Positions 1 through 64,000 of a stretch of DNA of 64,000 nt are shown here, piece by piece. Source of the DNA: an uncultured Gammaproteobacteria bacterium (GTDB taxonomy: Bacteria; Patescibacteriota; Microgenomatia; Daviesbacterales; UBA10151); contig CAYICZ010000001.1 in assembly GCA_964362195.1 (NCBI GenBank), positions 3,486 through 67,485 on the forward strand. Reading direction: 5' to 3'. The notes beneath the pieces were generated by a model. It worked only from the letters and a program-made list of their open reading frames with translations, did no database searches and was not told the DNA's origin. Made by a program: the position numbers and the translations under genes. The number at the start of each line of letters is the position of its first letter. The stretch's first letter is position 1.

Positions 1-1971
1 ACTCATTGGTCCAGGTCTGTATAGAGCAACCATTGCCTGAATATCAAAGATGTTGGTTGGTTTCAGTTCCATTAAATAACGCGTCATACCAGATCCCTCC
101 ATCTGAAAAACTCCTATTGTTTCACCTTTTGCCAGAAGATCAAAAGCTTTTTTGTCTTTAGGGGGAATTTTATTAAGGTCAACATCAATAGCTCTATTTT
201 CCTTTACAAATTCCACTGCTTTTCCCAAAATTGAAAGGTTTCTGATGCCCAATAGGTCCATTTTAACCAACCCCGCATCTTCCACTGCAAACATATCATA
301 TTGAGAAACTAACTTATCACCATCTGATTCAGGCTGAAGAGGAGTGAAGCGGGTAATATCATCCGGCGCTATCACAACTCCAGCCGCATGTATTGAGGCA
401 TGTCTGACTGTTCCCTCAATCTTAATTGCTAAATCGAGTATTTTTTTTACCTGAGGACTATTTTTATACATTTCAGACAAATCAGGTACCTCCCTTATAG
501 CATCGGAGAGCGGCTTATGAAATCCCTGATGAGGGGGAGGGATCAACTTGGCAATCTTATCTACCTCTCCATAAGTCGTACCTAAAACCCGGCCAATGTC
601 CCTTATTGCAGCCCTTCCCATCATTGTTCCAAAAGTCACAATATGAGCAACCCTATCTTCACCATATTTATCCATCACATATCTGATAACCTCATCCCGA
701 CGATCATCCGCAATATCACAATCTATATCAGGCAGAGTTGGCCGCTGGACAGTTAAAAACCGCTCAAATGGAAGCAAATAATCAAGCGGGTTTAAATTAG
801 TAACTCCTAAGCAATAAAGCACCATTGATCCGGCAGCAGAACCTCTGGTGTTTGTAATAATACCTCTCTGATGTGCCCATTCAATAAAATCAAACACCAC
901 CAAAAAATAATCCGCATATTTTTTCTGCTCAATAACAGACAACTCATACTCCAGTCTTTCTTTAATTTTACTTGTCATCTTAAACCGCAAATCTGCCCGA
1001 CCATAAGTTAACTCTCTTAAATATTCCATCGATGTTTTCCCTGAAGGGGTTTGGAATACCGGGAAACGGGCTACACCCAATGGTATTTCTATATCAACCA
1101 TGTCTGCAATTTTGGCTGTGTTTTCCAAAGCTTCAGGTATATCTTTAAAATTTTCCAGCATTTCATCAACGCTTTTTAAAAAGTAATCCGGGGTGTCAAT
1201 CATCCGTAGTCTTTTTGTTTCTGATAAAAATTTGCCGGTTTGAATACAAAGCAGTGCATCCTGAGCCTCTGCATCTTCTTGTTTAATATAGTGAAAATCA
1301 TTTGTGGCCACAATTTTTATGCCCATTTTGTATGATAATTCAATAACAGCTTTTTTTGTTTGATTTTGGATATCAAGAAGTCTTCGCACATCTCGCTTTA
1401 TTACCTCATCTTCTGCAAGGTCCAGCGATTCCTGATAAGGGTGATGCTGCAGTTCAAAATAAAAATCTTCTCCAAAAATTTCTCTATAACTTTCAGCTAC
1501 TTCCTCTGCTTTTTTTATATCTTTATCTGTAAGTGTTCTTATAAACTCACCGGAAGGACATCCAGACAGTGCTATTAAACCTTCGCAGTGTTGTTTGAGT
1601 AGCTTTTTATCCACTCTAGGTCGGTAATAATACCCTTCACAATGAGCAATTGTGGTTAATTTCATTAGGTTTAAATAACCCTGGTAATTCTTTGCTAAAA
1701 CAGTTAAATGAAATGGTTCTGCATCTAACTTTCCTTCTTTATCCAGATGAGAACGCTTGGCCACATACATCTCTACCCCGATAATTGGTTTTATTCCGGC
1801 TGCTTTGCATTCTTTGTAAAATTCAATTGCCCCATACATTACCCCATGATCTGTCATGGCGATTGCATCCATTCCTAACTCTTTAACTCTTTTTACAAGC
1901 TCCGGGATTTTTGATAATCCATCAAGAAGTGAGTACTCTGTGTGACAGTGAAGGTGAACAAATCTGCTCAT
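1..1971 (-). CDS. dnaE: DNA polymerase III alpha subunit DnaE, N-terminal part (PHP domain onward). The C-terminal part lies beyond the window start (5' partial).
   Basis: Minus-strand translation from ATG at 1969-1971 reads MSRFVHLHCHTEYSLLDGLSKIPELVKRVKELGMDAIAMTDHGVMYG... (a PHP-domain His/Asp signature) and stays open to position 1 (657 codons). It was missed by the ORF track because it runs off the edge. Confidence 0.8.
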   Translation of the reverse strand, partial: MSRFVHLHCHTEYSLLDGLSKIPELVKRVKELGMDAIAMTDHGVMYGAIEFYKECKAAGIKPIIGVEMYVAKRSHLDKEGKLDAEPFHLTVLAKNYQGYLNLMKLTTIAHCEGYYYRPRVDKKLLKQHCEGLIALSGCPSGEFIRTLTDKDIKKAEEVAESYREIFGEDFYFELQHHPYQESLDLAEDEVIKRDVRRLLDIQNQTKKAVIELSYKMGIKIVATNDFHYIKQEDAEAQDALLCIQTGKFLSETKRLRMIDTPDYFLKSVDEMLENFKDIPEALENTAKIADMVDIEIPLGVARFPVFQTPSGKTSMEYLRELTYGRADLRFKMTSKIKERLEYELSVIEQKKYADYFLVVFDFIEWAHQRGIITNTRGSAAGSMVLYCLGVTNLNPLDYLLPFERFLTVQRPTLPDIDCDIADDRRDEVIRYVMDKYGEDRVAHIVTFGTMMGRAAIRDIGRVLGTTYGEVDKIAKLIPPPHQGFHKPLSDAIREVPDLSEMYKNSPQVKKILDLAIKIEGTVRHASIHAAGVVIAPDDITRFTPLQPESDGDKLVSQYDMFAVEDAGLVKMDLLGIRNLSILGKAVEFVKENRAIDVDLNKIPPKDKKAFDLLAKGETIGVFQMEGSGMTRYLMELKPTNIFDIQAMVALYRPGPMS

Positions 1972-2032
1972 ATTTTTGTCCTACTACACCGGGCTGCAAA
2001 TGAGTCACCGGAATATATACGACTTACTTAAT

Positions 2033-3328
2033 TTAAAGGAGTTTTTTCAGTATTTCAAGTGCCAATCGGGCATCTGCCTTACCTTTTGATAATCTCATTA
2101 CCCCACCGATTAAAACTTGAAGTGCCGCTTCCTTACCGGCTTTATAATCCTCTGCAGATTTTTTATTCTCTTCTATTGCTTGTTTAGCCAAAGCTCTCAA
2201 TTCCTCTTCGCTATCTATAACTCCCACTTTTTTGCCCTTAATTTCTTTTATTATTTGTGTTGGAAGAACAGAATTTATGTCTGGTTTTTTATTAATAATA
2301 TAGTTAGCAACATCTTGTGCCGAAACACCAGGCTCTAAAACACTTTCAAAAAATTCTGCTAATTTTTTGTCCACAGAAAGGATTTGTGCATCTGCTTTTC
2401 TAATTCCTAACTCTTCCTCAAATCTCTTACTCTTTTCCCAAGGCAACTCTGGAATTTGAGATTTTAGAATTGTCAATTGTCCATTGTCAATTGTCAATTG
2501 AGGAAGATCCGGTTCGGGAAAGTAGCGGTAATCATGAGCTTCTTCTTTGCTCCTTTGTAAATATGTGCTCTTTTGCTCCTCATCCCATCCTCTTGTTTCC
2601 TGAGAAAGTTTCTCTTCTTTCTCTATTGCGGCAATTTGGCGTTTAATTTCAAACTCAACAGCTGCCACCATAAACCTAAAACTATTTATATTTTTAAGTT
2701 CTACCCTATAATTAGGTAAGCCACTTTCCCCTTCACGCTTTACGCTTATATTAGCCTCAAGTCTCATATCCCCACGTTCCATGTCTGCATTAGAAACCCC
2801 TAAATATCGAAAAAGTTGTTGCAACTTTTTGGCATAATCTCTTATCTGCTCTACATTATTAAAATCCGGCTCAGTTACTATTTCTACCAAAGGCACACCT
2901 GATCTATTAAAGTCTACTAGAGTAATTCCATCTTTGTGGGTTAACTTACCCGTATCTTCTTCCTGATGAGCCCTATTAATTCTTATTACTTGTCCATTGT
3001 CCAATGTCAATTCTCCATTAATACACAAAGGCCATCTGTATTGAGAAATCTGATAGCCTTTAGGTAAATCCGGGTAAAAATAGTTTTTTCGCTCAAACAG
3101 AGATTTCTTGGAAATCTCACAATTTAGCGCTAAACCTATTTTTATACAATCATCTATAGCTTGCTCGTTTATATAAGGAAGAGCTCCAGGAAGGCCTAGA
3201 CATACCGAGCATGTGTGGGTATTTGGCTCTTTGCCAAAATAATCAGCAGAACACCTGCAAAACATTTTGCTTTTTGTATTCAATTCTACATGAACTTCCA
3301 ATCCAATTACAGGTTCGTATTTGTTCAT
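2033..3328 (-). CDS. gatB: Asp-tRNA(Asn)/Glu-tRNA(Gln) amidotransferase subunit B
   Basis: [32 protein letters not shown]... is a typical GatB N-terminus. The preferred start is the internal Met at 3326-3328, where its ATG overlaps the gatA stop as ATGA. Confidence 0.9.
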
Positions 3329-4683
3329 ATTTTTGGCTTCTCCTTTTTCCAATTAGTTGCTTGTTCATATGCATAGCCCACTTTTAAAATTGTTTCCTCA
3401 TCAAAATGTTTTCCCAAAATTTGTAAGCCAACCGGCAATCCATCTGAAAATCCACAAGGCACAGATAACCCTGGAATACCCGCCAGATTTGCCGAGATCG
3501 TGTAGATATCCTGCAGATACATAGTCAGGGGATCATCAATTTTCTCTCCTAAATTCCACGCTGTGGTGGGGGAGACCGGACCAACTATCACATCCACTTT
3601 TTCAAAAGCTTTTTCAAAATCCCCCTTTACTAAAGTCCTTACTTTGGCAGCTTTGGCATAGTAATCATCCCAGTAACCAGCAGACAGGGCATAGGTTCCC
3701 AGCATGATCCTTCTTTTAACCTCTGCTCCTATATTTTCTCTTCCTTTTCCATATCTAATTCCGTCAAACCTTGCCATATTAGAAGAAACCTCAGATGGAA
3801 CAATTATGTAATAAGCTGCCAGCGCATATTCACTATGCGGAAGACTTACTTCTACAATTTGCGCTCCCAAGCTTTCCAGCTTTTTGATTGCAACTTGAAC
3901 AATTTTTTTTACTTTTGGATCCAAACCTTCTCCAAAATACTCCTTTGGCACACCTACCTTTAATCCTTTAATTCCAGCCTGCAACCTCGGGGGTTGCATC
4001 GTAAACTTTTTACTCTTGCAATTTGAATCATAGCCGTCTGATCCTGAAATCCATTCCAAAACTAAAACAGCATCCTCTACTGATTTAGTTACCGGACCAA
4101 TTGAATCTAAAGATGAAGCCATAGCAATAAGCCCATATCTGGAAACCCGTCCATAACTTGTTTTTAAACCCACTACTCCACAAAGGGACGCCGGTTGTCT
4201 AATAGAACCGCCTGTATCAGAACCCAGGGAAAAAGTACAAAGATCCGCTGCTATTGCTGCTGCAGAACCGGCAGAAGACCCCCCGGGGACTTTTGTCAAA
4301 TCCCAGGGATTTTTTGTGGGACCAAATGCTGAATTTTCTCCGGATCCTCCCATAGCAAACTCATCATGATTTGTTTTCCCGATAATCGATATACCATTTT
4401 CCAATAAACGATTTATTACTGTTGCATTGTATGAAGGAATATAATTTTCTAAAACCTTTGATGCAGCAGTTGTCTTAATCCCTCTGGTGGAAATAACATC
4501 CTTGATTGCAGTTGGAATACCCTTTTTGCTCTCTAATGTTTCCAAATAGGCATTTAATTTAGGGTTAATACTTTTTATTCTTTCCAAATATGCTTTATTT
4601 AATTCTAGCTCAGAAAATTCTTTTTTTTCTAAAGCCTTTATTGTTTGAGTAAGAGTTAGAGAGGTTAAATCAGCCATTATCAA
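3325..4683 (-). CDS. gatA: Glu-tRNA(Gln) amidotransferase subunit A (amidase signature family)
   Basis: Carries the amidase signature [15 protein letters not shown] plus [12 protein letters not shown]. It sits between gatC and gatB in the order gatCAB. Confidence 0.9.
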
Positions 4684-4963
4684 ACACTCCTTTTGTTACA
4701 AAAAATCCTCTTTCTTTTTTTGAAGCATTTTGCAAAACTTCTTCTTGCGGCAAAGAGGATTCTGTCTCATCTTTCCTCATCACATTTTCCTGCCCTGAAA
4801 CATTAAAAGTAGGCTCCACATCCTTTGTATCAACAGAATTAAGTTGATCCACATATTCTAAAATTTTAGAGAGTTGCTCAGAATAAAGTTCTTCTTCTTT
4901 ATCTGAAAGGGGCAAATTAGCCAGTTTAGCAACATGCTTTACTTGATCTTTAGTTAGTCTCAT
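4670..4963 (-). CDS. gatC: Glu-tRNA(Gln) amidotransferase subunit C
   Basis: 97 aa, [41 protein letters not shown], a GatC-like protein immediately upstream of gatA. Confidence 0.8.
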
Positions 4964-5030
4964 GATATTGACATTTTAAATCTAATCCTTTATTATTATA
5001 TGGCAGTCTGGTAACAGATTGTTATCAACC

Positions 5031-5056
5031 GCCCGTTGTAAAAGACGGGCTTTTTT
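5031..5056 (+). terminator. Intrinsic-terminator-like hairpin GCCCGTTGTAAAAGACGGGC followed by a TTTTTT tract (plus-strand sense only)
   Basis: A perfect 6-bp GC-rich stem with an 8-nt loop, then a T6 tract. On the minus strand an A-tract precedes the hairpin and no U-tract follows it. The hairpin overlaps the stop of the frame-corrected NYN ORF. Confidence 0.3.
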
Positions 5057-5173
5057 ATGGCTTCTTTTCACTTCTTTCGATTTTACTCCTAATTTTGCGT
5101 AAATCCAAATAAAAATCCGCACTCTCAACTAATTCCTTAGCAACATGAAACTTAAGCGAAGCAACTACTACAG

Positions 5174-5611
5174 TTAATGAAAATCGCTATCACCGGAAAA
5201 AAGAATACAATTATCAAATAAGTCTAATCTTTTTATCACATCTACGGCAATTTCTACATCAAAATTGGCTTTGCGTAAATGTCCCCCATCTTTCCTATTT
5301 CTTATGAGCTTAAGATGCTTGGTAATAAGTTTATATCCAGTTCTTTTAAGAAATGTCAGAAAACCATCATGCTCTTTTGTATCAAATCTGGCTGTATAGA
5401 AACCTAAAAAGACTACTTTTATCTGGGTGTTTAACCATTCGGAAAGTTTTCTATAATCCACCTTGAATCCTAAATCTTTAGCAGAAAGTTCAAGATTTGC
5501 AGCATCAATAAAAATCGCAGTTTTACCTTTTAAATTTAAGTGAAATTCCTTTTTTACCACATGTTTTACTTTGTCCCGCCCCAGGTGGACTTGATCTTTA
5601 GATAATTTCAT
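5174..5611 (-). CDS. NYN/LabA-like (PIN-like) domain protein; the reading frame is interrupted at an A4/T4 homopolymer (see findings)
   Basis: Motifs TAIFIDAANL ... FDVEIAVDV ... ILFSGDSDFH are characteristic of NYN/LabA. The ORF stops right after SGDSDF, whereas the domain normally continues; the continuation is readable in the -1 frame from 5055 to 5180. Confidence 0.6.
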   Translation of the reverse strand: MKLSKDQVHLGRDKVKHVVKKEFHLNLKGKTAIFIDAANLELSAKDLGFKVDYRKLSEWLNTQIKVVFLGFYTARFDTKEHDGFLTFLKRTGYKLITKHLKLIRNRKDGGHLRKANFDVEIAVDVIKRLDLFDNCILFSGDSDFH

Positions 5612-5625
5612 ATAGGAGGATTATA

Positions 5626-6552
5626 CTAAACCTTACCTTCCATTTCGCGCAAAGCTTTAACTCTGGCCTCAATTGGAGGATGGGTGTTAAAAAGGCCGGC
5701 CAGCCACTGCTTAGCCTCGTGGCCTTTTAGCGGATTAATAATATAAAGATGAGCTGTTCCTCTGTTTGCCACTTCCAACGGTTCTCTATCTGCAGAAATT
5801 TTTTGTAAAGCACTAGCTAAACCTTGAGGATAACGGGTTAGTAATACTCCTGATGCATCTGCTAAAAATTCCCTTCTTCTGGATACTGCCAGCTGGATTA
5901 GAGTTGCCACGATTGGAGCCAGGATGGCGGCAATAATTGCCACAACCATAATTAAGCCACTGTTTTTATTATCATTATCCCGGTTTCCACCAAACCAGAG
6001 CGATCTCATGAAAAAATCAGAAAGCAAAGCGATCGTTCCCACCAGAACTGAAACCACTGCCATCACTAAAGTATCCCTATTCCCCACATGGGAAAGTTCA
6101 TGGGCAGTCACTCCTTCCAGTTCCTGTTTATTAAGCTTTTCTAAAATTCCTTTAGTAAAAGCAATGGCAGCATGCTTTGGATCACGCCCGGTGGCAAAAG
6201 CATTAGTGGCAGTGTCATCAATAATATAGATCTTTGGAGTTGGCAAACCTGCAGCTATACATAAGTTCTCCACTATTCTATAAACTTGGGGGTTATCTTT
6301 TTGTTGGATTGGTTTGGCTCCGGAAATTCCCAAAACAATCTTATCTGACCAAAAATAGGAAACAAAGTTCATAACTCCTGCCATAATCAGAGCAAATCCC
6401 ACAATGCCTAACCCCCCTACCTCACCATATCCAAACCCCTGGGCTATTACATAAATTACAGCCACAGTGAAAAGGCTGAAAAAAAACATAATCAACCACG
6501 TCTTAAAAACATTTGATCCAACATGATCCCAAGCAGTATTAATAGTAGCCAT
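5626..6552 (-). CDS. htpX: M48-family zinc metalloprotease HtpX homolog
   Basis: An N-terminal TM pair and the HEXXH motif HELSHVGNRD. The overall layout is HtpX-like. Confidence 0.8.
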   Translation of the reverse strand: MATINTAWDHVGSNVFKTWLIMFFFSLFTVAVIYVIAQGFGYGEVGGLGIVGFALIMAGVMNFVSYFWSDKIVLGISGAKPIQQKDNPQVYRIVENLCIAAGLPTPKIYIIDDTATNAFATGRDPKHAAIAFTKGILEKLNKQELEGVTAHELSHVGNRDTLVMAVVSVLVGTIALLSDFFMRSLWFGGNRDNDNKNSGLIMVVAIIAAILAPIVATLIQLAVSRRREFLADASGVLLTRYPQGLASALQKISADREPLEVANRGTAHLYIINPLKGHEAKQWLAGLFNTHPPIEARVKALREMEGKV

Positions 6553-6573
6553 AATGTGGATATTTTACCACTT

Positions 6574-6972
6574 TCACTTTTCAAACCAAAGCGGGGTTTT
6601 TGGATTAGATGTACCTTTGTAATTACAATAGATTTCGCAGTCTTTTTTAATATTTTTTATAGCTGTAAATGTAATTGTTTTATCTTTCCTGTTTATATCA
6701 TATTTGCAATTTGGATCTTTTGAGTGATTATATAAAGACCCATATCCTAAGACCAAAGCTACAAAGTCATCCATCCAAAAATAATACTCAAATAATAAAT
6801 TCCATCTTGTTTCAACTAAATCCGTAAATTCCAAAACCAGAATTGGCGCAACTTCAATAACTTCACCTTTTTTAATGTTTTTAGATGCAAATACTCCTCT
6901 TCCGGAATTTAGAATATGGGAATTACTAACGTAAACCTTAGAAGCTAACTTTAACATCAGCCTTTTCATCAT
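6574..6972 (-). CDS. SET-domain protein (putative protein lysine methyltransferase)
   Basis: [18 protein letters not shown] (a GxG SET-N motif), the pseudoknot motif YNHSKDPNC (NHSxxPN), and a C-terminal EIYCNYKG (an ELxxxY-like post-SET Tyr). The start was chosen at the internal Met to limit overlap with lemA. Confidence 0.65.
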
Positions 6973-7486
6973 CAGTGGCTTTGAAGAATTCTTCTTTTGT
7001 AAATCCAGACATAGATCCAATAAAACTTGAAGGGACTGTTTCCAGAGAATTATTTAAATCCAAAACATTGGTGTTATAAAACTGACGTGAAGCGGCAACC
7101 TTTGTTTCCGTATCTGAAAGTTCATCCTGAAGCTTGATAAAATTTTCCGAAGCCTTAAGATTTGGGTAATTTTCCGCTACGGCAAACAGAGATTTTAAAG
7201 CACCTGTTAACATATTATCCGCCTCGGCTGCTTCATGGGGATTTTTTGCACCCATTAAGGCTGTCCTGGCCTTTGTCACTTCTGTTAACACACCTTTTTC
7301 ATGCTTAACATAGCCTTTAACTGCTTCAACCAAATTCGGGATTAAAGAAGACCGTCTTTTTAGCTGAACATCAATCTGACTCCAAGCTTCCCTGACACGA
7401 TTACGAAGCGTTACCAAACTATTATAAGTAGTAAATAGCCACAGAACTAAAACTATAACAACACCAATAACAATATATATTTCCAT
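6938..7486 (-). CDS. lemA: LemA family protein
   Basis: N-terminal TM helix followed by [47 protein letters not shown], a LemA signature. Its ATG shares one nt with the upstream stop (TAATG). Confidence 0.8.
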
Positions 7487-9201
7487 TACCCTTTAATGTT
7501 AAACCATTTGGCAAATTCTGTCCAGTCCCAAGTGTTTATTATATCTTTTGCCTCAGCCCAACCACGCCTAGCAACAGACACTCCAAATTTCATATTATCC
7601 ATTTGTCCGATCTCATGTGCATCGGTATTAATTATGAACTTAACCTCATACTTTTTAGCCATTCTCACCAGATCATCCCTTAAATCCAGCCTGTTCGGAT
7701 AAGCATTAATTTCCAAAATCTTGCTATTTTTAGCAGCCAGTTTAAAAACTTGGTCCCAATTGACATCTGATGAATCCCTTTCATTAAGTAACCGGTTAGT
7801 TGGATGGGAAATAATATCAACATGAGGAGAGCTTAGCGCAGCCATTAATCTTTTGGTAATTACATCTTTCTTACCCCTATGCCCTGAATGAATACCGGCT
7901 ATTACATAATCTAAACTTTTTAAAACCTCATCAGGTACGCTCAAACTACCGTCCCCGAGAATGTCTATTTCGAGTCCATTTAGTACTCGAATACTATTTG
8001 TACTCTGTTTTAAAGATTGAATAAATTTTGTCCTCTTTTCTAAAGTAGCCTTAATTTTCTCTTTACTAAGATTAAAACTTGGAGAATGATCTGAAATTCC
8101 CACATATTCATATCCCAGTTGCTGTGCCTTCTTGATTACTTCTTTAATGGAATCTACACCCGAGCCGTGAGATGGTTTTTCTATAGGAAAATTAGAATGA
8201 AGGTGTAAATCACCTTTAATATCCTGAATATCTACTAACTTAGGCAGATTATTCGTCAGGGCAGCTTCAATTTCCCCTGTATCTTCTCTTATCTCAGGCG
8301 CAGGAACGTCCATCTTTAATAATCCATAAAGTTCTTCTTCTGTTTTGGTTTTAGTTGTTTCAGATAAAGATAATCCTTTCTTTTGAGCTTGTGTCCTTAA
8401 ATGAATATTATGGCTCTTGCTGCCTGTAAAATGCTGCAAAAGCGCTCCATAGGCCTCTGGTTTACCCACAAGTAAATCAGCTTGAATACCGCTTTGCAGA
8501 ATAACCGTGGCTTTATTTTCACCCTGGTCTAAAATCCTTATTACTGAAGGCATTTTTGCAAAATAATCAATGATCGCTTTAGGCTCATTTGAACTGACTG
8601 AGAAATCCAAATCACCAATAGTTGCCACCATTCTTCGCAAGGATCCTAAAGGATGAACCTGCAGGACATTTTTACTCTTTTTTAAATAATTCAGGATTTT
8701 ATCTGCCTGAACATAAGCATAAGGTAAGAGCATTCTATTTCCTTTTTGCCTTAATTCATGTAACCCTGACATTATATTTTGAGCTAACTTTGCGGAAAAC
8801 CCAGCTTTAACAAGCTCTCCCGACTTTAGCTTCTTTTTCAAGTCATCTAAATCTTTCACACCTAAATCAGAAATTTTTTCTGCGGTTTTTGGTCCCACTC
8901 CGGAAATATCCAGTAAATCAAAAACAACAGGCTTAATACCCTTCTCAACAGCCTCAAAGTGTTTTACTTTACCTGTTTTAAAAAGTTCATCCAAATATCC
9001 CTGAATTGAAGGTCCTAAGGCTGGCAGTTGCCCTAATTTATCTTCTTCCCATAAATCTTTAATTTCAACAGTAGATTGATCAATCGAATCTGCCGCATTT
9101 TCATAAGCCCTGATTTGAAAAATATTGCCATTTTTTTTAATAGTTAGGGCCGCAGCTACATTACGGAGTATTTTAGCAATTTTAGCATTGGATATTTCCA
9201 T
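7486..9201 (-). CDS. polX: DNA polymerase X family protein with C-terminal PHP phosphoesterase domain (PolX)
   Basis: N-terminal 8-kDa/HhH region ([29 protein letters not shown]), a pol-beta-like core, and a PHP domain (DLHLHSNFP...DGSG...GISDHSPSF). The start was moved to the Met at 9199-9201 because the longer ORF would overlap tRNA-Asp. Confidence 0.8.
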
Positions 9202-9207
9202 CTCAAG

Positions 9208-9281
9208 CGGGACCAACCGGACTTGAACCGGCGACCTTCTGATTGACAATCAGACGCTCTAACCAACTGAGCTATGATCCC
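9208..9281 (-). tRNA. tRNA-Asp (anticodon GTC)
   Basis: Minus-strand GGGATCATAGCTCAGTTGGTTAGAGCGTCTGATTGTCAATCAGAAGGTCGCCGGTTCAAGTCCGGTTGGTCCCG folds as a cloverleaf with anticodon loop TTGTCAA. The 3' CCA is not encoded. Confidence 0.8.
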
Positions 9282-9325
9282 ATACGATCCCAGACTTGCA
9301 GTATTGTAACAAAACAAATACCCCC

Positions 9326-9355
9326 TTGACAATCAAGTTAATTTAGAATAAAAAT
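9326..9355 (+). promoter_or_regulatory. Putative sigma70-like promoter for the LysM gene: TTGACA, N17-18, TAAAAT
   Basis: TTGACA at 9326-9331 and TAAAAAT at 9349-9355, about 40 nt upstream of the ATG at 9396. A second TATAAT lies at about 9376. Confidence 0.3.
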
Positions 9356-9395
9356 GAAAAGTAATTTCTTGCCCCTATAATCCTGCTCAAGCGCT

Positions 9396-9998
9396 ATGGC
9401 TAGACCAAAAAAATCGATTGCAAAAACAACTGAAAATTATTTAGCTAGAGTTGAGGGTGAAATTCAATCTAACCAGTCCAAACTAAATATGGTCTTGGGG
9501 GCTTTAATTGTTTTGGTAGTGGGAATTTTAATTTTTAATTACTTTAACAAAAGTAGACCTGACTTAGGACCTGCACAAAGTACCACTTCAACAGATCAAC
9601 AGGATGTTGCTCCCGGTAACCTTCCCGGAAAATATACTGTTAAAGAAGGAGACACCTTATTTGATATAGCCAATACATATTATAATGATGGATATCAATA
9701 TAGTGAGATTGTCAAAACAAATAATTTAACAAATCCTGATACCATAGAAACCGGACAAGTCCTGGATATACCAAAACTGGAAAATGCCATTTTAACTCCA
9801 GTTATGCAAACTACTGATACGGAGTGGGGCCTAAAAATTACCGAAAATACATACACCGTGCAAGAGGGCGATTGGTTATCAACAATTGCGGGAAGAGCTT
9901 ACGGTGATATTTATGCTTATAGCAAAATTGCCCAAGCCAACAATATCCCTGATCCTGATAACATTGAAGTCGGTACAGTTCTCACTATCCCCAGATAA
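9396..9998 (+). CDS. LysM-domain protein (two LysM repeats), N-terminal membrane anchor
   Basis: YTVKEGDTLFDIANTYYNDGYQYSEIVKTNNLTNPDTIETGQVLDIP and YTVQEGDWLSTIAGRAYGDIYAYSKIAQANNIPDPDNIEVGTVLTIP are canonical LysM domains. The N-terminus has a TM helix. Confidence 0.8.
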   Translation: MARPKKSIAKTTENYLARVEGEIQSNQSKLNMVLGALIVLVVGILIFNYFNKSRPDLGPAQSTTSTDQQDVAPGNLPGKYTVKEGDTLFDIANTYYNDGYQYSEIVKTNNLTNPDTIETGQVLDIPKLENAILTPVMQTTDTEWGLKITENTYTVQEGDWLSTIAGRAYGDIYAYSKIAQANNIPDPDNIEVGTVLTIPR

Positions 9999-10031
9999 AC
10001 TGTTTTTGCTACAATATTCAAGTAGCAAAAC

Positions 10032-11648
10032 ATGAAATTAACTCACCATAAATTTAATCTTTTAATATTATCTGTTTTAGTCGTTTTTACCTATGCTTAT
10101 TTTCTAAATAATGCTTTTGTTTCAGATGATATAGCGGAAATTGCAAATAAACCTGAAATTGCCAACTTTTCCAGGATCTTACAATTCCCAACCGGTCCGA
10201 TCAGGCATATTATTTATTTTATTTCAGTACATATTGGGGGATTTAATCCATGGCCTTTTAGACTTTCTAATTTAATATTTCACCTTTTATCTACCTATTT
10301 AATCTATCTAATAATTTTAACCACTTATAAATCAAAAAAGGCTGCCTTTTTTGCATCTTCCTTATTTGCAGTCCATCCGGCTATTTCTGAAGCTGTTCTT
10401 TGGATCTCCGGCGGAATGTATACCCAATATACCTTCTTCTTTTTATTATCTTTTTATCTTTACATTAAGTCTGAGGGGAAAAGAGATTACTGGCTTTCTG
10501 TCTTGTTTTATCTTTTTTCTTTAATGTCCCACCCCCAAATGCCCATTACTCTTTTTGTAATTTATCCTTTATATGATTTTTGTTTCAGAAGGAATTTTAA
10601 GAAAAACTGGGTGCGGGCAATTCCATTTTTAATCCTGAGCTTAGTATATGTGTTCATAAGTTTAGGTGCGCTGCCGGCACGGGAAGCCACTCTGCAAACC
10701 GTTCATTATCAGGAAAAAGGAGTTGATAATATATTTACGCTAATCCCGGTTGCTATCTCATCTTATGCAGAGCTTTTGTTTTTCCCTAAAACTCTGACCT
10801 TGTATCACTCAGAGCTTAATTTTGGCACTATTTCTTTTGCAATAAGGGCAACTTTAACTTTAGTTTTTCTTGCCGGTTTCGTGCTGGCCTTTAAAAAGAG
10901 CCGGCCTGTTTTTTTCTGGCTGTCTTTTTCCTTAATTGCACTTTCATCTACCTTAACCCCTTTTAGATTAAACTGGATTGTTGCTGAGCGGTATATTTAC
11001 CTGCCCAGCATCGGCATCTTTACTCTGGTCGGATTAGGTTTGGATAAATTAATTTTAATTAAGAAAAAAAACAGCAATATAATTCTAGCTGCATTTGTAA
11101 TAATTATACTTTTATTATCTCTTAGGACCTTTATAAGAGGCATTGATTGGGAAAATGAGGATAATCTCTGGATAGCAACCGGTAAAACTTCTCCCTCTTC
11201 CCCAAATACGCATAACAATTTAGGGGATGTTTATGGGCGTCGGGGCGATAAACAAAGAGCTTTAAAAGAGTTTTCAAGGGCCATAGAGTTAAAACCTAAC
11301 TATGCCGATGCTTATCATAATTTGGGAAATACCTACAGGGAAATGGGTAATTTAGAAAAAGCTATGGAAAGCTACCTTATGGCAGCCAGGTTAAATCCTA
11401 ATCTTTGGCAGTCTTATCAAAATATAGCGGCCCTTTATTTCCAGTCAAAACAATACGATCTAGCTCTTCAATATATTCAAAAAGCCATCTCAGTAAATCC
11501 CAAAAATTTAAATCTTTATATTAATTTAGGGGTAGTATACTTGGCAGAGGGAAATAAAGAAAAAGCCAAAGAAGAATTTAGCAAAGTTTTATCAGCTGAC
11601 TCGACAAATCAAGTTGCCCAAGCAGGATATGCTGAGGCAAATAAGTGA
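10032..11648 (+). CDS. TMTC/PMT-like GT-C glycosyltransferase: N-terminal multi-TM domain plus C-terminal TPR repeats
   Basis: About 11 TM helices, with an FVSDD acidic motif in the first loop typical of GT-C enzymes. The C-terminus carries 5-6 TPRs (AIELKPNYADAYHNLGNTYREMGNLEKA ...). Confidence 0.6.
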   Translation: MKLTHHKFNLLILSVLVVFTYAYFLNNAFVSDDIAEIANKPEIANFSRILQFPTGPIRHIIYFISVHIGGFNPWPFRLSNLIFHLLSTYLIYLIILTTYKSKKAAFFASSLFAVHPAISEAVLWISGGMYTQYTFFFLLSFYLYIKSEGKRDYWLSVLFYLFSLMSHPQMPITLFVIYPLYDFCFRRNFKKNWVRAIPFLILSLVYVFISLGALPAREATLQTVHYQEKGVDNIFTLIPVAISSYAELLFFPKTLTLYHSELNFGTISFAIRATLTLVFLAGFVLAFKKSRPVFFWLSFSLIALSSTLTPFRLNWIVAERYIYLPSIGIFTLVGLGLDKLILIKKKNSNIILAAFVIIILLLSLRTFIRGIDWENEDNLWIATGKTSPSSPNTHNNLGDVYGRRGDKQRALKEFSRAIELKPNYADAYHNLGNTYREMGNLEKAMESYLMAARLNPNLWQSYQNIAALYFQSKQYDLALQYIQKAISVNPKNLNLYINLGVVYLAEGNKEKAKEEFSKVLSADSTNQVAQAGYAEANK

Positions 11649-11719
11649 GCCGACTACTGGAATCGAACCAGTGACCTGCTGTTTACGAAACAGCTACTCT
11701 ACCACTGAGCCAAGTCGGC
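11648..11719 (-). tRNA. tRNA-Thr (anticodon CGT)
   Basis: Minus-strand GCCGACTTGGCTCAGTGGTAGAGTAGCTGTTTCGTAAACAGCAGGTCACTGGTTCGATTCCAGTAGTCGGCT. The acceptor stem is perfect, the T-loop is TTCGATT, and the anticodon loop is TTCGTAA. No CCA is encoded. Confidence 0.75.
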
Positions 11720-11725
11720 CTCCTG

Positions 11726-11796
11726 AGCGGGGTACGAGAATTGGACTCGCTTCTCTACCTTGGGAAGGTAGCATACTACCGGTGTACTAACCCCGC
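11726..11796 (-). tRNA. tRNA-Gly (anticodon CCC), with a noncanonical T-loop
   Basis: Minus-strand GCGGGGTTAGTACACCGGTAGTATGCTACCTTCCCAAGGTAGAGAAGCGAGTCCAATTCTCGTACCCCGCT. It has a perfect 7-bp acceptor stem and anticodon stem CTACC/GGTAG with loop TTCCCAA. The T-loop is TCCAATT instead of TTCRANT. Confidence 0.65.
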
Positions 11797-11837
11797 AAGC
11801 TTATTCAATTGATTATTATACTCAAAAAACCTATACT

Positions 11838-12599
11838 GTGAATGATTACTATCGATTAGATAGGGTGTATTATATGTCCTCAAGATACAAATATAGAAGC
11901 GTTAAAAGATATCAAAGTAAAAGCAAACGTCGTTTCTTAGCCACTATTATAATAATAATTTTTTTGTTTTATGTTACTTTTACCTGGATTCTCCCTTTTT
12001 TAATCGGCGGATTAGGATTTATTAAGAATTTTACTAACCCTTCACACAAAGTAGTTACTCCACTTGATCAAACAACGCTGGCTCCTCCTGTACTTAATAT
12101 TCCATACGAGGCTACCAATACTGCTCAAATAGATATAGCTGGTTACGGCTCCCCTGGAGCTAAAGTAGAACTATTTTTAGATGATGATAAAAAACAAACG
12201 GTTGATGTAGAGGGTGATGGCATTTTTAAATTTAGTGATGTGTCCCTTTCCCTTGGTACAAATAATATTTATGGAAAATCCGTAGATGAAAAGAATCAGG
12301 AAAGTTTACCATCAAAAACATTAATAATAATTTTTGATAATGAAAAGCCAACCTTAAATATTTCAGAACCGGAAGATAATAAAGAAATAAACGGTGGGGA
12401 CAGAAAAGTAAAAATTTCAGGTAAAACAGAGGTCGGGGCATCAGTTTATATTAATGGTAATCAAGTTATAGTTGATAAAGATGGTACCTTTACAACTACT
12501 CAGGACTTAAATGAGGGAGATAATAATTTTGAAATTAAATCAATTGATGTAGCTAATAATTCAAATGAAGTTTCCAGAAAAGTGGTTTTTCATCCTTAA
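11838..12599 (+). CDS. Membrane-anchored protein with two predicted bacterial Ig-like beta-sandwich repeats (hypothetical)
   Basis: A basic cytoplasmic N-tail (RYKYRSVKRYQSKSKRRF) and a TM helix, followed by two similar modules rich in D/G/T/N (…VELFLDDDKKQTVDVEGDGIFKF… / …VYINGNQVIVDKDGTFTTTQDLNEGDNNFEIK…). Confidence 0.45.
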   Translation: MNDYYRLDRVYYMSSRYKYRSVKRYQSKSKRRFLATIIIIIFLFYVTFTWILPFLIGGLGFIKNFTNPSHKVVTPLDQTTLAPPVLNIPYEATNTAQIDIAGYGSPGAKVELFLDDDKKQTVDVEGDGIFKFSDVSLSLGTNNIYGKSVDEKNQESLPSKTLIIIFDNEKPTLNISEPEDNKEINGGDRKVKISGKTEVGASVYINGNQVIVDKDGTFTTTQDLNEGDNNFEIKSIDVANNSNEVSRKVVFHP

Positions 12600-13654
12600 C
12601 TTACCCAGTACCCGTTAATAAAAAGTATGGCATAAACCGATAACAACATTAAAGAAATAATCTGATAAAATAAACGTAAATATTGATTTTTATAAAAACT
12701 TAATGCAATAAAAATTGGAAAAATTGCCAGAATATATCTGGGGATAGCAACAATTGTCGGTGAAAACATTGGTAGTATTAATGAAACAACACTAAAAATG
12801 ACGTAGTCTAAACTTAATTTTTTCCAAACCTGCCAAACACCAAAAATTCCAAAGAGAACAAAGACTATATCTAATAAATTCCTGAAATTAGCTGCAATAG
12901 CTTCCATCGTCAAATGCCTGATAGCATATACTAAGGACGATCCGGGTAGAACCAATCCTTCATGCCAGAAAGCTGATTGGCCCTTAACAAAATAAAACAA
13001 GTCTCCTGTTTGAGTGTATAGATAAAAAGAGTATATGAGAAAACCCAAAGGAGAAAAAATTATCCACCAGTTTTTTTTATTAATACCTTCTGTTAAATAT
13101 ATGGGTAATACCAAACTTAAAACTGTAGCCAAACCCGCTAATCTTGTTGCAGAAGCCAAAGCGGCAAAGACGGCTGCCAAAAAATATTTTTTATTTCTGG
13201 CAAATATAAATGTAGCTACTGTCAGAAATAAAAATAAACTCTCGGTATAGACAGTTAGAAAATGAAAAGACAAAGGAAAAAATAGTAACGCCAATAATGC
13301 ACCACTGGCATATTGTTTTCCAAAATCTATCCTGATTAGGTGATACAATAAATTAACTGCCAGAAAAATTGAAACAAAACTAATTGTTAATCCAGCAGAT
13401 AAAAAATCTCCAGTTATCCTGGCCATTAAATTTATGAGGACAGGATAAAACGGGAAAAATACAAATTGGGTTGCAGTATAACCATTTTTGGCAATCGATA
13501 AATAATGTCCTCCGTCCCAATTTGCCAGATTTTTTAAAAAAACATGAGGAAATAAATCCGTGTGAGGTAAAAAAGAAAAACTAAAATAAAATATTATCAA
13601 AACTGCCACTGCCCAAATACTAATAACTACAGATGCGTTAGGGTATAATTTCAT
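12596..13654 (-). CDS. Polytopic membrane protein, PIG-V/GPI-mannosyltransferase-2-like (DUF2029-type) GT-C glycosyltransferase
   Basis: 10+ TM helices and an NWDGGHYLSIAKNGY motif typical of the PIG-V / GT76-like mannosyltransferase family. Confidence 0.5.
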   Translation of the reverse strand: MKLYPNASVVISIWAVAVLIIFYFSFSFLPHTDLFPHVFLKNLANWDGGHYLSIAKNGYTATQFVFFPFYPVLINLMARITGDFLSAGLTISFVSIFLAVNLLYHLIRIDFGKQYASGALLALLFFPLSFHFLTVYTESLFLFLTVATFIFARNKKYFLAAVFAALASATRLAGLATVLSLVLPIYLTEGINKKNWWIIFSPLGFLIYSFYLYTQTGDLFYFVKGQSAFWHEGLVLPGSSLVYAIRHLTMEAIAANFRNLLDIVFVLFGIFGVWQVWKKLSLDYVIFSVVSLILPMFSPTIVAIPRYILAIFPIFIALSFYKNQYLRLFYQIISLMLLSVYAILFINGYWVS

Positions 13655-13656
13655 TT

Positions 13657-14796
13657 ATGAATATAACATGGATATTAACACTGGCTTTCATCGCCGGTCA
13701 ATTAATTAAATTTCCACTTGGAGGTAGCGGCCCCACTTTGCTTGATCTGACAGTTTTAGTTTTATGTCTTTTGGAGATTATTAAGATAAAAATTAATCTG
13801 AAAGAACCTCCTTTATATATTAAGGCCGGCTTAGTTTTTATTTCAGTGGCATTACTTTCTCTGATTTTAACTCCACTTAAACTGACAATACCTGAATATT
13901 TAACAAGTTTTTTATATGTTGTCAGATTTTTTATTTTTATTTTTCTTGGATGGCTGCTTTATTCCGGTGCTTTTCCTAATTTAGCGAAAAACTCTCTCAA
14001 TATTTTATCTATCTCAGGAATAATCTTAGCAGTGCTGGGACTTATTCAACTTGTGATTTTACCGGATTTAAGATTCTTAAAACAATTTGGCTGGGATCCA
14101 CACTATTTCAGAACTGTTTCAACTTTTTTGGACCCCAATTTCCTGGGCGCATATCTTGTTTTAACTTTGATATTAATACACAAATCCAAAAAATGGTTTT
14201 TTGCAATAGTTTACCTAGCACTTTTAACAACTTTTTCAAGAGGCGCTTATCTCGCATTTTTAATAAGTTTTTTAACACTTGCCTTCTTAAATAGGTCCTT
14301 AAAACTGGCAATTATAACTATAATGCTTTTCCTTGGGTTGATGGTTGGATTTTTTTCATACCAGCATCAGGTTGCAGAACCAAGAGGTATTAATAGGGTA
14401 GAGTCTGCCCAGTTTAGGTTTAGCACCTGGCAGCAAGGCTGGCAGCTTTTTCAAAATCATATAGGCTTAGGGGTGGGTTTTAATACATATAGGTATGCCT
14501 TAAGGACATATCATTTGGCTGATATGACATTCCTTCAAACCCATGGTTCTTCAACTAATGACTCAAGCTTGTTATATGTGGCAGCCACTACTGGAATTAT
14601 TGGCCTGATAAGCTACCTGATTTTTTTAGGATCTATGTTTGCTTATGGAGTGAAAATAAACTTTTCCTTAGCTGCCGGGCTCTTAGGTCTAATAGCCCAA
14701 AGTTTTTTTGCCAATACTTTATTCTATCCTCCTATTCTTGCCTGGTTAATTCTTGTTGCAGCTATATCCCCTTCTTTAGCAAACCAAAAAAAGTAA
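13657..14796 (+). CDS. O-antigen ligase / Wzy_C-domain membrane protein
   Basis: Multi-TM protein with LLTTFSRGAYLAFLISFL (the SRG motif) and a large loop carrying R...W...GLGVGFNTYRYALRTYH, matching the Wzy_C family (WaaL/Wzy/PglL-type). Confidence 0.6.
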   Translation: MNITWILTLAFIAGQLIKFPLGGSGPTLLDLTVLVLCLLEIIKIKINLKEPPLYIKAGLVFISVALLSLILTPLKLTIPEYLTSFLYVVRFFIFIFLGWLLYSGAFPNLAKNSLNILSISGIILAVLGLIQLVILPDLRFLKQFGWDPHYFRTVSTFLDPNFLGAYLVLTLILIHKSKKWFFAIVYLALLTTFSRGAYLAFLISFLTLAFLNRSLKLAIITIMLFLGLMVGFFSYQHQVAEPRGINRVESAQFRFSTWQQGWQLFQNHIGLGVGFNTYRYALRTYHLADMTFLQTHGSSTNDSSLLYVAATTGIIGLISYLIFLGSMFAYGVKINFSLAAGLLGLIAQSFFANTLFYPPILAWLILVAAISPSLANQKK

Positions 14797-15748
14797 TTTT
14801 TTTAGGCCTGATATTTTGGATCATATAATCGTCAGAAACTATTTTTGATTTCTGAATTAAAAATCTTTTTTTTAATAAGCTTGGCAGATGAAATAAAATA
14901 TAAGCGTCCGCAGCTAAAGCTTGTTTCAAAAATCCTTTCTTTGCCATATAAATTATTGTATTTATATTAACAAGCAGTATCTTTAGCCAGTTTAAATCAA
15001 TAAGAAAAAGTTTTAGCGGGTAATCCTTAATAATATTTTGGGTCATATTTCTAAAATGCCAGTATTCAGAAAGAGAAACTATCCTGGAAGAAGTAGCTTT
15101 GCGCATATGATAAAGTATTGCCTTTGGTTCATACCAGCCCTTAAAACCTGCAATTTGCGCTCTCAAACATAAATCAACATCTTCCATATAAGTATGGTAA
15201 TCTTCATCAAAGTAACCTACTTTTTCAAAAATTTGCCTTTTAAAAAGACTGCTTCCTCCTGTTGCCAAAAAAATGTATTGAGGCTTATTAAACTCAATAC
15301 TATCTTTTTTACCCTGACCAACAGAATATGAGTGGCCTACAACCGAAACCGCATCCCATGCTGAGTCAATTATTTTCCTATTATAAAAATTAAGCATTTT
15401 TGCAGCAACAAATCCCACGTCCGGATGATTATCCGATGCCTTAACCAGATATTCCAGGTAACGACTATCCAGCTCGGTATCATTATTTAATAAAACCAGG
15501 TATTCTCCTTTTGCATTTTTTATTCCGGTATTTACAGCTTTTGTAAAACCATAGTTTTTATCCAGTGGAATTACTTTAACTTTGGGAAAATATTTTTTTA
15601 TGTACTCTACTGAGGTGTCAGAAGAACCATTATCAACTATTACTACTTCAAAGTTCTTCAGTGTCTGTCTTTCTAAAGATTCCAGACAAACCTTTAATAA
15701 ATGCCTACCATTCCAATTGGGAATTATAACCGACACTTTTGTTTTCAT
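14762..15748 (-). CDS. Glycosyltransferase family 2
   Basis: VSVIIPNWNGRHLLKVCLESLERQTLKNFEVVIVDNGSSD ... LNNDTELD, a GT2 GT-A fold with DxD. Confidence 0.8.
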   Translation of the reverse strand: MKTKVSVIIPNWNGRHLLKVCLESLERQTLKNFEVVIVDNGSSDTSVEYIKKYFPKVKVIPLDKNYGFTKAVNTGIKNAKGEYLVLLNNDTELDSRYLEYLVKASDNHPDVGFVAAKMLNFYNRKIIDSAWDAVSVVGHSYSVGQGKKDSIEFNKPQYIFLATGGSSLFKRQIFEKVGYFDEDYHTYMEDVDLCLRAQIAGFKGWYEPKAILYHMRKATSSRIVSLSEYWHFRNMTQNIIKDYPLKLFLIDLNWLKILLVNINTIIYMAKKGFLKQALAADAYILFHLPSLLKKRFLIQKSKIVSDDYMIQNIRPKKITFFGLLKKGI

Positions 15749-16461
15749 TTTTTAATAACCAAAATCACCCGGTAAAAGGGCGGCAAGGGTAGCGAAAATA
15801 AGAAAAATAAAATCCGATATAGCCTTTTTAAACTTTTACTGATAAGTTTTTCATGGTTAATTGTAAAGAGCCAATGTATTAAAAACCAGGCTAACAAATT
15901 GGCATTTCCAAAAACTTTTATACTTTTCTTTGTAATACCAAGCTCCTCAAGCTTAAGTAAGATATCATCTTTTTCCGGCAAACCATTTTTTTTATGCTCC
16001 CCAAGCCAGGGATGCTCTTTTTTGTATTTTTTAAAAAACAAATCATTTATCCGTTTTTCAAATTCGGCACTCTTATCACCGCTGGGAAAACTTAAAGTTA
16101 TAATTCCGCCTTTTTTTGTAACCCTAACAAGCTCGGAAATTGCCTTACCTCTTTTTTGGACATTTATATGCTCAAGCATATCAAGACAAACAACATTGTA
16201 GAAACTCTCATCTTTCAGGGGCAGTTTAAATACGCTTCCCTTAATATGCCTTATATTGGGATTTTTTTTAGTTCCTGTTTTTGAAAAATCAGTATCTATT
16301 CCAATTACTGAACCCTTAAAATAGTCGGATATTCCGCTTCCGCCGGAACCAACTTCCAACACAGGAAGCCCTGCGTATTTTGATTTCTCAATTAAATCAA
16401 CAACAATCTTATATCTTAGGGCGCTGTCAAAATTAAATTTTGCTCTTTGTGGAAAAGTCAT
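15745..16461 (-). CDS. Class I SAM-dependent methyltransferase
   Basis: VLEVGSGGSGISDYF (motif I) ... VVCLDMLEHI (motif post-II), methyltransferase type 11-like. Confidence 0.7.
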   Translation of the reverse strand: MTFPQRAKFNFDSALRYKIVVDLIEKSKYAGLPVLEVGSGGSGISDYFKGSVIGIDTDFSKTGTKKNPNIRHIKGSVFKLPLKDESFYNVVCLDMLEHINVQKRGKAISELVRVTKKGGIITLSFPSGDKSAEFEKRINDLFFKKYKKEHPWLGEHKKNGLPEKDDILLKLEELGITKKSIKVFGNANLLAWFLIHWLFTINHEKLISKSLKRLYRILFFLFSLPLPPFYRVILVIKK

Positions 16462-16463
16462 CT

Positions 16464-17687
16464 CTATTTGAGCAATTTTACCCTAATATAGAAAAAGAAT
16501 ACAACAAATCCCAATACATCTGAGACAAGTGTTGACCAGGCTGAACCGAAATAGCCAAATTTCGGAATTAAATAAAAATTCAATGATATATTTAAAATTA
16601 AATTGAAAATAGAAAATACAGTTAAAAATTTTAGAAACTTTTTATCTGAAAAAAGTATTATTCCCTGAGGTGAAATCATAAACATAAAAGGTATTGTCAG
16701 GGATAAAATTTTAACAACTTCTATCGCCTTAACATATTGCGGCAAAAGGTAAGTTATGATCATGGGAAGGAAAAAAAGATAAGCTCCAACAATTACAATT
16801 GATAATACAAATAAAAAGACTGTTGATTTGATATAAATCTGATAGACTCTTTTAGGATCTTTATTTATCAGACTGACAATATTGGGAAAAAGTGCAGTTG
16901 ACAGAGCAGAAGGAACAAAAATTAAACTTTCTAAAAATTTATACCCAGCACTATAAATTCCGGAATCATAATTTCCTTTCAAATAGTTTAAAATCAGGGT
17001 ATCTATTTTAAAATAAAGCAGTCCCAGTACACCTACGAATCCATACGGCAAAGATCCCCATATAATTTTCTTTAACAATTCTAAACTTACTTGCATATTA
17101 AGTCCTAATTTTTGCCATCTTAAAAAAATCCCAAGAATCAAAAAATAAATTATTTGGCCAAATATCAAAGCCAACACTACTCCCCTGATATTCAACCCGG
17201 ACAAAATAAAAATCACTCCAATAATGCTAGTAGAGATGCTTAAACCCACCATCGCAAGAGCCGAATACTCCAGTTTTTTAAAGGCAACAAAAATACTGTC
17301 AATTGTAAGAGCCAAAGCCTGTGGGAAAACAGCCAAAGTTGCAAGCAAAACCAAAGAAACTCTGATTTTTTCCGGATCCAGAAAATATAAGAGAGTTGCG
17401 AAGATGGCAAATAAAACTGAAACAATGGTTGTACGAAGTAGACTAACGCTAAAAAGTAATTGAGATACTTTTAGTTTATCCACTGCCAGCTCTGTAATTA
17501 AATACCTATTAAATCCAAATTCCGAAATAGAAGAAAAAAGGGAAAAATATGCTAAAACTGCAGAATATAATCCAAAATCAGAAACCCCCAGATTCCTTGC
17601 CAAAAAAATGGTGTAGATAAAACCAATCATCCGGGTCAAAACTTGAGCAATAAAAAGCCATGAAGCCTGACCTAAAATTTTACGCAT
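16464..17687 (-). CDS. Polysaccharide biosynthesis protein / Wzx-like flippase (MOP superfamily)
   Basis: 407 aa with about 12 predicted TM helices. The N-terminus MRKILGQASWLFIAQVLTRMIGFIYTIFLARNLGVSDFGLYS is typical of Wzx/RfbX flippases. Confidence 0.7.
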   Translation of the reverse strand: MRKILGQASWLFIAQVLTRMIGFIYTIFLARNLGVSDFGLYSAVLAYFSLFSSISEFGFNRYLITELAVDKLKVSQLLFSVSLLRTTIVSVLFAIFATLLYFLDPEKIRVSLVLLATLAVFPQALALTIDSIFVAFKKLEYSALAMVGLSISTSIIGVIFILSGLNIRGVVLALIFGQIIYFLILGIFLRWQKLGLNMQVSLELLKKIIWGSLPYGFVGVLGLLYFKIDTLILNYLKGNYDSGIYSAGYKFLESLIFVPSALSTALFPNIVSLINKDPKRVYQIYIKSTVFLFVLSIVIVGAYLFFLPMIITYLLPQYVKAIEVVKILSLTIPFMFMISPQGIILFSDKKFLKFLTVFSIFNLILNISLNFYLIPKFGYFGSAWSTLVSDVLGFVVFFFYIRVKLLK

Positions 17688-17704
17688 AATTAAATTGTAT
17701 CAGA

Positions 17705-18613
17705 TTACTTTTCAAAATATTCATAAACATTTTTTGATATTTGAGCTATTCGATCCTCTGCACCGGCAGGTATATCAGATTTTGATAGAACAACTATTAT
17801 ATAGTCTCCTTTTGTACTAAAAACTATTCCCCCGTCGTGAGAAAAATAACCTAGCTCACCGGTTTTATGAGCAATTATTACTCCCTGAGGTAAATTTTTT
17901 GGCAATTTATTATTAAGCTGTTGTTTTTTAAGCAGATCAATCATCTGGTTAGTATAATCCTGATTTCCTAATACTCCCTTATAAAGTTTTTCAAAAAATA
18001 AGGCTATATCCGATGCAGTTGTAGTAGGACTTTCACCATTAATTCCAACCGTTGACTCATTGAATCCATTTTTTCCTAAAAATAAATCTACCCTGGATAG
18101 TCTTATTTTCTTTGTCAGAAGAAGTGCTGCGTAATTATGCGATATTGAAATCATCTGGCTTAAAGAATCTGCAACAGAAAGAGTTATTGTCCCTTCCGTT
18201 AACTCTGCATCCTCACCTGGAATATTAAAGATATTATTTAAAGTAGATACATCCTCTGATAAAATTTCATCTTCTGATAAATCTCCTTTTTGAATCTGAT
18301 TAAAAATTTCTGTCATAATCCAAAGTTTATAAAGGCTTCCTGCATCAAAAACTTGGTGTTCATTAAGAAAATAACTTTCCCCGTTCTTTAAGTTTTTAAC
18401 AGCAACTGCGTAAGTACCATTACTTCCCTCAAGAGCAGACTTTACTGCATTCTCTAAACTATTAATTTTTTGAATCTTTACCTCCGGTGTTATCAAAAAA
18501 ATTTTATTTGGCTTAAGATAAAAGTAGTAAAATAGAAAATATATACAAATAATTGCCAAAAATATTAAAACTCCTGTTATTTTAAGATTATCTTTTGCAC
18601 GTCTGGTTATCAT
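17705..18613 (-). CDS. Class A beta-lactamase-related serine hydrolase (PBP-like), membrane anchored
   Basis: SxxK (FDAGSLYKLWI), an SDN-like SHN, and a KTG (HKTGELG) box. The start was moved to the Met at 18611-18613 because the longer ORF overlaps tRNA-Val. Confidence 0.6.
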   Translation of the reverse strand: MITRRAKDNLKITGVLIFLAIICIYFLFYYFYLKPNKIFLITPEVKIQKINSLENAVKSALEGSNGTYAVAVKNLKNGESYFLNEHQVFDAGSLYKLWIMTEIFNQIQKGDLSEDEILSEDVSTLNNIFNIPGEDAELTEGTITLSVADSLSQMISISHNYAALLLTKKIRLSRVDLFLGKNGFNESTVGINGESPTTTASDIALFFEKLYKGVLGNQDYTNQMIDLLKKQQLNNKLPKNLPQGVIIAHKTGELGYFSHDGGIVFSTKGDYIIVVLSKSDIPAGAEDRIAQISKNVYEYFEK

Positions 18614-18628
18614 TATCAAAATTAATAG

Positions 18629-18700
18629 TGGACGACGTTGGGATTGAACCAACGGCCTGTCGCATGTGAAGCGACCGCTCTACCACTGAGCTAGTCGTCC
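18629..18700 (-). tRNA. tRNA-Val (anticodon CAC)
   Basis: Minus-strand GGACGACTAGCTCAGTGGTAGAGCGGTCGCTTCACATGCGACAGGCCGTTGGTTCAATCCCAACGTCGTCCA. Anticodon stem GTCGC/GCGAC with loop TTCACAT. Confidence 0.8.
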
Positions 18701-18723
18701 TTTTCCCTCCAATAATTCTAGCA

Positions 18724-18744
18724 TTGGAGCTCTTGCACCACAAC
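18724..18744. repeat. Direct repeat copy A (TTGGAGCTCTTGCACCACAAC) flanking the TA cassette
   Basis: 20 of 21 nt identical to copy B at 19542-19562. It lies between the tRNA-Val 5' end and the PIN gene stop. Confidence 0.6.
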
Positions 18745-18773
18745 TGAATCCGAGTACTGCTTTTTTTTGACTG

Positions 18774-19208
18774 TTATTTAACTAATTCATCAGGGGTTAC
18801 CACTTTAACTGTAAAATGTAATTTAATTTCTTGCTTCTGATGCAATAGGTGCTTTCTATCAAAGCTAACTAAGTAATCTGCTTTAGCTAAAATAGCACCT
18901 GCCACAATCGGAGCATCTTTTAACTCAACAACTTTTGAAACCTTAGATACTAATGCTTTAGTAGGAATTACTATCTCTGGATTTAAAGCTTCCAGGAATA
19001 GTTGCAAAACGGAAAGTGCCTTCGGCGCCTTCTTTGCTAAATTCTTTTGGGTTTCTTCTATTACCAAATCACTTACAATTAATTCAAGTTCTCCAGAAAA
19101 AGATTTCATTATTAGATCTCTGGCGAAACCCCTGGGAGAAATAGCAGCAGCAATAAGGACACTGGAGTCTATGAAAACTCTAATTATCTTTTTTGGATTT
19201 GAGGCCAT
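18774..19208 (-). CDS. PIN-domain ribonuclease, putative type II toxin (VapC-like)
   Basis: 144 aa; acidic residues in PIN positions (FIDSSVLIAAA ... IEET ... SFDRKH). It overlaps the upstream antitoxin gene by 29 nt. Confidence 0.7.
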   Translation of the reverse strand: MASNPKKIIRVFIDSSVLIAAAISPRGFARDLIMKSFSGELELIVSDLVIEETQKNLAKKAPKALSVLQLFLEALNPEIVIPTKALVSKVSKVVELKDAPIVAGAILAKADYLVSFDRKHLLHQKQEIKLHFTVKVVTPDELVK

Positions 19209-19491
19209 ACTTTTTTTCTATTAAGCTACCACGCACGTTCCGACCGGATTCGATTAACTCCTCTAAAGAGAACCCCTTTCCCCTTAACACTTCACCAAGT
19301 TTATCAAGAGCTTTATTAGCGACTACTTGTTGAGGAGTAATCAATACACCTTCATTTGTTTGCTCCACAGCAACTAAGTCTCCCTTTTTAAGGCCTAGTT
19401 TCTCCCGCACTTCCATCGGAAGAGTTACTTGACCTTTTTCCTGGACACGCACTAATTTTCTCTCTGAATATGTAGTTTGTAGGAAAGTCAT
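19180..19491 (-). CDS. AbrB/MazE/SpoVT-family antitoxin (swapped-hairpin DNA-binding domain)
   Basis: GQVTLPMEVREKLGLKKGDLVAVEQTNEGVLITP is an AbrB/MazE-type motif. It is encoded immediately upstream of the PIN gene and overlaps it. Confidence 0.7.
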   Translation of the reverse strand: MTFLQTTYSERKLVRVQEKGQVTLPMEVREKLGLKKGDLVAVEQTNEGVLITPQQVVANKALDKLGEVLRGKGFSLEELIESGRNVRGSLIEKKYGLKSKKDN

Positions 19492-19500
19492 ACTTTCTGA

Positions 19501-19530
19501 ATTTTACCTTATTTCTACTCAACATGTCAA
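19501..19530 (-). promoter_or_regulatory. Putative promoter of the antitoxin-toxin operon (TTGACA, N18, TAAAAT), giving a very short leader
   Basis: Minus-strand TTGACA at 19530-19525 and TAAAAT at 19506-19501, 9 nt upstream of the ATG at 19491. Confidence 0.3.
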
Positions 19531-19541
19531 GGATAGGACAT

Positions 19542-19562
19542 TTGGAGCTCTTGCATCACAAC
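19542..19562. repeat. Direct repeat copy B (TTGGAGCTCTTGCATCACAAC) flanking the TA cassette
   Basis: Matches copy A at 18724-18744 with one mismatch. It lies upstream of the TA promoter and just upstream of the lepB start. Confidence 0.6.
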
Positions 19563-19578
19563 CAAAGCTTTTGAGATA

Positions 19579-20181
19579 ATGGGCTACATGGATCCAAATG
19601 TTGGCTATTATAGTGGTGATGTTCCCAAAAAGGGATTTTTTGGTAATTTGGGTTCTTTTTTTATTGAGTTTTTTGAAACTCTGGTTGTTTTCGGGGCAAT
19701 ATTTGCAATAATTTATCTTTTTATTGCCCAATTCCACAAAGTTTCCGGACTTTCCATGTATCCCACTATGTATAATGGAGATTATTTAATTACGGAAAAA
19801 GTAAGTTACAGATTTGGAGAACCGAAAAAAGGACAAATTGTAGTTTTAAAAAATCCCCGTGATGAATCCCAGGATTTTATAAAAAGAATTATTGCTACCC
19901 CCGGAGATACATTAAGAATAGAAAATGACGGAGTTTTTGTAAATGGTCAGAAGCTTAAAGAAACCTACTTACCTGCCGGAACTCTCACTCATGCAGGAGC
20001 TTTTATCACAGAAGGAACTGAATTGAAGGCTGGTTCTAATCAATATTTTGTATTCGGCGACAATAGAAATCACTCTTCAGATTCCAGAGAATGGGGATCT
20101 GTTACCAAAGAAGAATTCGTTGGCAGGGCTCTTTTTAGATACTGGCCGCCACAAGGAGTAGGGTCTTTAACTAATCTTTAA
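19579..20181 (+). CDS. lepB: Signal peptidase I (S26 family)
   Basis: SGLSMYPTM (catalytic Ser box), KRIIATPGDT, GDNRNHSSDSREWG. Single N-terminal TM helix. Confidence 0.85.
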   Translation: MGYMDPNVGYYSGDVPKKGFFGNLGSFFIEFFETLVVFGAIFAIIYLFIAQFHKVSGLSMYPTMYNGDYLITEKVSYRFGEPKKGQIVVLKNPRDESQDFIKRIIATPGDTLRIENDGVFVNGQKLKETYLPAGTLTHAGAFITEGTELKAGSNQYFVFGDNRNHSSDSREWGSVTKEEFVGRALFRYWPPQGVGSLTNL

Positions 20182-21019
20182 GATTAAAATATCCAACCAG
20201 TGCTTGACGGATATCTTCCATAATAGGAGTTGTTTTTTCAGGGATTCCGTCCAGTCTGAGTTCAATCTTGGCAGTTTTACTTGTTTGTACGCACCTTACA
20301 CTTGATTTTTCAATTTTCTGGGAAAAAACCGATGCCAGATCACTTTGTATTTTATCAATTTCATCTGACATAATGTGCATCAAACTAACATCTGCCATCT
20401 TTTTAGGGCCAATACCTTCCCTTGCTCTTAGTTTTCTTACTAATTCCTCTGTTCCCCTGACTGATAAATTTCTTTTTAAGACATCTTTGTAAGCTGAAAT
20501 TATTAAATGCGGATCCTCCAGTGCTGTCAGCGCTCTGGCATGACCCTCAGATGTTGCTCCGGACATTATTGCATCTTTTAGTGCATCCGGCAAAGTTAAA
20601 AGCCTGATGGTGTTTGAAATATAAGCAGGTGATTTGGAAACTCGCTCAGCAATTTCTTGATTTGCCAGTCCAAATTCATCCATTAACCTTTTATAGGCTT
20701 GTGCTCTTTCCAGCGGATTTAAATCAATCCTTTGTACATTTTCTACAATTGCCATTTCAAACATACCCTGAGGAGTAGTTTCACGGATAATAACAGGAAC
20801 CTTAGGAAGCCCTACCACCTTAGATGCTCTCCAACGTCGCTCCCCTGCAATAATTTGATAACCTGCCGGAGTTTTAGCCACCACTATTGGCTCCAAAACT
20901 CCATGAGTTCTGACTGATTCTGCCAACTCTGAGAGTGATTCCGGAGTAATTAGGCCTCTTGGTTGAAGCGGGTTAGGCTGCAAAAGATCAATTTCTAACT
21001 CAAATATCTGCTCTTCCAT
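20171..21019 (-). CDS. parB: ParB/Spo0J partition protein (no adjacent parA)
   Basis: GVLEPIVVAKTPAGYQIIAGERRWRASKVVGL is the ParB box with the GERRxRA motif. An HTH follows. Confidence 0.85.
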   Translation of the reverse strand: MEEQIFELEIDLLQPNPLQPRGLITPESLSELAESVRTHGVLEPIVVAKTPAGYQIIAGERRWRASKVVGLPKVPVIIRETTPQGMFEMAIVENVQRIDLNPLERAQAYKRLMDEFGLANQEIAERVSKSPAYISNTIRLLTLPDALKDAIMSGATSEGHARALTALEDPHLIISAYKDVLKRNLSVRGTEELVRKLRAREGIGPKKMADVSLMHIMSDEIDKIQSDLASVFSQKIEKSSVRCVQTSKTAKIELRLDGIPEKTTPIMEDIRQALVGYFNLKD

Positions 21020-21024
21020 TTATT

Positions 21025-21270
21025 TCATTTAACGTCTACTAAAGTTTTTGAAAGCTTCTTTCTAAATTCTACTTTTCCGGAAACCGTTGCAAAAAGAGTG
21101 TAATCATTTCCCTGCTCAACTCCAACTCCCGGATGGAATTTGTTCCCTTTTTGCCGGACTATAATATTACCGGATATAACGCTTTGACCATCGGATTTTT
21201 TAACGCCTAAACGTTTTGAAATTGAATCTCTATTTTTTCTGGTACTGCCGCCACCTGTTTTATGTGCCAT
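21025..21270 (-). CDS. rpmA: 50S ribosomal protein L27
   Basis: [25 protein letters not shown]... is a classic L27. Confidence 0.9.
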
Positions 21271-21273
21271 AGG

Positions 21274-21576
21274 TTACTTTTTAACAGATAAAACTACTTT
21301 AGTCAATTTTGATTTATGCCCGACTGTCTTCCTGTAGTTTGCCTTAGCATGAAATTTGGAAACTCTGATCTTTTCTCCTCTTATATTTTCCACTATATCT
21401 AAGCTTAATTTTTCCTTAAGATATGGATTCCCAACCTTAACTTTTCCCGCTTCCGACAAAAGTAAAACAGCTATATCTAATTTTTTTAAGTCTCCTAAGT
21501 AATCAACTACAAAAGGCTGATTAGGAATGATTTTATACTGCTTTCCCGCTACTTCACACACGACGTAATCTAACAT
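21274..21576 (-). CDS. rplU: 50S ribosomal protein L21
   Basis: MLDYVVCEVAGKQYKI... is an L21 N-terminus, located directly upstream of rpmA. Confidence 0.9.
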   Translation of the reverse strand: MLDYVVCEVAGKQYKIIPNQPFVVDYLGDLKKLDIAVLLLSEAGKVKVGNPYLKEKLSLDIVENIRGEKIRVSKFHAKANYRKTVGHKSKLTKVVLSVKK

Positions 21577-21593
21577 GTGCTAAATTCTAACCT

Positions 21594-22661
21594 TTATTCC
21601 CCTTCTGTGTCAATTCTGCGTTTAAATTTCTCAACTGATGAGATCATACCTAAGGAAAAAAGAGTGGCTATTAAAGAACTGCCACCGTATGAAATTAAAG
21701 GCAAAGTAATACCGGTTATAGGTAATAGCCCCAAATTCATTCCGGTGTTAACAAAGAATTGAAACAAAAGCATAGATAAAGTGCCAAAAATAATTAAAAA
21801 ATTAAATAAATCATTAACCGAAGTGGCAATTTTAATGCAGTAAATAAATAAAAATAAATACAAGGATAAAATAATCAAGGATCCCAAAAATCCCATTTCT
21901 TCGGCAATTGAAGCAAAAATAAAATCAGTTCTAAATTCCGGTAAGAATTGCAATCTTGACTGTGTACCTCTTCCCAATCCTCTTCCGAAAAACTCACCTG
22001 AACCTACAGCAATTGTTGATTGAATTAAGTTATAGCCGCGGCCCAGTGGATCACTGTCAGGGGATAAAAAAGAAGTAATTCTTTGTTTTTGATAATCGTG
22101 CAAAAAAAGCCAGCTTGTTGGAACAATAAATAAAATAATAAGTCCCAGGATTAAAATTTTCTTAAAAGAAACCCGAGCCCCAAACAACATTCCAAACCAG
22201 ATTGCCAAAAGAGATAAAGATGATCCTAAATCCGGTTGTTTAAATATTAAAATTACCAATGGTAAACTTATAAGGAAACTTTTAAAAATACTAATCCAGG
22301 AAGGAAAATTCTTAGACCAGAATTGTGCCAAAAATAATATTAAAACCGGTTTGGCAAATTCTGATGGTTGAATATTAAATATCCCCAGAGGTATCCACCT
22401 GACTGACCCGCGGGCTTCTATTCCTAAAAATAGGACTAAAATTAGTAATAAAACTATTATTATATATAATGGGAAAATTAAATTTTTTATGGATTTAACT
22501 TCGATCTGAGAAATAAAAAAATAAGTTAACAACCCGACAAATGTAAAGACTGTTTGTTGTATTGCAAGCTCTACTGATGAAGAATAAATAACCAAAATTC
22601 CAATAGAAATCAAAAGTAAGCTGCAAAGTAATATTGGAATATTAAATAGTTTAAGAAACAT
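21594..22661 (-). CDS. SEDS-family peptidoglycan glycosyltransferase (FtsW/RodA/SpoVE family; RodA-like second copy)
   Basis: 355 aa, about 10 TM helices, conserved SEDS loop motifs (…GSGEFFGRGLGRGTQSRLQFLPE…). Confidence 0.75.
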   Translation of the reverse strand: MFLKLFNIPILLCSLLLISIGILVIYSSSVELAIQQTVFTFVGLLTYFFISQIEVKSIKNLIFPLYIIIVLLLILVLFLGIEARGSVRWIPLGIFNIQPSEFAKPVLILFLAQFWSKNFPSWISIFKSFLISLPLVILIFKQPDLGSSLSLLAIWFGMLFGARVSFKKILILGLIILFIVPTSWLFLHDYQKQRITSFLSPDSDPLGRGYNLIQSTIAVGSGEFFGRGLGRGTQSRLQFLPEFRTDFIFASIAEEMGFLGSLIILSLYLFLFIYCIKIATSVNDLFNFLIIFGTLSMLLFQFFVNTGMNLGLLPITGITLPLISYGGSSLIATLFSLGMISSVEKFKRRIDTEGE

Positions 22662-25517
22662 CTACACTTTTTCAACTTTTAACTCATGTGCCTCACTAAT
22701 CGAGATAGATGCTGTCCCTTTTAAGATCATATCTTCAAAAGATTTTGGCCAAGAAGGCATAAATATTTTAGTTTTATCAGTTAATGTTAAATTTTGCATC
22801 TTTCTAAGCTGAGCAACTTGTCTCATTAGATCCCTGGCTTCTCCTTCTTCTTTAAGTTCTTTCGTTATTTTCGTGTCCAATTCTACACCCAAATCTTTTC
22901 CTGCTTTAAACTCCACTTTTTTAACATTTAATTCTTCTGCTAAAATCTGCTCTAATTCATTATCCAGTTTCTCAGTTCTAAGGTAAGTTATTTTTGCAAG
23001 AGGCTGTCTAAGTTTAATTCCCTCTTCTTTCCTTTTTGCATGAGCTTTCTCCGCTATCTCCCTAATTACCTCCATGTCTCTTATTAATTTTTCATCTAAT
23101 AACCCCTTATCCCCCTGGGGAAAATTCTGAAGATGCACAGATTCTTCCCCTGTTAAATTTTTAAATATTTCTTCTGCAATAAAGGGTAAAAACGGAGCAA
23201 GAAGTTTTGACACTGCTACTAAAACACCGTACATAACAGATAACGCAATATTCTGATCATTTTGATCAACATTAAGTCCCACTCTGCCTCTTGACCTACG
23301 AATATACCAGGTAGAAAAATCGTTCACTACAAAATCTTCTGTGTTTCTCGCAGCTGTTGCAGCATCAAATTCCTCCAAGTGCTTATTAACAAGCAAGGTG
23401 AGAGCTGTCAATTTTGATAGAATCCACTTGTCTAAAACCCCAATCTCCCCCATATCCCTAATTTCCCCTACTTCCCTTTTTGCCAAGCTGGCATAGTCAA
23501 TAAAAAATTTATAACTGTTCCAAAGAATCAAATAAAATCTTCTTTTAACCTCACCTGCATTGTTATAGCCAAAAAGTAAATTGCTTTCCGGATTTTGAGT
23601 TACATACATCCATCTCATCACATCAGCACCAATCTTATCTGCCGCTTCATTAAATTCAATAGCATTACCCTTAGATTTATGCATTGGCTCACCTTTTTCA
23701 TCCAAAAGTGAGGCAAATCCCAAAATGTTTTTAAACGGAGCCTTGTTTGACAGCGCAGTACTCATTGCAATTAAAGAATAAAACCAATTCTTAAACTGTC
23801 CGGGGAAGCTTTCGGTTATAAAGTCAGCCGGGAACCAGCCGTTTGGAAGAGTAGAAAATGGCACTATGCCTGCATCCAGCCAGGGATTTCCCACATCAGG
23901 AATTCTGGAAATTATCTCTTCACATTTTGAACACTTTATTTTTATTTGATCAACCCAAGGCCGGTGAGGAGATTTTCCCTCAAACTTATCCCAACCCTCT
24001 ATTGATTTTTCCTTAAGTTTTTCTTTATTCCCTATAACTTCAAAATTGCCACACTTATCACATTCCCAAACCGGTAAAGATAGCCCCCAATATCTTTTTT
24101 TGGAAATTAACCAATCATGCATATTTTTAAGCCAGTCAAGTTCACGCTCCAGTCCCCATTTTGGTATCCAGTTAATATTCTTAACAACATCAACCATCTG
24201 TTCTCTGAATGTTTTACCAGATTCATCATCACGATCCATTGATATATACCACTCATCAACCACTCTCCAAACTAATTCTGATTTACATCTCCAGCAACTT
24301 GGATATCTATGCTTTATTCTTTCGGTCTTAAATAAAAATCTTCCATTCTCTTTTTTTATCAGAAAATCTATTATGAATTCTGGATGTTTTTTGGCATTTT
24401 TACTACTAAACTCCTCCATCTTATCCAAATAATTTGCTTCCTCATCAATTAACTCAATAACCGGTAGGCTCAATAATTTAGCTAACTTAAAATCTTCAGA
24501 TCCGGCCCCGGGTGCTACGTGTACTAAACCAGTTCCCTCTTCTCCACTAATAGGCAAAATTAAATCATCAGTTGCAACTACTCTGTGAACATATTCATCT
24601 AAAGCTTCAGAAACTCTGGGCAAATGATCAAAAGGAGAATCATACTCTAAACCAACTAAATCCAATCCTTTAATTTTTTGTCCCTCATATCCTAAAACCT
24701 TTGCCCGCTCTTCCATCAGATAAATAAATTCTTTATCCAGTTTAATCTTTAGGTATGTCTTTTTTGGATCAACTGCCACTGCAATATTTGCAGGAATAGT
24801 CCAGGGAGTCGTAGTCCAAACAACTAAGTATTCATTACTTCTGTTTCTAATCGGCAATTTAAAATAAACTGATTCATGATCAATTTCTTTATAATCTTCT
24901 GTTAAAATCTCATGCTGGGAAATTGCTGTGCCGCATCTGGGACACCAAGGTACACTGTCATGTCCTTTATAAAGCCATCCTTTATCCGATACAACTTTCA
25001 AAAAATTCCAGATTGCGTAATTATTCTCATCAGAGGAAGTATGATAAGAATTATCCCAATCCATAAAATAACCCAATCTTTTTGATTGTTCTGTTTGAAT
25101 ACTGGAGTATTTTTTAACCCTTTCTTTACAAAGATTAATAAACTTTTCCAGACTTTTAAATTTGTCTCCGGAAATTAAATTTTCTATATCTTTTTTGCTG
25201 TGGAGTCCCAGTTCTTTTTCAACTTCAACTTCAACCCAAAGTCCTTGCTCGTCAAAACCATTTTGAAATCTCTGGGCGAATCCCTTCATATTAAAAAATC
25301 TCTGCCAGACATCCTTATACGTCCTGCCCCAGGCATGATGTACTCCCATTGGATTATTGGCAGTAATTGGCCCATCCAAAAAAGAGAATTTATTTTTAGA
25401 GTCATTATTTTTTTCTAAATATTTTTTAACAATACCTTTTTTGTACCAATAATCTAAAAGCTCTTTTTCAAGAGCTGGAAAATCGACTTGTGACGAAACG
25501 CTTTTAAATTTATGCAT
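22662..25517 (-). CDS. ileS: Isoleucyl-tRNA synthetase
   Basis: 951 aa class I aaRS with a HIGH-region variant (LDGPITANNPMGVHHAWGRTYKDVWQRF), a zinc-knuckle region WCPRCGTAISQHE aligned to IleRS, KRYWGLSLPVWECDKCG, and KMSKS-like MHKSKGN. Confidence 0.7.
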   Translation of the reverse strand: MHKFKSVSSQVDFPALEKELLDYWYKKGIVKKYLEKNNDSKNKFSFLDGPITANNPMGVHHAWGRTYKDVWQRFFNMKGFAQRFQNGFDEQGLWVEVEVEKELGLHSKKDIENLISGDKFKSLEKFINLCKERVKKYSSIQTEQSKRLGYFMDWDNSYHTSSDENNYAIWNFLKVVSDKGWLYKGHDSVPWCPRCGTAISQHEILTEDYKEIDHESVYFKLPIRNRSNEYLVVWTTTPWTIPANIAVAVDPKKTYLKIKLDKEFIYLMEERAKVLGYEGQKIKGLDLVGLEYDSPFDHLPRVSEALDEYVHRVVATDDLILPISGEEGTGLVHVAPGAGSEDFKLAKLLSLPVIELIDEEANYLDKMEEFSSKNAKKHPEFIIDFLIKKENGRFLFKTERIKHRYPSCWRCKSELVWRVVDEWYISMDRDDESGKTFREQMVDVVKNINWIPKWGLERELDWLKNMHDWLISKKRYWGLSLPVWECDKCGNFEVIGNKEKLKEKSIEGWDKFEGKSPHRPWVDQIKIKCSKCEEIISRIPDVGNPWLDAGIVPFSTLPNGWFPADFITESFPGQFKNWFYSLIAMSTALSNKAPFKNILGFASLLDEKGEPMHKSKGNAIEFNEAADKIGADVMRWMYVTQNPESNLLFGYNNAGEVKRRFYLILWNSYKFFIDYASLAKREVGEIRDMGEIGVLDKWILSKLTALTLLVNKHLEEFDAATAARNTEDFVVNDFSTWYIRRSRGRVGLNVDQNDQNIALSVMYGVLVAVSKLLAPFLPFIAEEIFKNLTGEESVHLQNFPQGDKGLLDEKLIRDMEVIREIAEKAHAKRKEEGIKLRQPLAKITYLRTEKLDNELEQILAEELNVKKVEFKAGKDLGVELDTKITKELKEEGEARDLMRQVAQLRKMQNLTLTDKTKIFMPSWPKSFEDMILKGTASISISEAHELKVEKV

Positions 25518-25549
25518 GGAGTAATTCTAACAAAAAAAACCGATTGCGG

Positions 25550-26698
25550 CTAGCGGTTGGAGCGGAGAAATGCGGGGATTTCTAAATCTTCTTCATCCTC
25601 ATCTCTTTGGATTTTTTCCTCTACTTCAGAGACTGTTTGAGGTTTTTGTTCTTCCTCCTCAGGCTCCTGCTCAAATGAGCTTTGCTGAGATTGAATTGGA
25701 GAAGTAGCAAATCCAGATCCAACATATTCCCTCAGTCTTCTTCTTGTTTCATCAAAACCTGTGGCTATAACTGAAATTTTAATCTGATCCAGTTGATCTT
25801 CCTTGATGGTTGCACCAAAGATAATATTAGCATCAGGATCTGCAGCCTGAGCAATAATTTGGGCAGCCTCATTAACCTCAGTCATAGACAAATCTGCCCC
25901 TCCAACTATGTTGAACAACACTCCCTTGGCACCTTCTATTGAAACCTCCAAAAGCGGGGAAGCAATAGCCATCCTGGCTGCAGCAGCAGCCCTATTCTCT
26001 CCACCTGCTACCCCGATTCCCATCAAAGCAGATCCGGCATTGCTCATAATGACTTTTACGTCCGCAAAATCAACATTAATAAGTCCCGGCACGGTAATCA
26101 GATCAGAAATACCCTGCACTCCCTGACCTAAAACGCTGTCAGCAAGTCTAAAGGCTTCCTGCAAAGAAATATTTTTATCAACTGTTTCCAGTAATCTTTG
26201 ATTTGGGATAACAATTAATGCATCAACTTTATCTTTTAACTTTTCAACTCCTTCCTCTGCTACTACCATTCTTCTTGTACCTTCAAATGAGAAAGGCTTG
26301 GTAACAACAGCCACAGTTAGAGCTCCCATAGATTTAGCAACTTGTGCCACAATCGGGATAGCTCCTGTACCGGTTCCTCCACCCATTCCGGCTGTTAAAA
26401 AAACCATGTCCGCGTCTGCCAATACATCCTCCAGCTTTTGCGTTGACTCCTCAGCTGCTTGTCTGCCTATTTCAGGATCTCCACCAGAACCCAGACCCTT
26501 GGTCAACATCTCACCAATTTGTACTTTAGTGGGAGATTGATTATTCATTAAAGCCTGAGCATCTGTATTTATGGCAATAAACTCCACACCACCAATTTGT
26601 TGCAGGGCAATCATGGAGTTAATAGAGTTTGATCCACCACCACCCAGTCCTAGGACCTTAATCTTGGCAAATCTTTGAACATCCGGTTTTATCAACAT
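25550..26698 (-). CDS. ftsZ: Cell division GTPase FtsZ
   Basis: [13 protein letters not shown] and the tubulin signature [17 protein letters not shown]. The C-terminal tail is acidic. Confidence 0.95.
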
Positions 26699-26737
26699 AG
26701 TTTATATCTTTGGGCAGAATATAACAGAAACTTCTAT

Positions 26738-28033
26738 CTAGGGCAAGAAGGATTTTACAAGACTTATTCCTTTTTGAATCATCCCTTTTAGAGGCAGATT
26801 TCCCGATAAAACAGGAATGTGGATATTCCTGTGACTTTCTTGCGTTGAACCATATAAAATCAAACCTGCAGCTGCGGCAAACGAAGGAGAGTCTATTTCA
26901 TCAATCATTCCTGACAAGCCTTCAATAACTGCTAATCGTGCCGGAAAACCTAACACATATTTTGCCTGATCCAGCACTCCCGCTGTCTGTGCTCCTCCTC
27001 CGCAAATAACCAAACCGGAAGGTATTTGTGTACCAAAGCCACTCTTTTTTAGCTCTTTTCCAACATATTTAAATATTTCCTGAAGTCTTGGTCTAATTAT
27101 TCCATCCACCACTGCTTTTTTAGAAATCTTTTGCACATCTTCAGCTAAACCAAGGGATTTGATATCCAAAAATTCTTCTTCTTTTTTCTTTGCTGACTTG
27201 ATAGATTCTTCTTCCAAACTTTGCGGGTTTACGGGTAATTTTTCGATTTTACCCAGAGAAATTTTAATTTTTTCTGCTGACTCAAGAGAAACCCGAAGTC
27301 CGACAGCCATATCCGATGTAATATGCCTGGCACCGATTGGTATAACTGATGAATAAGCAACTGAACCATCAATAAAAATAACTACATCCGTTGTTTCACC
27401 GCCAATATCTATGAGCACCACTCCCAATTCTTTTTCAGTATCTGTTAAAACCGCAATTGAGGAAGCAATTCCGGAAAAAACTAACTCGGTTACATCAATA
27501 CCAACCTCACTGACGCATTTAACTAAATTCCTCATTGAGGTAGAAGAACCGGTAATAATATGCGTCTCCGTCTCCAGTCTGACTCCGGTCATACCAATCG
27601 GATCCTTTATTCCTTCCTGTCCATCAACAGTAAAGGTTCTGGGAATAACATGTAATATCTCTCTTGATGATGGAAGAGGAATGGCTCTGGCTGCATCGTT
27701 TACTCTTTGAATGTCTGATGATCTTATTTCACCTTCCGGTTCGGAAACAGCCACTACCGCATGTTGATTAACGCTTTCAATTTGAGGTCCACCAAGAGCA
27801 ACGAATGCGGAAGATATAGAGTATCCGGCCATTCTTTCAGCTGCTTCTACTGACTCGGTAATAGCTAAGACAGCTTCATCAATATCAACAACCTGGTTTT
27901 TTCTTACTCCGTGAGAAATAGTACTTGATACACCAATAAGATTTATTTTACCGCTCTCATCAACTGAGGCAATCAGGGTAGCTATTTTGCTTGATCCAAC
28001 ATCAATTCCACAGATTACTTTGTCTTTGGCCAT
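26738..28033 (-). CDS. ftsA: Cell division protein FtsA (actin-like ATPase)
   Basis: MAKDKVICGIDVGSSKIATLIA... ; placed immediately upstream of ftsZ as in canonical dcw order. Confidence 0.9.
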   Translation of the reverse strand: MAKDKVICGIDVGSSKIATLIASVDESGKINLIGVSSTISHGVRKNQVVDIDEAVLAITESVEAAERMAGYSISSAFVALGGPQIESVNQHAVVAVSEPEGEIRSSDIQRVNDAARAIPLPSSREILHVIPRTFTVDGQEGIKDPIGMTGVRLETETHIITGSSTSMRNLVKCVSEVGIDVTELVFSGIASSIAVLTDTEKELGVVLIDIGGETTDVVIFIDGSVAYSSVIPIGARHITSDMAVGLRVSLESAEKIKISLGKIEKLPVNPQSLEEESIKSAKKKEEEFLDIKSLGLAEDVQKISKKAVVDGIIRPRLQEIFKYVGKELKKSGFGTQIPSGLVICGGGAQTAGVLDQAKYVLGFPARLAVIEGLSGMIDEIDSPSFAAAAGLILYGSTQESHRNIHIPVLSGNLPLKGMIQKGISLVKSFLP

Positions 28034-28036
28034 AAA

Positions 28037-28771
28037 CTATTTTTTCGGGGCATATTTAACTACGGGTTTATCAAATCTTAAATCGATAAACTCCAGTTTA
28101 CTACTCCCTATTTTAGCTTTCTGCACGATCAGTTGTAAAGATGCAATTTGAATATCTATATCTTCACTTAAATCAAACACTACTTTAGGATTCCCGGATG
28201 TGATGAAGAAATTATTAAAAATGAAAATATGAGAATTATTTAACCCCTGATCTTTTAAAGATTTTAATATACTCAGAGCTTTTGCTAAATAATTATTAAT
28301 AGGTTTATCTCCAAAAAAATAAATTTTTGGTAAAACTAAAGAGTCACCCTTTGAAAAAATTATCCCTTCATCATCAATCAGACTAGGTTCATCTGTCGAA
28401 TTGGCAGAAGGAGTTGCTAAATTTTCAATTAAAGACGAGGCACTTGCTTCCCAATTCTTGATTGAATAAAGTGCAGCTTCAGGAATTCTTCCAATAATAT
28501 CCAACTTAATTTTATCAGGTAAATTTTTGGAGAAATTAATTTTTTTAATACAAATAAAATCCGCTTTAAGAGCTTGTTCTACTCTTTTTTCATCAACAAG
28601 AAAAAAGTTTTGTCCAAAAAGATTAGATTTTTCTGTTAAGTTTTTCTCATCTGTACAATTTATTCTTTCACTTTTGATATCTATTTTTTTAATAGTAAAA
28701 AAATTTGACCTGAAAATTGCAATAAACAATAACAATAAAACAGCTAAAAACAGAACTGACTTTATTCTCAT
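28037..28771 (-). CDS. ftsQ: FtsQ/DivIB-like cell division protein (POTRA)
   Basis: 244 aa with an N-terminal TM helix; positioned between murG and ftsA. Sequence is divergent. Confidence 0.6.
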   Translation of the reverse strand: MRIKSVLFLAVLLLLFIAIFRSNFFTIKKIDIKSERINCTDEKNLTEKSNLFGQNFFLVDEKRVEQALKADFICIKKINFSKNLPDKIKLDIIGRIPEAALYSIKNWEASASSLIENLATPSANSTDEPSLIDDEGIIFSKGDSLVLPKIYFFGDKPINNYLAKALSILKSLKDQGLNNSHIFIFNNFFITSGNPKVVFDLSEDIDIQIASLQLIVQKAKIGSSKLEFIDLRFDKPVVKYAPKK

Positions 28772-29838
28772 ATTTCTTGCTTTACCAAAATAATTGTCTC
28801 CAAAGCTACCCTCTTGGCTGCATCAGGAATTATAATCTCTTTGGCCTTCCTGGCATTTTCTTTTAGTTTTTTAAGATTATCTAACATATTTTTTATATTT
28901 TCATATAGGGTTTTGGCGTTTAATTTTGACTGAGGTAAAATTTTTACCAAACCCAACTCTTCAAAAAATTTAGCATTTTTATTTTGTTCATCCTTATAAA
29001 GATAAGGTATTGGAATAACCAAAGCCGGTAAGCTCAAATAGGCAAGCTCACTTAGTGTATTTATCCCTGCTCTTGAAACTACCAAATCAGCTTGTTTAAG
29101 TCTTCGTCCCCAACCTTCTCCTATCCATTTTTTTACAATATACCTTTGATTTTGCAACTTTTCCAATCTTTCAAAATCACCAAATTTATTATCTCCTGTT
29201 ACATGAGTAATAGATGCTATCTTAGTTAATCTATCTAAAGATTTCTCAATTGCTAAATTAATAACATGTGATCCCTGATTACCTCCTGTCACTAAAATAT
29301 TCACACTTTTTCGGTGATACTGTTTTACGTTATTTATAATTTCTTTTCTAAGAGGGTTACCAGTCAAAATAGCTTTTGGGTTTTTGGTTGGAAAGGACAC
29401 GGCAATTTTATCTGCAAAAAGATTGGAGATTTTATTTGCCAGACCTAAAACTAAAGTCTGTTCATGAACTATAATTGGCACTGATAAAAACCAACCCATA
29501 ACAACTAAAGGAACTGCAATGTATCCTCCGAATGATAAAATCACATCTGGCTTTTGGGAAACAAGAATAAAAAAAGCCTGAATAAATCCTACTGGAATTT
29601 TTAAAAAAGAGATTATAGTATAAGGATCAAAATGTCTTCGCAATCTACCAGCTATGATAGGGATAAATTTTACTCCCATGGATGGTAAAACCTTTGATTC
29701 AACTGAAGATGAATTATCTCCTTCAAGCGTTGTTTTTCTTCCAACATAAATAATCTGGGCAAAGGGCTCCATTTTCAAAAGTTCCTCAATCACTGCAACA
29801 GCAGGAGTAAAATGTGCTCCTGTAATCAATATTTTCAT
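28768..29838 (-). CDS. murG: UDP-GlcNAc:undecaprenyl-PP-MurNAc-pentapeptide GlcNAc transferase MurG
   Basis: MKILITGAHFTPAVAV... (the G-rich N-loop) and TGGNQGSHVIN (the GT28 C-terminal motif). Confidence 0.85.
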   Translation of the reverse strand: MKILITGAHFTPAVAVIEELLKMEPFAQIIYVGRKTTLEGDNSSSVESKVLPSMGVKFIPIIAGRLRRHFDPYTIISFLKIPVGFIQAFFILVSQKPDVILSFGGYIAVPLVVMGWFLSVPIIVHEQTLVLGLANKISNLFADKIAVSFPTKNPKAILTGNPLRKEIINNVKQYHRKSVNILVTGGNQGSHVINLAIEKSLDRLTKIASITHVTGDNKFGDFERLEKLQNQRYIVKKWIGEGWGRRLKQADLVVSRAGINTLSELAYLSLPALVIPIPYLYKDEQNKNAKFFEELGLVKILPQSKLNAKTLYENIKNMLDNLKKLKENARKAKEIIIPDAAKRVALETIILVKQEI

Positions 29839-29854
29839 ACAGGTTTAATTATAC

Positions 29855-29874
29855 CTAAATCTAAGCTGATTGTC
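29855..29874. repeat. Direct repeat copy L (CCTAAATCTAAGCTGATTGT): a duplicated copy of the ftsW 3' terminus including its stop codon
   Basis: 19 of 20 nt identical to 30641-30660. On the minus strand it contains CAATCAGCTTAG, which encodes QSA-stop, the same as the ftsW C-terminus. Confidence 0.65.
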
Positions 29875-29928
29875 AGATAAATAAGGACCAGCCTTGCGAG
29901 GCCAAATCAATTAATCTATACTAAATTT

Positions 29929-30636
29929 ATGCCTGCCAGAAATAGAACAAAACAATATACAGAAAATGGTTATTACCACATCTACAACCGTGGTGTAGAA
30001 AAAAGATTGATATTTATAGACTTGCAGGATTATGCAGTTTTTCTTTCTTATCTTAACGATTATTTAACTCCAAAGAAAGAAAAAGAACTTCAAGATAAAT
30101 TTTCTGGCCCAAATACTTCTTATAAAGAAAAGGCTAGAATTTTAAAATTACTACGCCTAAAAAATTATTCTGACGAAATAACAGTGCTTGCATACTGTCT
30201 AATGCCTAATCACTTTCACTTCTTCCTAAAACAAAAAAACAAATATTCTATCAATCAATTCCTGCATTCAATATGTACAAGATACACTATGTATTTTAAT
30301 AGAAAACATAAAAGAATAGGTCCATTGTATCAGGACATCTATAAAGCAGTCTCAATTGATCATGAAGAACAATTCATTTACTTATCAAAATATATCCATA
30401 AACAGGCACTTTCTCACAAAAAATCTCCAAGCTCAAAAGAACCAGCCTTACGAGGCTACGAACAACAACCTTCCTCTTATCCTGAATACTTGGGAGAAAG
30501 AAAAACTGACTGGATCCATCCGGAAGATGTATTAAATTATTTTTCCAAAACGAATCCTAAACTTTCATATAAAGCATTTGTAGAGGAAATTGGCGATGAT
30601 TTTTCAATTATACAAAATGAGCTATTGGAGGATTAA
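29929..30636 (+). CDS. tnpA: IS200-like / REP-associated tyrosine transposase (Y1 HuH transposase, TnpA/RAYT-like) with a C-terminal extension
   Basis: YHIYNRGVEKRLIF (N-terminal motif), CLMPNHFHFFL (HuH motif) and GPLYQDIYKAV (catalytic Tyr region). At 235 aa it is longer than typical TnpA. Confidence 0.75.
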   Translation: MPARNRTKQYTENGYYHIYNRGVEKRLIFIDLQDYAVFLSYLNDYLTPKKEKELQDKFSGPNTSYKEKARILKLLRLKNYSDEITVLAYCLMPNHFHFFLKQKNKYSINQFLHSICTRYTMYFNRKHKRIGPLYQDIYKAVSIDHEEQFIYLSKYIHKQALSHKKSPSSKEPALRGYEQQPSSYPEYLGERKTDWIHPEDVLNYFSKTNPKLSYKAFVEEIGDDFSIIQNELLED

Positions 30637-30640
30637 GATT

Positions 30641-30660
30641 CCTAAAACTAAGCTGATTGT
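30641..30660. repeat. Direct repeat copy R (CCTAAAACTAAGCTGATTGT), overlapping the last codons and stop of ftsW
   Basis: Near-identical to copy L at 29855-29874. Confidence 0.65.
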
Positions 30661-31745
30661 TTGGAAATGTTAAGCAGGATTCCAACAGCGGCCAGATTGG
30701 CAACTAATGCTGAGCCACCATAGGAAATAAAGGGCAGAGGTACGCCTGTTAACGGAAGGAGTGCAGTCATAGCAGAGAGATTAATCACCACCTGAATCCC
30801 CAGCCAGCTAATTAATCCTAAGGCTAAAATTTTTCCAAAATTATCAGGACAATTTGTGGCAATTTTAAAACCCCGATGCATTAATATCCCAAAAAGAGTA
30901 ATTAAAAAAAGCCCTCCTAGCAAACCCAGCTCTTCTCCAATAATTCCAAATATAGAATCTGTGATAACCTCAGGAATATATTCAAATTTTTGTCTTGAAT
31001 GACCCAAACCTAATCCAAATAAACCTCCGGAACCTAAGGCGATCAGGACTTGGGATATATGGTAGGTAAATCCTTGCGGATCAGAAAAAGGATCTAAAAA
31101 AGCCGCAATTCTTTTGCTCCTATAACCTGAGGTAAATATCAATACCAATAATCCTCCAACCATAAATGGTATGGCTGCTAAAAAATGCCAAAGCGGACCA
31201 TAGCTGACAAAATATAAGACAGTTGATATAGCAACAAAAACAATAGCAGAACCCAAATCTTTTTGCAAAACAGCAGTAATAAAAGTAACTATTCCTACAA
31301 GGACAATAAAAGGCATAAGCCGTACTTTTTTCTCAAAAATACTCGCCAAAAAAATCACACTTGTTAGCTTGATAATCTCCGCAGGTTGCAATGTTAATGG
31401 TCCCAAGCGTAGCCACCTGTGAGCTCCCCCACCTGAAACTCCCAAACCAGGTATAAAAACAGCCAGCAATAGGATTAGGGAGAAACCTAACATCGGGAAA
31501 GCTAAACTTTTAAATTTTTTATAATCAAAGCTGGAAAAAAAAAACATGGAAAACAAACCAATTAAAACCCAGATTAATTGTTGCCTTATGTAATAAGTGC
31601 CATCCTTAAAATCTTTAAGCGCTTGAATAACAGAAGCGTCGTATACCATAATTAATCCGAAAATTACTAAAATGCCTACAACAATTAATAGAGGATAGTC
31701 AATATTTTTATTTTGTAACTTCAGACGATCTTTTGAAAACTCCAT
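30648..31745 (-). CDS. ftsW: Cell division SEDS protein FtsW
   Basis: Multi-TM SEDS protein sitting between mraY and murG. The start was chosen at MEFSKDRL to avoid overlap with mraY. Confidence 0.8.
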   Translation of the reverse strand: MEFSKDRLKLQNKNIDYPLLIVVGILVIFGLIMVYDASVIQALKDFKDGTYYIRQQLIWVLIGLFSMFFFSSFDYKKFKSLAFPMLGFSLILLLAVFIPGLGVSGGGAHRWLRLGPLTLQPAEIIKLTSVIFLASIFEKKVRLMPFIVLVGIVTFITAVLQKDLGSAIVFVAISTVLYFVSYGPLWHFLAAIPFMVGGLLVLIFTSGYRSKRIAAFLDPFSDPQGFTYHISQVLIALGSGGLFGLGLGHSRQKFEYIPEVITDSIFGIIGEELGLLGGLFLITLFGILMHRGFKIATNCPDNFGKILALGLISWLGIQVVINLSAMTALLPLTGVPLPFISYGGSALVANLAAVGILLNISKQSA

Positions 31746-31749
31746 AAAA

Positions 31750-32760
31750 TTATCTAGATAGTAGTGCAATCCAAAGGCCAAAGATTGCAAAAAGGCCCTG
31801 GGCCAACCAAAACCTGGCAACTATTTTTGGTTCTTCCCAACCAATATATTTAAAATACATATGGATAGGGGATACTGGAAATAATTTTTTCTTTATAATT
31901 TTTTTGGAAAGTATTTGCAACAGCGACGAACCAACTATTACAACAAACATACCGCCAATAATCGCCAGAGCTAAAATTTTTCCTGTTAAAAGTCCAACAA
32001 CTGCCAGAGTTGCACCAAAAGCAAACGCTCCGGCATCTCCCAAAAAAATCCTGGCAGGCCAAACATTAAAATAAAGGTAAGCAAAAAGCGCCCCAATCCA
32101 AATCCCAGCAAAAGAGGCTAAAGTTAAATCCAGAAACGTTGAAGTTAAAGCGAGAAAAGCAAATAAACAAATCAACAAAAGCCCTGCAGATAAACCATCT
32201 AATCCATCGGAAATATTATAGGCATTAGAAAAAGCAACTATGGTAAATGCTGCCAAAGGAATATACCAAATACCTATTATCAGATTTCCCAAGCCGGCAA
32301 TATACAAATTATTAAGCCCCCCTAAAAAATAAAGCATTGAAGCAATAGCCAGGGCAAAAATCGACTGAATTAATAGCATTCTTTTTCTGCCAAGTCCAAG
32401 AAATTTTCCTTTTCTTCTGGTAATAATCAGCTTAATATCATCAACCATTCCCAAAGATCCAAAAGAAATTAGGGTAATAAGTAAAATACTTAAGCTAATT
32501 TTATCTACATCAGGACTGAATAAAGAATATCCAATGCTAAGTAATATTAAAACCAAAATCAAAAGTATTCCTCCTCCAGATGGAGTATTCTCATCAGATT
32601 TCATAAGAGCATCATGAATTGGAGTATCTGATTGTTTTAAATCACTTTTATTTTGTTTCCCAAAGCGGCGCTTTAAATAGAAAAGGAAGTCAATAAAAGG
32701 CACCATAAAAATGCCGGTAATTACAAACGATAATATAACCAAACCTAAAAGACTTGTCAT
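31750..32760 (-). CDS. mraY: Phospho-N-acetylmuramoyl-pentapeptide transferase MraY
   Basis: 336 aa, 10 TM helices, motifs NAYNISDGLDGL and DDxxD-like VDDIKL. Confidence 0.9.
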   Translation of the reverse strand: MTSLLGLVILSFVITGIFMVPFIDFLFYLKRRFGKQNKSDLKQSDTPIHDALMKSDENTPSGGGILLILVLILLSIGYSLFSPDVDKISLSILLITLISFGSLGMVDDIKLIITRRKGKFLGLGRKRMLLIQSIFALAIASMLYFLGGLNNLYIAGLGNLIIGIWYIPLAAFTIVAFSNAYNISDGLDGLSAGLLLICLFAFLALTSTFLDLTLASFAGIWIGALFAYLYFNVWPARIFLGDAGAFAFGATLAVVGLLTGKILALAIIGGMFVVIVGSSLLQILSKKIIKKKLFPVSPIHMYFKYIGWEEPKIVARFWLAQGLFAIFGLWIALLSR

Positions 32761-33953
32761 TTTTTTGCAATTCTTTTTACTACTTCATCCAGTCTAACTG
32801 CACGGGATGCTTTTATCAAACAAACATCCCCTTTTCCCAGGCCTCTAAGCAATCTGCTGACAATCTGAGAATTTGCTAAATTAATTTCAAGTCTTTCTTC
32901 TAAAAAACCCAAGTCTTTTAGCTCTTCTGCTATAAACTTTGTATCTCCTTGACCCAGTAATACTAAATCCAGCTTTTCCTTATAAATTTTCTGGGCGATT
33001 TCTCTATGTAACATCTCCGAATACTTACCTAATTCCTTCATTTCACCCAGGACCAAAATTTTCCGCCTCGATGGAATTTGAAGGAGAGTATCAATGGCTG
33101 CATCCACCGCTGCTGGTGACGAGTTATAAGTATCATCTAAAATTACAGATCCATTCGGTCCGGCAACAGGCTGCATTCTATGCTCAGCGGGTTGAATAGA
33201 CTCTAAAGCCAATTTTATTTTAGTTAAAGGAATATCTACACTAACTCCTAAGGTTGCTGCCGCTAATGCAGAGTATACCTGGTGAGATCCTAAAAGTTGA
33301 AAATTTATCTTTACTCTTTCAACTCCTAAATTTAACTCAAAAGAGGTTTTAAAATTTTCTATTTTAATATTTCCTGCCCAAACAGTACAATTTTTGTTGT
33401 CAGTTCCAAAATATAAAATATTGGCCTTACATATTGCAGCTAGTTTTTTGCTGTTTGGATCATCAAAATTAAGAATTGCTACCCCGGAGTTTGGCAAGCT
33501 CTCAATTAGTTTACCTTTTTCTTCAGTTATTTCATCTAAATCGCCTAAATATTCATTATGAGCATAGGCTATTTTTGTAATAATGGCTGTCATTGGTTTA
33601 ATTAAAGATAAATAAAAATCCATCTCACCTTTGTACTCCACGCCCATTTCTAAAATTACTTTTTTGATAGTTGGATTAATTGCCAGTAAGGTTGAAGGAA
33701 TATTGAGAATAGGATCAAGATTAGACTTTGTAGCAATAGTTTTAAATTTTTGAGACAATACTGCCAAACAAGCCTGAGTGCAAGTAGTTTTACCTACAGA
33801 TCCGGTAATTCCAACAAACATATCTTTTGGATACATTTTTGCATACTGTTTAGCTAAATAAATTCGCAGTAAGTGTATCGGTTTTTTGTAGATCGGAATA
33901 CTTGTCCTGTAAGGTGTGATCTGAGACCAAATGGGATGAGTCTTAATATCCAT
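32757..33953 (-). CDS. murF: Mur ligase, MurF-like (UDP-MurNAc-tripeptide--D-Ala-D-Ala ligase); N-terminal domain reduced
   Basis: P-loop GITGSVGKTTCT, EMGVEYKGEMDF, and a C-terminal Mur ligase domain. Its position immediately upstream of mraY matches murF. Confidence 0.7.
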   Translation of the reverse strand: MDIKTHPIWSQITPYRTSIPIYKKPIHLLRIYLAKQYAKMYPKDMFVGITGSVGKTTCTQACLAVLSQKFKTIATKSNLDPILNIPSTLLAINPTIKKVILEMGVEYKGEMDFYLSLIKPMTAIITKIAYAHNEYLGDLDEITEEKGKLIESLPNSGVAILNFDDPNSKKLAAICKANILYFGTDNKNCTVWAGNIKIENFKTSFELNLGVERVKINFQLLGSHQVYSALAAATLGVSVDIPLTKIKLALESIQPAEHRMQPVAGPNGSVILDDTYNSSPAAVDAAIDTLLQIPSRRKILVLGEMKELGKYSEMLHREIAQKIYKEKLDLVLLGQGDTKFIAEELKDLGFLEERLEINLANSQIVSRLLRGLGKGDVCLIKASRAVRLDEVVKRIAKK

Positions 33954-33955
33954 AA

Positions 33956-35215
33956 CTAATCTGTAATTCTTTCAATATCAGCACCTAAACTTTTCAATTT
34001 TAGAACAACATCAGCGTATCCTCTTTCAATTAATTCGGATTGATTAATTACACTTTTACCCCGGGCTGCAAGTGCAGCCAAAACCAAAGCCATTCCAGCT
34101 CTAATATCCGGAGTTTCCAATATTCTTGCCTTTAGTTTTGTTGGACCATAAACAATGCTTCTGTGTGGATCTGCTAAGGTTATATTGGCACCCATTGAAA
34201 TTAACTTATCTACAAAAAACATCCTGGATTCATACATCCAGTCGTGACAGAGAATTACTCCCCTAGATTGAGTTGCCAGTACTATTGCCACACTCATTAA
34301 ATCTGTAGGAAATCCCGGCCAGATATTAGTTGTTAGTCTTTGAGGTGACTTTAACTTCTCAGATGAAAATACAATACTGTCATCTGTTTTTTTAATCCTA
34401 ATTCCAAATTCTATCAAGGGTGAAAGCACCGGATCCAGATCAGTATCATCTATTCCTTCAATTTCTATCCTACCACCTGTTATAGCAGCTGCCACGCCGT
34501 AAGTACCAACTTCAATATAGTCTATCCCAATCCTAAATTTGGTTCCAAAAAGTCTTTCTACCCCTGTTATTTTTATGGTTGAAGTCCTTACTCCTTCAAT
34601 TTTTGCTCCCATAGATATAAGCATTTTGCATAAATCAACTACATGAGGCTCTATTGCACAATTTCTTAAGATAACAGTTTTCCTACTTAAAACTGATGCC
34701 AATATTAAATTTTCGCTAGCTGTTACAGATGCTTCCTGTAAAAAAATATCAAAATTCCCTCCCTCATCCTTTCTTAAATCCAGTGAATACTTTAAATTAT
34801 CTTTTTTTACACTGGCACCTAAAGATTTAAAGCCCGTAAGGTGGGTTTCTATGCTTCTTCTTCCAATTATATCTCCACCCGGATGATAAAAAACCACCTT
34901 CCCAACCCTTGACAATACACTTCCCACAAGTACAATCGACCCCCGAAGTTTAGTCATTAACTCCTCAGACAAAGTAAAATGACGAATATTTTGTGCTTTT
35001 ATAGTTAAGATAGAGCCGGATTTTTCAGCAGAGACGCCTAATTTTTTAAGGATTTTAAGTAAAACTTCTGTATCTTTTAAATCAGAAATATTTTCTAAAA
35101 TAACTTCCTCCTGAGTCAGAAGTGCAGCTGCCACACAAGGGAAAACCGAGTTTTTGTTACCCGATACTTTAATCTTACCCTTTAAGATTTTTCCACCTGT
35201 TATTTGATATTTCAT
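33956..35215 (-). CDS. murA: UDP-N-acetylglucosamine 1-carboxyvinyltransferase MurA
   Basis: MKYQITGGKILKGKIKVSGNKNSVFPCVAAALL... is an EPT-fold N-terminus. Full length at 419 aa. Confidence 0.9.
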   Translation of the reverse strand: MKYQITGGKILKGKIKVSGNKNSVFPCVAAALLTQEEVILENISDLKDTEVLLKILKKLGVSAEKSGSILTIKAQNIRHFTLSEELMTKLRGSIVLVGSVLSRVGKVVFYHPGGDIIGRRSIETHLTGFKSLGASVKKDNLKYSLDLRKDEGGNFDIFLQEASVTASENLILASVLSRKTVILRNCAIEPHVVDLCKMLISMGAKIEGVRTSTIKITGVERLFGTKFRIGIDYIEVGTYGVAAAITGGRIEIEGIDDTDLDPVLSPLIEFGIRIKKTDDSIVFSSEKLKSPQRLTTNIWPGFPTDLMSVAIVLATQSRGVILCHDWMYESRMFFVDKLISMGANITLADPHRSIVYGPTKLKARILETPDIRAGMALVLAALAARGKSVINQSELIERGYADVVLKLKSLGADIERITD

Positions 35216-35219
35216 TTTT

Positions 35220-35804
35220 TTAATTTCTTGCTTTCACTTTAAATACTGCTGATAAAATTATATGCTTTTTTAAAGATAAACTATCAGCTGAAATTTCATC
35301 AATTTCCAAGCTAGAATCTATTACTTTAATACTTTTGGCGAGATTTTGCAAAAACCTGGACAAAAATAAATTACCACCAATTGTGCCGGGTAATCCCAAA
35401 AATCCCTCGTTTAATAAATTCTGTGATTCTAGAAACTGCGCAAACTTACTTATACTGACTCCTGAATCAACCTCAATTAAAGCTTCTTCCACACCTATTC
35501 CAAATTTTGTTACTTTACCCTTCAGCGAAATTGTTTTTATATTTTTTGTGCGGTTTTTAATTACTAAACCATCAAAACCAACATCTGAGATCATAATTTT
35601 ACTTCCTGAGCCAAATAAAAAATATGCTAATTTTAGCTCTCTGCACATAGTAATAATCTTTATCAAGTCTGAAGAAGTAAATGCGATAAAAAATAATTTC
35701 GCCGGGCCGCCTAAATTTAAGGCCGTATAATTTTTAAGCGGTTCATTAAACTTAAAACGGTCAGTTCCAAAAGAATCTATTATTAGCTTAAATTTATTAT
35801 CCAT
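35220..35804 (-). CDS. murB: MurB-like UDP-N-acetylenolpyruvoylglucosamine reductase, only about 194 aa (truncated or divergent)
   Basis: NLGGPAKLF and GLPGTIGGNLF resemble MurB FAD-binding motifs (GGxA ... GiPGtvGG), but the protein is about 100 aa shorter than canonical MurB. Confidence 0.45.
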   Translation of the reverse strand: MDNKFKLIIDSFGTDRFKFNEPLKNYTALNLGGPAKLFFIAFTSSDLIKIITMCRELKLAYFLFGSGSKIMISDVGFDGLVIKNRTKNIKTISLKGKVTKFGIGVEEALIEVDSGVSISKFAQFLESQNLLNEGFLGLPGTIGGNLFLSRFLQNLAKSIKVIDSSLEIDEISADSLSLKKHIILSAVFKVKARN

Positions 35805-36969
35805 TCAGTGCTTTATCTACAGCTTCAAAATCTGACCAAGGAATTTCCTCTTTACCATTATAATTCATTGCATTTTCATGACCTTTACCAAAAATCCCCA
35901 CAGTATCTCCTCTTCTGGCTAAAATATTTATGGCAAAATCAATAGCTTTTTGTCTATCATTTATTACAAAAAAATTTATATTATTTCTTGCCCCTGCTCT
36001 TTGTGCTCCTTCTGATATTTGTTTGTTAATAATATCCAGCTGTCCTCTTGGGTCAACTGATGTCACAATAACAATATTGGATATTCTTTGGGTTACTTCT
36101 CCCATTAAGCTTCGCTTGCCCACATCTCTAAAACCTTCAGCCCCGATTAAGGAAATTAGTCTATTTTGGGTTTGTTGTTTTAGTGTTGCCAAAACCTGCT
36201 CTAAACCATTAGGGGTATGCGCAAAATCAATTACAATTTTAATGCCTTTTCTATTTTTTATAAATTCCATTCTGCCCTTAATTCCTTCAAAATTTTCCAG
36301 ACTTTCAATGGCAATTTTTTTATCTATGTTTAAAGCAAATGCTACAGATAAAGCCGCAAGAGCATTTTCCAGATTATAATCTCCCGAGATTTTTAGTTTT
36401 AATTTCAAATCTTTTTGAGAGAAATCACCTTTATCTAAACCAAAAGTAATTAATTTACCTGATGTTTTCACTTTATCTTTAAGGTTTTGATTAATAACTG
36501 TAAATGTTACATTTTTAATTAATTTAAACTTTGCCAGAGAATAATTTTCAAAAGTTTTATGATAATCCAAATGCTCGTGAGTTATATTAGTAATAACTCC
36601 AATGTCAAAGTTTATTCCCCAGAATCTATATTGATCCAAAGCATGTGAAGTAACCTCCAAAACTAAATATTCATCTCCTTTTTTGACAGATTCTTTGGCT
36701 ATTTTTTGTATAGTAAATGGATCTGGAGAGGTTACGTGAAGTCCCGGGGAATTTATCGTTGAAACCATAGACACTTTTTTACCGGCATCTTTTAAAATTT
36801 GATAAACCATATTGGTAGTTGTAGTTTTCCCATCAGTGCCGGTTACCCCGATAACTGTTAATCCCCTGGCAGGGAAGCCATAAAAAATATTGGCCAAAAC
36901 TGCTTTGGGTAAATGATAAAAATTATTAATATTTTTTTGAGAAATAATTTTTTTAATTAATTGTTTCAT
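35797..36969 (-). CDS. murE: Mur ligase, MurE-like (UDP-MurNAc-L-Ala-D-Glu--diamino acid ligase), lacking the N-terminal domain
   Basis: VIGVTGTDGKTTTT P-loop, EVTSHALDQ, and GVITNITHEHLDYHKTFENY (a MurE-type motif). 390 aa. Confidence 0.65.
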   Translation of the reverse strand: MKQLIKKIISQKNINNFYHLPKAVLANIFYGFPARGLTVIGVTGTDGKTTTTNMVYQILKDAGKKVSMVSTINSPGLHVTSPDPFTIQKIAKESVKKGDEYLVLEVTSHALDQYRFWGINFDIGVITNITHEHLDYHKTFENYSLAKFKLIKNVTFTVINQNLKDKVKTSGKLITFGLDKGDFSQKDLKLKLKISGDYNLENALAALSVAFALNIDKKIAIESLENFEGIKGRMEFIKNRKGIKIVIDFAHTPNGLEQVLATLKQQTQNRLISLIGAEGFRDVGKRSLMGEVTQRISNIVIVTSVDPRGQLDIINKQISEGAQRAGARNNINFFVINDRQKAIDFAINILARRGDTVGIFGKGHENAMNYNGKEEIPWSDFEAVDKALNG

Positions 36970-36987
36970 CTGGATCAGATTATATCA

Positions 36988-38685
36988 TTACTCACTTGGA
37001 GCAATTTTGTAATATGAAAAAAGCTCTTTGGCAATTTCAAAAAAAGTGGGGGCAGCGGTTTCAGCTCCAAATATAGAAGCAGTAGGTTGATCGTATCGGA
37101 CAAGCATGACAAATTTTGGATCATCAACTGGTGCAAATCCCACAAATGAAGCAATTGTCTTAGTTGGATCATAATGCCCGGCAACCGGAATTTGAGCTGT
37201 ACCTGTTTTACCGGCTATTTTAAATCCCTTTATCCTAAAAAACTTTGCTTCACCTTCTTCCACTGCTGCAACCATCATCTCTTTCATAGTATCGCCAGCT
37301 GACTTATTTAAAACTTGTCTGATAATTTTTGGTTTTACCTCATATAAACCTCGTTCATCTTTTATTGCTTTTACGATATGTGGTTCCATTAAAAAACCTC
37401 CATTAGCAATTACTGATACAGCACTGACCATCTGTATCGGGGTCACTGCAATACCCTGTCCAAATGAGGCTGTTGCCAAATCTATTTCTCTCCAGTTGCT
37501 TTTAGGACGGATCTCAGGAGAGGATTCATCCTGCAGGTCAATATTTGTTGAATTTCCAAATCCAAAGTTTTGCAGATATGAATAAAACTTATCCAGGCCT
37601 AGTTTCTGTCCCACAAAAACCATTCCTGTATTATCTGAATGAATAATCACATCAGCCATTGTCAAATTAGGGCGATATTTATTATCCCAGGTTCTAATAT
37701 CAAATCCACCAATAGAAACCGGACCTGAACATATATCACATTTTGTATCTGGTTTAACTAAATCTTCATTTAAAGCTGCAGCCATAACCAAAACTTTAAA
37801 GGTCGATCCGGGTTCATACTGATCAGCCACTATTGAATTTTTGTAGTATTCCTTCGGAAAATTATAGTATTTTAAAGGATCATAATTTGGAAAGGATGCC
37901 AGCGCTAAAATAGCACCGGTTTTAGGATCCATTACCACTGCAGATGCTGCCTTGGCACCGTATTTTTCAATTCCAGTCTTTAAAGCATCCTCTACAATAA
38001 ATTGGACTGATCTATCAATATTTAAACTTAAATCCTTACCGTTTTTTGCATTAGTATTTAAAAAGTTTCCTATTAGAATAGGCAGGCCCAGCGCATCTTT
38101 TTCACTGCGAATGAAACCGGACACGCCTTTTAGTTCTCCATCATAGAGACCTTCTAATCCAAAATAGCCGCGAGTACCGCCTTTAGCATCTGAACCTACA
38201 AATCCCAGAAGATGAGCGGAAGAGGATCCCTCCGGATAAAAACGGCTGTTAGTTTGATCAAAACCAATTCCTGAAAGATTTAAATTATCTATCTCTTTTC
38301 TTTTTTCAAATGTAATATTTTTTTTCAAAGAAACCCAATAAAGATCCTGCGTGAGCTTATTTATGAAATCTTTAGCCAAATCATCTATTTTTTCATTATC
38401 CTCTGCCAGAACTTTTGCCAGTATATATGAAACAGTCATAATTTGATCTTTGGTTAATGTTTTGGGTAAACCAAAAAGCGAAAAAGTTGGGTTAGAGGAG
38501 GCAAGGATTGAATAATCTGAAAAATAAATATTCCCTCTTAGCGCTTCAACTTGACTCTCTGTAAAATGTTGATCCTCTGCAAGGGATTGCAGGAAAGGAG
38601 CTTTTATTATTTGCCAATAAATGAGGCGGATTAAAATTGCCACAAAAAATAACAGGAAGAAAATTTTAATCCAGAGTATTCGCAT
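36988..38685 (-). CDS. ftsI: Penicillin-binding protein transpeptidase FtsI (PBP2/3 class B)
   Basis: N-terminal TM helix and a dimerisation domain, then catalytic motifs STFK (EPGSTFKVLV), SDN (HSDNTG) and KTGT (AGKTGTAQ). Confidence 0.85.
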   Translation of the reverse strand: MRILWIKIFFLLFFVAILIRLIYWQIIKAPFLQSLAEDQHFTESQVEALRGNIYFSDYSILASSNPTFSLFGLPKTLTKDQIMTVSYILAKVLAEDNEKIDDLAKDFINKLTQDLYWVSLKKNITFEKRKEIDNLNLSGIGFDQTNSRFYPEGSSSAHLLGFVGSDAKGGTRGYFGLEGLYDGELKGVSGFIRSEKDALGLPILIGNFLNTNAKNGKDLSLNIDRSVQFIVEDALKTGIEKYGAKAASAVVMDPKTGAILALASFPNYDPLKYYNFPKEYYKNSIVADQYEPGSTFKVLVMAAALNEDLVKPDTKCDICSGPVSIGGFDIRTWDNKYRPNLTMADVIIHSDNTGMVFVGQKLGLDKFYSYLQNFGFGNSTNIDLQDESSPEIRPKSNWREIDLATASFGQGIAVTPIQMVSAVSVIANGGFLMEPHIVKAIKDERGLYEVKPKIIRQVLNKSAGDTMKEMMVAAVEEGEAKFFRIKGFKIAGKTGTAQIPVAGHYDPTKTIASFVGFAPVDDPKFVMLVRYDQPTASIFGAETAAPTFFEIAKELFSYYKIAPSE

Positions 38686-38982
38686 TTAACGAATATATTG
38701 TATACTTTCAGGCTTTGAAAAACCAAGTTGAGCTGATTTTGAAGCAACGCTTATAAGTGAAGCGTTTTTTGCAATTTCATTTTCTAAAATTTGATTTTCT
38801 ATTAACAAGCTTTTTGACAGTTTAGATAAATTCTCAAACCTTTCTCCATATGCAACCATAGTGTTACTAACCCAAATTTCTATAGTAACTAATATAAACA
38901 GAGTTAGAATAATCAAAGCACCGTATTTTTTAGGATATGCTGGCTTTTTTTCTTCCGGCTCAAATTTTTTGATTATAGTCAT
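38686..38982 (-). CDS. ftsL: FtsL-like cell division protein (small bitopic, coiled coil)
   Basis: 98 aa with a TM helix and leucine-rich coiled coil, located between rsmH and ftsI. Confidence 0.55.
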   Translation of the reverse strand: MTIIKKFEPEEKKPAYPKKYGALIILTLFILVTIEIWVSNTMVAYGERFENLSKLSKSLLIENQILENEIAKNASLISVASKSAQLGFSKPESIQYIR

Positions 38983-39866
38983 ATTTTTTTAAAAACTCTC
39001 ATCTTGGCAGATCTGGATCTTGGATTTTGAATTATTTCAGAATCAGCAGGTATGATTGGCTTTTTACTCATAACTTTACCCATTCCTTCCTCTTCCCACT
39101 CTTTAAAAGTAAATTTAACGATCCGATCCTCAAGTGAATGAAAAGAAGTGACAATAATGCGACCATTTTTTTCTATTAATTCAAAAACCTCTTTTAATCC
39201 TTCCTTAAGCGCTCCTAATTCATCGTTTACAAATATCCTTAAAGCCTGAAACACTTTAGTGGCTGGGTGGATCTTTCCTGATCTCCCAATTGCTTTCTCA
39301 ATAACCTGAGCAAGCTCTAAAGTTGTCTCAAATCTCTTTACTTGACGGGAGCTGACAATAAAGTCAACCACACGCTTAGAATATTTTTCCTCACCCAGAT
39401 TTTTAAATATTTCATCTAGCTCCTTTCCTGATAAATTATTGACCAGATCCAATGCTTTAATTGCCAAAGTTGGATCCATTCTCATATCTAGTGGGCCCTC
39501 CTTCATAAAAGAAAAACCCCTTTGCGGAGTTTCAAGTTGCAAACTGGAAACCCCCAGATCAAATATTGCCCCAGCAAATTTTAGATCCTTAATGTCCGTT
39601 TGTTGATTTAATAAGTTCTTAATATCCCTAAAATTCCCGACAATTAATTTCCACTTATTTCTATCTATTTCTTCTATTTCAAACCTTTTTCGCACTCGCC
39701 CCAGGGCCTGCGGGTCTACGTCGATTCCGACTACTTTCCCTCCCCGCTTTATAATCTCTATCGTGTGCCCTCCGTCGCCTAATGTACAATCCAAGTACCA
39801 GGCATCTCGGATATTGAGTGCACCCAAACTTTCCTTTAAAAGAACGCTACTGTGATACCCCTCCAT
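38979..39866 (-). CDS. rsmH: 16S rRNA (cytosine1402-N4)-methyltransferase RsmH (MraW)
   Basis: GYHSSVLLKESL...DCTLGDGGHT...GIDVD is the RsmH SAM-binding signature. Confidence 0.9.
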   Translation of the reverse strand: MEGYHSSVLLKESLGALNIRDAWYLDCTLGDGGHTIEIIKRGGKVVGIDVDPQALGRVRKRFEIEEIDRNKWKLIVGNFRDIKNLLNQQTDIKDLKFAGAIFDLGVSSLQLETPQRGFSFMKEGPLDMRMDPTLAIKALDLVNNLSGKELDEIFKNLGEEKYSKRVVDFIVSSRQVKRFETTLELAQVIEKAIGRSGKIHPATKVFQALRIFVNDELGALKEGLKEVFELIEKNGRIIVTSFHSLEDRIVKFTFKEWEEEGMGKVMSKKPIIPADSEIIQNPRSRSAKMRVFKKI

Positions 39867-40251
39867 AAAGTCTCTCCGATTGCTTAATCCATTGATTTAA
39901 ATCCCAAACCTCAAAATGATCACCAGCACCTATAATCAGCACCTCTTTTTTTAAATTTAAACTTTCCATAAATTCCTGAGGCAAAATAAATCTTCCTTGG
40001 CCATCCAAAGTGCATTCCTCAGCTTTAGGAAAGAGTCTTAATCTCTTAAGCCTACCTTCTTCGCTGGAAATAGGGAATTCTAAAACACTATTTGTTAATT
40101 TAAGCCAATTTTTCGGATCAAATCCCCAAAATTCCCCATTTTCCCCCAAAAGTATATAAAACTTATCTTCAGTTAACTCTCTCCTGAATCTCTTCGGTAA
40201 AATTAGTCTATTCTTGCCACTGAAATAAGTTTTATAGCTACCCAAAAACAT
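39847..40251 (-). CDS. mraZ: Transcriptional regulator MraZ
   Basis: 134 aa beginning MFLGSYKTYFSGKNRLILPKRFRREL, with the duplicated MraZ fold. Confidence 0.85.
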   Translation of the reverse strand: MFLGSYKTYFSGKNRLILPKRFRRELTEDKFYILLGENGEFWGFDPKNWLKLTNSVLEFPISSEEGRLKRLRLFPKAEECTLDGQGRFILPQEFMESLNLKKEVLIIGAGDHFEVWDLNQWIKQSERLYGGVSQ

Positions 40252-40338
40252 ATATTTTGGGCAGAATCACCATCTATTACTATTTTCCGCCATTTTAATA
40301 TATTTTGTCAAGAGGGAAAATTAAGTGTGACGAGCAAT

Positions 40339-41232
40339 CTACTTCTTAGAAGTTAAAACTGCAAAGATGCCGGCACCGGAGGCTTTGGAGGTTAATTTGG
40401 ATCCTTCTATTTTTGTATCCAGCTCTTCCCAACTGCTTTCTGATTCATTATATCTATAAAGCTTGGCATCAGCAGGAGGATTTTCAGCCAGTTCCAGATT
40501 TACTGCCCCACCCTTCATATCCTTGGCAATAGGCACATTTAAAGCATAAACTTTACCCAAAACTTGCTTACCATTTGGCAATTTTGGCACTCCTGTTAAA
40601 TCATTAATAATAGAATATCCAATATTGGTTAATCCGGTCCTGTCAGCATCAACTTTGTAGATTAAATGGTTATCACCTGAGGTAAGCACTCCCAAGGCTA
40701 CATCCGGTCTTTGTAGATGCCATTGTGTACTCATCCTGTAGGCAGTATTACCTTTTTTGATATGCAGGGTAAGTGTGCCATTTTCTACTCCTTTATCATA
40801 TTTACAGACATTTTTAGAACAAGTCCCGAATAAAATTTCCTGTTCATACTCCCCCTTTTTCTCTTTTGTCTCAAGGCTTCCCACAACTCCTCTGTCTATT
40901 GCTCCTCCGGTTCCTCCTTCTTCATCAGTGACTTTACCTCCGTTTGTAACTGTTTGATCAGGGGTAGAAGTATATGCCAGTTCATAGGAAATTGCATCAT
41001 AAGATGAAGTTCTTTTTAAATTTAAAACCATGGCATTACCGTCGCGTCTGGGAAAAGTCAACGCGTAAGGTCCTTCTGCGTCAAAGGATAAATCAATTTC
41101 TAGAATTGGATTACTTGGCTTTGAAGAGATTTTTTGAAAAGCTAAGCTGATACCAGCTATAATTAAAACAATAATCACTGCTAAAATAGCAGTGACCTTA
41201 TGAACAGATAACCAACTTTTTAATTTTTCCAC
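40339..41232 (-). CDS. Hypothetical secreted or membrane-anchored protein (N-terminal TM/signal anchor, no recognisable domain)
   Basis: 297 aa with an N-terminal hydrophobic segment (VTAILAVIIVLIIAGISLAF), then a Gly/Thr-rich region (TNGGKVTDEEGGTGGAIDRG) and a Cys pair (CSKNVC). Confidence 0.45.
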   Translation of the reverse strand: MEKLKSWLSVHKVTAILAVIIVLIIAGISLAFQKISSKPSNPILEIDLSFDAEGPYALTFPRRDGNAMVLNLKRTSSYDAISYELAYTSTPDQTVTNGGKVTDEEGGTGGAIDRGVVGSLETKEKKGEYEQEILFGTCSKNVCKYDKGVENGTLTLHIKKGNTAYRMSTQWHLQRPDVALGVLTSGDNHLIYKVDADRTGLTNIGYSIINDLTGVPKLPNGKQVLGKVYALNVPIAKDMKGGAVNLELAENPPADAKLYRYNESESSWEELDTKIEGSKLTSKASGAGIFAVLTSKK

Positions 41233-42534
41233 TTACTTAATCATATCAGATAAATAAGTATTCAAGTCAACTATTTTAACTCTTTCCTGCTTAGCACTGT
41301 CTCTATCCCTGACAGTAACCATTTCATCATCTAGTGAATCAAAATCCACTGTTATACAAAAAGGAGTCCCAATCTCATCGGCAGAAGCGTATCTTTTACC
41401 AATATTCCCCCTATCATCCCAGGCCACCATAAATATAAGCTTTAAATCATCATAAATTTGCTTGGCTTTTTTAATTAACTCAGGCTTATTAGCAAGTAAA
41501 GGAAAAACAGCTGCTTTATATGGAGCTAGCTTAGGAGAAAGCTTTAAATAAACTCTTCCATTATCTTCAGTGTATGCATCTATTAATATAAATAAGGCAG
41601 ACCTATCCACTCCTGCTGAGGTTTCTATATCCCATGGTAAATATTGCTCTCCGGTTTCCGGATCTCTATAACTTAAGTCCTGGCCGGAGTATTTTTGATG
41701 GCGGGACAAGTCCCAATCACCCCTGTTATGTATACCCATAAACTCAGACCAACCAAATGGGGCATTATACTCTATATCTGTTGCAACTTTAGCATAATGA
41801 GCCCGTTCTTTCTCCTCATGATCCCTGAATCTTAAGTTCTCTTTTTTCATCCCCAGGTATAAATAAAAGTCCATCCTGTTCTGTTTCCAATATTCAAACC
41901 ACTTTTCCCCTTCTTTTTCATCATTCTTTATATAAAACTGAACTTCCATTTGTTCAAATTCTCTGGATCTGAAGGTAAAGTTCCCCGGAGTTATCTCATT
42001 TCGAAAAGCTTTTCCAATTTGAGCAATACCAAAAGGAATTCTGACTCTGGTTGAATCCAAAACGTTTTTAAAATTCACATGCACTCCATTGGTAATTTCT
42101 CCTCTAAGATAAATTTTTTGCTTAGGTTCAGTTACTCCTAAAAACGCTTCTACTAAAAGATTAAACTGTTTTTGCTCTGTCCATTCAACTTTATCCCCAT
42201 GAATCTTTGCATGTTCTTTAATTTGATCTTGATGATCTGCTCTGAATCTTTGATGACAGAGCTTACATTCAACCAGTGGATCAGAAAAAGCTTCCACATG
42301 ACCAGAGGCTTCCCAGGCCTTGGGATTCATCATGATTGCAGCATCAACCCCTACAATGTCTTCTCTCAGCTGCACCATGTCCTTCCACCAAAGATCTTTT
42401 AAATTCTTTTTTAGTAAAGCTCCGGCCGGACCATAATCCCAAGTTCCACTAAGTCCTCCATATATTTCAGATCCGGGATATATAAATCCCCGGCGTTTAC
42501 AAAGAGCCGTAATTTTTTGCATTAAATCATCCAT
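41233..42534 (-). CDS. glyQS: Glycyl-tRNA synthetase, dimeric alpha2 (GlyQS/archaeal-eukaryal) type
   Basis: MDDLMQKITALCKRRGFIYPGSEIYGGLSGTWDYGPAGALLKKNLKDLWW is the class II GlyRS alpha2 N-terminus. Confidence 0.85.
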   Translation of the reverse strand: MDDLMQKITALCKRRGFIYPGSEIYGGLSGTWDYGPAGALLKKNLKDLWWKDMVQLREDIVGVDAAIMMNPKAWEASGHVEAFSDPLVECKLCHQRFRADHQDQIKEHAKIHGDKVEWTEQKQFNLLVEAFLGVTEPKQKIYLRGEITNGVHVNFKNVLDSTRVRIPFGIAQIGKAFRNEITPGNFTFRSREFEQMEVQFYIKNDEKEGEKWFEYWKQNRMDFYLYLGMKKENLRFRDHEEKERAHYAKVATDIEYNAPFGWSEFMGIHNRGDWDLSRHQKYSGQDLSYRDPETGEQYLPWDIETSAGVDRSALFILIDAYTEDNGRVYLKLSPKLAPYKAAVFPLLANKPELIKKAKQIYDDLKLIFMVAWDDRGNIGKRYASADEIGTPFCITVDFDSLDDEMVTVRDRDSAKQERVKIVDLNTYLSDMIK

Positions 42535-43183
42535 GAATTTTTTTTAAAACCTGCCTTGATTTAAGTGATCCCTCTATCACTCTTTCTAAATGATATCTTA
42601 AAACATTCTCCAGTTCCATAGCCTGATTCTCATTAATATCCATTTTCTCAACCTCATCCCAAGACGTAATTATTAAATACCCTAGTAATTTCCCAGTTTG
42701 TGCTGACACCCCAAGGGTGGAGATATAGGTTTTGGAGCTAAAATCTATAAAACCTAAGACCGATAATATTTTAACTTCAAATGCTCTGATCAGAATTTGT
42801 CTGGGTTTTCGCTCCAGTCTTCTTAAAACCTCAACCAAATGTTCGTATAAATTTCTATTTTCCTGATTTTCAGCAGTGAGTTTATCAATTAGCTCAATTA
42901 TGTGATATGCATAAGTTGAAAGAGTCAAATCTGATTTTATTTTTTGAAAAGTATTTAAAGAGCTGGCCTCTGTTAAGATTAAAAAAGTCTTTGCAGGGTG
43001 GAGGTACATCGAAACCCGATTAAGCAACTCTACATTCCCAGACCTTCTGGAAGTAATTCTCCTGACTCCTTTTGCCAAAACAGAAATCTTGCCTTTTTGG
43101 AGGGAAAATACAGTTAAAATCCGATCCGCCTCCCCCAAATTCCTCCTCTTTAAAATAATCCCTTCTGTTTTAAATCCATGCAT
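42527..43183 (-). CDS. recO: DNA repair protein RecO
   Basis: MHGFKTEGIILKRRNLGEADRILTVFSLQKGKISVLAKGVRR is the RecO OB-fold N-terminus. 218 aa. Confidence 0.8.
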   Translation of the reverse strand: MHGFKTEGIILKRRNLGEADRILTVFSLQKGKISVLAKGVRRITSRRSGNVELLNRVSMYLHPAKTFLILTEASSLNTFQKIKSDLTLSTYAYHIIELIDKLTAENQENRNLYEHLVEVLRRLERKPRQILIRAFEVKILSVLGFIDFSSKTYISTLGVSAQTGKLLGYLIITSWDEVEKMDINENQAMELENVLRYHLERVIEGSLKSRQVLKKIHG

Positions 43184-45057
43184 TAGATCTTAAATTCAAA
43201 TTCTCTATCAGTATCCAGTTTAAAATCCATCTTTTGGGAGCCTTGAAGTTTAATTTTATACTCAAAATCTTTAGCTCCGGGCTGTTTTTGAATAAGCAGC
43301 TTGTACTCCCCTTTTGGCTGATAGGGGATTGTATATTCTATTTCCAGTTTTCTAGTGTTTTGCGGCCGCACTTGAACAAATGCTTCAAACACGGTTTTCC
43401 CCAAATCATCTTCTATTGTTGTCACAGCAACTTCTGAGCCTTTGGATGAGATTAATTTAGATCCAGCTGGCACATAAAACCTGACATAATCCCTGTTTAT
43501 CCCGTTTAACCAGACCCCAAATGGCTGGTCATTTTTATATTCGATAGTTATTTTTTTGCGGGTCTCAGTGTTTTTAATATTAATTTCCTGGGTTACAGTT
43601 TGTGTTACATACAAATTAGATTTTCCGCCGGCAAAATTAGAATCATTAATGTGCAGGAAGTCTCCGTTATAATTTTTGATTTCTCCCGTCCAATTTAAAG
43701 AAGCAAGTGCTTCTTGCAACTTTGGATCATGCATATAAAACATCACATGTTTATTATTTGCCAAAAGGGCAATTGTTTCAATTAACTGAGGAAGCTTTTC
43801 TACATCAGCCCCAACAGATTTTGCCAAAATCTGCTGCATTAATACACCTAGAACTGCTTTTCTATCTTTCTCTCCTTTAGCAGCAATCTCTGCATAATTT
43901 TCCAGCTCATATATCACATTCGGACAGCTACATCTTTTATCCATCTCTGCAGAGTATTTTGTTCCATATACATCTATTGGCCCCGTTACCTCAATTAGAT
44001 TTTCAACAACCTGGGTATCAATAAAAATTATTCCATCAAAAGGCAAACCTTCATCTAAAAGTTCATACATTTTTTCAAATTGCTTGGCAGAAGTAGGCAC
44101 ATCCGGTGATAGATTAGAATCCCTCATACTCCAGGCAGACCTGGCCTTACCAGACATTTCAGGCAAATACTTAACAATTGGTGCAGGAGGAGTTAAGGGA
44201 CAGACTTTTGTTAAACAAACATTAAGCAGTTTCTCGTCCAGTCTATAAATATCATCAGAGGTAGTGGCTGAAACCTGTCCATTATTTATAGTAAGAGTTG
44301 CATAAGCTGTCATAAAACCACCTGTTGCCCTGATCTCTTTATCGTTTTGAAATAAAAGTAAATAATTCTTAGGGGTAGGTATGCCTAAAGCTTGTGGCGC
44401 AACCATTAGAGCATTTCTACCGGAAGTCACGGCAATTGATGATCCTATTATAAAATTCTTAGCAACTTCTAAATTTTTCCTGATTGTTTTGCCTTGAAAA
44501 GTTTCAGGATATTTATTAACATCTATATTTTTAACATCATCTGCGGCTTTTTCAAAATTACTTTGCACTTTATCAAGATATGGCAAGCTTTTGTCTAAAA
44601 GCTTCACTACCTGAGTTACTCTATCAGGCCCGGTCTTTGGATGCCCGTCAAATCCCAGCTCTGCTTTACTACCTGATAAATTATTTAATATCCAGTCAAG
44701 AGCAATTAATTCCTCAACCCCAGCACCAGTGAATCCTTTTACATCTGAATAATAACCACCTGCTATTGGAATAACTTTAAGCCAGAATAGAAAATTAAGA
44801 GCCAAATTTGCTTTCTGCAAACCCATCTTTGTTGCACTTAATTCTTTTGTTAACTGATCAAAGTTTTGCTCCTTGTATGCATTAATTAGTGATTTTGCGT
44901 GAGATGAAGTTTCTTTAAGACCAAGATATATAAAAATTGAAGGAAGTACTAAAGCAACCGTCAAAATCAGCAAAATTACACTTATTCTTTTGAAACCCTT
45001 ATTAGATCTTTTTGATAATCTGAAAGTATTTATTCTATTTAAATTAGTAAGAGGCAT
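43183..45057 (-). CDS. DUF4012-domain membrane-anchored protein (family associated with cell-wall polysaccharide loci)
   Basis: N-terminal TM helix and the signature LLLFQNDKEIRATGGFMTAYA (the DUF4012 ExRxxGG motif). 624 aa. Confidence 0.7.
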   Translation of the reverse strand: MPLTNLNRINTFRLSKRSNKGFKRISVILLILTVALVLPSIFIYLGLKETSSHAKSLINAYKEQNFDQLTKELSATKMGLQKANLALNFLFWLKVIPIAGGYYSDVKGFTGAGVEELIALDWILNNLSGSKAELGFDGHPKTGPDRVTQVVKLLDKSLPYLDKVQSNFEKAADDVKNIDVNKYPETFQGKTIRKNLEVAKNFIIGSSIAVTSGRNALMVAPQALGIPTPKNYLLLFQNDKEIRATGGFMTAYATLTINNGQVSATTSDDIYRLDEKLLNVCLTKVCPLTPPAPIVKYLPEMSGKARSAWSMRDSNLSPDVPTSAKQFEKMYELLDEGLPFDGIIFIDTQVVENLIEVTGPIDVYGTKYSAEMDKRCSCPNVIYELENYAEIAAKGEKDRKAVLGVLMQQILAKSVGADVEKLPQLIETIALLANNKHVMFYMHDPKLQEALASLNWTGEIKNYNGDFLHINDSNFAGGKSNLYVTQTVTQEINIKNTETRKKITIEYKNDQPFGVWLNGINRDYVRFYVPAGSKLISSKGSEVAVTTIEDDLGKTVFEAFVQVRPQNTRKLEIEYTIPYQPKGEYKLLIQKQPGAKDFEYKIKLQGSQKMDFKLDTDREFEFKI

Positions 45058-45058
45058 A

Positions 45059-45688
45059 TTAAATGGCTCCTCTTCCGGATAAAATAGCAGGCACGGTCTT
45101 AAATATTATCCAAATATCATAAATGAGTGATCGTTTTTTCACATATTTTGCATCCATCTTCACTCTTTTATCAAAATTAATTTCAGATCTTCCTGAAACC
45201 TGCCAAAGGCCTGTTACTCCCGGCTTACCGGATAAAATAATCTTAACAAATTTTCTGGAAGTTGGATACTTTTTTTGCTGCTCTTCCAGCTCATAAGGAT
45301 AATAAGCCCTGGGTCCTACCAGGCTCATTTCTCCCTTTAATATATTAAAAAATTGAGGGAATTCGTCTATGGAAAATCTCCTGATAAACTTTCCTACTCT
45401 GGTTACTCTTGGATCATTGAATATTTTGTAGCTATTTTTCTTATACTCTTCTAAAAGTTTAGGATTATTTTCCAAAATCTCATGGGCATTTTGTACCATT
45501 GATCTAAATTTATAGATTTTAAATAAACTCCCCTTTCTCCCTGCTCTCATAGGCGTATCTGCTAAAACCGGTCCGGGAGAATCTAACTTAATGGCGAGCG
45601 CAACCAAAAAAAGTAAGGGAGAGAGAATAATTATTCCAATAATTGATCCAATTATATCAACCAGCCTTTTTAGAAAATCGTAGATCAT
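45059..45688 (-). CDS. Small monotopic phosphoglycosyl transferase (bacterial sugar transferase, PglC/WbaP-C-terminal-like)
   Basis: LKRLVDIIGSIIGIIILSPLLFLVALAIKLDSPGPVL ... FKIYKFRSM ... DEFPQFFNILKGEMSLVGPR are conserved PGT motifs. Confidence 0.8.
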   Translation of the reverse strand: MIYDFLKRLVDIIGSIIGIIILSPLLFLVALAIKLDSPGPVLADTPMRAGRKGSLFKIYKFRSMVQNAHEILENNPKLLEEYKKNSYKIFNDPRVTRVGKFIRRFSIDEFPQFFNILKGEMSLVGPRAYYPYELEEQQKKYPTSRKFVKIILSGKPGVTGLWQVSGRSEINFDKRVKMDAKYVKKRSLIYDIWIIFKTVPAILSGRGAI

Positions 45689-45690
45689 AA

Positions 45691-46701
45691 TTAATTAGTG
45701 TACAACATTGAAGCAACTGTTTGCTTGAAATTGTGGGCAAAAATTTGTTTGGAAAACTTAAGCGCATTTTCTTTGCAAGCATTCTCTTTAATTTGATTAA
45801 GTTTACCCAAAGTCTTAACTAAACTCTCTACAGTAGGATAGTCAAAGAAAAGGCCGGTTTTTCCTTCTATAATCGTTTCCAGTGCTCCCCCACCCCTAAA
45901 AGCCACCACTCCCTTACCTATTGCCTGAGCCTCCAGCGATACCAAGCCAAAGTCCTCCAGCCCTGGAATAATTAATGCTTTGCATCCTGAAAGTATTCTA
46001 ACAACCATTTCATCATCCAATCCCCCGCTTATAATCTTAAGTTCTACTCCTATTTTCATGCAAGCTTCCTTTGCAAGGTCAATTCTTTTATAGGAATTAT
46101 CCCTGGCAACTGTTAAAAAATATCCCCCATCAAAGCTTTCTATATCCTTAAATCTCTCTAGATCCACAAAGGGATAAACAACTTTTGAATCCTTTCTGTA
46201 AATTTTCTTTATTCTCCTCTTAGCATTTTCAGAACCTGCTAAAAAGTAGTCTACTCTATTTGCCGATATTTGATCATATAATCTTAATTTGGTCATTAAA
46301 ATCTCAGCAAATCCCAGATTTCCATATCCGGAAAAGTGCCATAAAAATCTGGGCGGAGTGTGACAGAAACATATATGCTTTGTTTCCGGTTTTGTAATAA
46401 TACTTTTGGCAAATCTGGTGGTATGAGAAATCACCAAATCAAAGTTGTCAAAGCTAAATTGCTCAAAAGCGATTGGGTAAAGCGGAAGGAGCGCTTTATA
46501 TAAAGATTTCCATCCGGGAATTTTTTCCAAAAAAGAAGTGATTATTTTTTTCTTGCCAAATCTTTTTACTAATTCTTTGTTATTTCTGTCAAAAACAGAT
46601 GTATAAATAGGCGCATCAGGATAAATCTGACAAATTCCTTCCAAAACTCTTTCCGCTCCCCCCCACTGGACTAAATCATCATGAACTATTGCGACACGCA
46701 T
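45691..46701 (-). CDS. Glycosyltransferase family 4
   Basis: GT-B fold with a C-terminal EDFGLVSLEAQAIGKGVVA (E-x7-E-like) motif. Confidence 0.75.
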   Translation of the reverse strand: MRVAIVHDDLVQWGGAERVLEGICQIYPDAPIYTSVFDRNNKELVKRFGKKKIITSFLEKIPGWKSLYKALLPLYPIAFEQFSFDNFDLVISHTTRFAKSIITKPETKHICFCHTPPRFLWHFSGYGNLGFAEILMTKLRLYDQISANRVDYFLAGSENAKRRIKKIYRKDSKVVYPFVDLERFKDIESFDGGYFLTVARDNSYKRIDLAKEACMKIGVELKIISGGLDDEMVVRILSGCKALIIPGLEDFGLVSLEAQAIGKGVVAFRGGGALETIIEGKTGLFFDYPTVESLVKTLGKLNQIKENACKENALKFSKQIFAHNFKQTVASMLYTN

Positions 46702-47795
46702 TTTTGATATACCTCCATTGTGCTCTGAGCTAATTTTTCCCAGCTAAATTGTTTCACCCTTTTTTGACCTTTTTCTATCAAATCTTTTCTTAATCCTTCA
46801 TCATTTAATACCTTATCTATCTTATTAACCATATCTTCCTTATCCCCCGGATCAAAATACAAACAAGCATCTCCTCCCACTTCTTTTAAAGACCCGGCAT
46901 TTGATGAAACAACCGAGCAATCACAACTCATTGCTTCCAGTAATGGAATACCAAACCCCTCTTCAAATGAAGGCATTACAAAACATCTGGCATTTCTATA
47001 TAAAGTCACTAACTCTTCATCAGATATAGCACCCGTATAAATAATATTTTTCTGCTGAAATTCTTTTTTGATCCTTTGCCAAAAATAATGATCAGATCCT
47101 GATAAAATTAAAGTTAAATCCTGATATTTTTTTTGCAAGACCAAAAAGGCCTTAATTAATCCTTCCACATTTTTATGCGGATGTGCATTTCCAACATAAA
47201 ATATGTAGGGGGATTTTATTTTTGAAACCTTTGGAAGAATTGCTAATAATTTATCATCCACTGCTTCCGGTGTAACAACTATTTTTTCTTCTACTACTCT
47301 CCATTCCTTAATCAATAAATCTTTTACATAGTTGGATGGCACCAAAATTTTTAAAGATTTATTTATTGCGTTTCTAAAAATAGCACCATAAGCAAGCTGT
47401 TTAATTTTATAAGTAATTGGATTAAGGGTTGTTGATCTTCTCATCTGAAAATGTTGATGAATTAAATCATGAATTGTTACAATAAATTTTCCCTGATAAG
47501 CAAAGCTTGCGGGCATTCGCCCTAAAAAAATCGGCACATTAAAATGTGGAAAATGCACCAAATCAACTTTTAGGGAGTTAAGCAGCTTAGGTAACTTAAT
47601 TTGTTCTGTAACTCCATACCAGCTGAAATCTGCTAAAATCTTTTTAAAATTTTTATTAAATGTTAAATTGTGAAAGTCGTTTTTGGAAAGAAGGATAAAA
47701 TATTCATTTTTGCCGTCAAGCTTATTAATTAAATTTCTAATATATCTGCCAATTCCTGATTCTTGATACATTCTGGCATCAATTGCAATTTTCAT
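46686..47795 (-). CDS. Glycosyltransferase family 4
   Basis: EEGFGIPLLEAMSCDCSVV is the GT4 EX7E motif. Confidence 0.8.
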   Translation of the reverse strand: MKIAIDARMYQESGIGRYIRNLINKLDGKNEYFILLSKNDFHNLTFNKNFKKILADFSWYGVTEQIKLPKLLNSLKVDLVHFPHFNVPIFLGRMPASFAYQGKFIVTIHDLIHQHFQMRRSTTLNPITYKIKQLAYGAIFRNAINKSLKILVPSNYVKDLLIKEWRVVEEKIVVTPEAVDDKLLAILPKVSKIKSPYIFYVGNAHPHKNVEGLIKAFLVLQKKYQDLTLILSGSDHYFWQRIKKEFQQKNIIYTGAISDEELVTLYRNARCFVMPSFEEGFGIPLLEAMSCDCSVVSSNAGSLKEVGGDACLYFDPGDKEDMVNKIDKVLNDEGLRKDLIEKGQKRVKQFSWEKLAQSTMEVYQKCVSQ

Positions 47796-48979
47796 ACTTT
47801 TCCTAAATCCTCATAAATATCAGACAATTTTTTAGCAATCGGATCCCAATCATATTTAGCCTTAACCATTTTTCTGGCATTTGCTGCTATTTTTTGATAA
47901 AGATTTTTATTATTGAGCAGCTCAATTGCTGCAGATGCAATATCATCCGGTTTGTTGCGAATAACAACTTCAACTCCATCTCTTGCATCAGTTCCTCCAA
48001 TACCAATACTGGTTGTTACAACAGGTAATCCGGAGGCAAATGCCTCAAAGTTTTTATATCTGGTTCCACCTCCACCATAAATAGGTGCAACTAAAACAGA
48101 TGCTTCTTGATACACTTCCCTAATGTCTTCAACTTCCTCAACCTTAATATCATCAATTGCTAAATTTGGGAAAAATTTTTGAGCTTCTTTTCCGATAATC
48201 CAGAGTTTAGCCAAAGGCAAGGCTTTTTTTATTCTGGGCCAAATCCCCCTCACCAATATATCTACTGCTTCCCTATTTTGTAACCATGTAAAGTTACCCA
48301 CATATAGTATAATTTGTTCCTTTACCCGGGCAGAAACGGACTTATTGAAATATATGCTATCCACTCCGTTTGGTACAATATCTACATCCAATTTAGGTAC
48401 TTCAGAAATCATTATTCTTCTGTCTTCCTCTGACATCGCTACAACTTTCGAAGCTATCTTCCAATATCGAAGTTCCCAATATTTCATCTTTGAAACGTCG
48501 AAATAAAACAACGGCTTCAACGCTAGATTACGCGACTCTTTTGCAAAATGCCTATAAACTAAATATTCTATTGTTTGTTCAACTAAAAGGATGGGAATAT
48601 TAGTCTTTGGAATATGCGGCATTACATAAAAAGTCTCTGCATGTATTAAATCAAACTTCTCCGAATTTAGTTTTTTTTCTATGGCTGATCTTTCTCCCTT
48701 AGCCCAATTTCTGATAACCAGGAATGGATAAAAAGAAAAACCAGTTTGTAAAATATTACTAAGCGTCCAGGGTTTTTCAGACCTGCTAAAAACCGAAACT
48801 TCCTCGCAAAATTTTTTAAGTTCCCCAACATATGCTCTTTCTTTCTCATTTTTAATTAGAGAGAATAAGGTAATCTTGTGCCCCAAGGAGGACAATCTTT
48901 TAATCAAATTATACGATCTTGTCTGTCCTCCGGTAAGTAAAGGATACGGTAAATATGGAGTAAGCATTAGGATTCTCAT
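47792..48979 (-). CDS. Glycosyltransferase family 4
   Basis: GT-B fold; C-terminal GGGGTRYKNFEAFASGLPVVTT. Confidence 0.75.
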   Translation of the reverse strand: MRILMLTPYLPYPLLTGGQTRSYNLIKRLSSLGHKITLFSLIKNEKERAYVGELKKFCEEVSVFSRSEKPWTLSNILQTGFSFYPFLVIRNWAKGERSAIEKKLNSEKFDLIHAETFYVMPHIPKTNIPILLVEQTIEYLVYRHFAKESRNLALKPLFYFDVSKMKYWELRYWKIASKVVAMSEEDRRIMISEVPKLDVDIVPNGVDSIYFNKSVSARVKEQIILYVGNFTWLQNREAVDILVRGIWPRIKKALPLAKLWIIGKEAQKFFPNLAIDDIKVEEVEDIREVYQEASVLVAPIYGGGGTRYKNFEAFASGLPVVTTSIGIGGTDARDGVEVVIRNKPDDIASAAIELLNNKNLYQKIAANARKMVKAKYDWDPIAKKLSDIYEDLGKV

Positions 48980-48986
48980 AAAAATT

Positions 48987-50453
48987 TTATCTTTCCGGGT
49001 CTAACTTAAAATCCAATTTTGATGTTAGGGTAGTTAAATCTATTATTATAAAATTTGGCTTTTGCTCTAAAACTTTAAAGTGTTTGCTGATCCAAACTGT
49101 TTTTGCGTCCATTGTTGTTGACACATAAGCGCTTACTCCATAATCTGCAATCATATCTGTAATAGGTAAAATTACAAAAGCAAAGCCTGATCTGTTTGTT
49201 TGATACAAAAAAGCAGTGTCCCCATTATACGGAGCAACAACAATTGTATCCTTGGGTAGTATTTTATCCGCCAACTTTCCTGCTTCCACAATGGATGGAT
49301 TATTTATTTGATAAAGACCTATTATTTGCTTCCCTCCAAAATAAAAGGTAAGAATAAAAAGCAATAATCCTATGGGAATAGTCCAAATTCTTGCCAGGAA
49401 AAGATTGTTACCTTTTAACAGTTGCATAAAACCCAAAGATAAAAAGATCGAAGCTACTGGTATAAATAAAATCTGATAATAATTATGTCTCACATTTCCT
49501 GTGGCAAATATAGCGATAAATAAAAACGAACAGAAAGCCCATATATGTAGAAAATAGTTACCATTTTTAGGTCTTGTAATAAGTCCTAGTAAGAAAAGTC
49601 CCATTCCGGCAGCTGTTAAAATTTCTGTTCCTAATCTATTAGAAATAATCCACCAGAAAAATGCAGGTCTAAATCTAATTCCATCTCCATTCATCAGCCA
49701 GTTGGAAGCAGGTATACCTTCAGGTTGCTGCAGCATCCAAAGCCTCCAGAATAAAAAGGGAATTAGAGCTAAAAAAGTAAAAAGTAAAAAGTAAAAAGTA
49801 AAACGCTTACTCTTTTTCTTTAGTAAATATAAAAGCGGTAAAAAGAAAAATACAGCCCAGGGTTTTATAAGAAACGCAACTGCTGTAAATAAAAATCCTA
49901 AACTCAAATCTATTCTTTTTTCTTTTTCTATCCAATTACCTAAAAACAAAATCATCCCCAAGGCAAAAAATAGAAAAAATGGATCCGGTAAAGTTGTTCT
50001 TGAGAAAAATATATTAAAAGGCAAGAGAGCAAAGATAAAAGAGGTAAAAAAGGCAATTAGTTTATCTGTATATTTTCTGACAATAAAGTATAAAAGCACA
50101 CAGCTGCCAATAGATGCTAAAATCGTCACCAGGCGATGAAACCTTACGTCAACACCAAAGATTAAATAAAAAGGATAAACGAAGATATTATAAAGAGGAA
50201 ATTCAACAAATCTAAATCTGTTGGGATTGGCGATAGGATTTTCTGCCACTCCTGAGGCATCATCATACTTTGGTAAAAATGGATTAAGCCCTTCTTTAAT
50301 AAAATTCCTGGTGACTGCTGCCGTATCCACCTGTCTCCATGAATGCCAATCGGCAATTGGAGAGTCAAATTTATAAAGTCTGACTAAAAAACCCAAAATC
50401 AAAATTAATCCCAGCCAAAAATACTGATTTTTTAAAAGAGATACTAACTTCAT
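48987..50453 (-). CDS. GT39/ArnT-like (PMT_2) GT-C polyprenyl-phosphate-sugar-dependent glycosyltransferase
   Basis: Multi-TM protein (488 aa) with an N-terminal-loop motif DSPIADWHSWRQVDTAAVTRNF characteristic of GT39/GT83-like enzymes. It contains a 7-nt x4 tandem repeat (see findings). Confidence 0.6.
   Translation of the reverse strand: MKLVSLLKNQYFWLGLILILGFLVRLYKFDSPIADWHSWRQVDTAAVTRNFIKEGLNPFLPKYDDASGVAENPIANPNRFRFVEFPLYNIFVYPFYLIFGVDVRFHRLVTILASIGSCVLLYFIVRKYTDKLIAFFTSFIFALLPFNIFFSRTTLPDPFFLFFALGMILFLGNWIEKEKRIDLSLGFLFTAVAFLIKPWAVFFFLPLLYLLKKKSKRFTFYFLLFTFLALIPFLFWRLWMLQQPEGIPASNWLMNGDGIRFRPAFFWWIISNRLGTEILTAAGMGLFLLGLITRPKNGNYFLHIWAFCSFLFIAIFATGNVRHNYYQILFIPVASIFLSLGFMQLLKGNNLFLARIWTIPIGLLLFILTFYFGGKQIIGLYQINNPSIVEAGKLADKILPKDTIVVAPYNGDTAFLYQTNRSGFAFVILPITDMIADYGVSAYVSTTMDAKTVWISKHFKVLEQKPNFIIIDLTTLTSKLDFKLDPER
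49772..49799. repeat. Heptanucleotide tandem repeat (AAAAAGT)x4, minus-strand ACTTTTT, inside the GT39-like CDS
   Basis: Four perfect 7-nt units encoding FTFYFLLFTF. A change of one unit would shift the frame. Confidence 0.7.
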
Positions 50454-51869
50454 TTATTTAAAGTCCTTTACTGCTAAGCTAAGCCCCAAAATCATCCAAA
50501 AAAGCGCAGCCACTTTAGAGGCCTCAAAAACATCAATAAACATTCCGTTAATCAAAAAGGCAATCAACATTGATAAAACCCCTGCACTAAAATATCTATA
50601 AAATTTATTCTCCTGTTTTAATACAGAATAAATCCTTTTTACGATTTCTACCAGGACTAACGCAAAAGCCAGGGTTCCTAAAATACCCACTTCGCCCAGT
50701 GATCTTAGAAAATCATTATCGGTTGCAATTTCAATTGATGAATATCCGGTTCCCAAAATTGGATTTTTCAAAAATGCTGTTATTGCTCTTGGCCACTCTA
50801 TTTGTAACCTGATCTGAAAAGATCTATAAACTCCAAGCTGAGTGGTATCAACCGGTTCTCCCGGCGTTATATCTGTAGCAATTTTACCTGAATTTGAAGC
50901 AAAGATAGAAGTTTGTGCCGAGGTACTGGAAGTTTGAATAGCAAGTGTTGGTATATTTAATTTCGCTCTTTTTTGTTGATCCTCGGTTTGACCCACATAT
51001 CTCTGACCTAAATTAAGAACATTTATAGTAAATGTAGAGATAAATCTATCCCGCAGCTGTGAAGGGTAAATTAAAATAGCTGATGTAAGAATTAGAAATA
51101 CAAGTATATATTTTTTCTTCCTGGAAAAAATTAAGACAAGGATTATGCCAATAAGGGCTGCTACAAAAGATTGCCTTGCTGCAGTCATTATTAAAACAAC
51201 TAAAGACAAACCTCCCAAAAGTAAAATAGGTAACCTAAATCTTAATTTAGCTGCAAAGAATAATCCTGATAAAATAGTAATTACCATTGCTAAAAATACT
51301 GCTAAATCATAATGACCTGCAAAAGTTGAATTAACCCTAGCTCCAGGACTTAAACTCAAAATTAAGCCTTTTGAAAATTCAGAATTAGTAGTTGAAATTA
51401 CCGGCCAGTCAAAATATTGTTGTCCAAGCGCATAAAAGTTTACTGACAATATTGTTAATGCCAAAACAATCAATATCCCGATAAATCTTTTCTTGGTCGT
51501 TACAATAGTCGCAACAACAGGAAGAAGAACCATAAATTCTATACGCCTTAAAAAATGAAGTACACTTAAATGAGGTGTCACAGAGTGAGTTAGAAAGCTG
51601 GCAGAAAAAGTAGATACACATCCGATGAAAAAAAATAAAAGTATTGCCTGATTGAGTTTATCTTTTAAAATATTTCTAACTTGTGCGGTGCATATTATAT
51701 AAAATCCCCAAAGTCCAACTGTCAGCGCAATTAAAAAATCCTCCGCTCTTATTGCTACAAATGTCCCTTTTATATTAATCAAAGGAAATTTTGGATAAAG
51801 GGGTATAAATGCAAATAAAAATAATATTAAAAAAAATGTGGACAAATTCAAAATCTTAATTAATTTCAT
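50454..51869 (-). CDS. O-antigen ligase/polymerase-like (Wzy_C-domain) membrane protein
   Basis: 471 aa, 10+ TM helices. TAARQSFVAALIG and a loop WPRAITAFLKNPILGTGYSS match Wzy_C family features. Confidence 0.5.
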   Translation of the reverse strand: MKLIKILNLSTFFLILFLFAFIPLYPKFPLINIKGTFVAIRAEDFLIALTVGLWGFYIICTAQVRNILKDKLNQAILLFFFIGCVSTFSASFLTHSVTPHLSVLHFLRRIEFMVLLPVVATIVTTKKRFIGILIVLALTILSVNFYALGQQYFDWPVISTTNSEFSKGLILSLSPGARVNSTFAGHYDLAVFLAMVITILSGLFFAAKLRFRLPILLLGGLSLVVLIMTAARQSFVAALIGIILVLIFSRKKKYILVFLILTSAILIYPSQLRDRFISTFTINVLNLGQRYVGQTEDQQKRAKLNIPTLAIQTSSTSAQTSIFASNSGKIATDITPGEPVDTTQLGVYRSFQIRLQIEWPRAITAFLKNPILGTGYSSIEIATDNDFLRSLGEVGILGTLAFALVLVEIVKRIYSVLKQENKFYRYFSAGVLSMLIAFLINGMFIDVFEASKVAALFWMILGLSLAVKDFK

Positions 51870-51870
51870 T

Positions 51871-52419
51871 TTAAAAAATTATTCTTTTCCCTAATCTGTA
51901 TAACATTAATATAGAAAAAGAAATACCTGACCAAACAAGAAGTCTTACTGCTAAATTTGATGGATAAAACCTTAAGGTTGTTTTAGTAAACCAGGAATTC
52001 CCGTTTTCGCCAAATTGTGAAGCTCCCCAATATTTTGGTGTTTTGTCCTCGTAAAATGGCTCAAAACCATTAATATATATTGAATCTCTAAGTGGATAAA
52101 CAAATTCTTCTAAATAAGTACTGTCGGTATTCACTTTAATAACTTTCCATGAATACTCGGGTGGATGGTTTAACCTTAAAGGTGGAAAGAAAAGCCAGGT
52201 TTTATCCTGATAATTTTTTAAATAATAATCAGCCACAAATTTTCTATAGTTATTGGAAAAATATCCGGCAACATTGGAAACTTGAGCTATATTATCACCC
52301 GCAAGTGAAGATTTATCTGATTTGGGTAAGGCTTTAAAATCAGAGATTTTTGAAGGACCAGGCATAATCATATAGATCAGCAAAAAAACACAAAATCCTA
52401 TATACAATTTTTTCATCAT
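51871..52419 (-). CDS. Hypothetical membrane-anchored protein
   Basis: 182 aa with N- and C-terminal hydrophobic segments; aromatic-rich, no recognisable domain. Confidence 0.4.
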   Translation of the reverse strand: MMKKLYIGFCVFLLIYMIMPGPSKISDFKALPKSDKSSLAGDNIAQVSNVAGYFSNNYRKFVADYYLKNYQDKTWLFFPPLRLNHPPEYSWKVIKVNTDSTYLEEFVYPLRDSIYINGFEPFYEDKTPKYWGASQFGENGNSWFTKTTLRFYPSNLAVRLLVWSGISFSILMLYRLGKRIIF

Positions 52420-53022
52420 TTATTGAAATAACCTGGCTCTTCCCAATTTATAATGCAGGTTTTTAACTTTTCTCTCGCCAATTATTTGAGCCGGCACTCC
52501 TCCCACTATATTAAAATCTAATACATCTTTTGTAACAACAGCTCCTGCTGCCACAACTGCATTTTTTCCAATCTTTACTCCAGGTAAAATTATTACTCTT
52601 GGTCCGATGAAACAAAAATCTCCTATCTCAACCGGCTCAGATATTGCATGAAAATCTTCTGAGTTTACATCATGTTCTGAATTGAGAATCATCACCGATG
52701 AAGCAATATCCACATGGTTGCCGATAATCAATTTTGCTCTCCCGTCTAAAAAAGCATTATCCCCGATAATCGATCCCTCTCCAATTGTGATATTTTCAGG
52801 GTAAAAAAAGCGGGCGCCAATGTGTATTCTGGATCCTTTGCCAATCTTTATTCCTCCGGCTTTATAAATAAGAAGGCGTAATGCATGAAACGGTATTAAA
52901 CCGGTCCAGGTTAATATAAGCAACTCAAGGTCCAAAATCCAATTATAAAATCGATTAACAATTTTCTTAGAGGCTTCCTTTGAACTTAACTCCCTTCCCA
53001 TCCGGTCGCGGAAAATAGACAT
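52420..53022 (-). CDS. Hexapeptide-repeat (LbH) acetyltransferase, WcaF/NeuD-like sugar O-acetyltransferase
   Basis: Tandem [LIV]-G-x-x-x-x hexapeptides (IGKGSRIHIGARFF..IGEGSIIGDNAFL..IGNHVDIASSVMI..IGDFCFIGPRVIILPGVKIGKNAVVAAGAVV). Confidence 0.8.
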   Translation of the reverse strand: MSIFRDRMGRELSSKEASKKIVNRFYNWILDLELLILTWTGLIPFHALRLLIYKAGGIKIGKGSRIHIGARFFYPENITIGEGSIIGDNAFLDGRAKLIIGNHVDIASSVMILNSEHDVNSEDFHAISEPVEIGDFCFIGPRVIILPGVKIGKNAVVAAGAVVTKDVLDFNIVGGVPAQIIGERKVKNLHYKLGRARLFQ

Positions 53023-53084
53023 ATATTAATTATACACAAGGCTTAAGACACAATCAAAGCACTACACGCACTACGCACCGAAAC

Positions 53085-53099
53085 ACACACCGGGTGTGT
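53085..53099. promoter_or_regulatory. Perfect 15-bp palindrome ACACACC-G-GGTGTGT in a locally GC-rich intergenic spacer (candidate operator)
   Basis: Lies in the 104-nt spacer upstream of the acetyltransferase start. The surrounding ~50 nt are much more GC-rich than the genome. Confidence 0.3.
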
Positions 53100-53125
53100 C
53101 GTATGTAGACACCTCGGAATTTTAT

Positions 53126-54214
53126 TCATTTAAAGGCAACCCTTTCAAATATTTTAAGCAAAGTTCTTACCATTTTGTCATATGAGAAGCCTTTACTTCG
53201 CTCAAGAGCGGCTTTTGCATATTTTGCTCTCAGTTTTTTATCTGTAGTAATAGTTCTTATTGCCTGCTCTATCTGATCTATGGAATAAGGATCAAATGTA
53301 AGACCTGCTTTACCTACAACTTCAGGTAAGGAAGAGACATCAGATACCAAAACCGGAACTGCACAAGCCATCGCCTCCACTACAGGGATACCAAATCCCT
53401 CATATAAAGATGGCTGGATGAGAGCCTGCGCCCCTCTAATTAAACCAGCTAAATCCTCAGTGGGGACAAATCCCAAAAACTTAACCCGATCCTCAATTCC
53501 CAACCTTTTTGGTGTAGCCAGCGTTTCTTCATACATCCATCCTTCTTTCCCTTCTCCTTTAGTTTTTCCAACAATCACTAAATTAAGATTGGGAACTCTT
53601 GCCATCGCCTCCATAAGTCTCACTAAATTTTTTCTTGGTTGTAGTGTGCCTATAAATATTATATAGTTATCCGGTTTTTTCCCTGAAGGCTTGAAATTTT
53701 CTCTATCATATCCAGGGTAGGCGACTGTTATTTTTTCTTTATTTACTCCGTATTGTTTTATTATGTCTTGTTTGGAAAAATTGGAAATTGTAATTATATG
53801 ATCGGCATTCAAAGCAGAAAACTTTGTCCAATTTTTTAACTGCCATAAATCTACCCTCCTAAACATCTCCGGAAAATGCAAGAAAGATAGATCAAATATC
53901 GTGACTATTCTTTTTACAGGTGAGAATCTGGGAATATAATGGGTGGGGGAGAAGAAAATATCCGGTTTTTGCTTTGCTGTATATAGAGCAAGAGGAAGAG
54001 CAATTCTTGTCCAAAGTTTTTTAGGTTTCAGAATCTTATACCTGAATCCTTCCCTTTCTCTTGGCAAATCCCCCAGTGGGGAAGAGGGCAAAAGTATTGT
54101 GTAATCATTTTCATGATCGATTTTTTCAAAATGTCTTATTAACTCATAAACGACTTGAGATGAACCTAATCTTTGCAAGGTATTTGCTTCATATCCATCG
54201 ATCCAAATTTTCAC
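53126..54214 (-). CDS. Glycosyltransferase family 4
   Basis: EGFGIPVVEAMACAVPVLVSDVSSLPEVVG is the GT4 EX7E motif. Confidence 0.8.
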   Translation of the reverse strand: MKIWIDGYEANTLQRLGSSQVVYELIRHFEKIDHENDYTILLPSSPLGDLPREREGFRYKILKPKKLWTRIALPLALYTAKQKPDIFFSPTHYIPRFSPVKRIVTIFDLSFLHFPEMFRRVDLWQLKNWTKFSALNADHIITISNFSKQDIIKQYGVNKEKITVAYPGYDRENFKPSGKKPDNYIIFIGTLQPRKNLVRLMEAMARVPNLNLVIVGKTKGEGKEGWMYEETLATPKRLGIEDRVKFLGFVPTEDLAGLIRGAQALIQPSLYEGFGIPVVEAMACAVPVLVSDVSSLPEVVGKAGLTFDPYSIDQIEQAIRTITTDKKLRAKYAKAALERSKGFSYDKMVRTLLKIFERVAFK

Positions 54215-55236
54215 CTCATTAACCTCCGGTAAATTTCTACTGTCTGTTGAGTAGTCTTTTCCCAGGAGAATTTTTTAACTTGTTCAAATCCATTTCTGAT
54301 CAATTCCCCTCGCAAATCCTTATCTTGTAAAACTTCTCTTAATTTTTTCCTGATATCATCAACATCAAGCGGGTTAACATACAAAACAGCATTCCCCCCA
54401 ACCTCAGGCATTGACGAAACATTTGATGTAATAACCGGGACTCCTACTGAAAGAGAGTCTAATATAGGCAACCCAAACCCCTCATACAAAGAACAATAAA
54501 GTAAAACATCAGCTGAAGCATACAAAAGTTCCAGTTCCAGAGTATCAAGCCAGGGAATAGTCTGACCTGCAATTACCAGATTGTAATCTTTGGAAGCCTC
54601 TTTGATCCTTTGTAAATTCCTTCTCTCCCCAACTCCTCCGATTGCTAAGACAAATTTTTGAGGCAAGTTATATTTTTTCTTAAACTCTAAAGTCTTCTCT
54701 TTAGGTTGTGGTTTAAAATTTCCGGTTGCCGCTTCATAAATTACAACTATTTTATCTTCCGGAATTGACGAAACTTCCATCAAATCCGCTTTTGTGGCCT
54801 CAGATACGGCAATAACCATGTCAATCTCTTTTTCAATAATTTTTAGTCTTCTTTTATGTACTGCAATTATTTTTGGATGCGACCAGGCCGGATATTTCAA
54901 AGGCACAACATCATGATAGGTAGTAACTTTTTTTGCCTTACTTGGAGGTTGGGTCCAGTCAGACGAGTGAAAGATATCCAACGGACCAAGGAATTTTTCT
55001 ATAGAAACATTTCTCCATCTGTTAAAAAGCATTTCAAAAAGCGTCGGCGGCAGTTTATATTTTTTGACGTTTTTTAAATGGCCATGATAAGGTTTTCTAA
55101 AGGATGAATAAAAAAAGGCCATTTCTAACTCCTTAATTTTTGATAATTGCTCAGCTAAATTTTTGGTATAAGTTGTGACCCCACCTCTGTGAGCAATTTG
55201 TGATATATCCATTCCAACAAGAAGTTTTGTACTCAT
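54211..55236 (-). CDS. Glycosyltransferase family 4
   Basis: EGFGLPILDSLSVGVPVITSNVSSMPEVGG. Confidence 0.75.
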   Translation of the reverse strand: MSTKLLVGMDISQIAHRGGVTTYTKNLAEQLSKIKELEMAFFYSSFRKPYHGHLKNVKKYKLPPTLFEMLFNRWRNVSIEKFLGPLDIFHSSDWTQPPSKAKKVTTYHDVVPLKYPAWSHPKIIAVHKRRLKIIEKEIDMVIAVSEATKADLMEVSSIPEDKIVVIYEAATGNFKPQPKEKTLEFKKKYNLPQKFVLAIGGVGERRNLQRIKEASKDYNLVIAGQTIPWLDTLELELLYASADVLLYCSLYEGFGLPILDSLSVGVPVITSNVSSMPEVGGNAVLYVNPLDVDDIRKKLREVLQDKDLRGELIRNGFEQVKKFSWEKTTQQTVEIYRRLMR

Positions 55237-56582
55237 TTTTTTCTTAAAATTTCTGTATCTCCTACATTATCTATTTTCTCATAATTTTCCATCAAATATG
55301 TATAAATATTACTGCCAAATTCAGTTATAGCTCTATCTTCAATCTTAACCGTTTTATCAACAACAACAATATTAGGCCTATCCTGTTTTATTCCTGCTAA
55401 AATCCGATCTTGCGCAACCTGGAAAAACCAGGGGAATTGGAAAACAAAAATATCTCCTGCAGGTAAAGTTTGAGTCATCTGGTAAAGATGCGGAACTGCC
55501 CCAAAAACAAAAATCTTATCTTTGGGTTTTGTATATTGCATAATCTTTCCTGTTATTTTATACGTTTGTTCATCAAAAAAGAAAACTTTATTTCCAATAT
55601 GACCTTTATAAAAAATATTCTGCCACCATAAAGCTATAAGTATATAAACGCCAATTAATATTGGGCCTACTTTCTTTTTATTTAGAGAATAGATACCCAA
55701 AGTAGTAAGAATTACTGCAAAAGGCAATGCAGGTTGAAAATGCACAAAGTCAAATCTTGTACTAAGTCCTATTAAACTTCCAATAAAAAAAATCAAAAGA
55801 ATTTGAACTGACCGTTCCTTTATTTTTCTGATTGCTAAAAAAGCAGTTCCGAAAACTAAAATAACTCTTGATAAATGAGCAAGATCCGCTCCCACCCCTC
55901 TACCATATTTTGCAAAAATTGTTAAATTAAAAATTACCGTCCAATAAAGAAAATCATTAAATACTCCTATGCTTATTAAATAAATAATCATTAAAGAGAT
56001 AGGAATTATTAAACTAATTAAAAAAACTCTCAGCTTTTTAAACTCTCTGCTCTCCCACCAGATATAAAATGAAAATATAAGGGCAAGAGGAATCATTATT
56101 TGCTTAAAAACAACAGCCAAACCAATTAATATTCCGCTAACAAAAAGTCTCTTTTTTAAAATAAAATAGAGAGCTGGTAATAAAATAAGCGGTAAGAAAT
56201 TATCTATCCACAAAACCCATCCTTCAAAAAAAGGCTGCCAAATTAAATAAAGAATATTAACCAAAAGTGCTTTTTTTGAACTTTTTAAAATTTCTTTAGA
56301 GATTACAAAAATCAATACTTGCGTAATTACTACTGTAACTATCAACCATATTCTTGCTGTATCAGGATTAGTCATTCCCAAATTATCAAAATTTATTGGC
56401 AAAAACATAAGTCCGGGAAAATGCTGATCAAGAATCTGGCTATATGGTTTGAGCCCATGATTAGTTAAATAAGGATAAATGAAAAGTTCAGGATAGGGGA
56501 AAAAAATTAGTTTGGTTAATAAAAAAGAATGAAAAATAATAATTATTAACAAAAAAAACTTTGCCATATTACTGCTTAACAT
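55233..56582 (-). CDS. Polytopic membrane protein, probable GT-C-type glycosyltransferase or polymerase (uncharacterised)
   Basis: 449 aa with 10+ TM helices and no confident family assignment. Confidence 0.4.
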   Translation of the reverse strand: MLSSNMAKFFLLIIIIFHSFLLTKLIFFPYPELFIYPYLTNHGLKPYSQILDQHFPGLMFLPINFDNLGMTNPDTARIWLIVTVVITQVLIFVISKEILKSSKKALLVNILYLIWQPFFEGWVLWIDNFLPLILLPALYFILKKRLFVSGILIGLAVVFKQIMIPLALIFSFYIWWESREFKKLRVFLISLIIPISLMIIYLISIGVFNDFLYWTVIFNLTIFAKYGRGVGADLAHLSRVILVFGTAFLAIRKIKERSVQILLIFFIGSLIGLSTRFDFVHFQPALPFAVILTTLGIYSLNKKKVGPILIGVYILIALWWQNIFYKGHIGNKVFFFDEQTYKITGKIMQYTKPKDKIFVFGAVPHLYQMTQTLPAGDIFVFQFPWFFQVAQDRILAGIKQDRPNIVVVDKTVKIEDRAITEFGSNIYTYLMENYEKIDNVGDTEILRKK

Positions 56583-57975
56583 AATGGTATATAAATCCTA
56601 CTCCTGAAAAGTTTTTGATATCTGTTTGCTTATATCTCAAATTCTCTAATTTTTTAGCTACTAATCTTTCAGGATCGCTAATCTGCACTAAATAATCAAC
56701 CAAATAAATATTTGTTCCTGTAAAATCTGCCACATCTCTGTCGTTCCTTGCCGGAAAATCTTTCAAAGCGCCTTTTGCATTTAATTCACCTTTTGCATAA
56801 TAATTAAAAGGAGGTAGTGTACCTGAACTCTCAAACAAAATCAGGGAATTTTTCATAGATTTTAAGTAATTCACAACTCCTCTCCAATCTTCTCTTTGAT
56901 ATAAAGGATTCAATAAATAAACAAAAGTGCAAAACAGTTCTATTAATATTACTAAACCTAAGGAAATATATCTTAATCTATTTTTAAATGACAAAATCCC
57001 CGCAGACACCAAAATAATAAAACCCGGGATAACAAATAAAACTCTAAAGTAGCTATAAACCGGCACTACAAGTGAAATAGCTGTTGCTATGAACAAAGGA
57101 ATAATAATCAAAATAATTAACAGTTTCTTAGAAAAATTATTAATAGATTTAACTCCACTATATAAAAGAAAGGCAAATAAACTGCAAACAGGCAATAAAA
57201 CTGCGCCGTATAAAAATTTATCTGTCAAACTAATTCTCCCGATAATAAATTTTACAAATGTCAAAGGTAATGTTTTAAAATCAAAAGCTCCATTAATTAA
57301 CTTCCATGCCGGCAAATTGGCAGACGCAACAGATCCAACATCCAGTTGAGCAATAAATGTTGGTATCCACCAAATACCAACTAAAACTGCAGCAATTAGT
57401 GCAATAAACCATTTTTTTAGTAATTCCCTTTTCCTAATTAATAATAGAAAAACAAATTGAGCTGGAAAAAGAAAATAGGCTATGTAATCAGAGGCCAACA
57501 CTCCGATGTCGCTTAAAACAAGAAGAAATAAGTTTAGTTTTTCTTTTTTTAATACTTTAATCATCAAAAAAATGTTAATTGAAACAGCTAAAGTTGCCAA
57601 AGAATACATTCTGGCCTCCTGACTGTAATAGATATGCAAAGGATTAATGGATAAAAGTAATGCAGCTATTATTCCTAATTCTCTGGATTTTAATTTCTTA
57701 CCAATTAAGTAAACTATCCAGATAGTTAATACTCCGAAAATTACAGAAGGCATTCTGACTGCAATTTCAGAATAGCCAAAAACCTTTCCCCAAAACCAAA
57801 GCAAGATAAACCAGCCAGGCGGGTGAAAATCTGCAACAGCATAATGGGTCACCAAGTCTACTAAAGAATAACTTTTAACAGCTAGGGTATTAATCGCCTC
57901 ATCAAGCCATAGGCTTTGGTTTAAACTTATAATTCTTAAAATTAAAGAAAGAACCAGGATAAAAAAAATAATCAT
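56569..57975 (-). CDS. GT39/ArnT-like (PMT_2) GT-C glycosyltransferase
   Basis: NQSLWLDEAINTLAV in the first loop (a DE motif) followed by about 11 TM helices. Confidence 0.65.
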   Translation of the reverse strand: MIIFFILVLSLILRIISLNQSLWLDEAINTLAVKSYSLVDLVTHYAVADFHPPGWFILLWFWGKVFGYSEIAVRMPSVIFGVLTIWIVYLIGKKLKSRELGIIAALLLSINPLHIYYSQEARMYSLATLAVSINIFLMIKVLKKEKLNLFLLVLSDIGVLASDYIAYFLFPAQFVFLLLIRKRELLKKWFIALIAAVLVGIWWIPTFIAQLDVGSVASANLPAWKLINGAFDFKTLPLTFVKFIIGRISLTDKFLYGAVLLPVCSLFAFLLYSGVKSINNFSKKLLIILIIIPLFIATAISLVVPVYSYFRVLFVIPGFIILVSAGILSFKNRLRYISLGLVILIELFCTFVYLLNPLYQREDWRGVVNYLKSMKNSLILFESSGTLPPFNYYAKGELNAKGALKDFPARNDRDVADFTGTNIYLVDYLVQISDPERLVAKKLENLRYKQTDIKNFSGVGFIYHYVKQ

Positions 57976-58716
57976 TTATTTTAAATTTTGAAACCCATAT
58001 AATTTTATCCATACAGTAATTTTATAAATGGCCATAAGATAACTTAAAATAAATCCTCGCAGTCCATCTAAAAAACCCAATTTATAAACGAATCTAGTAA
58101 AAAATTCCAATAAAGGATCCCAAATTAATCTAAACAGGGAAAATCTAACTCCTCTTTTAAATAAACTTTTAGCAAGTAAATCAGAATAAGCCTCATTACC
58201 CTGTAAAAACTCAGCGACAGAGTCTGTTTGAAAATGTATTTTTGCGTTTTTTAATTCTCCTACTTTACCTAATACTCCAACCTCTTCATGCACTTCACCT
58301 ATCCATTTGCCTTTATCCTTTTTCCAGAGCCAGATATGCTTATCCGGACTCCACCAAGTGTGTTTTATTTCTTTACCTAAAATAAAATTTCTTCTTGGGA
58401 TTAAATAAGCGCTATATTCTTTATTTTCAACAGCATTTTTTATTTCCATAGTTAAACCGGAAGGAATTTCCTCGTCTGCATCCAGGGATAATATCCAATC
58501 ACCTGAGGCTTTCGAAACTGCAAAGTTTTTTTGATCTGCAAAATTATCAAACTTTCTAAAAAAAACTTTTGCCCCTAATTTATTTGCAATCTCAACTGTT
58601 TTATCTTCACTTCCGGAATCAATAACAATTATCTCATCAGATAGATTCTTTATAGATTTTATAGCCTTCTCTATTTTTTCCTCTTCGTTTAAAGTAATTA
58701 TTGTAGTACTTATCAT
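57976..58716 (-). CDS. Glycosyltransferase family 2
   Basis: ISTTIITLNEEEKIEKAIKSI ... IIVIDSGSEDKT ... LSLDADEEI is the GT2 DxD. Confidence 0.75.
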   Translation of the reverse strand: MISTTIITLNEEEKIEKAIKSIKNLSDEIIVIDSGSEDKTVEIANKLGAKVFFRKFDNFADQKNFAVSKASGDWILSLDADEEIPSGLTMEIKNAVENKEYSAYLIPRRNFILGKEIKHTWWSPDKHIWLWKKDKGKWIGEVHEEVGVLGKVGELKNAKIHFQTDSVAEFLQGNEAYSDLLAKSLFKRGVRFSLFRLIWDPLLEFFTRFVYKLGFLDGLRGFILSYLMAIYKITVWIKLYGFQNLK

Positions 58717-59654
58717 TTGATTAAATTATTCAAAACTATTCTGTATTCATTTGCGATTTTCTCCCATGAAAATTTTTCTGCCTGTAATCTTGCTTTTTTC
58801 TTCCAATCTAACTTTAAGGCTTGATCTAGCGTCTGAGAATATAATGCTATGTTTTCAACATCCACTAATAATCCCCCATCACCTATAATTTCTCTTCGTG
58901 AAGCATCATCCGGAGCAACAACTCCCAAACCTGATGCCATAGCTTCCAAATATACAATTCCAAAAGCCTCCCTATCCCAGGAAGGTAAAGTGAATAAATC
59001 ACAACTCCTGTAAACCTTGGGCATTTCTTCATTTTTAAAGCTGACAATCATAAATCTCTTACCGAGTTTTTCTTCTCCTGTTTTTTTCAAATCTTCTTTC
59101 AAAGGGCCTTCTCCTACGATTAATACAGATGCAGTTCCTATTTTTGAAACAGCATCAATAACCCTCTCATGATGTTTATACCAAACTAAAGCTCCAACAG
59201 AGAGAATAATTGGTCTTTGCAGTTCTATTTTCATTTTTTCACCATTTGGCGAGAATTTATCTAAATCAATTCCGTTGGGGATTTTTACTATCTTTGATCC
59301 CCAGGCATATTTTTTTGCCCAGCGGGCAGCAGAATCAGAAAGGGCAACAAACACATCAGGTTTAATAACAATGTTCCAGATATCATCTATTCCCACTCCA
59401 CTATGTCCAGTTATTAGCAACTTGTACTTTCCGATTATTCTGCCCAGCGAAAATTTTAAACTTTGTAATCTACCGTTAATTGGAATTACTACATCATAGT
59501 GTCCTGCCAAAACATCTTTTAAAGAATATGCCCTTTCTCCTGTAAATACGTCGACACTATGATTTTTAGACAGCCTTGAGGATAATTCCTTTACAAAAAC
59601 TTCCGCTCCTCTCTCAGTTGTATTTTGATGTCTGTTTAAAAATACTATCCTCAT
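58713..59654 (-). CDS. Glycosyltransferase family 4
   Basis: EAFGIVYLEAMASGLGVVAPD is the EX7E motif. Confidence 0.75.
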   Translation of the reverse strand: MRIVFLNRHQNTTERGAEVFVKELSSRLSKNHSVDVFTGERAYSLKDVLAGHYDVVIPINGRLQSLKFSLGRIIGKYKLLITGHSGVGIDDIWNIVIKPDVFVALSDSAARWAKKYAWGSKIVKIPNGIDLDKFSPNGEKMKIELQRPIILSVGALVWYKHHERVIDAVSKIGTASVLIVGEGPLKEDLKKTGEEKLGKRFMIVSFKNEEMPKVYRSCDLFTLPSWDREAFGIVYLEAMASGLGVVAPDDASRREIIGDGGLLVDVENIALYSQTLDQALKLDWKKKARLQAEKFSWEKIANEYRIVLNNLIK

Positions 59655-59657
59655 ATT

Positions 59658-60362
59658 TTAGTCCGTGAATCTATATTTAATTAATGTCCAAATAGCAGAT
59701 ATTCCATCTTTCCAACTAATTTTTTTACCTTCTTTATATGTACGCGGTTTAGTAACAATTGGAACCTCAACTATTTTAATTCCCATTTTCAATATTTTAG
59801 CTGTAATTTCAGCTTCAAAATCAAATCTCTTAGACTGTATGTTAATCCTTTGTAGGATATCTTTTCTAAAAATCTTATAACCTGTCTCCATATCTGTTAA
59901 ATTTCCTGCAAATAGAATATTCGTAAGAAGAGTCAGAAATCTATTTGCAATAAGGTGAATCGGTAAAATAGTTTTATCTTTTCCCCAAATCTTCAGTGGA
60001 TAATTTATTAATCTTGTGCCAAATACAACCATCGTAGTTTTTTTCTCAAAAGGTTTTATTAGTTCGTTGTAGTATTTTGGATCATATTCTAAATCAGCAT
60101 CTTGAATTATAACCAAGTCACCGGATGAATTTTTTATTCCATCTCTTACGCTTGCACCTTTGCCCATATTATTGTTATGTCTTAAAATCTTTACTCGTTT
60201 TGTCCATTTTTTTAAAATACTCGGAGTTTTATCTGTTGAGGCATCATCCACTACTATTATTTCTTTTTTGTAATCCGGCAAATCAACACTTACCACATTT
60301 CGTAAAACCCGATCTATAGTATTTTGCTCATTAAATACCGGGATTATAATTGATAGTTTCAT
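59658..60362 (-). CDS. Polyprenyl-phosphate sugar synthase, DPM1/GtrB/ArnC-like GT2
   Basis: LSIIIPVFNEQNTIDRVL ... IIVVDDASTDKT ... HNNNMGKGASVRDGI ... IIQDADLEYDP. These are hallmark motifs of dolichol-P-mannose synthase-like enzymes. Confidence 0.8.
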   Translation of the reverse strand: MKLSIIIPVFNEQNTIDRVLRNVVSVDLPDYKKEIIVVDDASTDKTPSILKKWTKRVKILRHNNNMGKGASVRDGIKNSSGDLVIIQDADLEYDPKYYNELIKPFEKKTTMVVFGTRLINYPLKIWGKDKTILPIHLIANRFLTLLTNILFAGNLTDMETGYKIFRKDILQRINIQSKRFDFEAEITAKILKMGIKIVEVPIVTKPRTYKEGKKISWKDGISAIWTLIKYRFTD

Positions 60363-61048
60363 TATTTTTTTGCAATGATAAGAAAGGAGGTACCGAATGA
60401 AGGATTTATTAAATCTTCTAATCTTAAAAAAATTGGTGCAATTAAATTAAATAGTTTAATTTTGGATTGATCAACAATTTTATTTTTTAATACTCTTCCG
60501 GAGATGAACCAACCCAGCGCACCTAACAAATTTAAAGACCTGAATTTCAAAATAACAAACCCACTCATCTGCAGTTTTGTTATTATTTCCTTTTTAGAAT
60601 ACCTTCGAAAATGACCGATTGATTTATCTATTTCACCGTATAAAAAAGGATGGGCGGGAACAAGTAAAATTAATGTCCCCTCTTCTTTAAAAATTTTGTG
60701 CATATTATCAATTGCCCGACTATCTTCTTTTATATGCTCCAGGATGTTTATACAAACAACAGTGTCAAACTTTTCGTCCTTAAAAAAATATTTATCCTTT
60801 TCTATATCCCCAAATCCTATCTTTGCGTCAGTAACTTCCTTTTTTGTTTGTTTGATAAAATTTTCATCAATATCAATTGCCCAAATTTTACCAAATTTTG
60901 TAAGTGTTTTCGTAAAATTTCCTATCCCACACCCCACTTCCAGAATTTTCCCGCTTAAATAATCCTTAAACTTATCCAAAGTCCACTGGTTATACCACTC
61001 TGCCTGATTCATACTCTCTAATGTTTGTTCTCCAAAATTATTTTCCAT
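60362..61048 (-). CDS. Class I SAM-dependent methyltransferase
   Basis: ILEVGCGIGNFTKTL (motif I) and VVCINILEHI. Confidence 0.75.
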   Translation of the reverse strand: MENNFGEQTLESMNQAEWYNQWTLDKFKDYLSGKILEVGCGIGNFTKTLTKFGKIWAIDIDENFIKQTKKEVTDAKIGFGDIEKDKYFFKDEKFDTVVCINILEHIKEDSRAIDNMHKIFKEEGTLILLVPAHPFLYGEIDKSIGHFRRYSKKEIITKLQMSGFVILKFRSLNLLGALGWFISGRVLKNKIVDQSKIKLFNLIAPIFLRLEDLINPSFGTSFLIIAKK

Positions 61049-61846
61049 TTATACTTTCTGAGCTATTACAACTAGGTGTGGACCCCACATTAAAAAAGGG
61101 TATAACCCTAACTCTCCTAAAAAGCGAAATACTTTTTGATGAGTTTTAGCTATCTTTAATTCTTCCGACCAACAAGAATTGAATTCTCTAATTTTCATGT
61201 TTTTTTTCTTTAGAAAGATTAATAAGGAGCCTATATAAGGCTCTATAGTTGTGTCCCAGTCTATATTATAGTTTTTCTCATCACCAATAGGTTTTACCTG
61301 AGTCCAATCTAAAGTTTGATGAAGATTAAATAAGGAAAATAAATCCTTCAACAAACCGATAATAAATTTTATTAATCTTGATCCTTTAAAAGGAGGCGAA
61401 CATCTATTTGGAGCTCCGTAGTTAGGTGCAATAAGAACTAAATACCCATCTCTAGCTGTAAGTCTTATCGCCTCAGATAAAATTTTAGTAGGATTATTCA
61501 AATGCTCCAATACGTAAGCCGAATAAACCAAATCAAAACTATTGTCTCTAAACTGGGTTCTTTCTAAGTCTCCTTGAAAAAAAGTTAGTTTCGGAAAGTT
61601 TTTTTTAGCCAATCTAATGGCCGTTGAACTAATATCTATTCCTGTACCCTTATATTTACTGCCAGTTACTAGATTTAACCTTGAGCCTTCTCCACAACCT
61701 AAATCCAGAATATTAGTTGCTCCTTCTCTTAAATTAAACAGTGCTCTCATGCCTGGATGGTTTGTATCTAAACTACCCTTCTTAGCCATTTGATAATAAA
61801 CATCACTCCTCCATATCCCTCTTATTAATTCTTTTTTTATTTCCAT
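61049..61846 (-). CDS. Class I SAM-dependent methyltransferase
   Basis: ILDLGCGEGSRLN (motif I) and LVYSAYVLEHL. The start was moved to the internal Met to remove an 85-nt overlap. Confidence 0.7.
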   Translation of the reverse strand: MEIKKELIRGIWRSDVYYQMAKKGSLDTNHPGMRALFNLREGATNILDLGCGEGSRLNLVTGSKYKGTGIDISSTAIRLAKKNFPKLTFFQGDLERTQFRDNSFDLVYSAYVLEHLNNPTKILSEAIRLTARDGYLVLIAPNYGAPNRCSPPFKGSRLIKFIIGLLKDLFSLFNLHQTLDWTQVKPIGDEKNYNIDWDTTIEPYIGSLLIFLKKKNMKIREFNSCWSEELKIAKTHQKVFRFLGELGLYPFLMWGPHLVVIAQKV

Positions 61847-61848
61847 TA

Positions 61849-62658
61849 TTAATTTAAAACTCCTCTCCTTATCTTCTTTAAAGGGGTTAATATTTGAGAT
61901 TTTATTAAATTGATTGTGGAAATTTTTTGCCAAGGCGAGGGAACGATTTCTGGAGCTAATTCTGATAAAACTTCCGGGAATTTAAAATCTTTTCCTACCT
62001 TTTTACCTAACTCATATTTATATTTATCATTTTTTTTACTTGAGCGTTTCAGGTGAGTAGCGTGAAAATAAGGCGTATTTAGAAAAATACAATCTTTTCT
62101 TCTTTGAATAGGCAAGTTATTTTTGTCAAAATATCCCTCCATTCCATAAGGTAAGTCTACATGCAAACCGGGAATTTTTTTACTGATGGCTTTTAAACTA
62201 AAATTTCCTACTTTCCCCTGTATATTGTATCTTCCTGCGAATTTATCCTGTAGGTGGTAGATATCTCCCACAGGTACAATGAAAGGAACAAAGATGCTTC
62301 CCTGTTTAATATTTTTAATCTTTTTAATCAAACTTTTAATTGATTCTTCCCACCAAATCTCATCTCCGTCAACTATTAAAATCCAATCACAATCTGAGTA
62401 ATCCAGCATCTCCTGTCTGGCTTTGGTGAATTGATACTTGTCAACTTCCCCTATTTCCCTAAATTCTATTTTTTTACCTTTAATTTTTTGAATTTCACGA
62501 ATTATTTCAACAGTTTTATCTGTTGAGCCGGTATCATAAATTAAAACTTTATCCACAAAATCCACCACACTCATAATGGCAAACCAGATAAAGTTTTCTT
62601 CGTTATGCACAATAGTATTTGCCCAAATTTTCATTTTTTTAGTTTGAATAACAGCCAA
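61849..62658 (-). CDS. Glycosyltransferase family 2
   Basis: IWANTIVHNEENFIWFAIMSVVDFVDKVLIYDTGSTDKT ... IVDGDEIWWE. Confidence 0.7.
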   Translation of the reverse strand: MAVIQTKKMKIWANTIVHNEENFIWFAIMSVVDFVDKVLIYDTGSTDKTVEIIREIQKIKGKKIEFREIGEVDKYQFTKARQEMLDYSDCDWILIVDGDEIWWEESIKSLIKKIKNIKQGSIFVPFIVPVGDIYHLQDKFAGRYNIQGKVGNFSLKAISKKIPGLHVDLPYGMEGYFDKNNLPIQRRKDCIFLNTPYFHATHLKRSSKKNDKYKYELGKKVGKDFKFPEVLSELAPEIVPSPWQKISTINLIKSQILTPLKKIRRGVLN

Positions 62659-63899
62659 ATTAAAGGATAAACAAAATTAAAAGTCGTACCTATAAGTACT
62701 GTTATAGATGCCCCAATTATTCCGTAATTTGAAATTAAAAAATAACCCAGTATTCCGATTATTAATAAGTGTCCTATGGCTACCGGAATAAACACAGCAG
62801 GTTTTCCAAAATAAAAAATAATTGCATTATGAACGGGAACTGAAAATAGAAAAACTAGCATTGCTAAAAATATAAATATAAAGGGCATGACAGCTTCCTG
62901 ATATGAAGATCCATAAATAATGGGGATTAAATAAATCGCCAGGGGGATTGATAAAATTCCCAGTATACAAATTCCTGTTACCAACAATTGTAATTTTTTA
63001 AAATAAGTCAGCATCTGTTCTCTACTTTGAAAACCGGCAAATTTTGGCGCAGCAACTAAACCGATTGCAGAAACTAGTTGAGGCATTACTTGAGCCAATT
63101 GATTAGCAGCTCCGTAAATTCCCACCTCTCTAACACTTAACAAAGAAGCACTAAGATATGTATCCAGTCTTGAAGAAAATGCTGCAATTATAGAAAAAAT
63201 TGCAACCGGGATGTTATATGCAAAAAGTTCTTTTGAAAGACTAAATTCTTTCCTTGCAGAAAATATTTTCCTTGTTGGTAAAATTAACATAGAAATAAAA
63301 AATCCAAAAAAGGGTAAGATTATATAAATAAGTAAGCTATTTTCTAGATTAAGTTTTAAAGAATACCCTAAAAAAATTATCAGAATGAGTCTTAATAAAT
63401 TAGTGATAATGTTAATTCCACTCCAAAGAAAATATTTTTGAAAAGCCTGCAAAGCTGAGGTGGCAAATGAGAAAAGCAATGCACCCCCTACTCCGAAAGA
63501 AACCAATCTTAAAGCTAGAGTTAACTCTTTTTTATGAAAAATTTCAGTTGCTAAAAAAGGAGACAAAGTAAAAACTAATAAAAAAGTTAACAACCAAACT
63601 ATTAATTTTATCTCTAAACTTAGGTGTAAAAATCTCATAGCCTTATCTTTATTGTTAACTAAATTAGCTGAGACAAAACGGACAAGTCCCGTGTTAGTCC
63701 CGATATCTGCAATATCAGAAATCAAAGTTAAGGTAACTATGGAGATTGTAAGCAAACCAAACTCAACCGGTCCTAGAATTCTTGCAACCAAAATATAGAA
63801 TAAAGCACCAAGAAAACCATTTAGCATGGTTCCCACAATAGTTATACTGGATTGTTTAAATGTAGCTGTACTTATCATATCAAACAGAAATTTCTTCAT
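62631..63899 (-). CDS. Wzx-like oligosaccharide flippase (MOP superfamily polysaccharide biosynthesis protein)
   Basis: 422 aa, about 12 TM helices, with a Wzx-like N-terminal region (SSITIVGTMLNGFLGALFYILVARILGPVEFGL). A TATAAT lies 9 nt upstream of its ATG. Confidence 0.7.
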   Translation of the reverse strand: MKKFLFDMISTATFKQSSITIVGTMLNGFLGALFYILVARILGPVEFGLLTISIVTLTLISDIADIGTNTGLVRFVSANLVNNKDKAMRFLHLSLEIKLIVWLLTFLLVFTLSPFLATEIFHKKELTLALRLVSFGVGGALLFSFATSALQAFQKYFLWSGINIITNLLRLILIIFLGYSLKLNLENSLLIYIILPFFGFFISMLILPTRKIFSARKEFSLSKELFAYNIPVAIFSIIAAFSSRLDTYLSASLLSVREVGIYGAANQLAQVMPQLVSAIGLVAAPKFAGFQSREQMLTYFKKLQLLVTGICILGILSIPLAIYLIPIIYGSSYQEAVMPFIFIFLAMLVFLFSVPVHNAIIFYFGKPAVFIPVAIGHLLIIGILGYFLISNYGIIGASITVLIGTTFNFVYPLIWLLFKLKK

Positions 63900-64000
63900 T
63901 ACTTAATTATACAAGAAGTTATACCAGAAGAAGAAGCAGAGAAGCGAATAAAGTTAGTGCAGAAATTACAAGTCCAGGCAGAATATATTTTTGCGGCTCA

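What the first reader, a model, noticed from the sequence alone, without database searches (positions are those of the whole stretch)
43183..63899. Large polyprenyl-phosphate-sugar-dependent envelope glycosylation locus (GT-C enzymes plus DPM1-like synthase plus flippases plus Wzy_C)
This ~21 kb minus-strand block combines the following:
- an initiating small phosphoglycosyl transferase (45059-45688) and a DUF4012 protein;
- six GT4 and three GT2 enzymes, one of them a DPM1/GtrB-like polyprenyl-P-sugar synthase (59658-60362);
- two clear GT39/ArnT-like GT-C enzymes (48987-50453, 56569-57975) plus another polytopic protein (55233-56582);
- a Wzy_C protein (50454-51869), an LbH O-acetyltransferase, two SAM methyltransferases and a Wzx flippase.

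DPM1-like synthases supply lipid-linked monosaccharides to GT39/ArnT/PMT-type GT-C enzymes that act on the extracytoplasmic face. That is established for ArnC/ArnT, Ppm1/Pmt and GtrB/GtrC.

The co-occurrence of two glycan-assembly logics in one locus suggests an elaborate, possibly protein- or glycopolymer-modifying system in a small-genome organism. One logic is a Wzx/Wzy-type oligosaccharide on a PGT-initiated lipid. The other is GT-C-mediated periplasmic decoration with acetylation and methylation. The acceptor is unknown.
Basis: partly seen in the sequence, partly recalled or inferred. Interest (0 to 1): 0.6.

Follow-up and report, generated by a model that had tools for sequence, protein, structure and literature searches.

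The report
Conserved cell-envelope glycan locus of Microgenomates
This is a 21-gene sugar-polymer assembly line in an ultra-small groundwater bacterium (Candidatus Daviesbacteria); its building principle is already known from other bacteria, but it is kept gene-for-gene across a whole class of uncultured bacteria, which points to a core cell-wall component, not a variable capsule.

Summary
All 20 minus-strand ORFs exist at the stated coordinates, and Pfam confirms the families:
- a small PGT, DUF4012, Wzy_C, an LbH acetyltransferase and a Wzx flippase
- six GT4 and three GT2
- two PMT_2 GT-Cs and two methyltransferases

Corrections and additions:
- Only one flippase lies in the locus, and there is no GtrA.
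- The locus runs past the window end into a conserved, family-less polytopic protein of about 880 aa.
- The organism is a Daviesbacteria (CPR).
- The whole gene order is collinear in 47 of 52 species-level relatives (Davies-, Woese-, Amesbacteria). Identities match housekeeping genes, and the locus sits next to the dcw cluster.

PGT/Wzx/Wzy assembly combined with a DPM1-like synthase and GT-C enzymes is a well-known design (Shigella Gtr, streptococcal and lactococcal wall polysaccharides, mycobacterial arabinogalactan).

Most likely product: a conserved, wall-associated heteropolysaccharide. The acceptor is unproven.

Rating: a new variant of a known kind, of moderate interest.

The parts
63919..64000 (-). 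3' end (last ~26 codons plus stop) of a conserved, family-less polytopic membrane protein of about 880 aa. It is the first gene of the array and is cut by the window end.
   Evidence: The window tail translates to EPQKYILPGLVISALTLFASLLLLLV*. This matches the C-terminus of L003:769-3435 and its orthologues (alignment A2). There is no Pfam or PDB hit. A sub-threshold NCBIfam hit to MmpA (1e-9 to 3e-13) appears in 4 of 5 orthologues. All 263 homologues lack Pfam domains and are named hypothetical.
62631..63899 (-). MOP-family (Wzx-type) flippase, 422 aa
   Evidence: Pfam Polysacc_synt 3.3e-21 and Polysacc_synt_3 1.8e-17. Polytopic by hydropathy. Present in 32 syntenic loci.
61849..62658 (-). GT2 glycosyltransferase (GT2c), cytoplasmic
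   Evidence: Pfam Glycos_transf_2 3.5e-15, N-terminal half only. Not DPM1-like.
61049..61933 (-). SAM methyltransferase (MT2). The real start is probably downstream of the listed TTG. Often absent in relatives.
   Evidence: Methyltransf_11 6.7e-22, with the domain starting at residue 76. Found in only 16 of 47 syntenic loci.
60362..61048 (-). SAM methyltransferase (MT1)
   Evidence: Methyltransf_11 3e-17. Found in 37 of 47 syntenic loci.
59658..60362 (-). DPM1/GtrB/PpgS-like GT2 (GT2b): candidate polyprenyl-phosphate-sugar synthase, 234 aa, no TM helix
   Evidence: Glycos_transf_2 1.7e-36, full length. Best PDB relative is DPM synthase 5mlz at 2.9e-15 over residues 1-212, then GtrB and ArnC. 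NCBIfam: AglJ 7.9e-31, PpgS positions 4-214 of 226, ArnC. D40 and D88-A-D90 are conserved in 39 orthologues. It is the most evenly conserved gene in the locus, at 52-64% identity.
58713..59654 (-). GT4 glycosyltransferase (GT4f)
   Evidence: Glycos_transf_1 5.1e-27.
57976..58716 (-). GT2 glycosyltransferase (GT2a)
   Evidence: Glycos_transf_2 1.1e-20. Only generic NCBIfam hits.
56569..57975 (-). GT-C enzyme (GTC2), PMT_2 family, 468 aa
   Evidence: PMT_2 2.1e-16. Weak Agl23 hit at 3e-11. A D25-E26 motif directly after TM1, plus D49 and H51, are conserved in 42 orthologues.
55233..56582 (-). Third GT-C enzyme (GTC3), a divergent Microgenomates-specific family, 444-449 aa
54211..55236 (-). GT4 glycosyltransferase (GT4e)
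   Evidence: Glycos_transf_1 2.3e-19.
53126..54214 (-). GT4 glycosyltransferase (GT4d); last gene of the upstream module
   Evidence: Glycos_transf_1 1.2e-38.
53023..53125 (-). The only intergenic gap in the locus; possible internal promoter and module boundary
   Evidence: ORF coordinates. Two promoter-like matches on the minus strand, at 53148-53119 and 53057-53029, though the scan as a whole is not above chance. In L056 and L057 the genes upstream of this point are replaced.
52420..53022 (-). Left-handed beta-helix (hexapeptide) acetyltransferase, WcaF-like
   Evidence: Hexapep 3.5e-17. NCBIfam WcaF family 9.4e-32, below the cut-off.
51871..52419 (-). Conserved 182-aa protein with no family: N-terminal TM, about 130-aa outside domain, C-terminal TM
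   Evidence: No Pfam or NCBIfam hit. Topology from hydropathy. Present in 44 of 47 syntenic loci, with 61 columns at least 90% conserved.
50454..51869 (-). Wzy_C-domain polytopic protein. Whether it is a polymerase, a ligase or an O-oligosaccharyltransferase is unresolved.
   Evidence: Wzy_C 1.1e-9. Only weak NCBIfam hits: TfpM 8e-5 and repeat-unit polymerase 4.5e-3. No PDB sequence hit.
48987..50453 (-). GT-C enzyme (GTC1), PMT_2/PMT family, 488 aa
   Evidence: PMT_2 7.3e-13 and PMT 3.4e-8. A34-D35-W-H-S-W-R-Q41, D43, D65 and E84 are conserved in 43 orthologues.
47792..48979 (-). GT4 glycosyltransferase (GT4c)
   Evidence: Glyco_trans_1_4 1.2e-21. TIGR03087-like at 2.4e-42, below the cut-off.
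46686..47795 (-). GT4 glycosyltransferase (GT4b)
   Evidence: Glycos_transf_1 9.6e-37.
45691..46701 (-). GT4 glycosyltransferase (GT4a)
   Evidence: Glycos_transf_1 4e-14.
45059..45688 (-). Small monotopic phosphoglycosyl transferase (initiating PGT), 209 aa
   Evidence: Bac_transf 1.6e-61. It aligns to the catalytic C-terminal domains of the WbaP, WcaJ and EPS_sugtrans models at 1e-63 to 1e-75.
43183..45057 (-). DUF4012 protein, 624 aa: N-terminal TM anchor, helical bundle, alpha/beta core with an LCP-like fold, C-terminal beta-sandwich. Last gene of the locus.

Best explanation
**What it is.** The block is the larger part of a ~23.5-kb, 21-gene operon-like array. It assembles a conserved envelope heteropolysaccharide in a Candidatus Daviesbacteria (Microgenomates, CPR) cell. 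That cell has a peptidoglycan wall and no outer membrane.

**Shown here**
- The gene families.
- Three GT-C enzymes with conserved acidic loop-1 motifs.
- A soluble DPM1-like GT2.
- A small PGT, one MOP flippase and a Wzy_C protein.
- Class-wide collinearity at housekeeping-level identity.

**Inferred mechanism**
1. On the cytoplasmic face the PGT puts a hexose-1-phosphate on undecaprenyl phosphate.
2. GT4 and GT2 enzymes extend it. The LbH acetyltransferase and the methyltransferases modify it.
3. In parallel the DPM1-like GT2 makes a polyprenyl-monophosphate sugar. This is either used as such or, as in lactococci, extended into a monophosphate-linked oligosaccharide.
4. The MOP flippase(s) export the lipid-linked intermediates.
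5. Outside, the Wzy_C protein polymerises or ligates the diphosphate-linked unit.
6. The three GT-Cs, and perhaps the ~880-aa upstream polytopic protein, add, polymerise or graft sugars from the monophosphate-linked donors.
7. The membrane-anchored DUF4012 protein has a core resembling LCP phosphotransferases. It is the best candidate for fixing the finished polymer to peptidoglycan.

**Two modules.** The array appears to split at the single intergenic gap.
- Module B: big protein-Wzx-GT2c-MT-MT-GT2b-GT4f-GT2a-GTC2-GTC3-GT4e-GT4d.
- Module A: LbH-u182-WzyC-GTC1-GT4c-GT4b-GT4a-PGT-DUF4012.
For: - **Families:**
- **GTC3 is a GT-C:**
- **Conserved catalytic-type residues** in all three GT-Cs and in GT2b across 39-53 orthologues.
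- **Taxon:**
- **Collinearity:** 47 of 52 species-representative loci carry at least 6 orthologues in the same order, and 41 carry at least 10. This holds down to 28-45% identity in Woese- and Amesbacteria.
- **Housekeeping-level identity:** against a relative at ~70% identity, locus proteins are 55-79% identical. The neighbours RecO, aaRS, FtsI and MurA are 71, 59, 73 and 67% identical.
- **Conserved neighbourhood:** the linkage DUF4012-RecO-aaRS-u297-mraZ-mraW-ftsI-mur is conserved.
- **No sign of an island:** GC does not deviate and there are no mobile elements at the borders.
- **Module split:**
- **Precedent for the mechanism:** PMC9574508 and PMC11127046.
Against: - No biochemical or structural datum identifies the sugars, the polymer or the acceptor.
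- No canonical LCP, Wzz or GtrA family hit occurs in the locus.
- One flippase for two kinds of lipid intermediate is a gap in the model.
- Module boundaries rest on one relative and one intergenic gap.
- Strong conservation is also compatible with an essential protein-glycosylation system.
Confidence: 0.55

Rival explanations
1. **General protein O-glycosylation machine.** The Wzy_C protein acts as a PglL/TfpM-type O-oligosaccharyltransferase. It moves the PGT-initiated oligosaccharide onto pilins, S-layer proteins or other surface proteins. The PMT_2-type GT-Cs O-glycosylate Ser/Thr-rich regions with sugar from the DPM1-like synthase, as with actinobacterial Ppm1/Pmt or streptococcal PgfS/PgfM.
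For: - Wzy_C is shared by O-OTases, and the best, though weak, NCBIfam hit is TfpM at 8e-5.
- GTC1 hits the PMT model and GTC2 has the PMT-type D-E motif.
- GT2b's second-best NCBIfam hit is PgfS.
- CPR bacteria are rich in type IV pili (PMC6744442).
- Strong conservation would fit an essential glycoprotein.
Against: - Nine cytoplasmic GTs plus three or four GT-Cs interleaved in one collinear array is more typical of wall polysaccharide loci.
- No candidate acceptor gene (pilin or S-layer) is in the array.
- The DUF4012/PGT pairing recurs in an EPS cluster.
- The TfpM hit covers only about 100 C-terminal residues and is far below the cut-off.
Confidence: 0.2
2. **Conventional, strain-variable capsule or EPS.** A Wzx/Wzy-dependent polymer with add-on, seroconversion-type side-chain glycosylation, like Gtr in Shigella. 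It would have no structural role in the wall.
For: - PGT, Wzx, Wzy_C, GT4/GT2 enzymes and a WcaF-like acetyltransferase are the standard capsule/EPS gene set.
- DUF4012 was noted in a Bifidobacterium CPS/EPS cluster.
Against: - Capsule and O-antigen loci vary between strains. This one is collinear across at least three candidate phylum-level lineages, with housekeeping-level identity.
- No tyrosine kinase, PCP or Wza-type export genes are present.
- GC matches the surroundings and there are no mobile elements at the borders.
- The GT-Cs are core members of the array, not accessory ones.
Confidence: 0.1
3. **Membrane-anchored lipoglycan.** The product is LM/LAM-like or a glycosylated lipoteichoic-type polymer, built mainly on the outer face by the GT-Cs from one polyprenyl-P-sugar donor. 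It stays in the membrane and is not linked to peptidoglycan.
For: - One DPM1-like synthase feeds three or four GT-Cs. This matches the mycobacterial Ppm1 with PimE/MptA/MptB/MptC pattern.
- The upstream large protein has sub-threshold similarity to MmpA, which is related to the AftD membrane domain.
Against: - No lipid-anchor synthesis genes (PI or glycolipid synthases) are in the array.
- The presence of a PGT, Wzy_C and an LCP-like DUF4012 protein argues for a diphosphate-linked, transferable polymer.
Confidence: 0.1

Closest known systems
Three- and four-component extracytoplasmic glycosylation systems (GtrA/GtrB/Gtr* of Shigella and Salmonella; GacI/J/K/L of Streptococcus pyogenes; CsdAB/CflA of Lactococcus; ArnC/ArnT)
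   Same: - A GT2 of the DPM1/GtrB type, together with GT-C fold transferases, in a locus that also builds a lipid-linked glycan.
- The soluble GT2 paired with a Wzx-type flippase, not a GtrA-type one, echoes the four-component GacI/J/K/L layout (PMC9574508).
   Different: - Three GT-Cs, possibly four, for one synthase.
- No GtrA/SMR flippase and no recognisable small activator protein.
- The GT-Cs are invariant core genes, not serotype-specific accessories.
- Two of the polytopic proteins (GTC3 and the ~880-aa protein) belong to families without curated models.
Lactococcus lactis rhamnan-PSP (wps) and enterococcal EPA cell-wall polysaccharide loci
   Same: - A two-module wall polysaccharide.
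- A GT-A-initiated, monophosphate-linked oligosaccharide is extended in the cytoplasm and exported by a Wzx-type flippase.
- It is then polymerised and grafted by GT-C enzymes, with a two-TM co-polymerase (WpsH). The topology of the 182-aa protein resembles WpsH.
   Different: - No rml genes, rhamnosyltransferases or ABC transporter.
- A PGT plus Wzy_C module takes the place of the rhamnan module.
- A DUF4012 protein takes the place of a canonical LCP ligase.
- No sequence relationship beyond the superfamily level.
Mycobacterial arabinogalactan / LM-LAM assembly (Ppm1, DPA pathway, PimE, Mpt, Aft and Emb GT-Cs, Lcp1)
   Same: - A conserved, essential-type wall glycan whose outer-face steps are carried out by several GT-Cs using polyprenyl-monophosphate sugars.
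- Structural neighbours of GTC3 include PimE and AftA/B/D.
- The upstream large protein shows sub-threshold MmpA/AftD-like similarity.
   Different: - No decaprenyl-phosphoribose pathway genes and no galactan or arabinan enzymes.
- A much smaller system, in a different phylum and with a different initiation enzyme.
LCP (LytR-CpsA-Psr) glycopolymer-to-peptidoglycan ligases, compared with the DUF4012 protein
   Same: - An N-terminal membrane anchor and an extracytoplasmic alpha/beta core.
- The gene sits next to the priming PGT, as cpsA sits near cpsE.
- Motifs are collinear: FIDxxVVxxLIxxTGPIDV versus VDFxGFxxVIxxVGGIDV.
   Different: - No HMM-level similarity.
- Several LCP arginines are not conserved.
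- Extra helical-bundle and beta-sandwich domains are present.
- Foldseek does not recover LCP.

Membership tests
Three-component extracytoplasmic glycosylation system | GT2 (GT-A fold) polyprenyl-phosphate-sugar synthase of the DPM1/GtrB/ArnC type | tested here: met
   - 59658-60362: full-length Glycos_transf_2 at 1.7e-36.
- The best PDB relative is DPM synthase 5mlz over residues 1-212, then GtrB and ArnC.
- NCBIfam hits are AglJ, PgfS, PpgS and ArnC, all below equivalog cut-offs.
- The DAD motif is conserved.
- This is family-level evidence only; the activity was not tested.
Three-component extracytoplasmic glycosylation system | Integral-membrane GT-C fold transferase with an acidic motif in the first outside loop | tested here: met
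   - PMT_2 hits above the gathering score for 48987-50453 and 56569-57975.
- Conserved D35/D43, D25-E26 and E32/D52 respectively.
Three-component extracytoplasmic glycosylation system | Dedicated flippase for the polyprenyl-P-sugar (GtrA/SMR type or MOP/MATE type) | tested here: inconclusive
   - No GtrA- or SMR-like ORF is present; the locus has no unassigned space.
- One MOP flippase is present. It could serve this role, as GacK and ORF14 do, but then the diphosphate-linked unit lacks a flippase of its own.
- A second MOP flippase lies at 16464-17687.
Wzx/Wzy-dependent polysaccharide pathway | Initiating polyprenyl-phosphate phosphoglycosyl transferase | tested here: met
   Bac_transf 1.6e-61, covering the whole catalytic domain.
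Wzx/Wzy-dependent polysaccharide pathway | Wzx flippase | tested here: met
   Polysacc_synt 3.3e-21.
Wzx/Wzy-dependent polysaccharide pathway | Wzy repeat-unit polymerase | tested here: inconclusive
   The Wzy_C domain scores 1.1e-9. This domain is shared by polymerases, WaaL ligases and O-OTases. NCBIfam hits to TfpM and to the repeat-unit polymerase are both far below cut-off.
Wzx/Wzy-dependent polysaccharide pathway | Polysaccharide co-polymerase (Wzz/PCP) | tested here: not met
   No Wzz/PCP family hit occurs in any ORF. The 182-aa protein has only the two-TM topology in common.
LCP (LytR-CpsA-Psr) ligases (for the DUF4012 protein) | LCP alpha/beta fold | tested here: inconclusive
LCP (LytR-CpsA-Psr) ligases (for the DUF4012 protein) | Match to the LytR_cpsA_psr sequence model and its conserved arginines | tested here: not met
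   There is no Pfam hit even at E up to 10 in 30 orthologues. The PDB profile search finds no LCP. hhalign gives 1.7% probability, and the 'RMR' arginines align to E/A/K.
GT39 protein O-mannosyltransferases | Protein Ser/Thr acceptor and Dol/polyprenyl-P-Man donor | not testable with these tools
   Only domain-level similarity is available: PMT 3.4e-8 for GTC1 and a DE motif in GTC2. There are no PDB sequence hits.
Rhamnose-rich cell wall polysaccharide loci (rgp/wps/epa) | rml genes, rhamnosyltransferases and an ABC transporter for the rhamnan backbone | tested here: not met
   None of the 20 ORFs, and none of the flanking genes scanned, has such domains.

The most novel reading that the evidence does not exclude
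Microgenomates, a large class of ultra-small uncultured bacteria, may all carry one vertically inherited secondary cell-wall polymer that is probably essential.

- Much of it would be assembled outside the membrane by three or four GT-C enzymes. Two of these belong to lineage-specific families with no curated model.
- It would be attached to peptidoglycan by DUF4012. That would make DUF4012 a previously unrecognised, highly diverged branch of the LCP ligase fold.
- This reading would give a function to a CPR-enriched orphan family.
- It would also define a lineage marker and a possible host-interaction or phage-receptor structure.
Probability: 0.25. Interest if true: 0.7.

Novelty: new variant of a known kind. 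Interest (0 to 1): 0.5.

Why it matters
CPR/Patescibacteria envelopes are almost uncharacterised, and their surface is where these episymbionts meet hosts and phages.

- **Scale.** The array takes up about 2% of a ~1.1-Mb genome. It is kept in order from Daviesbacteria to Woese- and Amesbacteria, and it abuts the division/cell-wall cluster. That makes it a strong candidate for a defining wall component of the class.
- **Testable leads.** DUF4012 could be the wall ligase. GTC3 and the ~880-aa protein could be new GT-C families. GT2b could be a single donor synthase feeding several GT-Cs.
- **Limit.** The design principle itself is not new, which caps the surprise.

Tried and rejected
- **Exact-sequence look-up of the 449-aa GTC3.** It found nothing because the deposited start codon differs. 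The 444-aa form was found.
- **hhalign of the GTC3 profile against GTC1 and GTC2.** No detectable relation, so the three GT-Cs are not recent paralogues.
- **PDB sequence searches for GTC1, GTC2, GTC3 and Wzy_C.** No usable hits.
- **The ~880-aa upstream protein.** No Pfam or PDB hits, as a single sequence or as a profile. hhalign against GTC3 found nothing. There is only a sub-threshold MmpA hit.
- **Promoter and terminator scan.** Counts are at or below shuffled expectation, so it gives no operon evidence beyond gene packing.
- **GT2a and GT2c as further polyprenyl-P-sugar synthases.** Rejected: only their N-terminal halves match GT2, and they show no DPM/GtrB preference.
- **Horizontally acquired island.** Rejected on GC, the absence of mobile elements at the borders, and synteny.
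- **Literature searches for a description of this locus in CPR.** Nothing relevant in the held library.

Full report
**1. Observation**

They overlap by a few bases or abut. The only intergenic space is 53023-53125.

Pfam hits above gathering score:

| Coordinates | Family |
|---|---|
| 43183-45057 | DUF4012 |
| 45059-45688 | small Bac_transf phosphoglycosyl transferase |
| 45691-46701, 46686-47795, 47792-48979, 53126-54214, 54211-55236, 58713-59654 | six GT4 enzymes |
| 57976-58716, 59658-60362, 61849-62658 | three GT2 enzymes |
| 48987-50453, 56569-57975 | two PMT_2 proteins |
| 50454-51869 | Wzy_C |
| 52420-53022 | hexapeptide acetyltransferase |
| 60362-61048, 61049-61933 | two class I methyltransferases |
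| 62631-63899 | Polysacc_synt (Wzx-type) flippase |

**2. The DPM1-like enzyme**

- The 234-aa GT2 at 59658-60362 matches the GT2 model end to end.
- Its best solved relative is Pyrococcus furiosus dolichol-phosphate-mannose synthase, over residues 1-212. GtrB and ArnC follow.
- Its best NCBIfam hits are AglJ, PgfS, PpgS (nearly full length) and ArnC, all below equivalog cut-offs.
- It has no TM helix, like human DPM1, mycobacterial PpgS or streptococcal GacI-type enzymes.
- D40 and D88-A-D90 are conserved in 39 orthologues. It is the most evenly conserved gene of the array, at 52-64% identity even in the most distant relatives.
- The other two GT2s match only through their N-terminal halves and show no such preference.

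**3. Three GT-Cs, not two**

- The 449-aa polytopic protein at 55233-56582 has no Pfam hit of its own. However, 14 of 29 orthologues hit PMT_2 (best 2.7e-9) and one hits GT87.
- An AlphaFold2 model built on 29 orthologues has pLDDT 74 and pTM 0.74.
- All three GT-Cs keep acidic residues in the first outside loop across 42-53 orthologues:
  - GTC1: D35, D43
  - GTC2: D25-E26
  - GTC3: E32, D52, H54
- The three are not detectably related to each other by profile comparison.

**4. Limits of the locus**

- **Downstream.** The array ends at DUF4012. It is followed, on the same strand, by recO, a class II aminoacyl-tRNA synthetase, a 297-aa single-TM protein and a complete dcw cluster from mraZ to ftsZ.
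- **Upstream.** The window ends 101 nt beyond the Wzx start. Those bases encode the C-terminus of an ~880-aa polytopic protein that precedes Wzx in most relatives.
- **That upstream protein** has no Pfam or PDB match.
  - It has 263 homologues, all "hypothetical".
  - It has only a sub-threshold match to MmpA. MmpA's authors relate that protein to the membrane domain of the GT-C AftD (PMC8698533).
- In relatives the gene before it is divergently oriented, so it is the first gene of the array.

**5. Organism and conservation**

- Homologues carry names of Candidatus Daviesbacteria, and identical short contigs come from a Hainich groundwater assembly.
- A scan of one genome per species found 52 loci encoding a GTC3 relative. 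They lie in Daviesbacteria, Woesebacteria, Amesbacteria and unnamed Microgenomates.
- In 47 of them at least six orthologues, and in 41 at least ten, lie in the same order as here. The limit is set only by the 10-kb flanks and contig ends. Identities go down to 28-45%.
- Variation is small. One methyltransferase is often missing, and an occasional extra GT2, GT-C-like or unknown gene is inserted.
- Against a relative on a 1.1-Mb contig, locus proteins are 55-79% identical. RecO, the synthetase, FtsI and MurA are 71, 59, 73 and 67% identical. The link to recO and the dcw cluster is kept.
- GC content does not stand out.
- This is the opposite of what capsule or O-antigen loci show.

**6. Two modules**

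In that same relative the genes upstream of the acetyltransferase are replaced by unrelated genes. The break coincides with the only intergenic gap in the window. Two promoter-like matches lie around that gap, one inside it and one overlapping the end of GT4d, although the scan as a whole is not above chance.

I read this as two units:
- **Upstream unit:** large polytopic protein, Wzx, GT2c, two methyltransferases, the DPM1-like GT2, GT4f, GT2a, GTC2, GTC3, GT4e, GT4d.
- **Downstream unit:** acetyltransferase, the 182-aa two-TM protein, Wzy_C, GTC1, three GT4s, PGT, DUF4012.

**7. DUF4012**

- **Background.** The family is CPR-enriched and of unknown function (PMC6744442). In Bifidobacterium longum it also sits next to the priming PGT and Wzz (PMC5412050). 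Orthologues here are 69-88% identical.
- **Model.** The AlphaFold2 model (pLDDT 77) shows four parts: an N-terminal anchor, a helical bundle, an alpha/beta core at about residues 229-460, and a C-terminal beta-sandwich.
- **Evidence for an LCP fold.**
  - A bait search confirmed that those chains are LCP proteins.
  - hhalign against three real LCP sequences gives a collinear 147-column alignment joining FIDTQVVENLIEVTGPIDV to VDFDGFKDVINEVGGIDV.
- **Evidence against.**
  - That hhalign alignment has P=0.03 and 1.7% probability, and it loses the LCP R-x-R arginines.
  - Foldseek, Pfam and a PDB profile search give no support.
- **Conclusion.** An LCP-like fold is moderately supported. Catalytic equivalence is not shown.

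**8. Mechanism**

- **Shown:** the families, motifs, topology and conservation.
- **Inferred from established pathways** (Wzx/Wzy assembly; three- and four-component glycosylation, PMC11127046 and PMC9574508): see the best explanation.
- **Open points:**
  - which flippase moves which lipid intermediate;
  - whether Wzy_C polymerises or ligates;
  - whether the GT-Cs decorate, polymerise or graft;
  - what the acceptor is.
- No nucleotide-sugar synthesis genes are in the array, so common sugar nucleotides are presumably used.

**9. Comparison and novelty**

- The design is known. The closest analogues are streptococcal, lactococcal and enterococcal wall polysaccharide loci and mycobacterial arabinogalactan/LAM assembly.
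- The locus fails membership of the rhamnan-type loci, having no rml genes, rhamnosyltransferases or ABC transporter. It lacks GtrA, Wzz and canonical LCP.
- What is new:
  - class-wide collinear conservation in CPR;
  - the number of core GT-Cs per synthase;
  - two polytopic families without models;
  - the possible LCP-like nature of DUF4012.
- I found no description of the locus in the searchable literature.

Verdict: a real feature, correctly spotted. It is a new variant of a known kind, with interest about 0.5.

Noticed in passing
window 10032-17687: A second, smaller envelope-glycan cluster:
- a polytopic protein with C-terminal TPR repeats (10032-11648, +)
- an Ig/Glucodextran_B-domain surface protein (11838-12599, +)
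- a PIG-V-like GT-C (12596-13654, -; Mannosyl_trans2 1.5e-5)
- a second Wzy_C protein (13657-14796, +)
- a GT2 that is not DPM-like (14762-15748, -)
- a methyltransferase (15745-16461, -)
- a second MOP flippase (16464-17687, -)

It could share the DPM1-like donor synthase or lend its flippase to the main locus.
   Followed up: partly
window 63919-64000 and L003:769-3435: A conserved ~880-aa polytopic protein, with a large outside domain and a C-terminal TM anchor, heads the array in relatives and is cut by the window end. It has no curated family. It shows sub-threshold MmpA similarity, and MmpA's authors relate that protein to the AftD membrane domain.
   Followed up: partly
window 29929-30636 (+): An IS200-like Y1 transposase gene sits on the opposite strand inside the dcw cluster, between ftsW and murG.
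   Followed up: no
window 35220-35804 (-): The MurB-like ORF is only 194 aa, with the FAD_binding_4 part alone. A 192-aa version is conserved in a relative (L056), so it is probably not an assembly artefact.
   Followed up: partly
window 40339-41232 (-): A 297-aa single-TM protein with no family lies between the aminoacyl-tRNA synthetase and mraZ. It is conserved at 66% identity, in the same position, in a relative.
   Followed up: partly
L056/L057 320-1953: In one Daviesbacteria relative the upstream half of the locus is replaced by a 310-aa unknown protein and an Asp/Glu racemase directly before the acetyltransferase. This shows the array can be split at the single intergenic gap.
   Followed up: partly
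L021:1-687 (-): In a relative, the gene divergent from the start of the array is yet another PMT_2-like GT-C fragment (2.7e-5, just below the gathering score). This suggests further GT-Cs cluster around the locus.
   Followed up: no
window 18774-19491 (-), 6574-7020 (-), 7486-9249 (-), 9396-9998 (+): Other genes seen in the window: a PIN-domain toxin-like gene with a small upstream ORF, a SET-domain protein, a PolX-type polymerase with a PHP domain, and a LysM-repeat protein. Four tRNA genes lie at 9207-9281, 11647-11796 and 18628-18700.
   Followed up: no
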